Assembly (NCBI GenBank): GCA_020354945.1
Contig: CP070655.1
Coordinates: 927,022 to 952,347 of the forward strand
DNA length: 25,326 bases
Origin: Candidatus Omnitrophota bacterium
Lineage (GTDB): Bacteria > Omnitrophota > Gorgyraeia > JABMRG01 > JAFGKX01
Reading direction: 5' to 3'
Shown here: piece after piece, positions 1 through 25,326 of the stretch
Position numbering within the stretch: position 1 is the first letter of the stretch
How the letters are laid out: every line of letters begins with the position of its first letter
Notes under the pieces: generated by a model
The model's input: the letters and a program-made list of their open reading frames with translations, nothing else
What the model was told of the DNA's origin: nothing
Databases searched by the model: none
Translations under genes and position numbers: made by a program

Positions 1-485
1 AATTTCTCCCGGATGATGAAAAAATTATCCCTTCTTTTATTATAATCTTCTATACCGAATCTTTTGCCTTTTATGTATTCTTTTAGCGACGGTATGTTTA
101 TAAATTTTGTTTTGGGAAATTTCGCTTTAAACCGCCCAGCTAAATAACCTTTCGATACCCCCTCTTCAATATAAATATTTTTAGGCATTATCTTGCTCTT
201 TTTAATTTTGACTTTATATTGGGGGTCAATGTCAAGCTCAGGAAGATAAGGCGTTGCCTCCTCGCCGGTTGCCATTAAAACCGGAAATCTTCTATTTATA
301 AGGTATTTTTTAAGATTTGAGAATTTAGGATATTCTTGAGGGCCATCTTTAATTATTCTTTTAAAAGAAAGGCTTTCTCTTTTTGATATCTCGTATAGAA
401 GGCGGGTTATCTGCTGTGCTTTATTGATTCCAAAAGATTGGAAATTTTTGCTAACGTATCTTTTTATAGTATCTGTGCTGGACAC
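1..485 (-). CDS. N-terminal part of a protein running off the window edge; possibly spore-photoproduct-lyase (SplB)-family radical SAM
   Basis: Manual translation from GTG at 485 is open to base 1 (MSSTDTIKRYVSKNF...IMPKNIYIEEGVSKGYLAGRFKAKFPK...DNFFIIREK). It is absent from the ORF track because no stop lies in the window. The family call rests only on the PKNIYIEE-like segment; no CxxxCxxC is visible in the window. Confidence 0.55.
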   Translation of the reverse strand, partial: MSSTDTIKRYVSKNFQSFGINKAQQITRLLYEISKRESLSFKRIIKDGPQEYPKFSNLKKYLINRRFPVLMATGEEATPYLPELDIDPQYKVKIKKSKIMPKNIYIEEGVSKGYLAGRFKAKFPKTKFINIPSLKEYIKGKRFGIEDYNKRRDNFFIIREK

Positions 486-489
486 AGGG

Positions 490-1092
490 TTATTTTAAAT
501 AAGGCCTTACGGTTTTATATATTTTAAAAGCTATTGCTTCATAGCCTTCAGAATTAGGGTGGATATTATCATATTTTAAATAGGGGTCTGTTAATATATC
601 TTCTAGCACCCTGGGTATGAATATAGAGCCTGTCTTTCCGGCTAATTTTTTAAAATCTCTTCTGTAACCGGACATAAAAAAACCGCAACTTATATCACAA
701 ACAGCGACAATTGCCCCTTTTTCCTGGATCTTCAATATTATCTCTTCCAGATTGCTTAAGGTCCTTTTTTTGGATATTCCATTTAGGTAATCATTACCGC
801 CCAATTCTACAATTACAAGATAAGGGTCGTTTTCTAAGACGTCTCTTTCCAGGCGCTGAAGCGCACCTTCGGTAGTATCACCAGATACACCGGCATTCAT
901 CACTTTGGTTTTTAGTAGTTTTTGCAAAAGCGAGGGATAGTCTTTTCCCTTTTCTGCTCCAACGCCATAGGTTATGCTGTCACCAAAGCAGATTACATTC
1001 TCCCCCCTGGAATCCAGATTCTGGATGGGAATGCTACAACCGCTAATAAAAAACAAAAATATAAATATAAATCTTGCGAGTATTTTAAACAT
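490..1092 (-). CDS. SGNH/GDSL arylesterase (TesA-like), probable lipoprotein
   Basis: FGDSIT, NAGVSGDTT, ELGGND and DNIHPN blocks; lipobox-like ISGC after a hydrophobic N-terminus. Confidence 0.9.
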   Translation of the reverse strand: MFKILARFIFIFLFFISGCSIPIQNLDSRGENVICFGDSITYGVGAEKGKDYPSLLQKLLKTKVMNAGVSGDTTEGALQRLERDVLENDPYLVIVELGGNDYLNGISKKRTLSNLEEIILKIQEKGAIVAVCDISCGFFMSGYRRDFKKLAGKTGSIFIPRVLEDILTDPYLKYDNIHPNSEGYEAIAFKIYKTVRPYLK

Positions 1093-1097
1093 TTAGA

Positions 1098-2018
1098 TTA
1101 CATATTGAGCCTGTTAATGTCTTCCTCAGAAAGCTCCCAGGTGGCTGAGAGTGCGTTCATTCGGGCTTGTTCGGGGTTTCTGCATCCCACTATAGCGCTT
1201 GTGACGCCTTCTTTTTGCCATATCCAGTTAAGGGCGATTTGATTCGGAGGCCTGTTCGTTTCTACTGAAATTTCATTTAACAAATTAACGATTTTTGAGG
1301 TCTTTTTGAATTCTTCTCCGGCATAATACTTATAGAAAAAGCTGCGCGCATCGGAGCTTTTAAATGTTTTTGGTTGCCTGTATTTTCCGGATAATATTCC
1401 GCCGCCGAGTGAACCGTAAGTAAGAACCCCTATCCCTTTTTCTTTACAGTACGGGATAACATCCTTCTCCATTGAGCGCTCCAAAAGCGAGAGGTGGTTT
1501 TGCAAAGTTGCAATATCAGCGAAATGCGGAATTTCTTTTAGCAACTCTAAATCGAAATTAGAAACGCCGATATATTTGATTTTACCTTCTTTCTTTAATT
1601 TAGACATTGCTGTCATGGTCTCTTTTATCGGAGTGTTAGGGTCAGGCCAGTGGCACTGGTATATGTCAATATAATCGACCTGAAGCCTTTTCAGGGATTG
1701 CTCCAATTCTGCTTTAATTGAATCCGGCTTTAAGTTATTTTTTATATTCGGCCCCTCGCCGATTAACCCGCATTTGGTTGCAATAATGACTTTGTCGCGT
1801 TTGCCTTTGATGGCTTTGCCTATAATTTCTTCCGATGTTCCGTAACCGTATATCGGAGCCGTATCAATCAAGTTCACCCCGCAATCAAGGGCGGATAAAA
1901 CTGCATCAATGGACTCTTTCTCTTGCGCACCTCCCCAATTTTCGCCGCCAAAGACCCATGTCCCTAAGGATATAACAGAAACATTTAAATCTGTGTTTGG
2001 TATTTTTTTGTACTTCAT
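1098..2018 (-). CDS. Aldo/keto reductase
   Basis: LGTW, IDTAPIYG, IATKCG, SLKRLQVDYIDIYQCHWPD, GKIKYIGVSNF motifs. Confidence 0.95.
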   Translation of the reverse strand: MKYKKIPNTDLNVSVISLGTWVFGGENWGGAQEKESIDAVLSALDCGVNLIDTAPIYGYGTSEEIIGKAIKGKRDKVIIATKCGLIGEGPNIKNNLKPDSIKAELEQSLKRLQVDYIDIYQCHWPDPNTPIKETMTAMSKLKKEGKIKYIGVSNFDLELLKEIPHFADIATLQNHLSLLERSMEKDVIPYCKEKGIGVLTYGSLGGGILSGKYRQPKTFKSSDARSFFYKYYAGEEFKKTSKIVNLLNEISVETNRPPNQIALNWIWQKEGVTSAIVGCRNPEQARMNALSATWELSEEDINRLNM

Positions 2019-2024
2019 AGTTAT

Positions 2025-2060
2025 GGGGACGTTTCCAAACCCGTTCGGGAACCTGTCCCC
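2025..2060. repeat. Palindromic REP-like element, family I (GGGGACGTTTCC...GGGAACCTGTCCCC)
   Basis: ggggacgtttccaaacccgttcgggaacctgtcccc forms an imperfect hairpin; related copies at 8268-8320 and 13571-13629. Confidence 0.85.
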
Positions 2061-2073
2061 GCCAGCGATGTCA

Positions 2074-2817
2074 CTAAATCTGAATTTCTGTATCGTCCAA
2101 AGACATAAATGTATCAGGGAATATCTTTTTTGCCTGAACTTCTGCTATTCTTCTATCTTCTAAAGTTGGAAAAAGGTGCGGGTTAAAATGTATCAGCGCC
2201 AGTCTTTTGGCATTTGCCTCTACTGCTATATTAGCAGCTGCCTCCGGATTAAGATGGGGCCAGTCCTCTCTATATACTCCGGATTTTAAAGAACACTCGC
2301 ACATAAGGAAATCAGCATCTTTTGCCAATCTAACTGTATTATTGCAGGGCCCTGTATCGGGGCAGTAAGTGATAATTTTCTTATCAATCTCTATTCGGTA
2401 TCCAAAACACCCTGCAGAGTGACAAAGCGGCCTGCATTCTACCGGAAAAGGTAGATTGTGCCTGCCTTCTTTCAGTTCAAATATTTCTACTTTATAATCT
2501 AATTTATCTATATTTATTGAAAAAGGAGGAGCAAAAATTTTATTTAACATTTCATTTGTTCCCTCAAGCCCGTATATTTTTATTCCTTGTGGAAACTTAA
2601 ATTTATTCAAAGTGTGAAGACCTGTAATGTGGTCAAGGTGAAAATGGCTTAAGAAGATATAAATCGGCCTGTTATCCTTTATAAATCTGTCAATTTTATA
2701 AAGGCCGTCTCCGGCATCGAAAATAATATAGAATTTTTCTGTCTCTATAAAAATAGAGGTTGTATTTCCGGTATTTGTGTTAAACCAGCCGTTTGTCCCA
2801 AGAAATATTAACTTCAC
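2074..2817 (-). CDS. MBL-fold metallo-hydrolase, RNase Z/BN-like
   Basis: FLGT start motif, FDAGDG, SHFHLDH, PDTG, LIH. The probable start is GTG at 2817, preceded by AGGAGGAG (ORF track start 2838). Confidence 0.85.
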   Translation of the reverse strand: MKLIFLGTNGWFNTNTGNTTSIFIETEKFYIIFDAGDGLYKIDRFIKDNRPIYIFLSHFHLDHITGLHTLNKFKFPQGIKIYGLEGTNEMLNKIFAPPFSINIDKLDYKVEIFELKEGRHNLPFPVECRPLCHSAGCFGYRIEIDKKIITYCPDTGPCNNTVRLAKDADFLMCECSLKSGVYREDWPHLNPEAAANIAVEANAKRLALIHFNPHLFPTLEDRRIAEVQAKKIFPDTFMSLDDTEIQI

Positions 2818-2903
2818 TTCTCCTCCTTTTTTCTTCAAATAATGGCACTCCTTGTAACTGTTTTATTTGCAAAGGGTTATGGATAAATTGTACCATCGTG
2901 CAG

Positions 2904-3335
2904 CTATTGTTTCTTATATAAGCCGATTAATTCAGCTTTACCCAGGATGTGCTCTTGTATTATTTCTTCTAAATCTTCTTTTCTAATCCCCTCATCCAAA
3001 TTAAGTTTTTCTTTAAGCGCGTAGATTTTAAAGAAATAACGGTGAGTGCCTGACGGCGGGCAGGGGCCGCCATAGTCTTTCCTGCCGAAATCATTAGTCC
3101 CCTGCTTTCCGGGAATGCAGTTTTGTTCAATTTTCGAAACTACAGGAATATCAAAAACAACCCAGTGAACCCAGGTCCCGGTAGTGGCATCCGGGTCATC
3201 AACTATTAATGCAAGGCTTTTAGCATCTTTGGGAACATCATCAATAACCAGTGGAGGATTTACATCATCCCCCTGGCAGGTAAATTTTTTAGGAATAAGT
3301 TTATTATTTTGAAATTCCGGGCTTGTTAGTTTCAT
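2904..3335 (-). CDS. YbhB/YbcL (PEBP/RKIP-like) protein
   Basis: LIVDDPDA, WVHWV, YGGPCPPSGTHRYFF; GGAGG SD upstream. Confidence 0.95.
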   Translation of the reverse strand: MKLTSPEFQNNKLIPKKFTCQGDDVNPPLVIDDVPKDAKSLALIVDDPDATTGTWVHWVVFDIPVVSKIEQNCIPGKQGTNDFGRKDYGGPCPPSGTHRYFFKIYALKEKLNLDEGIRKEDLEEIIQEHILGKAELIGLYKKQ

Positions 3336-3370
3336 CTTTTGCCTCCTTTTTTATTTAAGCATATCAGGCG

Positions 3371-3715
3371 TTAGCAGGTGAGATGGAATGCGCCTACTGC
3401 TCTTTTGCCTTTTTTAATCTGCTCATTAAAAAGCCGGCTGGCCAGTTTTGTATCTTCATCGATGATCTCTATATGCTTCTGCTTAAGTAGATTTTTGGTG
3501 GATGAAGGTATCTGCATGCAGCTTGAGGCACCTTTGCCGACTATTAAGACTTCCGGTTTATAATTTATAACTTCATCCAAATCTTCTATAGCTAAAGAAT
3601 GCCCTTGTTTGCGCCACCAGTTAGGCTTAACTTTATCAGGAAAGACGATTAAGTCTTCTTCATATATCTTGCCATCAACCGTCATAGAGCCAAAGGCATA
3701 AGAATCGATTTGCAT
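3371..3715 (-). CDS. Mth938-like domain protein (DUF498)
   Basis: IDSYAFG, WWRKQGH, PEVLIVGKG and C-terminal AFHLTC. Confidence 0.9.
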   Translation of the reverse strand: MQIDSYAFGSMTVDGKIYEEDLIVFPDKVKPNWWRKQGHSLAIEDLDEVINYKPEVLIVGKGASSCMQIPSSTKNLLKQKHIEIIDEDTKLASRLFNEQIKKGKRAVGAFHLTC

Positions 3716-3717
3716 AC

Positions 3718-4167
3718 TTAATCCGCCGCCTTTTTAACGAGTTTCTCTGTATTAAAATCTTTTATAGTGCGGAATGTTATAAAAATATAATAAGGATGCA
3801 CCGGGTTTCCTATACAATCTAAAATTAAATGGATAGAATACCCTGCAGTGATTGCAAAAAAGTATATATTTTTTGTATATATTGATACTATCCAGAGTAA
3901 AATAGCAAGTTCGCCTATATGAAAGACAAGATGTATTTTTCGAAATCTCTCTTCCCCTTCCAGTTTACAGGTTTGTTCGCATATCAGAAAAAACCTCTTA
4001 AAACTGAAATCCTTCCAGCCATAATGGATTATATATTCTATAATATGGTCGATATCGATAAAAATGCCGGAAATAAAGCATAGAATGCCGGCATACAGAG
4101 ACTTTGTAAAAAACCATATCAATGCTCCCATAGAAAGAGAGGTTATAGCGTGTGCACTTGATTTCAT
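3718..4167 (-). CDS. Membrane protein, putative metal-dependent hydrolase-like
   Basis: H near the N-terminus, IDIDH, FH and HLILD motifs with TM segments. The real start is probably ATG 4167; the ORF-track extension to 4248 is translated repeat DNA. Confidence 0.7.
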   Translation of the reverse strand: MKSSAHAITSLSMGALIWFFTKSLYAGILCFISGIFIDIDHIIEYIIHYGWKDFSFKRFFLICEQTCKLEGEERFRKIHLVFHIGELAILLWIVSIYTKNIYFFAITAGYSIHLILDCIGNPVHPYYIFITFRTIKDFNTEKLVKKAAD

Positions 4168-4177
4168 AGCATCACTT

Positions 4178-4246
4178 GGGGGCACCCTGCAGCACGAAAA
4201 GTTTTGCGGTATATGTTGCTCACTTTTCGTGCTGCAGGGCGTCCTC
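4178..4246. repeat. 69-bp palindromic element, family II, copy A; overlaps the DUF523 3' end
   Basis: Arms gggggcaccctgcagcacgaaaagt / acttttcgtgctgcagggcgtcctc (22 of 25 complementary). Its reverse complement matches 15425-15493 at 50/69 with no gaps (hand count). Confidence 0.9.
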
Positions 4247-4645
4247 ACCCATAACTTTAATACCGTTTTTCTTCAACAACGCTGTCGCAATACCATCGCC
4301 TTTAATAGTCTTACGCGAGAAACTTCCATCATATATTTTGCCGCACCCGCAGGCAGCGCTCCTTTGTTTAAAAATCGCCTCTTTTATATCAAGCAATCTT
4401 GCTAATTTTAAAACCTGGCTTGCTCCAATTTTAAAGTTTTTGGTAACGTCTTTTCCTGATTTTGTAATAACCTTTGCGCCTTTTCCTTCTGAAGGTTTTC
4501 TTGGGGTTGGCAAACCGCCTAATTGTTCTGGGCAGACAGGGATTAATGTCTCTTTTTTAGATAAGGCAATAACTTCTTTATCGGGCTTGCTTTTACCGTC
4601 GTATCTACATCTTATTCCCAGCAAACATGCGCTGCATAGTTTCAT
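4220..4645 (-). CDS. DUF523 / 2-thiouracil desulfurase-family protein
   Basis: SACLLG, CRYDG, PVCPEQLGGLPTPR, RSAACG, GDG motifs. Confidence 0.9.
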   Translation of the reverse strand: MKLCSACLLGIRCRYDGKSKPDKEVIALSKKETLIPVCPEQLGGLPTPRKPSEGKGAKVITKSGKDVTKNFKIGASQVLKLARLLDIKEAIFKQRSAACGCGKIYDGSFSRKTIKGDGIATALLKKNGIKVMGEDALQHEK

Positions 4646-4684
4646 GCTATATATTATTATATAATTTCATTTACTGGAATGTAT

Positions 4685-4795
4685 TTATCGTATATTGTTT
4701 TTATGAGCCTTGAGTTTATTCCGATGCATTCGCTTTCTTTCTCTTAGCAACCTTGGAATATTCTTTTGCCTTCTTGTTATTGTTGGTTTAGCCAT
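4685..4795 (-). CDS. Putative 36-aa highly basic small protein
   Basis: MAKPTITRRQKNIPRLLRERKRMHRNKLKAHKNNIR; its start overlaps the end of the purF-like gene and it fills the intergenic gap. Confidence 0.5.
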   Translation of the reverse strand: MAKPTITRRQKNIPRLLRERKRMHRNKLKAHKNNIR

Positions 4796-6248
4796 TTTTT
4801 AGTTGTAATTGCTTGTTACGCAATACGTTACAAAGAGTGTCGCCATTTATTCTTGGGCTTTCGCCTGTCCAGCAATAGAGACACAGGCCTTCCCTTGGCA
4901 GGCCAATGGCTCCTACCATATCATCTACTGTTTGGTATCTAAGGGTGGTGGCTTCTAAATCCTTTCTTATCCATTCTACCATTTTCTTATACTTCTGGGA
5001 ATTGTGGTCTATATATTCTGATACATCTTCTATATCCGGTCCTTCCAGATTACGGATAGCCCTGCGGGCAGCAAGTTCGTGAATGCTGCGTGTGGACAGA
5101 TTAAACCTGCACGGAAACATCAAAGGTGGGCAGGCGACTCTTATGTGAATCTCTTTTGCGCCGCAGCCCCATAGTTTTTTCACAGTGAAGTTTCTGAGCT
5201 GGGTTCCCCTTACGATAGAATCCTCACATACCACAATTTTATTTGCCTCAATTATCTCTTTTTTAGGGATGAGTTTCATCTTGGCTATTAAATTTCTGAC
5301 CTCCTGAGACGGTGGAGTATAACTTCTGCCATATCCTGTTGTATATTTCACCAAAGGCCTTCTATAAGGTTTGCCGCTCTCCATAGCGTATCCTAAAGCA
5401 TGGGCAATTCCTGAATCAGGGACTCCGGATACTACATCTATTTCTATATCCCGGTCTCGTCTGGCCAGGCATTGTCCGCATCTCTCCCTCACTGTTTCCA
5501 CATTTATTCCTTCGTAACCCGAGGCAGGGAAACCGGCATATATCCATAGGAATGCGCAGATCTGATTTATATTTCCTCCTGGTCTTCTCTGCGCAATGCC
5601 CTCCTCATTTATGAGAATTGTTTCCCCTGGCTCGAGATATTTCACTGTCTCGAGCCCGATATTTGGAAAGGTGCTGGTTTCGGATGTTACTGCCCAGGTA
5701 TTATCCCTTTTGCCGACTGCAAGGGGCGTATATCCAAACCTATCTCTGGCTGCATAGACACCGTCTTTGTTCAGCAATAAGAGCGAGCAGGAACCATCTA
5801 TTGCTTCGAACATCCGCTCGATGCCATCTATTAAATCATTACCCTGGGTAACCAATTTGGCTATTAGCTCTGTTGTATTAACCGCACCCCTGCTCACTTC
5901 ACTAAATGATGCACCCTTCTTTAAAAGCCTCTCTGCTAATTCTTCAGTGTTTTCAATAAGCCCGTTGGTTACTATGCAAAACGGGCCGAACTTAGAATTT
6001 AGATAAATAGGTTGTTCGTCAGAGGAGCTAATAGCGCCGATGCCTTTGTTGCCTTTCATTCGCTTGTAATCTTCATAGAATTTTGACTTAAATTGGCTCT
6101 GGCTTATATTGTGTATCTGGCGTACGAAATCCTCTCCTAATACTGCCATGCCCCCGTATTCTGTTCCAAGATGCGAATGATAATCTGTTCCGTAATACAA
6201 AGTCTCTGCGCAGTCTCCTTTAGAAACTACTCCAAAGATTCCACTCAT
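4788..6248 (-). CDS. purF: Amidophosphoribosyltransferase-like protein lacking the catalytic Cys1
   Basis: Ntn fold (NG, ARDRFGYTPL), PRTase motifs VPDSG and VVCEDSIVRGT, Fe-S cysteines (QICAF, CPP..PC, LCLYC). The N-terminus is MSGIFG rather than MCGIFG. Confidence 0.85.
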   Translation of the reverse strand: MSGIFGVVSKGDCAETLYYGTDYHSHLGTEYGGMAVLGEDFVRQIHNISQSQFKSKFYEDYKRMKGNKGIGAISSSDEQPIYLNSKFGPFCIVTNGLIENTEELAERLLKKGASFSEVSRGAVNTTELIAKLVTQGNDLIDGIERMFEAIDGSCSLLLLNKDGVYAARDRFGYTPLAVGKRDNTWAVTSETSTFPNIGLETVKYLEPGETILINEEGIAQRRPGGNINQICAFLWIYAGFPASGYEGINVETVRERCGQCLARRDRDIEIDVVSGVPDSGIAHALGYAMESGKPYRRPLVKYTTGYGRSYTPPSQEVRNLIAKMKLIPKKEIIEANKIVVCEDSIVRGTQLRNFTVKKLWGCGAKEIHIRVACPPLMFPCRFNLSTRSIHELAARRAIRNLEGPDIEDVSEYIDHNSQKYKKMVEWIRKDLEATTLRYQTVDDMVGAIGLPREGLCLYCWTGESPRINGDTLCNVLRNKQLQLKNG

Positions 6249-6300
6249 TTTATAACTCCATTTTAACGCTTTAACGCGTTTAGAAGACCTGGAAGAGCTG

Positions 6301-7266
6301 CTAAACAGCCTCTATGGTTGAAGGTGGTTTTTTGGTTACGTTATAAGTAACACTCACAACACCCGGAACTTCTGTCGTTATTCTTTCTGCTAATTTCTCT
6401 AAGGCCTCATAAGAAAGCCTGGTTGGTGAACCTGTTACCGCATCTTTGCTCTCCCAGCACCTTAGCTCTATTTGTAAACCATAATCTCTTTTTCCATCTC
6501 GCACACCGGTAACTTTATCTTGATGCAAAATTGCCATATACTGGAAAGCCCCTGTATCGGATAATTCTTCTTCAACAATCTTTGTAGCAGCCCTTACAAC
6601 CTCTACTCTTTTTTGTGTGACTTCTCCTATTATTCGCGCTGCTAAGGCAGGCCCCGGGAATGGCGGCCTGTTATATATTTGCTCCGGTAAGCCCAGAGTT
6701 TTCGCAACTTCTCTAACTGCCGGTTTTCTAAGTTGTATTATAGGTTCTATAACCTTATATCCGTATTGTTGTTGCGTATCTATACCTAATTGCTCAAGAA
6801 TGTTATGCTGCCTTTTAACCCCTGCGACGGTCTCTTCTACATCTGTATAATTGCTGCCCTGAAGAAGGTATTTCACCCCGCTTTCTTTTACCAGCCGGCC
6901 AAAAACATCTTTATAAAAAACTTGAGTAATAGCCTCTCTTTTTTGTTCAGGGCCTGTCAGGCCTTTTAATGCATTAAAGAACTCATTTTTGGCATCAACC
7001 ATTTCTACGGACACGCCCAGTTTTTTAAATAAAGAAACTACCATTTGCGGCTCGCCTCGCCTCATTATGCCGTTCTCTATAAAATATGTCTTAAGTCTGT
7101 CGCCCAAAGCCCTATGCCCTAACATAGTAACAGTCGAGGAATCGACACCGCCGGAGAGGGCGTTAATAACTAAACCATCGCCGGCAACAGAGGAGATTTC
7201 CTTTACCTTCTCTTCTATAAATTTCTGCGGTTGTAAATCTTCTAATTTTATTTCTTCGATTTTCAT
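6301..7266 (-). CDS. guaA: GMP synthase ATP-pyrophosphatase subunit (subunit B type, no GATase domain)
   Basis: ALSGGVDSS PP-loop, PEQKR, LLQG, QHN, RPPFPGPALAAR, YNVTKKPPSTIE; only 321 aa. Confidence 0.9.
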   Translation of the reverse strand: MKIEEIKLEDLQPQKFIEEKVKEISSVAGDGLVINALSGGVDSSTVTMLGHRALGDRLKTYFIENGIMRRGEPQMVVSLFKKLGVSVEMVDAKNEFFNALKGLTGPEQKREAITQVFYKDVFGRLVKESGVKYLLQGSNYTDVEETVAGVKRQHNILEQLGIDTQQQYGYKVIEPIIQLRKPAVREVAKTLGLPEQIYNRPPFPGPALAARIIGEVTQKRVEVVRAATKIVEEELSDTGAFQYMAILHQDKVTGVRDGKRDYGLQIELRCWESKDAVTGSPTRLSYEALEKLAERITTEVPGVVSVTYNVTKKPPSTIEAV

Positions 7267-7287
7267 TTCATTTTATTTCCTTTTCTT

Positions 7288-8118
7288 TCATCCATTAATA
7301 GCATTAACAGCATCTTTTGCAGCGCGCCGCACACCTATATATTCATCGTTTAACAACGGCTCAAGGTAGGGCAGGGCAGATTTATCCTTAATCTTCGCAA
7401 GCGCTTCAATTGTCCTTATCTTTATAGGTTTGTTTCCCGTATCTAATCTCTTTATCAGTGCTTCTACGACGATCTTATCTTTAAAATTAGATAGTATGTC
7501 TATAGTTTTTAAGACTATAGAAGTATTTGTATCGTTGAGCCTTTTGATTAAAGCCGGTATTGCTGATTTATCTTTAAACAATGCCAGCGCATCTAACGCC
7601 TTCATACGGATGCTTGCATATCTATCCGGAAGGGCCTCTATAAAATTAGAAACAGCGCTTTTATCTTTTAGTTTCATCAAAGCAGACATAGCTTCTAATC
7701 TCGCCTCTCCATAAGAGTCTTTTATCGCCTTCTTAAAAATATCGGCTAAATCTTTATTCTCCATTGCTCCAAGGGCTTTTATTGAAGCTAAGCGCAATCT
7801 ACGTTTAGGGCTGTTTGTCAATTCTTTAAGGACCGGTATCGCTTCTGCGGTTTTGTTAATTTCAAATATTTGAATTATGTCAACTTTTACAGAAGACTTT
7901 GCGTGTTCATCTTCTAAAACATTTATCAATTCGGCTGTGGCTGCCTCTTTTGCTTTAATAAGCATATTTTTGGCTGTTGCCCTTTCTCTTCTATCAGACA
8001 ACTGGTTAATCCATCCTTTGATATTCTCATTTTCGCCGCCATATAAATAATTTACTGGCAACAATAAAAATACCAAAGATATAACCGTTACCAAAACAAA
8101 AAACCTGTTTTGTCGCAT
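7288..8118 (-). CDS. Secreted HEAT/PBS-lyase repeat protein
   Basis: Signal-peptide-like N-terminus; about 31-aa repeats (R..A..AL...KDKSA.P.LI..L.D); AAGGAGGT SD. Confidence 0.9.
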   Translation of the reverse strand: MRQNRFFVLVTVISLVFLLLPVNYLYGGENENIKGWINQLSDRRERATAKNMLIKAKEAATAELINVLEDEHAKSSVKVDIIQIFEINKTAEAIPVLKELTNSPKRRLRLASIKALGAMENKDLADIFKKAIKDSYGEARLEAMSALMKLKDKSAVSNFIEALPDRYASIRMKALDALALFKDKSAIPALIKRLNDTNTSIVLKTIDILSNFKDKIVVEALIKRLDTGNKPIKIRTIEALAKIKDKSALPYLEPLLNDEYIGVRRAAKDAVNAING

Positions 8119-8158
8119 ACAGCACCTCCTTTATCTGTTTGTGTGGACGAACCACTAT

Positions 8159-8185
8159 ATTATAACAAAAAGACCAATTTAGCAA
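8159..8185 (-). promoter_or_regulatory. Putative sigma70 extended -10 promoter for the HEAT gene
   Basis: TGtTATAAT on the minus strand, with TTGCTA 15 nt upstream of TATAAT. Confidence 0.5.
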
Positions 8186-8193
8186 TTAAAATT

Positions 8194-8386
8194 AGGGACG
8201 TTTTTTGATGGCATAGTGAATGCCATAGCCATCAAGGAACCTTCCGGAATCAAGCTCCACGATGGCGGTTTCTAAAATTGTTTGGGAACCTGCCCTATTT
8301 TTGTTCGGAAACCTGCCCCCTTCAGTGGAAGACATGGGGACACTTCTGCAAACAAAACCATAAACGGTTCTATATGTTTCGAAGAG
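8194..8386. repeat. Composite cluster of palindromic elements
   Basis: Hairpin gggacgttttttgatggc...gccatcaaggaaccttcc (8195-8245); family I copy 8268-8320 (45/53 identical to 13577-13629); decayed ggggacacttc...tgtttcgaag (8336 onward). Confidence 0.75.
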
Positions 8387-8390
8387 ATAA

Positions 8391-8813
8391 TTAAGAGGAT
8401 GAGAATTTATTTATTAGCATATTTATTTTATCTGCTAACGGCTTAAGCACGTCTTTTTCGCGTAATTGAATCGGGCCACTTTTTTCATCGGAGATTATAT
8501 CGTCTAACTCTCCTTCCAGCCGTGAGAGAGGGCCAAGCATTCTATGGGATAATCCAAGTGCTATTGTCCATATAGCAAGCAAAGTAATGGGTAGAGCTAT
8601 TAAAATTATTAGATTTACCTTCCTGGCAACAGGAATCAAGTTGTACGCTACGGCCTCAGGGATTCCAATTTGCCAGGCAAGCAGGTTGAATATAAGGTAA
8701 TACAAACATAATGCTACAATTCCGGCCGGTATTACGGCTGAGGTAAAGACCAGAATCAACAGTTTCTTCTGGGCAGGAGAACCTATAAACTTCTTTTTTC
8801 TTTTATTCCTCAT
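8391..8813 (-). CDS. Two-TM membrane protein with a HAMP-like C-terminus
   Basis: Two hydrophobic helices, then SHRMLGPLSRL...LREKD..LADKIN; overlaps the DUF3047 gene end. Confidence 0.75.
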   Translation of the reverse strand: MRNKRKKKFIGSPAQKKLLILVFTSAVIPAGIVALCLYYLIFNLLAWQIGIPEAVAYNLIPVARKVNLIILIALPITLLAIWTIALGLSHRMLGPLSRLEGELDDIISDEKSGPIQLREKDVLKPLADKINMLINKFSSS

Positions 8814-9495
8814 GTTTATACCCCACTTTTATCTCATCATAATGAGCTTCTGCTGTACTTGCCGTGTTATCAGTATCTGTCATAATTGCAATTGCACCTA
8901 CTTCTTCTGGCTCTCTATTAAAGGCTTTTTTAAAATCTTCATATACATTTCTCTCTTCAAAAACCCATTTTCCCCGGTTTCTTTTTCCAGATTCTGCAAC
9001 AATAATCTTTATATTTTCAAAATATGGACTTGTCATAATAGTGCCTTCGGGGATTTCTTTATCCCAGACGTATTCCAAGGTTTTGGTTAAGGTAAAAGCG
9101 AGTTTTGGAAAGATAACATAAAATCTTGCAGCATAATCGTCTTTCTCTATCCAGTCACTGTCTGCCACTTCTCCTTTGCCCTTTCTTGGAAATCTTACCA
9201 CTTTCCATTTCCAGCTAACCATTGGTGTTTTCTTTGGGTCAAATTTCAATTTGTAGAAAATACCGGAAGCCGTCTTTTTGCTGTAAGCGGTGAGATACCC
9301 ATCCGTCCTACGCATCCTGACTTTATATAAAACCCTGCCTTTGAATATCTTTTCTTCCCATTTATCTAATGCATCTTTCTTCCTGAAAGGGAAAAGTTGG
9401 GGTAACCGCCCGGCAAAAACAAATGATGAATAACCTATGGTAATTATGGCAATAAAAGTTACCAGCAATAATTTAATCTTTGTATTCTTTACCAT
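8803..9495 (-). CDS. DUF3047 domain secreted protein
   Basis: SWKWKV, DDYAARFYV, LEYVW, W..EERNVYEDF..AF, IAIMTDTDNT. Confidence 0.9.
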   Translation of the reverse strand: MVKNTKIKLLLVTFIAIITIGYSSFVFAGRLPQLFPFRKKDALDKWEEKIFKGRVLYKVRMRRTDGYLTAYSKKTASGIFYKLKFDPKKTPMVSWKWKVVRFPRKGKGEVADSDWIEKDDYAARFYVIFPKLAFTLTKTLEYVWDKEIPEGTIMTSPYFENIKIIVAESGKRNRGKWVFEERNVYEDFKKAFNREPEEVGAIAIMTDTDNTASTAEAHYDEIKVGYKHEE

Positions 9496-9504
9496 GCTAT
9501 ATTA

Positions 9505-9533
9505 ATTATACACACACAGAATAAAAAAAGCAA
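9505..9533 (-). promoter_or_regulatory. sigma70 promoter, probably a leaderless or near-leaderless transcript
   Basis: TTGCTT-17 nt-TATAAT, then 9 nt to ATG 9495 with no SD. Confidence 0.65.
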
Positions 9534-9550
9534 AATAAAAACACAGATTG

Positions 9551-10651
9551 CTATTCCCAGATTCCGGGAACGGGATGCCCGCAGTATTGGCATTTCCCGT
9601 TTTTTACCTTGTTATCCAACACCTCGAAGTGATAGCGATGGATTATGCGTTTGTTGCATTCAGGACAGAAGGTAGAATTATATTTATGACCGGGCACATT
9701 TCCGACGGTAACATACTCCAGGCCAGCTTCCCTGGCAATTTTATAGGCCTTCTCCAACGTGCTGATTGGGGTGGGCGGCAGGCGAACTAATTTATAAGAA
9801 GGCGAGAAACGTGAAAAATGCAAAGGTGTCTCTCCCCCCAGATTCTCTTTTATCCACATACACATTCTTCTTATATCTTTGGAGTTATCGTTTAAGGTTG
9901 GAACGACCAGATTTACAATCTCCAGCCATATCCCTTCTTCTTTAATAATCTTTAGCGTTCTTAGTACAGGGGCAAGTTCAGCTGAAGAAGCTTCTTTATA
10001 AAATATGTCAGTAAAACCTTTCAGGTCAATAGTCACTGCATCGGTGTACTTAAGAAGCTCTCTTAAAGGTTCTGGATTAATTGTGCCGTTAGAGTGCCAT
10101 AGGATTTTTAGGCCTTTTTTCTTGGCTATTTTTGCTATATCATAAACATACTCATAGAACGATATTGGTTCATTGTATGTAAAAGAAAGCGTGGGAATTT
10201 TCTTCTTTATAGCTAACTCTACAGCTTCTTCTGGCGGAAGATCATAGACATAATCCATTTCTTCGATCGGTCTCTGAGAAAGATGCCAATTATGGCAGAA
10301 CTTGCAGCGGAAATTACAGCCAGCCGTTCCAAAACAGAGGATTGATGTTCCCGGAAGCATGTGCAGGGCCGGTTCTTTTTCAATGGGGTCGACATGAACC
10401 GCAGAAGGTTTTCCATAGACAAGAGCATACAGTAGCCCACCTCTATTTTCCCTGTTGCGGCAAAACCCCCTTTTTCCGTCGGGTATGAAGCAGTTTCTGA
10501 AACAGAGTTGGCATTGAGCATCATTTTTGTCTAATTTTTTATAAAACATCGCTTCTTTTAATTCTACTGGCGCACCTTCTCCGACTGCCAGATATCCAAT
10601 ACACAAAATTAACGCAATCAAAAATGATAAAAATGTGCGTACTTTGTTCAC
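9551..10651 (-). CDS. amrS: AmmeMemoRadiSam system radical SAM enzyme with a hydrophobic N-terminal extension
   Basis: CQLCFRNC, GFCRNR, VDPIEKEP, GCNFRCKFCHNW, FTYNEP, IDLK, PLHFSRF, GNVPG and C-terminal CxxC pairs. The probable start is GTG 10651 (ORF track 10699 lies in repeat DNA). Confidence 0.9.
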   Translation of the reverse strand: MNKVRTFLSFLIALILCIGYLAVGEGAPVELKEAMFYKKLDKNDAQCQLCFRNCFIPDGKRGFCRNRENRGGLLYALVYGKPSAVHVDPIEKEPALHMLPGTSILCFGTAGCNFRCKFCHNWHLSQRPIEEMDYVYDLPPEEAVELAIKKKIPTLSFTYNEPISFYEYVYDIAKIAKKKGLKILWHSNGTINPEPLRELLKYTDAVTIDLKGFTDIFYKEASSAELAPVLRTLKIIKEEGIWLEIVNLVVPTLNDNSKDIRRMCMWIKENLGGETPLHFSRFSPSYKLVRLPPTPISTLEKAYKIAREAGLEYVTVGNVPGHKYNSTFCPECNKRIIHRYHFEVLDNKVKNGKCQYCGHPVPGIWE

Positions 10652-10711
10652 CCACACACCAATTTTTATAAAAAACTTCCATTTACCCCACATCAACAAT
10701 TGGCGTGGGGT
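10651..10711. repeat. ACCCCAC..CAA/TTG..GTGGGGT hairpin plus a half copy
   Basis: accccacatcaacaattggcgtggggt (10685-10711) and the related cccacacaccaattttt at 10651-10667. Confidence 0.6.
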
Positions 10712-10731
10712 TCATTCTATTTAAACAAGAT

Positions 10732-10771
10732 ACCGCCGCCTATGCAAAAAGTGCCGCATACAGGCAGCGGT
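10732..10771 (-). terminator. GC-rich hairpin, possible terminator or processing stem
   Basis: accgccgcctatgc...gcatacaggcagcggt; only a weak U-tract follows on the minus strand. Confidence 0.4.
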
Positions 10772-10827
10772 CATAAGGCAAGCTAATTCCAATTGGAAGG
10801 AAACCGGGACTCCTTCAATCTCCTATC

Positions 10828-10920
10828 TTATGGACTTATAGACATAATGCGGACTATCATTACTATAATACAAATGGCTGTAAAAATTGCCAGCAATATA
10901 ACCGCTATTTTGTTATTCAT
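10828..10920 (-). CDS. Putative 30-aa single-TM small protein
   Basis: MNNKIAVILLAIFTAICIIVMIVRIMSISP; starts 7 nt after the M48 peptidase stop. Confidence 0.5.
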   Translation of the reverse strand: MNNKIAVILLAIFTAICIIVMIVRIMSISP

Positions 10921-10927
10921 TTTATCT

Positions 10928-11704
10928 TTACCGTATCAATGGTTTATATTTTGTTTCGACCCTTTTGATTTCAATCCTGTTTTGCATAATTCTTTCGTCC
11001 AGGTAAGGGTGGCTTCGTAATATAACAGGCCCCTGTTGGCCTTTTGAGTCTTCTTTCAACATCTCAAGCACTTTTATTGTTGCCTCCGGATCATAACCGG
11101 CACGATACATATATTTAATGCCGAGCCTATCTGCCATATACTCATCCTCGCGGCCGTAACCAAGCATTATTAAATTTACTATAGAATTGGCTGCATAGGC
11201 AATGTGTTTTTTATTTTTCTCTTCTATTTTTAGATGGGTATATATCAGCGTGCTAATAATATTGTATCCTAATGTAGCCTGAATTCTTTTTACCACATGC
11301 TTTGCAGCGCAGTGGCCCATCTCATGGCCTAAAACAGCGGCAATCTCATCGTCTGTTTCTAATTTATCATATAATCCGCTAAAACAATAGATATTTCCAC
11401 CAGGGCCGGTAAATGCATTTATTGTATCTTCTTTAAGAAGATAAAAATTATATCCATAATCCTGCCGGTCAGAAACTTTTGCCAGCCTCCGGCCGATTTT
11501 TGTTAATCTATCAATTTTTGCTTCATCATCTGAAAGTTTATGTTTTCGGATTATCTCGCTATGGACATTTTTGCCCATATTTACTTCCGAAGCGGTGGAT
11601 ATTATGATAAATTCCTCCTCTCCGGTAGCAGGATTAAACGTGCTTAAACTTGCGCAGCCTGTTAATAGAGTAGCTATTATTGCTAAAATTGTCACTTTTT
11701 TCAT
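10928..11704 (-). CDS. M48 family zinc metallopeptidase, lipoprotein
   Basis: Lipobox LTGC, INAF..PGG, AAVLGHEMGH, YGREDEYMADRLG, SHP. Confidence 0.93.
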   Translation of the reverse strand: MKKVTILAIIATLLTGCASLSTFNPATGEEEFIIISTASEVNMGKNVHSEIIRKHKLSDDEAKIDRLTKIGRRLAKVSDRQDYGYNFYLLKEDTINAFTGPGGNIYCFSGLYDKLETDDEIAAVLGHEMGHCAAKHVVKRIQATLGYNIISTLIYTHLKIEEKNKKHIAYAANSIVNLIMLGYGREDEYMADRLGIKYMYRAGYDPEATIKVLEMLKEDSKGQQGPVILRSHPYLDERIMQNRIEIKRVETKYKPLIR

Positions 11705-13570
11705 CTATTTTATGCCAATCCGTTTTCTTTCTGCTAAAAGGATAATATCTCTTAGTTCTTCTGCATTGCGGGCATCGAGCCACCTTTTATCAAAATTTTT
11801 ACCCTGGGCAATCTGGGCAATTGCAGCCAATGCGCGCAGGTGAAAATTACGTTCATCACGAGAACCTACCAGGACAAAAATGGTATGAACCGGTTGGGGT
11901 GTATCAGGAAAAATAATTCCCTTTTTGCATCGTACTATTAGAATGTCAAATTTAGCAACCCCTTTGATTATAATATGAGGTATGGCCAGCCCAGGGGCAA
12001 TCACAGTGCTGGTCTGTTTTTCCCTTTCTATAAAAAGATCGAACAGGGTCTTCTTGTCTATCTCTAATCGCCTGGATAGTATATTTGCTACTATCTTAAA
12101 CATACTTTCAGCCGTAGGCATTGCAGCGGTAGGCGGCTCATAGTCTAAAATTTCGCATTTTTTTATAAGGTGGTCAAATCTATCTTCAACAATCTCATCC
12201 CGTTCAATGATAATCCCTCTTAACTCATCCGGTAAAGTAGCGTCAACCAGCTCTCTGGCAGTAATTCTTTCAATAACATGAACCATGGCTGCCTGGCGGT
12301 TTACTCTTTTCCTGGCATAAAGCAGATACCAGGCCAGGCCGCAACTGATGAAAATCGCAGTTATAGAAAGAGGAACCCTTCCCATTTCAAAAATAAGAAA
12401 CCCATATCCTAAAATTGCCAATATTTGGACCCAGGGATAGAGCGGTGAACGAAATTTTGGCCGATAACCTTGAATTTTACTTTCTCGCATAATGATAAGG
12501 GATAGATTTACAAACATAAACAGCAGAATCATAAGAGTAGATGCAGTCTTGACCAAATTCTCTAAACTTAAGAATAAGATAACCACAATCATAAAAGCAG
12601 TAGTAAAGATTATAGAAAAATGGGGAGTTTTAGACCTGGCATTTATTCTCTCAAAAATTTTAGGCAAGAGGGAATCCCGGCTCATTGCCAAAGAATTCCT
12701 GGAGGCGGTCAGGATACCGGCGTTGGCTGTTGAAATGAAGGCCAAAAGGGCAGCGATGGCCAGTATTATACCCCCTGGATTCCCCATGAAAGTGCTGGCG
12801 CCAAGTGAAAGCGGAACAAGAGAATTTGAGAACTGTGCAGAATCGAGCAATCCAACTGTTACGAAAACAACCGCAGCATAAAGGATAATCACAACACAAA
12901 AGGCAAGAAACATTCCCAGCGGTATATTGCGTCCAGGGTTTTTTACCTCTTCTGCAACACAGCTTATTTTTGTTAAACCTCCAAATGAAACAAAGACAAG
13001 ACCTGCAGTAGCAAAAACCGAAACCCACCCAAAAGGCACAAATGGAGTAAATCTGTTGGGTTGAATAAATAGAAAACCTCGAAGGATATATAGCAGGAGT
13101 ATACCAATAAGTGAAAGGACCAATGCTATCTGGAACCTCCCTGTTTGTTTAACGCCGATGATATTAACAAACATAAAGAAAAGGCAGCACCCTACGGCAA
13201 TAAGTTTTATTTGTGCCTCTGTAATGCCGGGGTTAATTAACGTAGCAAATATACCAATTCCGACAAGGGCAAAGGCACTTTTAAAACTCAAAGAAAACCA
13301 GCTGGCGAGTCCTCCTATGGAACCTATGGGAGCCCCCATACTTCTCTCAATAAAAAAATAGACGCCCCCTGCTTTAGGCATAGCGGTAGTCAGTTCCGCC
13401 TGGGCAAGCATGGCCGGTAAGATTAGAATGCCGGCCAGAATATATGAGATGATCATAGCAGGCCCGGTCTTTGCATATGCCAGAGCAGGCAAAATAAATA
13501 TCCCAGAACTAATCATTGCTCCGGAGGCTATGCAAAATATATCCAGAAGTCCTAATTCTTTTTTTAACAT
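11705..13570 (-). CDS. APC-family amino acid permease fused to a C-terminal PTS EIIA(Ntr/Fru)-like domain
   Basis: GAMISSGIF, AELTTAMPKAGG, AEEVKNP.RNIP, about 12 TMs; C-terminal RE...ST....LAIPH and FHLRALAAIA. Confidence 0.92.
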   Translation of the reverse strand: MLKKELGLLDIFCIASGAMISSGIFILPALAYAKTGPAMIISYILAGILILPAMLAQAELTTAMPKAGGVYFFIERSMGAPIGSIGGLASWFSLSFKSAFALVGIGIFATLINPGITEAQIKLIAVGCCLFFMFVNIIGVKQTGRFQIALVLSLIGILLLYILRGFLFIQPNRFTPFVPFGWVSVFATAGLVFVSFGGLTKISCVAEEVKNPGRNIPLGMFLAFCVVIILYAAVVFVTVGLLDSAQFSNSLVPLSLGASTFMGNPGGIILAIAALLAFISTANAGILTASRNSLAMSRDSLLPKIFERINARSKTPHFSIIFTTAFMIVVILFLSLENLVKTASTLMILLFMFVNLSLIIMRESKIQGYRPKFRSPLYPWVQILAILGYGFLIFEMGRVPLSITAIFISCGLAWYLLYARKRVNRQAAMVHVIERITARELVDATLPDELRGIIIERDEIVEDRFDHLIKKCEILDYEPPTAAMPTAESMFKIVANILSRRLEIDKKTLFDLFIEREKQTSTVIAPGLAIPHIIIKGVAKFDILIVRCKKGIIFPDTPQPVHTIFVLVGSRDERNFHLRALAAIAQIAQGKNFDKRWLDARNAEELRDIILLAERKRIGIK

Positions 13571-13629
13571 AGGGACGTTTCCAAAGTTGTTCGGGAACCT
13601 GCCCTATTTTCAATCGGGAACCTGTCCCC
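13571..13629. repeat. Palindromic element family I with a duplicated right arm
   Basis: agggacgtttccaaagttgttcgggaacctgccct + attttcaatcgggaacctgtcccc; abuts ATG 13570. Confidence 0.85.
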
Positions 13630-13666
13630 TACTTATAAACTTTTGGAACTTTTTTAACTGTTTCTA

Positions 13667-14749
13667 TTATAACATAAGCATTTTATATATAAAAATATAA
13701 AATTTTATTGCATCCGGGATATATACACAGAATACTTTTTTAAACGTCATATCCTGAAATTTTCTCTCTACATGCCTGAAAAACCTGAACTTATAATACC
13801 CTTTAACATTATTACCTAAATCTCTAACTAAAAGGTCGCTTTCAGTGTGAGGAATTACGAAATCTGGCACACTGTGCGCTATATAGCAGTCAGATTTTAT
13901 CTTGTTTAAATAATTCTTAGGAGAAATGCTCTCAAATGTATCCTTAGCAGATGGCGATATTTTATCATACAGCAGATAAAAATTATCCTTATCGCGATTA
14001 TGCATCATTCCTACCAGGCTTTTCGTTTCTTCAGAGAGCTTATTCATTAATTCTTCTTTAGGCCCTTCTTCTATTATCTTATAGACTGTTTCTCTTTCTT
14101 CTTCTTTCACCATATAGATATTTCTTTCTAAAAATATCTCGCTTATGGCCTTTTCGTTTGGATATTTTTTCCATTCGCCGTCCTCTTTGTAGTAGCGTGT
14201 GGTCATAAATAATAATATATTCTTGGTGTCATAATATCCGCCAAATGATATCAGATAATCAACATCTGAGCTTATTTCATCATCTGAAGCAGCTATAAAC
14301 ATAGCGGTGCAGCCGACAGAATAAGAAAGCATACCTTTTTTAATCTTATCTTTGCTTGATAAATATCTTTTATATATATAAATAATATCATCGACGCCAG
14401 TAGTATCCATATTCCACTGCATCAATTCCCTTACATTAGGCACATATAGTTTAAAACCTAACCGCGCCAGCAAATCGCATATCCATATTAAACGAGCATC
14501 TTGCTTTCCGAATTCAGTAGCGCCATGAATAACCAGCATTTTTGTTCTTGGTTTTTTATCTTTTGGTGTGTATATATCCATTAGCAAGTTTCTCTCTGCT
14601 ATGTAAACATCTTCTCTTACAGGCGCCGGTGTGACCGCTTTTATTAGTCTGTCATCATCAAAAAAGATTATGTTTATGCAAAAGATTAAGCTTAAAAACG
14701 CCGCATTTACGGCTTTTATGATTGGCAGTGTTGCTATTGCGGAAAACAT
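13667..14749 (-). CDS. Membrane-anchored alpha/beta-hydrolase-fold protein
   Basis: DIYTP, LVIHG, SYSVG nucleophile elbow, SFGGY, IAHS..DFVIP..ES, FRHV. Confidence 0.7.
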   Translation of the reverse strand: MFSAIATLPIIKAVNAAFLSLIFCINIIFFDDDRLIKAVTPAPVREDVYIAERNLLMDIYTPKDKKPRTKMLVIHGATEFGKQDARLIWICDLLARLGFKLYVPNVRELMQWNMDTTGVDDIIYIYKRYLSSKDKIKKGMLSYSVGCTAMFIAASDDEISSDVDYLISFGGYYDTKNILLFMTTRYYKEDGEWKKYPNEKAISEIFLERNIYMVKEEERETVYKIIEEGPKEELMNKLSEETKSLVGMMHNRDKDNFYLLYDKISPSAKDTFESISPKNYLNKIKSDCYIAHSVPDFVIPHTESDLLVRDLGNNVKGYYKFRFFRHVERKFQDMTFKKVFCVYIPDAIKFYIFIYKMLML

Positions 14750-14766
14750 ATCCGAGGGGTCCTTCC

Positions 14767-15528
14767 CTATTCCTGTGCCTTCCCGGTCATAGGCACAAAC
14801 CTGACCGGTATTACGCTTTTAGATTTTACCTTACCTCTCTTCTTTTCAAGTAATTTTAACTCTTGCCAGACATCACCTACCGGAATAACCATTCTTCCGC
14901 CTTCTGCTAATTGTTCAATGAGAGGCTCAGGAACTTCATCCGGCGCGCAGGTTACAATTATACCGTCGAATGGCGCATATTCCTCCCAGCCGATAAATCC
15001 ATCGCCGCATTTAACGGTAATATTCTTATAACCTAAATTTTTTAGCAGTTTATCCGCCCTTGTAGTTAGAGGCTCCAATATTTCTATAGTGTAAACCTCT
15101 TTAGACAATTCAGCCAATACAGCTGCCTGATATCCGGAGCCGGTGCCTATTTCCAGTACTCTTTCATCTCCGTCCAATTTTAATAGTTCGGTCATTAGCG
15201 CAACTATATATGGCTGTGAAATTGTCTGCCCTTCTCCGATGGGCAAAGGCCGGTCAGTATAAGCAAAGGCCCTTAGATATATAGGCACAAATTTATGCCT
15301 TTCTACCTTAAGCATTGCGTCCAACACTCTTTCATCACTGACGCCCCTGGCAACTATTTGAGTCTCAACCATGCGCTTTCTTGCAAGTGCATATCTTTCC
15401 TCTGTGGGTTCTTCAGCGTAGACCAGGGACACCCTGCAGCAGAAAAAGGGAGCATACTCCATAGAAAACCTTTTTGTGCAGCAGAGTGTCCCCAGTATAA
15501 TTAAAACAAAAATGACTTTTATCTTCAT
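14767..15528 (-). CDS. pcm: Protein-L-isoaspartate O-methyltransferase with a signal-like N-terminus interrupted by a repeat
   Basis: V.RHKFVP, PLPIGEGQTISQPYIVA, VLEIGTGSGYQAA, APFDGIIVT, VRFVPM. Confidence 0.95.
   Translation of the reverse strand: MKIKVIFVLIILGTLCCTKRFSMEYAPFFCCRVSLVYAEEPTEERYALARKRMVETQIVARGVSDERVLDAMLKVERHKFVPIYLRAFAYTDRPLPIGEGQTISQPYIVALMTELLKLDGDERVLEIGTGSGYQAAVLAELSKEVYTIEILEPLTTRADKLLKNLGYKNITVKCGDGFIGWEEYAPFDGIIVTCAPDEVPEPLIEQLAEGGRMVIPVGDVWQELKLLEKKRGKVKSKSVIPVRFVPMTGKAQE
15425..15493. repeat. 69-bp palindromic element, family II, copy B; in frame inside pcm
   Basis: Arms gggacaccctgcagcagaaaaagg / cctttttgtgcagcagagtgtccc (21 of 24 complementary); encodes GTLCCTKRFSMEYAPFFCCRVSL; CCAG direct repeat 69 nt apart at the ends. 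Confidence 0.9.
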
Positions 15529-17834
15529 GCAATCGCTCCCTCCCGACGGGTAAACATCAAAATAATAAAACTGGACATCTTTAACACAACCATTAACATG
15601 CAGCTGTTAAATAACCCTAAGATTGGCAGCAGGGCTACGCCTCCTAACATCCCTCCTATCCATCCGCCTAAAAGGTCGCCGGCGTAAAGAAGACCTGCTG
15701 CCTGACCTATGTTAGGGGATGTCTTTAGATATATTTTATTCCCTAACGGAAATTCCGCTCCTACCAGAAATCCTGATATAAAGGAAAGCGCCAAAAATGT
15801 TATTTGACGGAAGGGGACATTTAATCTGAGCAACGTAAACAGTAATATAAATGAAAAAAAGATAAGGGCTATCTCCAATCTTATAAAGCTCTTGAGGTCG
15901 TCTTTTATCTTTTCCAGGCTTAAGGTCATTGCCAGGCCCCCTAAAGTAAGGCCGACCATAAAAGCAGTAATTAGCAATCCCATCCAGTAATATACAAAGC
16001 CATATAATATCTGGAAAGCAAATATTAAAATTAGGTCAAAAAGCATTCCGCAAAATCCTGTGGCTATTATAGCATATGGTACAGCATAGCGTCCGACTCC
16101 CTTATTCTTGAAGCTAATAATTAAATATAAAATGACAAAAATAATAACAGGTATAATGAAAAACTTCAGGCTTATCTTTTCGAATAATTTAAATATTCCT
16201 TGAGTGTGCGGCGAAAAGAGCGCGTTCCAGAAAGATAAGCTGTAAAATACCCCTATCGGAGAGAAGTCTTTATTTGCTTTTCTTTTAGCCTCTTTGATAG
16301 ATTCTAAGTACCATTTTAGCCTACCCGGAGCCAATTTATATTCAATGTAATTCTGAGTTATAAGGGATGCCCCAAAACCCCGCTGTTTAAACCTCCGGGT
16401 AAGTAAAGCAGGATTGATAGCGCTTAAGTTTCCCGAAGCAGAACTTAGAAGGATATTGGTATCACCGGGAATAGTTCTTATATAAGGAAAATTGATTTTT
16501 AGGGCATCATGGATACAGGCATTGAGTTTTCTTAATTCGTAGCTTAAGTAACTCAAAGAACCCGGCAGATTAATAGCTAATATACCATTTTCATTTAGCC
16601 GATTTTTAGCCATTGAGAAGAATTCTTCCGTAAAAAGCCTGTTTGTCTGCAAATCCTGCGGATTGGGTATCCCGATCATTATGACATCATATCTATTTTT
16701 GGTATCTTTAAGAAAGTATCTGCCATCAACATAATGGATTTTAACCCGGGGGTCGGATAGTTCTTTCCGGGTAATGGGAGCAGAAAATCTCTTAGCCGCT
16801 TTTATGATTAAAGGGTCAAGTTCGCAATAGTCTATTTCTTCCACCGGATGTTTTAATACCTCGTTTATCAGGCCTCCGGCGCCGCCGCTTATTATCAATA
16901 TAGTTTTTGGAGAAGGATGAGAAAGTAAAGGAAGGTGGGCGAATTCCTCAACAAAGAAAATATCCGGAGTAGGGCTGCTGAACATCGGGATGCCATTGCT
17001 AAAAAAGGTATATTGCTTGCCCCTTTCTGTAACAGCTACATTACCATAGACGGAATTGCGATAGTAAATAACTTTATGCTGAGGCCATTGCTTTTTAAGG
17101 GAATCCCGGTGAATATTGTCTGCTTTTAAGATAAGGAAGATATTTAAAAATAAAAATATACAAGTTATATATCCTAATAATTTAGTTAATAATAATCTAT
17201 CAGGTTTATAGGAAGCTCCCAGCAGAATTAGGCATATCAAAATATTTAACAGGCTTATGCCGAAGGTTATTTGAAAGGAATTAAAATATCTGATAAGTAG
17301 ATAAGTAAAGACAATCCCGCCTATCAATGTGCCAAAGGCTTCATAAACATAAACCTTCCCTATTACTCCGCCGCCAAGGGAAGGCTTGCCTTTGATGCCT
17401 TCTACGGATACGTCGCTGCCTTGAAATGACGAATATATCCTGCAACCGAAAGTAAAAAGCGCCCCATGAGGAATGGATATAGGCAAAAGCAATATAAAGG
17501 AAGAGCAAAATATGGGGACGATACCCAGGCCTTCTCCGGGCGTCAACCCGAAAATAATATTTAATACCCGGGTTAAATAAACTACTAAAGGCAGAGAAAG
17601 ACAAAAGATAAGTTGCAGGATTATAAATGTCTCGATTTTTCGTTTTATATGCTCAATTCTTTTGCCAACGAAAAAAGCACCGGCTGCTTCAAGGATTAGC
17701 CAGTTGGCTAAAATAATACCTATCGAGAGTTCATTGCCATAAAACTTTATTAGAAGCTCTCGCAACAGCAATACCTGAGCTACAATGCCGCTGAATCCGA
17801 CTATTATTAAGGCAGCTATAAATCTTTTTTTCAT
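15525..17834 (-). CDS. Fused membrane (MFS-like) / spermidine-synthase-like protein
   Basis: N- and C-terminal TM bundles (QVLLLREL..FYGNELS; LYAGDLLG) flanking a SAM-fold domain (EEFAHLPLLSHP.P, GGAGG, ELDP, DGRYF). Confidence 0.85.
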   Translation of the reverse strand: MKKRFIAALIIVGFSGIVAQVLLLRELLIKFYGNELSIGIILANWLILEAAGAFFVGKRIEHIKRKIETFIILQLIFCLSLPLVVYLTRVLNIIFGLTPGEGLGIVPIFCSSFILLLPISIPHGALFTFGCRIYSSFQGSDVSVEGIKGKPSLGGGVIGKVYVYEAFGTLIGGIVFTYLLIRYFNSFQITFGISLLNILICLILLGASYKPDRLLLTKLLGYITCIFLFLNIFLILKADNIHRDSLKKQWPQHKVIYYRNSVYGNVAVTERGKQYTFFSNGIPMFSSPTPDIFFVEEFAHLPLLSHPSPKTILIISGGAGGLINEVLKHPVEEIDYCELDPLIIKAAKRFSAPITRKELSDPRVKIHYVDGRYFLKDTKNRYDVIMIGIPNPQDLQTNRLFTEEFFSMAKNRLNENGILAINLPGSLSYLSYELRKLNACIHDALKINFPYIRTIPGDTNILLSSASGNLSAINPALLTRRFKQRGFGASLITQNYIEYKLAPGRLKWYLESIKEAKRKANKDFSPIGVFYSLSFWNALFSPHTQGIFKLFEKISLKFFIIPVIIFVILYLIISFKNKGVGRYAVPYAIIATGFCGMLFDLILIFAFQILYGFVYYWMGLLITAFMVGLTLGGLAMTLSLEKIKDDLKSFIRLEIALIFFSFILLFTLLRLNVPFRQITFLALSFISGFLVGAEFPLGNKIYLKTSPNIGQAAGLLYAGDLLGGWIGGMLGGVALLPILGLFNSCMLMVVLKMSSFIILMFTRREGAIA

Positions 17835-17837
17835 ATG

Positions 17838-17887
17838 AAAAAAAGGTCAGGCCCTAACATGCGTATTCTCTATGCCAGAGCCTGACC
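17838..17887 (-). terminator. 16-bp hairpin plus U7: intrinsic terminator and/or GGTCAGG-type palindromic element
   Basis: Minus strand GGTCAGGCTCTGGCAT-11 nt-ATGTTAGGGCCTGACC TTTTTTT, fully paired with three G-U pairs. Confidence 0.75.
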
Positions 17888-17918
17888 CAAACTGACTTGC
17901 ATCACTCGCCCGTTGCTG

Positions 17919-18284
17919 CTATTTATTACCCAGGCCGGCCTGATGACCTTCGCTGTAACCTTTCTCAAAACCCTGCTGATAGCCGGATTGATATCCTCGC
18001 TGGAATGCCTCTGTCGAACCCATGCCTTCTACAGTCTTGACTTCCTCCACCCTTTTGCCGGTCATAGAATCAAAGAGCATGCCACCTACAATATTTACAC
18101 CTGCTCCGACAAGGGCGCCTGTGCCGGCTTTGCCGCCCGATACTTCAGAAGAGACGGCACCGGTAGCAGCCCCTAAAAGTCCTTGTTTTAAGAGGTTCTG
18201 CGCTGTCTTTTCATCACATTGGCCAATATTGCAGATGGTTACAATCAGCAACGCCGCCACGACTATTGTAATTATCACTTTCAT
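17919..18284 (-). CDS. Small secreted glycine-zipper-like protein
   Basis: Signal-like N-terminus, GLLGAATGA..GTGALVGAG, C-terminal GxxxG repeats; AAAGGAGG SD. Confidence 0.75.
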   Translation of the reverse strand: MKVIITIVVAALLIVTICNIGQCDEKTAQNLLKQGLLGAATGAVSSEVSGGKAGTGALVGAGVNIVGGMLFDSMTGKRVEEVKTVEGMGSTEAFQRGYQSGYQQGFEKGYSEGHQAGLGNK

Positions 18285-18314
18285 CTCTTGCCTCCTTTCA
18301 TCACTCTATATATA

Positions 18315-18343
18315 AGTATGACACGTTTTTCTTACGATGTCAA
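18315..18343 (-). promoter_or_regulatory. sigma70 promoter for the 17919-18284 gene
   Basis: TTGACA-17 nt-CATACT with a TG extension. Confidence 0.7.
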
Positions 18344-18353
18344 TATTCCAAAT

Positions 18354-18713
18354 TCATTTTCCTAAAATCATCTTTAATGCTACACCGATTAAAAATGCAC
18401 CGAATATCTTCTTAAGCAAAGCATCCGGGATTGGCGTAACAAAAGATGCGCCGATTAATCCACCGATAAAAAATCCTACGCAGATTAAGGCAGCGACTTT
18501 TATATCTGCGTTTCCTGCCTGGTAATACTTAATTGCTGCTAATAGGCCAATAGGCGGCACCATTAAGGCTAGAGTTGTGCCCTGTGCCTGATGCTGGGTG
18601 AATCCTAAAAGATAGACTAAAGCCGGAATGATAATTGTCCCGCCACCAATGCCTAAGAATCCACTGAATATCCCTGCAATTAAGCCTAATGTTAAGCAAA
18701 AGTATATACTCAT
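18354..18713 (-). CDS. TauE/SafE (TSUP) family transporter, half-size
   Basis: SGFLGIGGGTIIIPAL, QHQAQGTTL; start ATG 18713 after GGAGGAGG (the ORF-track extension is repeat DNA). Confidence 0.9.
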   Translation of the reverse strand: MSIYFCLTLGLIAGIFSGFLGIGGGTIIIPALVYLLGFTQHQAQGTTLALMVPPIGLLAAIKYYQAGNADIKVAALICVGFFIGGLIGASFVTPIPDALLKKIFGAFLIGVALKMILGK

Positions 18714-18728
18714 TGCCTCCTCCATATA

Positions 18729-18776
18729 GGTGTCAGGCACCGGGATGTGCATTGTCTATGCCTAGTGCCTGACACC
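18729..18776. repeat. Palindromic element GGTGTCAGGCAC...GTGCCTGACACC containing the helicase stop codon
   Basis: Perfect 12-bp arms at 18729-18740 and 18765-18776. Confidence 0.8.
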
Positions 18777-20736
18777 CAATACTCTCTTCCTTCTGCTCTG
18801 TTTCCCATTTTTCATAAGATTCATGCGGTAATTCTTCAATAAAAACAGAAGGCCTGGCTATTACATTGCCGTAATTGTAATCGTACCTTGTCATAGGGTG
18901 GATTAAATACAGATAATTTTTGGCCCTGGTAACTGCTACGTAAAAAAGTCGCCTCTCCTCTTCTAACTGCTGCAAATCCTCCATGGATTTTGAATGGGGA
19001 AACTGATTGTCAATCAAGCCTATTATCATAACAGCATCCCATTCCAACCCTTTTGCCTGATGGATAGTTGTAAGTATCAGATAGTCGCTGGTATCTTTCA
19101 CAGGCTCGATTACGGTCTCGCCTTTAAAGGTTTCGCCTAAACTTGTATCTGCCAAGAATTTATTTACGCTTCTGTAGGTATGAGCAAAGTTGAGAAGCTC
19201 TTTTAAGTCATCGAGCCTGTCTTTGTAATTGTCAAAGTGGGTAATGCAGTATTTTTCATAACCTGTTTTGATTACGGTCTCGAGCATCAAATCAATTTTA
19301 CCGTATGTATTATCCTTAGTAACGGCGGACATCGTATTTCGGAAATGTTCAAATGCCACTCTTGTCTTTTTCTTAAGAAAATTCCAATGCTTATCCTTAA
19401 ATATATCTTTTAAAGATTTGCAATTCCAGGTGAAATTTTTAAAGATTTTGGTTGAAAATCCTGCGCCTATCCCTTGCTCTAAAGATAAAGCCCTCATCCA
19501 GGCAATTTCATCATTTGGATTCTGAATTATCCTTAAATAAGATAATGCATCCTTTATATGGGCCTGTTCAAAAAACTTTATACCGCCTCTTATAATATAA
19601 GGGATGCCTCGTTTAAGCAGTTCCATTTCCAATTCTGCGGATTGATAATGGGCCCTGAAAAGCACCGCCATTTTCTTTAGGTCATAGCCTTCATCATGAA
19701 GTTCTAAAACCCTTTGTATTATGAAAGCACTCTGCCGGCGTAAATCTCTTACCTCTATTAATATAGGTTTTTCTCCCCGGCCTTTCACGCTTTTTAAATC
19801 TTTTTCATACTGTTTCCTGTTAAAATTTATAGATTCATTTGCCAGATCTAGAATGTCCTGGCTCGAACGATAATTTGTCTGCAGTTTAAAAATTTTTGTT
19901 TCAGGAAATTCTTTAGGGAAATTGAAGATATTATCTATTGTCGCTCCGCGGAATGCATAGATACTCTGGGCGTCATCGCCGACAACCAGTATATTTTTAT
20001 GCTCCTCGGACAATATCTTTATTATCTCAAATTGCAGTTTATTGGTATCCTGATACTCATCCACAAGGATATTTTCAAATTGCCCGGTAAATCTGCCTCT
20101 GACTGCTTGTGATTGATTAAGCAATCTTAAAGTCTCAGTCAAAAGGTCGTCATAATCTAAATTATTAGAAGAGGCCTTCCTCTTCGTGTAAATGGAATAG
20201 ATTACCTTTACGTCGTTTATAAGTTCTAAAAATTCAGGGTAATACGTGTTTATAACGTTTGAGAGATTTTCTTTGGTATTGCGTGAGTAACTTATAATAG
20301 ACTGGATAACCCGCGGCGCTGGAAAAAATTTATCTTTTGTATTTATTTTTAATTCTCTTAGGCACGCTTTTATTAAAGTCCTCGCATCTTCTTGATCCAT
20401 TATATTGTAATCCGGCTTTATTCCGATATGCTTACCGCGCATCCTCAATATACGATTCCCAATATGGTGAAATGTGCCGCACCATAAATCTTTGACGTCT
20501 TTTCTAAGAAGCATCTCCACTCTGTCTTTCATCTGGCGGGCTGCTTTATTTGTGAACGTGGCAAGGAGGATATTATCGGGTTTTACCCCTCTTTCTAAGA
20601 GGTAGGCCACCCTGTAGATGAGAGTTCTGGTTTTGCCGCTTCCTGCGCCGGCCAAAACCAGGCAGGGTTCATCTGCTCCCATTACTACTTTGAGCTGTTC
20701 AGGATTAAGGTGCTTGGTATAATCGATTTTTAGCAT
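18733..20736 (-). CDS. UvrD/PcrA/Rep-family SF1 DNA helicase
   Basis: LNPEQ, LAGAGSGKT, TFTNKAA, LVDEYQD, VGDDAQSIYAFRGA, NYRS, TIHQAKGLE, EERRLFYVAVTRA. The probable start is ATG 20736. Confidence 0.95.
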   Translation of the reverse strand: MLKIDYTKHLNPEQLKVVMGADEPCLVLAGAGSGKTRTLIYRVAYLLERGVKPDNILLATFTNKAARQMKDRVEMLLRKDVKDLWCGTFHHIGNRILRMRGKHIGIKPDYNIMDQEDARTLIKACLRELKINTKDKFFPAPRVIQSIISYSRNTKENLSNVINTYYPEFLELINDVKVIYSIYTKRKASSNNLDYDDLLTETLRLLNQSQAVRGRFTGQFENILVDEYQDTNKLQFEIIKILSEEHKNILVVGDDAQSIYAFRGATIDNIFNFPKEFPETKIFKLQTNYRSSQDILDLANESINFNRKQYEKDLKSVKGRGEKPILIEVRDLRRQSAFIIQRVLELHDEGYDLKKMAVLFRAHYQSAELEMELLKRGIPYIIRGGIKFFEQAHIKDALSYLRIIQNPNDEIAWMRALSLEQGIGAGFSTKIFKNFTWNCKSLKDIFKDKHWNFLKKKTRVAFEHFRNTMSAVTKDNTYGKIDLMLETVIKTGYEKYCITHFDNYKDRLDDLKELLNFAHTYRSVNKFLADTSLGETFKGETVIEPVKDTSDYLILTTIHQAKGLEWDAVMIIGLIDNQFPHSKSMEDLQQLEEERRLFYVAVTRAKNYLYLIHPMTRYDYNYGNVIARPSVFIEELPHESYEKWETEQKEESIGCQALGIDNAHPGA

Positions 20737-20742
20737 ATTAAC

Positions 20743-20897
20743 GGGGACGCTTTCCAAGGTGCCACTTTCCAGCACGGAAACTTTCAAGTTTTCCGACTTT
20801 TATATTAAACTTTTGATTTTCTATATAAACTACTATAGAAATTTTACCAAAACTTGCCAATTTTGTGTTGGAGACTGGCACCTTGGAAAACGTCCCT
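20743..20897. mobile_element. 155-bp MITE-like element with about 50-bp imperfect inverted arms
   Basis: Left ggggacgctttccaaggtgccactttccagcacggaaactttcaagtttt versus reverse complement of right agggacgttttccaaggtgccagtctccaacacaaaattggcaagtttt (first 22 nt 20/22); AT-rich core with an inner hairpin tttctata/tatagaaa. Confidence 0.75.
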
Positions 20898-20898
20898 A

Positions 20899-22092
20899 TT
20901 ACATATATTTCCTGTAAATCCCGAGGATGTTTTTGGCAAGGGTATCTTTGGTGTAATGAGAGGTTACAATCTGCCTGCCGGTGCTGCCGAGCCTTTTTCT
21001 TAATCGCTCGTTTGTCAATAGAAGAATTATTCTTGAGGCCAATACTTCAAAATCTTTTATCGGTATGACAAAGCCGGTTATGCCATCCTGGATTATCTCA
21101 GGCATGCCCCCGGACATAGTAACAATCATCGGTTTCTCTGAAGCCATAGCCTCCAGCATTGTCAGGCCAAAAGGTTCACCAACGCTGGAAGGATACATAC
21201 AGACTTCTGAAAGGGCATAAATCTGCCGAATCTGCTCCAGAGTAAATGTATCTATCAACACGCGTTTTCTTAGATTAAAAAATTTTATAAGGTTTACCAT
21301 ATAAGCAATGTCTTTTTCCTGTGTTGCGCCCCAGTCAATAATATTTTTTGTTCCGGCTAAAACCAAAATTACATCTGGAAATTGATCTTTTACAATATTA
21401 AGGGCCTTTATGCTGGTATCGCAACCTTTGGCAAGCCCCATTCTTGCCGGATGAAATAATATACGCCTGTTTTTAAGCATAGGGTAATCTTTAAGTATTC
21501 TCTTGGTTTCTATGCCCGGCCTATATTTTTTGGTATCCATGCCATGATGTACCACTGTTATTTTTCTATCATCGCAGCCGGAACCGATAAGCTCCTTTTT
21601 TATATAGTGGCTTACTGCAATTATATGAGCCCAGTTAATATCTCTGATTAAGTCAAGATAAAGTATATCATCCCAGACGTTGTGCGCTGTTAATATTATC
21701 GGAATCCCTTTTCTTTTTGCTACATCCTGCAAAGTATAGGCATGCAATTTGCTAAAATAATGCATATTATGGGCATGTATTACATCGGCCCTGGAGCAGT
21801 CAATGAACTTAGTAAAGAGCCTTTTTATCTCTTCTTCCAGGCCTTCAAAGCCTCTTTTAAATAGCCAGTTTAAATCCATTAAAGGTGAACGAATGATATG
21901 GACACGGTTCTGCGTATAATCGGTTTTGCAACCTTCAACGCTGCTGGTAAGCAGCCACACATTATGGCCTTTGGATGCTAATGTGGGCAAAAGGATGGCT
22001 AGATGGGTTTCCACTCCGCCGATTATAGGAGGAAATCCCCAGTGAAGTTGGGCTATATTCAGTTTCTTTTTAAATTTGCGTTTCTTTTTCAT
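20899..22092 (-). CDS. Glycosyltransferase family 4
   Basis: FPPIIGGVE, DVIHAHN, IIAVS, EPFGLTMLEAMA, GGMPEII. Confidence 0.93.
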   Translation of the reverse strand: MKKKRKFKKKLNIAQLHWGFPPIIGGVETHLAILLPTLASKGHNVWLLTSSVEGCKTDYTQNRVHIIRSPLMDLNWLFKRGFEGLEEEIKRLFTKFIDCSRADVIHAHNMHYFSKLHAYTLQDVAKRKGIPIILTAHNVWDDILYLDLIRDINWAHIIAVSHYIKKELIGSGCDDRKITVVHHGMDTKKYRPGIETKRILKDYPMLKNRRILFHPARMGLAKGCDTSIKALNIVKDQFPDVILVLAGTKNIIDWGATQEKDIAYMVNLIKFFNLRKRVLIDTFTLEQIRQIYALSEVCMYPSSVGEPFGLTMLEAMASEKPMIVTMSGGMPEIIQDGITGFVIPIKDFEVLASRIILLLTNERLRKRLGSTGRQIVTSHYTKDTLAKNILGIYRKYM

Positions 22093-22122
22093 AAATCACC
22101 GCTTAATCCTTACAACTTAATC

Positions 22123-22509
22123 CTAATAATACTGCCTCAGCAATTTATCAATAACATCCTTCCTTGCTATCACCCCGATTACTTTTTTATCTTTATCAAC
22201 TACAGGTATGTTTCTAAACGGCTTATTTGTAAATATTTTGGCTACATCATATAAAGATATATCGGGCGTTACGCTAACAACCTTTTTGGTCATAATATCG
22301 CCGGCCTTTTCTTTTAGAAAATCTACATCTTTCTGAAAACCGTTTATTACGTCTCTTTCAGAGACGTATCCAATAAGCCTGCCTTTATTATCGACTATTG
22401 ATACCCCGCTTATTTTATTTCGTATCAACAACTTACATACTGTCTTTATCCTGGTATCTTTCTTTACCGTAATAACTTTTTTACTGACAACATCCATAGC
22501 TTTATGCAT
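22123..22509 (-). CDS. Stand-alone CBS-pair protein
   Basis: Two CBS repeats (IVDNKGRLIGYVSERD; IPVVD...IGVIARKD); probable start ATG 22509 after GAGGGGG. Confidence 0.9.
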   Translation of the reverse strand: MHKAMDVVSKKVITVKKDTRIKTVCKLLIRNKISGVSIVDNKGRLIGYVSERDVINGFQKDVDFLKEKAGDIMTKKVVSVTPDISLYDVAKIFTNKPFRNIPVVDKDKKVIGVIARKDVIDKLLRQYY

Positions 22510-22528
22510 ATCATTCACCCCCTCATGC

Positions 22529-24823
22529 TTACCTGTAGAAAGCAACTTTCTTGTTCACCGGCACTCTTTTTAAAGAGCCGAAAATCCGCAAATCCAGCAT
22601 ATCTTTCTTTTTGGATTTTATAAATATGGTTACTTTATTAGCGCTCATCTTTATAGATAAAAGCCTCCCTTTCCAATACAAGTTTGCCTCAAGCTCCTTC
22701 CAATCCCCAGGCAACCTTGGATTAATGCAAAGTATTTTTCTCCTTAATCTAATACCTGCAAAACCATTTACTGCTGCCTGCCATGTCCCTCCTAACGAAG
22801 CGGCATGAATGCCGTCAGCCGGGCTGCCATGGATATCCTTAAGGTCTGCATTAGCAACAACAGTAAAATATTGTAAAGCCCCTGCTATATCTCCTGCCTC
22901 AAGAGCCGTCAGTGAATATATCGCAGGGCTAAGAGACGATTTATGCAATGTTCGGCTGTTATAAAACTTATAATTGTTTATTTTCTGCCTTAATGTGAAG
23001 TGGTCTGATAAAAGATATAGCAACATAATAACGTCAGCCTGTTTGACGAATTGGGTTTTTCCTGCAAAATCCAATGATAATTTATGGGGATAATAAGGCA
23101 TAAAATTAGAATCTAATGACTTTATCTTAATATACCTTTTCATAAAATATCCTTTAAATTGTTCTATTACTTTGTCTCTGTTGACCTTTGGCAGGGTTAT
23201 TGACGAAGCGATATGAGCCCAGTGCCTCATTTCATCTTTAGTGACTCCTATATTTTTTGAAAGGTTTGTTATTTCTTCTGGATATTTAGATTTTAATTTC
23301 CTGTATAATTTAATAGCCCGCAGGACATTCCATTTCGCCATTATATTTGTATAGGCATTGTTAGTAACATCTTCGTGAAACTCATCCGGTCCAATTACAT
23401 TTTTTATATCATATGTCTTCGTCCTTTTATTGTATTCTGCCCTGCTTGCCCAAAATCTGGCTGTTTCAAGCATCATCTCAAGGCCGTAATAAACCATGAA
23501 TTTCTCATTGCCTGTTATATTATAGTAATGAGAAACTGCATATGCTACATCGCTGGTTATGTGGTGCTCCATTTTGTCTGTTTTTATTTTAATTATACTT
23601 CCGTCTAAATCCTTATACCAGGTCGGCGTGACTTCCTTCCCTGTATCAGCAGACTCCCATGGAAACATTGCCCCTTTATAACCTTTTTCTTTTGCGATTT
23701 CTCTTGCAGCATTAAGGCGGTGATATCTATACATAAGCATATTCTCTGCAATCTTTGGGTTTGTATATGCAAAGAACGGAAACATAAATATTTCTGTATC
23801 CCAGAAGATATGGCCGCGGTAACCTTCCGAAGTCAAGGCCTTGGCCCCTATGCTTGAACGCCCGTTCTCTTCTCTGGCGGCTATTAGAAGGTGGTATATA
23901 TTAAATCTCAATGCCTTATCAGATTCCGGGTTGCCTTTTATGTTTATATTAGCAATTCTCCACTTTTTATTCCAGGCCACTCTATTATTGTTGAATAATC
24001 TATCAAAGCCGCACGTTTTAGCCCTTTTTACAGTTTTAGCGGCAGTGTCTTTTAAATGGGCTTGCCCTACATCAAAGGAGGTATAAATTGATATATATTT
24101 TTCAAAATGCACGGTCTGGCCTTTTTTTATGTGCAAGCCGTAGGTTCTCTCAGGTATCGGCATCCTTTTTCTTCCTATTTTAGCGGATAAATAAGAGGCA
24201 TAAGCTGTTTGAATCTTATTTTCATAGGTCTGGACACAGCGGTATATGACATTGTCAATCTTTGTTAATTCTATAGTCTCGGTATGATTTTTCCTTCCTT
24301 CAGTGAGCACGCCGCGATTAGTTACAGATGCGTCTATTGCAGTTTCAATAGTTATATCTGCTTCATCATCCAGAGGTTTTAATAAAATTTTCATTACTGC
24401 TAAATGCTCTTCGTCCATGCTAAAAAATCTAACCGAATTGTAATCGTATTTTCTCTTTTTGGTGTCCTGAAATACGGTTCTTCTAAATAGCGTCCCGGTC
24501 TTCATATCCAGGATACGCTTGTGACTTACTACATCCATTCCCACTACATCTATTTTTTCGCCGGTGCTTATTATTTTAAAATTTACAGGATCGGGCATAT
24601 TTACAAGCTCAGCTACCTGCGCCCCTGTAGAGTCGAAAATCCCGCTTATATAAGTGCCCGGGTAGCAATCATAGGGAGCTTCTTCTAATATACCTCTGCT
24701 TCCGATAAAGCCGTTTCCGAGCGTAAACAGGGTCTCATAAAGAGTCTGTTTTATCGGCTCCCATGAATCTTCGGTTATAAGCCACTTTTTCGCCGATATG
24801 TATTTGTTGAATACTTTAATCAT
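22529..24823 (-). CDS. GH65 glycoside phosphorylase (kojibiose/maltose/trehalose phosphorylase-like)
   Basis: ETLFTLGNG, ALRFNIYHL, AKALTSEGYRGHIFWDTE, GAMFPWES, GPDEFHE, KQAD, SSLS. Confidence 0.95.
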   Translation of the reverse strand: MIKVFNKYISAKKWLITEDSWEPIKQTLYETLFTLGNGFIGSRGILEEAPYDCYPGTYISGIFDSTGAQVAELVNMPDPVNFKIISTGEKIDVVGMDVVSHKRILDMKTGTLFRRTVFQDTKKRKYDYNSVRFFSMDEEHLAVMKILLKPLDDEADITIETAIDASVTNRGVLTEGRKNHTETIELTKIDNVIYRCVQTYENKIQTAYASYLSAKIGRKRMPIPERTYGLHIKKGQTVHFEKYISIYTSFDVGQAHLKDTAAKTVKRAKTCGFDRLFNNNRVAWNKKWRIANINIKGNPESDKALRFNIYHLLIAAREENGRSSIGAKALTSEGYRGHIFWDTEIFMFPFFAYTNPKIAENMLMYRYHRLNAAREIAKEKGYKGAMFPWESADTGKEVTPTWYKDLDGSIIKIKTDKMEHHITSDVAYAVSHYYNITGNEKFMVYYGLEMMLETARFWASRAEYNKRTKTYDIKNVIGPDEFHEDVTNNAYTNIMAKWNVLRAIKLYRKLKSKYPEEITNLSKNIGVTKDEMRHWAHIASSITLPKVNRDKVIEQFKGYFMKRYIKIKSLDSNFMPYYPHKLSLDFAGKTQFVKQADVIMLLYLLSDHFTLRQKINNYKFYNSRTLHKSSLSPAIYSLTALEAGDIAGALQYFTVVANADLKDIHGSPADGIHAASLGGTWQAAVNGFAGIRLRRKILCINPRLPGDWKELEANLYWKGRLLSIKMSANKVTIFIKSKKKDMLDLRIFGSLKRVPVNKKVAFYR

Positions 24824-25326
24824 CTTTAAACAACATAGCTATTTTTTCAAAACTTACTTCCGATAAATCAGAGACTACCGCATCAGCTTTATTCAAGCGC
24901 TCAGGCTTATTGTATCTGTCAACTCCTATGCATCTCATCCCGGCCCGTTTTGCAGCTTCTACCCCTAAAACCGCATCTTCAAAGACGACCGAGTTTACGC
25001 ATGATACATCTAACCTTTCTGCAGCCATCTGAAAAATTTGCGGGTCAGGTTTTCCTTTGGTAATATCGTGGCCGCTGATATAAGTTTCATATAGCGGATG
25101 TATATTTATCTTTTCTAAAATCAAAGGTAAATTTTTACTTGAGGATATGATGGCGGTTTTAATGCCTCTGTCTTTGAGCTGCCCCATCAGTTTAATTGTT
25201 GAATCATATGCATCTATTCCTTCGGATTTCAGGAGCTCCAGAAAATATACCTGTTTCTTATCGCAGGCCTTTTTTAATTCCTCATCCGTAACATCGGTCA
25301 ATATAGCCCTGGCCCCATCAACCCGG
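24816..25326 (-). CDS. pgmB: Beta-phosphoglucomutase-like HAD hydrolase (5' end outside the window)
   Basis: The frame is open to the window edge (RVDGARAILTD...); SSSKN, GKPDPQIF, VFEDAVLGVEAA; overlaps the GH65 start. Confidence 0.85.
   Translation of the reverse strand, partial: RVDGARAILTDVTDEELKKACDKKQVYFLELLKSEGIDAYDSTIKLMGQLKDRGIKTAIISSSKNLPLILEKINIHPLYETYISGHDITKGKPDPQIFQMAAERLDVSCVNSVVFEDAVLGVEAAKRAGMRCIGVDRYNKPERLNKADAVVSDLSEVSFEKIAMLFKDD

Follow-up and report, generated by a model that had tools for sequence, protein, structure and literature searches.

The window, by which we mean the whole stretch of 25,326 nt analysed here, comes from contig CP070655.1 (GCA_020354945.1) of a small, uncultured Omnitrophota bacterium. 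Its intergenic DNA amounts to 1,494 nt (5.9%), and within or at the edges of this DNA sit four repeat families (A, B, C and D) and one lone palindrome, E. In these 25 kb, A, B and C are each present at least twice (A in four copies at three loci, B in two plus a possible remnant, C in two), and D is present once. Loci of other MAGs are given below by numbers with the prefix L.

Repeat families within the window

2023..2060, + strand: family A, single-unit (head and one unit); direct-repeat family D1; nhmmer E = 3.1e-06; RNA fold z = -0.63
4177..4247, no strand assigned: family B hairpin, 26-nt arms (88% complementary); inverted repeat I2; direct-repeat family D4; fold -42.1 kcal/mol, z = -9.08
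8194..8250, + strand: family A head, then a nested 31-nt palindrome (about 8205-8235) and a degenerate unit; read from the sequence; fold z = -3.66
8262..8330, + strand: family A, two units, degenerate head; direct repeats D1 and D3; nhmmer E = 2.4e-13; 88% identical to L110 over 58 nt
8336..8365, + strand: possible solo left arm of B (GGGGACAC..CTGCA..), without right arm; read by eye, weak; no BLAST match
10685..10711, no strand assigned: lone small palindrome E (CCCCAC..GTGGGG), without GGGAC foot; read from the sequence; fold z = -2.80
13569..13630, + strand: family A, two units; nhmmer E = 1e-16; fold z = -0.29
15425..15493, no strand assigned: family B hairpin, 69 nt (23 codons), in frame in the PCMT signal-peptide region; read from the sequence; fold z = -5.63; alignment A1
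17847..17889, no strand assigned: family C hairpin; read from the sequence; fold z = -5.24
18729..18776, no strand assigned: family C hairpin, 12-nt perfect arms; inverted repeat I10; fold z = -5.00; C-terminal alignment
20739..20901, no strand assigned: element D, 163 nt, 37-nt terminal inverted repeats (84% complementary); inverted repeat I1; fold -66.8 kcal/mol, z = -10.36

Repeated or palindromic elements are indeed present at 2025, 4178, 8194, 8268, 13571, 15425, 17845, 18729 and 20743, as the initial annotation had listed. Its description of their interiors as unrelated did not hold, as the copies group into families A, B and C by sequence identity. A supposed remnant at 4803 turned out to lie inside the 3' end of an amidotransferase-like gene and matches none of the other elements. 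The element that it placed at 8336 resembles the left arm of B and nothing else.

Family A consists of a head (T-R-G-R-GACGTYT...) followed by one or two 17-nt units with a 23-nt period, the unit being a degenerate inverted copy of the head. The copies at 2023, 8260 and 13569 are 67-86% identical over 36 nt, and those at 8268 and 13577 reach 85% over 54 nt. The first lies 6 nt upstream of the start codon of an aldo/keto reductase (AKR) gene (- strand), the head of 13569..13630 abuts the permease-EIIA start codon, and the spacer at 8119-8390 holds nested or adjacent copies, with 8194..8250 as the first part of the cluster. All four GGGAACCT motifs are on the + strand; they come from three loci only, and the orientation relative to genes varies in other genomes. 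Family A folds no better than its shuffles (z = -0.63, -0.29 and -0.91), the value of -3.66 at 8194..8250 being due to the nested palindrome. Likewise, 76% of cells pair in the covariation analysis, with 0-1 compensatory changes, which is not above shuffles. What is conserved across MAGs of about 39% to 49% GC is the sequence and not the structure, and family A resembles a bound motif more than it does a hairpin.

On the other hand, B, C and D are strong hairpins (z of -5 to -10), in too few copies (two each of B and C, one of D) for covariation to be judged. The two B copies are 87% identical over 23 nt (4179 and 15426), and one of them has GGGGGC and GTCCTC as feet. The copy at 4177..4247 is placed between the 2-thiouracil desulfurase gene and the next ORF, with the last desulfurase codons entering its right arm. 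Four of the six reading frames are open in one B copy and five of the six in the other. The C copies at 17847 and 18729 have GTCAGGC...TCTATGCC...GCCTGAC in common. At 17847..17889, whose end is 12 nt before the next start codon, a run of T follows the stem on the - strand, the only such run among the elements, and this copy looks like a terminator. A terminator consensus scan picked out no element because it allows loops of 8 nt at most, and overall its counts matched those of shuffles. UvrD takes its C-terminal 13 residues and its stop codon from the other C copy.

Element D occupies the entire GT4-uvrD spacer, provides the GT4 stop codon and carries a sigma-70-like site within its loop. On either side of it, at 20734-20738 and 20902-20906, stands the pentamer CATAT; this 5-bp direct repeat may be due to chance, because an empty site would join the reading frames of GT4 and uvrD without a stop codon between them. 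A 175-bp palindrome in L073 has D-like ends and 78-nt arms (83% complementary). By eye, a flanking direct repeat is seen in one of the six palindromes checked, namely D, and in neither copy of B, neither copy of C nor the L073 element. Related loci totalling about 59 kb contained no copy of B, C or D. The peptides encoded by B and D, when searched against proteins, gave no further insertions, and palindrome E had neither a second copy nor any other match.

Family A and protein-level insertions in related genomes

A profile of the A module was run with nhmmer over 1.22 Mb, comprising the window and the loci listed by a genome-contig scan with the 17-mer. Among the matches listed, at least ten had E <= 3.1e-06: three in the window and seven elsewhere, the latter spread over six loci from three MAGs (L037, L057 and, with two matches, L073 in one; L096 and L110 in another; L039 in the third). 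A fourth MAG (L004) has a longer-looped copy with an E of only 0.0041, which we recognised by reading the sequence. In 111 listed loci from unrelated taxa, the alignment was confined to the searched 17-mer (E >= 0.002). A modules lie, among the matches listed, at non-orthologous loci in at least four other MAGs and are up to 94% identical; the copy at 13569, for instance, is 93.7% identical to L096 and 91.8% to L110.

The genes adjoining these copies are unalike: AKR, permease, HEAT, glgA, purL, mnmG and a tRNA, where glgA and purL (in L096 and L110) are what we take the flanking sequences to encode. In the window copies at 2025 and 13571 and in L096, L039 and L110, a start codon is found 0-13 nt from the head, and the orientation is the same in all of them; in L037, L057 and L004 the module faces the other way relative to the downstream gene. 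The L004 orthologue of the permease (60% protein identity) has no A module at its start. In L073, two A modules stand in inverted orientation.

Two of the window's proteins differ from most or all of their aligned relatives by the presence of an element. The 23-codon PCMT insert is found in the window and in homologue P0002 (91% identical), and is absent in 13 homologues, P0003 (88% identical) and 12 more. The C-coded tail of UvrD is absent in all 12 aligned relatives, seven of which end instead in a common D-x-SQL..DY.. tail. The filled and empty sites anticipated by the initial annotation were thus found as two protein-level differences, with no empty site seen in DNA. The elements repeat within the window, recur at non-orthologous sites and differ in presence among close relatives, and transposition presumably caused their spread.

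Shared ends and possible modes of spread

The initial annotation proposed that most elements keep a GGGGAC-like end and that one or more trans-acting enzymes recognise it. Related ends are carried by A, B and D, whereas C and E are without the GGGAC foot. By itself, the hexamer GGGGAC shows no enrichment (9 against 5.67 +/- 2.31; 12 of 100 shuffles reach 9). A single enzyme for all families finds no support in the ends, as the foot common to B and to A/D is only 5-6 nt long and C and E share none. What is common to the A head, D and the L073 175-bp palindrome is an extended terminal motif of 12-16 nt, TRGRGAC(C)GTYT. Intergenic DNA, which makes up 5.9% of the window, contains six of the ten + strand GGGAC sites. 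Pairs of GGGAC and GTCCC spaced by 15-170 nt number 4, where dinucleotide shuffles give 0.77 +/- 0.93 (at least as many in 4 of 300). When stem extension is required, the window holds 2 footed hairpins against 0.12 (none of 100 shuffles reaches 2). Four related loci of 41-43% GC hold 4 GGGAC-footed hairpins against 0.24 in shuffles; 111 unrelated loci are not above shuffles (57 against 102).

Considering these results, we rather favour the view that the window carries at least four families (A, B, C and D) of non-autonomous, non-coding mobile repeats of the MITE/REP-like kind. Their spread, perhaps ongoing, would be the work of an enzyme encoded elsewhere in the genome or since lost. In such a very compact genome, elements would persist only where the harm is slight, and the tolerated sites would be short spacers between co-directional genes as well as gene ends, at which translation continues through them in frame. 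Most simply, A and D may be substrates of one end-recognising enzyme, since they have the terminal motif of about 12-16 nt in common and the A unit is an inverted copy of the head; B and C are probably separate families. As in TIR-type MITEs, terminal inverted repeats are present in D (37 nt), B (26 nt), C (12 nt, 100%) and the L073 element (78 nt), and copies of family A adjoin different genes in the window and four MAGs. For D, a DDE enzyme recognising these repeats is slightly favoured; B and C lack a flanking duplication, and for them no enzyme class would be preferred. The absence of a transposase from the window was confirmed (0 of 26 ORFs with such a domain), and no transposase, RAYT or Y1_Tnp was found in 77 ORFs over about 84 kb (26 from the window, 29 from the bin.126 loci and 22 from L004 and L039). 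NCBIfam models gave nothing for the five window ORFs without assignment.

Three other explanations have to be weighed against mobile repeats of this kind. REPs are short imperfect palindromes (20-40 nt) in which one end bears a conserved tag, GTAG or CGTC, that stays unpaired; they number tens to hundreds per genome, and the RAYT (Y1_Tnp) gene is typically repeat-flanked; Y1 transposition is expected to leave no flanking duplication. REP and REPIN elements with RAYT transposases were reportedly described by Nunvar in 2010 and by Bertels and Rainey in 2011. If, along the lines of the initial annotation, one or more HUH Y1 RAYT enzymes recognised the GGGGAC/GTCCCC hairpin foot on single-stranded DNA and spread the elements in trans, this would agree with the lack of flanking duplication in five of the six palindromes. 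It would also agree with the looped, whole-length hairpins of B and C (43-71 nt), which recall REPIN doublets, with the inverted A doublet of L073, and with a palindrome at 3921-4003 of L039 whose arms are hairpins themselves. We think this improbable, given the 77 ORFs without a Y1_Tnp domain. In addition, no GTAG occurs at any element end and CGTC occurs only within the paired foot (..ACGTCCC), the foot is missing in C and E, and the long terminal repeats and possible 5-bp duplication of D fit a DDE enzyme better. Family A, the sole cross-genome family among the matches listed, forms no stable or covarying hairpin, and in it the hairpin is not the conserved feature that it is in REPs. According to Di Nocera (2013; PMC3733652), REPs are placed between genes that are co-directional or convergent and at times within genes, and the elements here are placed likewise; that paper gives CGTC REPs stems of 8-9 bp and loops of 4-5 nt, from which the stems and loops of our elements differ. 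What stands of the proposed REP/MITE system is that palindromic or TIR-like repeats, undescribed and multi-copy, occupy non-orthologous sites in several related genomes; the defining features of REPs that were tested are not found in them.

Alternatively, the elements might be immobile cis-acting signals of the host, with A as a site at gene starts for a conserved protein that binds DNA or RNA, and B, C and D as intercistronic RNA hairpins (terminators, mRNA stabilisers or processing sites). The conservation of A by sequence rather than structure, its tandem units and its heads close to start codons would suit this. So would the sense-strand T run after C at 17847, the sigma-70-like site in the loop of D, and mini-palindromes (TAGGGAC-N1-2-GTCCCTA) in L073 and L096 bordered by A and T runs. 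Against it stand the neighbours without a common theme, the flipped orientations, the permease orthologue without a module, and the insertions in PCMT and UvrD coding sequence that close relatives lack. Promoter-like and terminator-like counts are at shuffle level, and all six Rfam 15 matches with E <= 1 are far below the gathering score, those on D and B being microRNA hairpin models (38 bits where 140 are required for D, 25 where 57 are required for B). We therefore hold a host signal to be unlikely. It could also be that the GGGAC/GTCCC foot represents coincidental G+C-rich clamps on unrelated hairpins of an A+T-rich genome, the families being unlinked. The unenriched hexamer, the short likeness of B to A/D, the deviating feet of one B copy, the other feet of C and E, and the A heads of other MAGs, which read GAGAC or GGAGAC, are in line with this. 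Still, coincidence appears very improbable: the terminal motif extends well beyond 5 nt, the GGGAC sites crowd into the intergenic DNA, and the footed hairpins exceed shuffles in the window and the related loci, not in the unrelated ones.

Within the preferred reading of mobile repeats, we may speculate, with little confidence, that the TRGRGACGTYT foot and the 17-nt unit form the module by which a single trans-acting protein recognises its substrates, and that this protein is conserved in lineages related to Omnitrophota with 39% to 49% GC. Repeat and enzyme would then be long-standing partners inherited vertically, in an undescribed class distinct both from GTAG/RAYT and from known IS families. 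The repeats would settle preferentially at stop-codon/start-codon junctions of operons and might be co-opted for gene expression.

Likeness to known systems

With REP/REPIN elements, the repeats have in common several palindromic families in one genome, clusters, inverted doublets, co-directional or convergent placement with occasional intragenic copies, and mostly no flanking duplication. They differ in carrying no unpaired GTAG/CGTC tag, in the A units forming no stable hairpin and in the lack of a RAYT gene in the 77 ORFs (about 84 kb); moreover, Omnitrophota is outside the phyla treated in the part of PMC3733652 considered here.

TIMEs, the Tn3-derived inverted-repeat miniature elements, have ends that contain GGGG, and D may be likened to them for its terminal inverted repeats of about 37 nt, its 5-bp A+T-rich flanking repeat and its GGGG-containing ends. 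However, taking the 5-bp repeat as the boundary puts TAAC before the GGGG of D, so that the G run is not terminal, and no Tn3-family transposase was seen.

Rickettsia palindromic elements (RPEs) insert in frame. The B copy in PCMT is likewise a palindromic repeat placed in frame within a coding gene; its host genome is small and compact, and the element is open in most of its frames. No likeness of sequence is claimed, the host phylum differs, and the tally here is only one internal in-frame insertion and two or three read-through gene tails. RPE-4 and RPE-6 are named as CGTC-type repeats in PMC3733652.

Like bacterial MITEs such as Correia of Neisseria and MITEAba12, the elements are small (36-175 bp), non-coding, multi-copy and intergenic, and lack a transposase of their own. 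Terminal inverted repeats are a further common trait, measuring 37 nt in D and 78 nt in the L073 element, and in D only there is a short flanking direct repeat. They differ in that such a duplication flanks just one of six elements, that B, C and D are palindromic over nearly their full length rather than at the tips alone, and that family A has subterminal tandem units. We know of no parent insertion sequence with the same ends. Altogether, the gaps between these housekeeping genes are packed with small repeats resembling non-coding mobile DNA, a familiar kind of genome parasite; the families themselves are undescribed, and their kind, MITE/REP-like, is already known.

Small repeat families in a housekeeping region

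We found that the window carries families of small, undescribed repeats, of the MITE/REP kind, that are in our view real constituents of an Omnitrophota genome. The surrounding DNA is unexceptional: the 25,326 nt have a G+C content of 36-45% (1-kb steps), every credible gene is encoded on the - strand, and the 26 ORFs, as classified by Pfam, have ordinary metabolic or housekeeping roles (GDSL esterase, aldo/keto reductase, MBL-fold hydrolase, PEBP, DUF498, 2-thiouracil desulfurase, amidotransferase, GMP-synthase-like, HEAT-repeat protein, DUF3047, radical SAM, M48 peptidase, amino-acid permease-EIIA fusion, PCMT, spermidine-synthase-like membrane protein, UvrD, GT4 glycosyltransferase, CBS protein, GH65 and HAD). 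NCBIfam added nothing for the 5 unassigned ORFs. With gene starts corrected, intergenic DNA amounts to 1,494 nt (5.9%), and the elements occupy more than one third of it.

Elements of the window
2023-2060; 8262-8330; 13569-13630: family A, direct repeats
8194-8250: family A, interrupted copy
4177-4247; 15425-15493: family B
17847-17889; 18729-18776: family C, common GTCAGGC...TCTATGCC...GCCTGAC
20739-20901: D, single copy, left end resembling the head of family A
10685-10711: E, lone small palindrome

Inspection of the window for inverted and direct repeats confirmed repeats or palindromes at the coordinates of the initial annotation, with two corrections. A supposed remnant at 4803 falls within the amidotransferase-like gene, matches no element and is not accepted, and the element at 8336 resembles the left arm of B alone and is not a full element. 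Nor are the interiors unrelated, as had been proposed: within family A, identity is 67-86% over 36 nt (85% over 54 nt for two of the copies), the B copies are 87% identical over a 23-nt arm, and the C copies share their arms.

The shared GGGAC/GTCCC-type ends, or feet, had been taken as the unifying feature. Bare GGGGAC turned out not to be enriched (9 against 5.67 +/- 2.31, with 12 of 100 shuffles reaching 9). GGGAC-footed hairpins with inward stem extension do exceed the shuffles (2 against 0.12, a count of 2 being reached in 0 of 100), as do GGGAC...GTCCC pairs 15-170 nt apart (4 against 0.77 +/- 0.93; 4 of 300 shuffles reach 4). Six of the 10 GGGAC sites fall in the intergenic 5.9% of the window.

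Folded as sense-strand RNA, B, C and D form strong hairpins (z of -9.08 and -5.63 for B, -5.24 and -5.00 for C, -10.36 for D). Family A has no stable fold (z -0.63, -0.29 and -0.91). It is built from a head, T-R-G-R-GACGTYTMC-AA, and one or two 17-nt units behind it with a 23-nt period; the head itself repeats the unit in inverted, degenerate form. In an alignment of 9 copies from four genomes, either head/unit helix had 76% of cells paired with 0 or 1 compensatory changes, and pairing was no better than with shuffled partners. Family A is therefore a conserved sequence module; because conservation extends to the sequence and not to the hairpin, it may instead have a host function. The heads lie 0 (W13571), 2 (L096), 5 (L039), 6 (W2025) and 13 nt (L110) from a start codon, where W denotes window loci and L loci of related MAGs. 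A uniform orientation of A was considered as evidence and dropped, as it concerned three window loci only and is inverted with respect to the adjacent genes at L037, L057 and L004.

Rfam matches to the elements were limited to sub-threshold microRNA-like hairpin models, and scans for sigma-70 promoters and terminators gave totals equal to the shuffle level. The D loop contains a sigma-70-like site (TTGGCA, 17 nt, TATAGT; 10 of 12) at 20832-20860 on the - strand, directed toward uvrD.

Elements at gene ends and inside genes

The elements fill spacers exactly, and the tails of the 2-thiouracil desulfurase and of UvrD are element-coded. D starts at the stop codon of GT4, contained in the tip of the element, and reaches to within 2 nt of the uvrD start. 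On either side of D stands CATAT, a direct repeat of 5 bp (20734-20738 and 20902-20906); at the empty site that it implies, GT4 and uvrD would be fused in a single frame, so this repeat is suggestive and nothing firmer. By eye, the other five palindromes have no flanking direct repeat, and no flanking tetranucleotide or TA duplication is consistent across all copies. A phmmer search with the 53-residue reading of D against 1.84 billion representatives returned one weak, unrelated match (E = 3.1e-04, 29% identity).

Because ORFs 3718-4248 (hyp150) and 18733-20787 (uvrD) run into B and D, where they begin at a GTG and a TTG, respectively, the elements are also an annotation matter. The true starts are likely the ATGs at 4167 and 20736; that of the TauE-like gene is most likely 18713, behind a GGAGG motif. 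We also considered whether element-adjacent genes are special in missing a Shine-Dalgarno sequence and dropped the idea: by our script such a motif lies within 20 nt of the start in only 11 of 25 window genes, so its absence beside elements means little. The 228-nt spacer that separates the radical SAM gene from that of the M48 peptidase may contain an unannotated small ORF (about 26 codons, hydrophobic), seen by eye at 10840-10920 on the - strand.

Two proteins differ from their relatives in element-coded segments. PCMT (14767-15528) and its relatives have a signal-peptide-like N-terminus, MKIK followed by a hydrophobic stretch; the start codon and the stop of the gene upstream overlap, and the N-terminus MKIK... 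agrees with the homologues. Within it, the B copy at 15425-15493 (69 nt, 23 codons) lies in frame and encodes a cysteine-rich insert of 23 residues. In alignment A1, the insert is found in the window's protein and in homologue P0002 (91% identical), and is absent from P0003 (88% identical) and 12 other homologues. A word search with PCMT residues 1-42, B peptide included, against proteins of 139-443 aa found one that shares words and none that scored, so nothing points to this insert in further proteins of that size range. Likewise, the C copy at 18729-18776 encodes the last 13 residues and stop of UvrD, a tail missing from 12 of 12 aligned relatives, 7 of which have D-x-SQL..DY.. as their common C-terminal end. 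The named homologues of both proteins come mostly from Candidatus Omnitrophota/Omnitrophica MAGs; the UvrD of the window itself, P0122, is encoded on a contig of 1,137,816 nt.

Presence/absence polymorphism among relatives, which the initial annotation had called for, is thus seen in the PCMT insert and the UvrD tail, at the level of proteins, as which the two were compared. At L004, the permease orthologue (60% identical) has a tRNA gene upstream and no module; since the neighbourhood differs, this is not a clean empty site. Overall, we consider the indirect evidence of past insertion to be good.

Family A in related genomes

A contig scan with the 17-nt unit gave at least 118 loci, 80 of them with flanks; the window's own genome was absent among the matches listed. 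Of the listed loci, 111 come from unrelated taxa and are one-off chance matches, confined to the 17-mer itself. A profile of the A module separated the true copies cleanly over 1.22 Mb, with 10 matches at E <= 3.1e-06: 3 in the window and, among the matches listed, 7 in six loci of three MAGs.

Loci with the A module
L037, L057, L073: one Omnitrophota MAG (bin.126), 46-49% GC
L096, L110: MAG labelled Planctomycetia, 41% GC
L039: another Planctomycetia-labelled MAG
L004: fourth MAG, longer-looped copy (E = 0.0041) recognised by reading the sequence

The 13569 copy is 93.7% identical to that at L096 and 91.8% to that at L110, where the flanking genes, read from the sequence, are glgA and purL; these sites are therefore not orthologous to the window's. 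At L073 two A modules stand in inverted orientation, and a 175-bp palindrome with 78-nt arms has tips (TAATGGGACCGTTTC..) resembling those of D (TAACGGGGACGCTTTC..). Family A and the extended A/D foot, TRGRGAC(C)GTYT, are thus common to the window and other MAGs. By BLAST against the 118 listed loci, B, C, D, E and the 8336 remnant had no match outside the window.

Footed hairpins numbered 4 in the related loci of 41-43% GC against 0.24 in shuffles, and showed no excess in the 111 unrelated listed loci (57 against 102). Mini-palindromes consisting of feet only occur at L073 (9940-9960) and, two in tandem, at L096 (502-543). They read TAGGGAC, 1-2 nt, GTCCCTA, with A and T runs at the flanks. 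They might serve as bidirectional terminators or as protein sites, or else be elements that have collapsed.

Several neighbouring features deserve mention. The L073 palindrome (7689-7863) lies between convergent sulfatase and phosphodiesterase genes, both of whose stops fall in its TTTAAT/ATTAAA tips. At L037 (5818-6660) the spacer separating mnmG from a GAF-ANTAR regulator gene contains an A unit; the unit is in sense orientation and about 20 nt upstream of the mnmG start. L039 holds an 83-bp palindrome of another family (3921-4003) that resembles a REPIN, in that each of its 35-nt arms is a hairpin in its own right (GGTCGAGG..CCTCGACC); it makes up the 3' tail of a Mur-ligase ORF, with mnmE following closely.

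In 3 of the 7 related loci about 30-550 nt separate the A module from the end of the contig, as would be expected if the repeats interrupted short-read assembly.

A modules near contig ends
L039: 5255-5332
L057: 8816-8874
L073: 9981-10133

Mobilisation, significance and known repeats

Omnitrophota are uncultured, small-genome bacteria known almost solely from metagenome bins. In such genomes the elements matter for annotation, being swallowed by ORF callers into gene starts and ends, and, given the contig ends, may matter for assembly. They are usable as markers of strain history, and the in-frame hairpin that a signal peptide has accommodated amounts to a natural experiment on a small scale. 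Should the foot prove to be the handle of one enzyme, this would offer a tractable new case for studying how compact genomes coexist with selfish DNA.

The initial annotation had found no transposase in the window, and Pfam agrees: none of the 26 ORFs has a transposase, integrase or Y1_Tnp domain. Nor did any of 77 ORFs in about 84 kb (the window, the three bin.126 loci, L004 and L039) encode a mobilising enzyme. A RAYT mechanism is neither supported nor excluded.

The literature searched as full text holds no description of interspersed repeats in Omnitrophota, and the element motifs occur there in primers only. The passages searched of an Omnitrophota preprint mention IS110, IS5 and IS1634 transposases and contain no mention of MITE, palindrome or hairpin (10.64898/2026.06.07.730766).

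According to one survey (PMC3733652), REPs have a GTAG or CGTC tag that stays unpaired and are also found inside genes, the GTAG type being present in PVC bacteria; CGTC families have stems of 8-9 bp and loops of 4-5 nt, and the authors found no dedicated transposase for them. On stem, loop and tag geometry as given there, we rejected the CGTC-REP superfamily for our elements. The window elements stand apart from REPs as defined in that survey.

Follow-up and report, generated by a model that had tools for sequence, protein, structure and literature searches.

The hairpin repeat near the start of the pcm gene of a Candidatus Omnitrophota bacterium is very probably one copy of a small family of mobile palindromes, positioned in frame within the sequence for the Pcm signal peptide. 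The repeat (copy A) has relatives elsewhere in the source genome (G000) and in other genomes, is present in some pcm alleles and absent from others, and belongs to a family that has turned over recently between congeneric genomes. The sequence analyzed, referred to as the window, is a stretch of 25,326 nucleotides (contig CP070655.1, positions 927,022 to 952,347); its relevant features are given in Table 1, and coordinates are those of the window except where a genome is named.

Table 1. Positions of the repeat copies and associated gene features in the window
Feature	Position	Strand	Description
Copy B of hairpin repeat	4178..4246	-	69 nt; genomic orientation opposite to copy A; between two minus-strand genes
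2-Thiouracil-desulfurase-like gene	4220..4645	-	last 8 codons and stop (EDALQHEK*) within copy B
pcm (protein-L-isoaspartate O-methyltransferase)	14767..15528	-	253 codons including insert; Pfam PCMT at residues 51-251, E 1.6e-66; identical 253-aa public protein
pcm codons 36-38, VYA	15415..15423	-	presumed signal-peptidase motif ahead of EEP
Copy A of hairpin repeat	15425..15493	-	69 nt; arms 15425-15448 and 15470-15493 (24 nt each); loop 15449-15469 (21 nt)
pcm codons 1-12, MKIKVIFVLIIL	15493..15528	-	charged start and hydrophobic core of signal peptide
Upstream 769-aa ORF, spermidine-synthase-like domain	15525..17834	-	TGA stop overlaps pcm ATG (ATGA)
SD-like GGGAGGGAG	15536..15544	-	7 nt upstream of pcm ATG

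A first-pass annotation had described copy A as a 69-bp hairpin with 24-bp arms that encodes 23 amino acids in frame in the pcm ORF, and both its position and its sequence are correct. The element begins with the third position of codon 12, ends with the second position of codon 35, and encodes GTLCCTKRFSMEYAPFFCCRVSL, the ORF reading MKIKVIFVLIIL-GTLCCTKRFSMEYAPFFCCRVSL-VYAEEP.... The pcm-sense RNA is predicted to fold with a free energy of −40.2 kcal/mol (z −6.87; none of 200 shuffled sequences folds equally well) and the + strand with −34.1 kcal/mol (z −6.13); when copy B (−48.5 kcal/mol, z −8.2) is included, the z-scores of the hairpins range from −6.1 to −8.2. An Rfam gathering scan of the window returned no matches. 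The sequence CCAG is found at 15423-15426 and 15492-15495, 69 nt apart as had been noted. It is rejected as a target-site duplication, a role that the first-pass annotation had itself doubted, because it overlaps the TGGGG terminus of the element at one end and a mutated CCCCA terminus at the other. The G000 assembly is scaffolded, with 129 gaps of 100 N, and the contig of a second genome of the same genus (G001) breaks ∼20 nt ahead of the pcm start, so that the G001 pcm site falls outside the comparison of insertion sites described below. Such features would suit an artifact of assembly or binning, in which repeat read-through was misjoined into pcm, but this is extremely improbable in view of an independently assembled 588-nt contig (run X1) that covers positions 15118-15705 with one mismatch and bridges copy A, and of two alleles from other sources, P0006 and P0125, that carry the identical 23 residues at the identical place.

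Copy A is situated after the hydrophobic core of the signal peptide and before its VYA|EE motif, at which orthologues have ...LYA|EE, ...IYA|EE, or ...CYA|EE; cleavage would be expected after VYA. The GTLCCT of the element and the core in codons 1-12 together form an uncharged run of 14 residues with a mean Kyte-Doolittle value of 2.81. If the insert is translated, as the reading frame suggests, it would supply 23 extra residues, the first five of which (GTLCC) would lengthen the hydrophobic core. Cleavage of the signal peptide would then leave mature Pcm unchanged, whereas an uncleaved form would be anchored in the membrane. The LGTLCC sequence in the insert was considered as a lipobox and set aside, since it probably falls outside the usual pattern.

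The translated status of copy A has to be weighed against the alternative that pcm truly starts at Met54 (MVETQ), which would place the element in a 5′ untranslated spacer as an RNA or DNA hairpin only. Met54 is a conserved residue at position 7 of the Pfam profile, the majority of family members lie outside genes, and PMC3733652 contains the warning that many REPs at predicted N termini are noncoding. However, a signal peptide, mostly beginning with MKIK, precedes Met54 in all close pcm orthologues, and the frame is open from MKIK in three filled alleles of unequal length. Among seven close alleles with a full signal peptide, six have the MKIK start; MKIK is conserved in P0006, P0007, P0009, P0011, P0125, and P0127. 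The start at 15528 is further upheld by the public gene call and by two local signals, the SD-like sequence and the overlapping ATGA, whereas Met54 is preceded only by a weak AGAAAG. The downstream start, which the first-pass annotation had named as the circumstance that would leave the element untranslated, is therefore improbable.

It should also be noted that G000 contains a second pcm paralogue (518508-519137, 52% identity), so the copy in the window could be dispensable, and that the hydrophobic core ahead of the insert is just 8 residues long. The window pcm might accordingly have been disabled by the insertion or be a drifting pseudogene, with the paralogue working in its place. This is distinctly improbable, since the ORF is intact throughout its 253 codons and matches PCMT in full, the insert-bearing alleles from three sources have unbroken mature domains of 93-94% identity, and the uncharged run with GTLCCT included is the 14 residues already mentioned in the window gene and 19 in P0006 and P0125.

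The reading of copy A as a mobile insertion is carried by comparison of alleles. The close pcm clade consists of six alleles whose mature domains show 91-95% identity; the window gene, P0006, and P0125 are filled, and P0007, P0126, and P0127 are empty. More distant orthologues (P0009, P0011, and P0013) have a plain signal peptide and no insert, which is found at none of 11 pcm loci of relatives. An empty site is also seen at the DNA level in a contig from another metagenome (run X4), in which 15422 is joined to 15505 with 34 letters replacing 82; read by hand, these 34 letters correspond to a P0127-like empty allele. Empty-site orthologues, which the first-pass annotation had advised looking for, thus exist. 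The net difference between filled and empty alleles is +48 nt, and 21 nt of the target are missing. Conservation is higher in the insert than in the surrounding signal peptide, and the three filled alleles vary in length on either side of it, with the frame open in all. The branching of the pcm tree is compatible with one gain or several. In scans of genome and metagenome contigs for insert-bearing close pcm DNA, even the best matches reached just 62-73% identity, and a word-based protein search with pcm residues 1-45 retrieved the P0006 cluster only, with no other protein of 139-443 aa containing the peptide.

A second coding insertion is located outside the window, in lspA, where a 66-nt copy of the family lies in frame (Peptidase_A8, E 8.3e-26); it is this copy, and not copy B as the first-pass annotation had supposed, that constitutes the second translated candidate. 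The gene is single-copy in G000. In G001, lspA lacks the element, and the DNA flanks are 92% and 99% identical to those of G000. The filled gene is longer than the empty one by a net 57 nt, with 9 nt of target missing; the net gains in lspA and pcm fall short of the element length because target sequence beside the insert has been lost or replaced. The lspA insert is common to P0128 (94%) and absent from P0130-P0133, whose C-terminal parts show 98-100% identity, and the insert-bearing alleles are not monophyletic when judged by their flanks. Alignment to solved LspA chains places the insert of ∼22 residues in a loop between two membrane helices (query residues 38-70 opposite residues 104-117 of chain 6ryo_A), a loop that we take to be cytoplasmic; the element would thus add ∼22 residues to this loop. 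Both genic copies have survived, and each shows a net change that is a multiple of three, a stop-free frame, and a structurally permissive site. Three or more diverged lineages have hairpin-derived inserts in one LspA loop (the source genome with P0128, P0129, and the composite P0134), and the LspA of P0135 has a different short hairpin in the loop where the others carry the element. Both host contexts belong to the export pathway, one being a signal peptide and the other the lipoprotein signal peptidase.

The existence of further copies throughout the genome, which the first-pass annotation had left to be checked, was established with a family HMM and a covariance model. There are seven full copies in G000 (1.14 Mb), with E values of 2.9e-22 to 1.8e-17 and covariance model scores of 72.7-96.1 bits, seven in G001, two in a genome of the same family (G003), and one in G014; matches at E ≤ 0.01 are found in 7 of 61 related genomes. 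In each unit a variable loop of 18-21 nt is enclosed by arms of 24 nt, T-GGGGACACCCTGCAGCACGAAAAG and the inverse of this sequence. Copy B has the location, length, and opposite orientation ascribed to it previously and forms an inverted repeat with copy A over 68 nt (75% complementary). The peptide that had been assigned to it (GAPCSTKSFAVYVAHFSCCRASS) comes from just one of the six possible frames and is not made by any gene, copy B being located at the 3′ end of the desulfurase-like gene. The seven G000 copies are 66, 67, 68, 68, 69, 69, and 69 nt long, so that codon length is not intrinsic to the family. Although 9 of 13 measured copies are of 66 or 69 nt and 65 of the 84 frames of 14 copies are open, these copies are not independent, and codon length, which the first-pass annotation had proposed as a property of the element, is rejected as a family trait. 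Of three exact 18-mer matches in viral contigs, none represents a full element by the covariance model, and they are regarded as chance matches.

Most copies lie in very short intergenic spacers and several reach the 3′ end of the upstream gene; copies B, c371, and c983 supply its stop codon, giving proteins that end in ...LQHEK*. Copies internal to genes account for two of seven in G000 (pcm and lspA) and none of seven in G001. Of six G000 insertion sites that can be assessed, none is filled in G001, indicating that the family has been mobile recently. The sequence adjoining every insert has diverged from G001, the farther flanks being 88-99% identical; with target sequence also missing, the junctions are not the clean ones that would show a simple cut-and-paste event. 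A left-hand CCCGGA or a right-hand TAC/AGT recurs at some copies, and the unit may therefore exceed the palindrome by a few bases. The mobile palindrome proposed in the first-pass annotation accordingly gains support from the multiple copies, from the filled and empty alleles of pcm and lspA, and from the unshared sites; each of the three refuting conditions that it had set was checked, with a result favorable to it.

Relative to the flanking transcript, 11 of the 14 copies in G000 and G001 have one orientation (one-sided binomial ∼0.03), and copies lie between co-directional genes near 3′ ends, as is described for REPs in part of PMC3733652. These properties would be expected of host-selected regulatory structures, such as transcript stabilizers, terminators, or protein-binding sites, that have spread by recombination and whose coding copies are accidental; the presence in G001 of other hairpins at two of the G000 element sites and the unequal identities of the lspA flanks, which hint at recombination, point in the same direction. 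That origin is quite unlikely, given that the two congeneric genomes share none of the six assessable sites, the free variation of the loop, and the occurrence of copies within coding sequence, where a terminator would be harmful, and it should be recognized that a regulatory role is compatible with mobility. G·U wobble pairs were considered as a mark of a functional RNA strand, an idea rejected because for six of the seven copies in G000 transcription runs in the direction that gives C-A mismatches.

The mobility of the family raises the question of its transposase. As a tentative best guess, a single-stranded form of the hairpin would be processed by a RAYT-like HUH/Y1 transposase, as has been proposed for REPINs. 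Y1 transposition is not known to leave a target-site duplication, and neither the flanks of 13 copies nor the empty sites used for comparison show consistent direct repeats. Genes for Y1 transposases occur in 54 of 61 related genomes. A Y1_Tnp gene of G000 (1123640-1124269) has REP_Tyr_transpos as its best NCBIfam model (70.2 bits, below the 80-bit cut-off) and lies between inverted repeats of 35 nt that end in GGGGAC; flanks of this type are present at five of six Y1 genes examined in G000, G001, and G003. The inner module of the G000 flank is ∼84% like the family arm by eye but statistically weak, the flank scoring only 7.1 bits against the family (E 0.12 in 20 kb), a value that two random controls of 900 nt, among 300, also reach. 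On G001 C4, the Y1 gene has in its right flank an exact 12-mer, TGGGGACACCCT, which is also weak (E 1.4). The family repeat itself was found beside none of 35 Y1 loci with the covariance model, and the best E value with an arm HMM was 0.47. The consensus terminus of the family, GGGGACAC, fits GGGGWSAS, given in PMC3733652 as the motif of repeats flanking RAYT-like genes, and one end is AGGGACAC in copy A and AGGGACAG in c601. The recurrence of inserts in the LspA loop and the conservation of the pcm insert would also suit a further, unlikely reading, in which insertion is nonrandom: either a Y1 enzyme is directed to particular DNA structures, or the Cys-rich peptide has been recruited to work as a module in proteins that are exported or membrane-bound.

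A classical MITE, for which a DDE transposase acting on terminal inverted repeats would take the place of a Y1 enzyme, would also consist of an inverted-repeat pair, as the entire element does. Target-site duplications and parents of the DDE type characterize bacterial MITEs such as Correia/NEMIS and ERIC. The family resembles them as a small, nonautonomous inverted-repeat element with in-frame fusion to ORFs (as covered in part of PMC10969869) but differs in the lack of a target-site duplication and of a DDE parent in G000, in which DDE_Tnp_1, rve, and TnpB were not found. Since the completeness of G000 is 89%, its scaffolds contain 129 gaps, and IS elements are often absent from metagenome-assembled genomes, missing transposases prove little; nevertheless, with no consistent duplication at the measured copies, mobilization of this type has a low probability.

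Comparison with other known systems places the family, as a mobile palindrome, among several that it resembles incompletely. RPEs, in the portion of PMC10969869 that describes them, are a palindromic family whose in-frame copies add peptide to unrelated housekeeping genes while others are intergenic; they are ∼150 bp, belong to α-proteobacteria, and nearly half (three of ten families) are in ORFs. The present family is likewise made up of dispersed palindromes, the genic copies of which keep the frame and add residues that orthologues lack, but the likeness is one of description, the copies here being 66-69 nt, within genes in two of seven cases (G000) or none of seven (G001), and in an unrelated lineage. 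The sections of Di Nocera et al. 2013 (PMC3733652) on TIRtrons and TIRYT report that REP dimers within ORFs encode 20-30 residues and that REP ends provide stop codons for flanking ORFs. The terminus of the family resembles the TIR repeats of RAYT-like genes discussed there, as noted above, whereas it has no GTAG tag, CGTC is present in some arms only (copy B and G001 C16), and no Y1 gene flanked by the family repeat, as in TIRYTs, was found among the 35 Y1 loci.

In the account of Bertels and Rainey 2011 (PMC3116915), REPINs number in the hundreds and lie almost entirely outside genes. The family shares with the REPIN-RAYT system described there an inverted doublet of ∼25-nt conserved units with a variable spacer, forming a long hairpin of ∼70 nt, with 25 predicted pairs in family alignments A2 and A3; RAYT-like genes with related flanking repeats are present as well. 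It differs in having seven copies per genome, with two of seven genic in G000, in that Y1 genes are flanked by other GGGGAC-type repeats and the family repeat was found at none of 35 Y1 loci, and in termini of the form TGGGGAC...GTCCCCA without the GTAG tetranucleotide.

Intragenic REP and RPE elements have been described already, and the present family adds a member to this recognized class of selfish DNA, seen here in a new lineage, probably the Omnitrophota, to which the nearest named homologues belong. It extends the world of REPs, RPEs, and RAYTs to a candidate phylum known almost solely from metagenomes. For annotation, repeats of the family create or extend gene ends and may mislead start-codon calls and break assemblies. 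The finding means that selfish hairpin DNA is tolerated in two housekeeping genes of a tiny, gene-dense genome, and the natural filled and empty alleles of pcm and lspA make the effect of the insert directly testable. The questions that can now be addressed are the targeting and cleavage of a signal peptide with 23 added residues and the function of the only detected copy of LspA with ∼22 added residues in a loop.

The element in pcm is, as the first-pass annotation described, a 69-nt hairpin lying in frame in the open reading frame; in the pcm sense its RNA has a predicted fold of −40.2 kcal/mol (z −6.87; none of 200 shuffled sequences is as good), against −34.1 kcal/mol on the opposite strand. 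The second copy reported there is of equal length and reversed, is 75% complementary to the first across 68 nt, and folds at −48.5 kcal/mol. The tetranucleotide CCAG is present at both positions noted, and the doubt expressed about its being a target-site duplication is justified, as the motif belongs partly to the element's own TGGGG end and partly to a mutated CCCCA end; no consistent direct repeats flank the copies of the family. The window corresponds to G000:C1:927022-952347 in a 1,137,816-base scaffolded assembly with a G+C content of 38.9% and 12,900 N, all as 100-N gaps.

Features of the hairpin family, its host genes, and associated loci (G000, the genome holding the window)
Feature	Position	Strand or orientation	Remarks
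pcm ORF	window 14767-15528	minus	reads MKIKVIFVLIIL GTLCCTKRFSMEYAPFFCCRVSL VYAEEPTEERYALARKRMVETQ...
Copy A palindrome, in pcm	window 15425-15493	minus, in pcm sense	69 nt; arms 24 nt, loop 21 nt
Copy B	window 4178-4246	opposite to copy A	69 nt; 2-thiouracil-desulfurase-like gene ends inside (...EDALQHEK, stop)
Desulfurase-like gene with copy B	window 4178-4645		
c371, G000 copy			PEP-utilising enzyme gene ends inside (...GDTQQHEK, stop)
c983, G000 copy			thiamine-phosphate synthase gene ends inside (...GDTLQHEK, stop)
lspA copy	G000 601032-601097		66 nt, in frame; Peptidase_A8, E 8.3e-26
G000 copy			purely intergenic, AIR carboxylase and Sua5/YrdC-family genes
G000 copy			purely intergenic, HtrA-like protease gene and recX
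P0006, filled Pcm			MKIKRILFFITIGLFIIL-GTLCCTKRFSLEYAPFLCCRVSP-SGASPVYAEE
P0125, filled Pcm			...MKIKRILFFIIIGLFIIL-GTLCCTKRFSMEYAPFLCCRVSP-SGTVYAEE
P0126, empty Pcm			MKTRVILISVISFFIILNYITRLYAEE
P0127, empty Pcm			MKIKVIFVLVLIFSIITSYLYAEE
P0007, empty Pcm			MKIKWLLLFTLIFCINITQIYAEE
pcm paralogue	G000:C1:518508-519137		
Nucleotidyltransferase-like ORF	G000:C1 ~371430-371560	minus	MMKALILAAGYATRLWPL...; just downstream of c371
Y1_Tnp (PF01797) gene	G000 1123640-1124269		only one in G000; 209 codons; HxH motif (NHIHIL), Tyr-containing motifs
RAYT-like locus	G000:C1:1123480-1124269 (L142:1314-2103)		
Inverted pair	window 20739-20901		arms 37 nt, 89 nt apart
Second repeat family	window 2023-2058, 8260-8321, 13569-13630		in spacers between minus-strand genes

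Residues 51-251 of the pcm product constitute the Pfam PCMT domain (E 1.6e-66), and translation appears to begin at 15528 rather than downstream, since this ATG overlaps the TGA of an upstream 769-codon ORF (ATGA), an SD-like GGGAGGGAG lies 7 nt before it, and three filled alleles are open from MKIK. A pcm match occurs in 21 of 31 related genomes; among 11 other loci inspected, several have a hydrophobic N terminus ending in ...YAQDD or similar, and none has the 23 insert residues. The public protein collection includes the identical 253-aa Pcm, which falls with P0006, P0125, P0126, and P0127 in one 90% identity cluster, P0007 being in its own. With 91-95% identity between their mature domains, these six proteins group in a single clade, supported as a whole but not in its inner branching; the insert is present in three (the window, P0006, and P0125) and absent from P0007, P0126, and P0127, as it is from the outgroups P0009, P0011, and P0013 (81-86%), so that the empty sites sought among orthologues do exist. 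On either side of the insert the filled alleles are of three different lengths, with the frame still open, an argument for selection on the entire region from MKIK as coding sequence. The uncharged hydrophobic run after MKIK, insert included, has a length of 14 residues in the window allele and of 19 in P0006 and P0125, so the signal peptide plausibly retains an intact targeting region. It should be noted that G000 has two pcm paralogues, and that members of the window clade have signal-peptide or lipoprotein-like N termini, an unusual trait in a SAM-dependent repair enzyme.

An origin of the insert in scaffolding is countered by sequencing data. In run X1, the best match and perhaps the source sample, a separately assembled 588-nt contig spans 15118-15705 without gaps and with a single mismatch, which shows that scaffolding did not create the insert in pcm. 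Run X4 comes from another study; there a contig links 15422 to 15505 through 34 letters that differ from the 82 of the window; low-likeness joints of this kind stem from other organisms, and we read the contig as a relative's allele. Manual translation of the joint in the frame of pcm yields MKIKVIFV-LVLIFSIITLYL-YAEE, an empty allele of the P0127 type with one residue changed, 16 codons shorter than that of the window. Depth at 15427-15481 is about 150 in runs X2 and X4 against about 10 alongside, as a repeat would give. No RNA run is among those listed as carrying the sequence.

A second in-frame insert is found in lspA, of which a single copy was found in G000, its 5' part swallowed by a 100-N gap. 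The visible part reads ...LITILFLALAL-RDSLQQEKGAWKLSLFVQQSVPT-KKGKIFVYSISMILAGALGNLVDRL..., and the empty orthologue in G001, a genome of the same genus, reads ...LITIIFIIYTLLSRKLKGKIFVYSIS...; DNA identity is 92% over the 108-nt flank and 99% over the 174-nt flank, with 84 nt between them in G000 and 27 nt in G001. This contrast between the sequences upstream (92%) and downstream (99%) of the insert (L038 against L039 on G001:C10) may represent a recombination mosaic. Relative to solved LspA chains, the insert falls between segments aligned to residues 70-103 and 118-177 of 6ryo_A, in a loop, presumably cytoplasm-facing, that precedes the helix bearing GNLxDR. Among the eight nearest database homologues (P0128-P0135), P0128 (94%) has the same insert, P0129 a related one (GDTLQHKKGAWKLSLFVQQSVPF), P0134 a 44-residue composite resembling one element within another, and P0135 a different, unrelated short hairpin-like insert in the same loop, and in P0130-P0133 the site is empty. 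Over its C-terminal part the G000 protein matches the empty alleles at 98-100% identity, against just 76% for P0129 and P0134; insert presence thus does not track the similarity of the flanking gene. The pattern may reflect repeated insertion in one permissive loop, or loss, or recombination.

Further copies do exist: an HMM made from the initial BLAST hits detects seven full copies in G000 (E 2.9e-22 to 1.8e-17), together with a half copy adjoining one of them and a few fragments. Between the conserved arms (TGGGGACACCCTGCAGCACGAAAAG and its inverse) lies a loop of 18-21 nt whose sequence also varies. Codon length, proposed as a property of the element, does not hold for the family, as the copies measure 66, 67, 68, 68, 69, 69, and 69 nt. 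Across 61 related genomes, the covariance model R1 finds full copies in G001 (seven), in G003 of the same family (two), and in G014 of the same order (one); matches elsewhere are weak, and in total seven of the 61 genomes reach E ≤ 0.01. An Rfam scan of the window gave no matches. The nearest named pcm and lspA homologues are labelled Candidatus Omnitrophota or Omnitrophica, and the taxon is taken from these labels.

With neighboring genes named by Pfam, two of the seven G000 copies are gene-internal and in frame (pcm and lspA), and three are entered by the upstream gene, all ending in the same element frame. The pcm and lspA copies form one subtype, with the common arm variant CAGCAG[A/G]AAAAGG and a loop beginning GGAGC, and have GGA where TGA stops the genes at copy B, c371, and c983. 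By six-frame translation, none of the seven G001 copies is internal, one supplies a stop, and six are intergenic; one of the two G003 copies supplies a stop. In the nucleotidyltransferase-like ORF near c371, codon 41 is followed by an in-frame TAA, past which the frame stays open; a genuine break, an error, or simply a short ORF may account for this.

The proposed mobility of the element is borne out by comparison with G001, in which none of the six assessable G000 sites is occupied by the family. The purE/sua5, htrA/recX, thiE, and lspA sites are empty; the c371 site has 186 nt with two other hairpins; and at the copy B site (G001:C40, L234) there is another hairpin (TTGGTGCCAGGCACG...CGTGCCTGGCACCAA), copy B and the desulfurase-like gene both being absent. 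Copy B marks a border of gene-content difference between the two genomes. For the seventh site, that of pcm, no comparison is possible: G001:C29 (L050) breaks off about 20 nt short of the start codon, which is typical of assemblies at repeats, and the rest of G001 yielded no pcm orthologue of the window clade. The bases adjoining every G000 insert differ from those in G001, with outer flanks 88-99% identical, and gene ends have been rebuilt; the recX start, for example, is MKMTDEENFDKALSYA in G000 and MIESHSYLKSLSYA in G001.

The single Y1 transposase gene of G000 has as its best NCBIfam model the REP-associated tyrosine transposase (70.2 bits, below the 80-bit cut-off) and is flanked by 35-nt inverted repeats beginning ATTGGGGAC. 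These repeats also encode the last residues of the transposase (...LESGTLESVPNNS, stop) and the end of an upstream 392-aa ORF (...GDVLQGATPQHKKVTK, stop), and the inverted pair in the window is of their type; likeness to the arm of the copy A family is 70% over the inner part of this pair (20759-20781). Y1 genes occur in 54 of the 61 genomes, and inverted repeats of several sequence types flank five of the six inspected in G000, G001, and G003; G000 (89% complete) gave no matches to DDE_Tnp_1, rve, or TnpB. By eye, the G000 Y1 flank is in its inner part about 84% like the family arm over 25 nt, but the match scores only 7.1 bits (E 0.12 in 20 kb), a level that 2 of 300 random 900-nt controls also attain, and the covariance model and an arm HMM place the family beside none of 35 Y1 loci, out of more than 180 matches in the 61 genomes. 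The direct link to a Y1 gene is therefore weak, and Y1-mediated movement, suggested by analogy with REPINs (Bertels and Rainey, PMC3116915), is a tentative reading that falls somewhat short of probable. A second repeat family in the window (GGGACGTTTCCAAA..GTTCGGGAACCTGYCC, often doubled), whose 12-mer TAGGGACGTTTC occurs 18 times in G000, is of a type that flanks Y1 genes in G001 contigs C36 and C6; G000 yielded no Y1 gene flanked in this way. Other over-represented G000 12-mers are ACTGATAACTGA (43 copies), CTGCCGGCAGGC (34), and ACTGAAAACTGA (31).

A search for literature on palindromic or repetitive extragenic repeats in Omnitrophota/Omnitrophica found no description. The passages of Di Nocera et al. 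(2013; PMC3733652) compared here describe just such a setting: RAYT-like genes lie between inverted repeats with a common GGGGWSAS, in families of moderate abundance; REP dimers within ORFs encode 20-30 residues; and REP ends supply stop codons. The GGGGACAC end of the family fits that motif. The element resembles intragenic REP dimers already catalogued, and it behaves like a Rickettsia palindromic element, as the first-pass annotation proposed. It does not belong to the GTAG REP/REPIN class, since it lacks GTAG and high copy number and no cognate RAYT was found at the 35 Y1 loci, and it is not a classical MITE, as neither a target duplication nor, in the 89% complete G000, a DDE parent was found. 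The case is well supported, ordinary in kind, and neat: both pcm and lspA exist naturally in filled and empty forms, and the case is noteworthy for an insert within a signal peptide and for a single LspA loop that appears to have been hit repeatedly.
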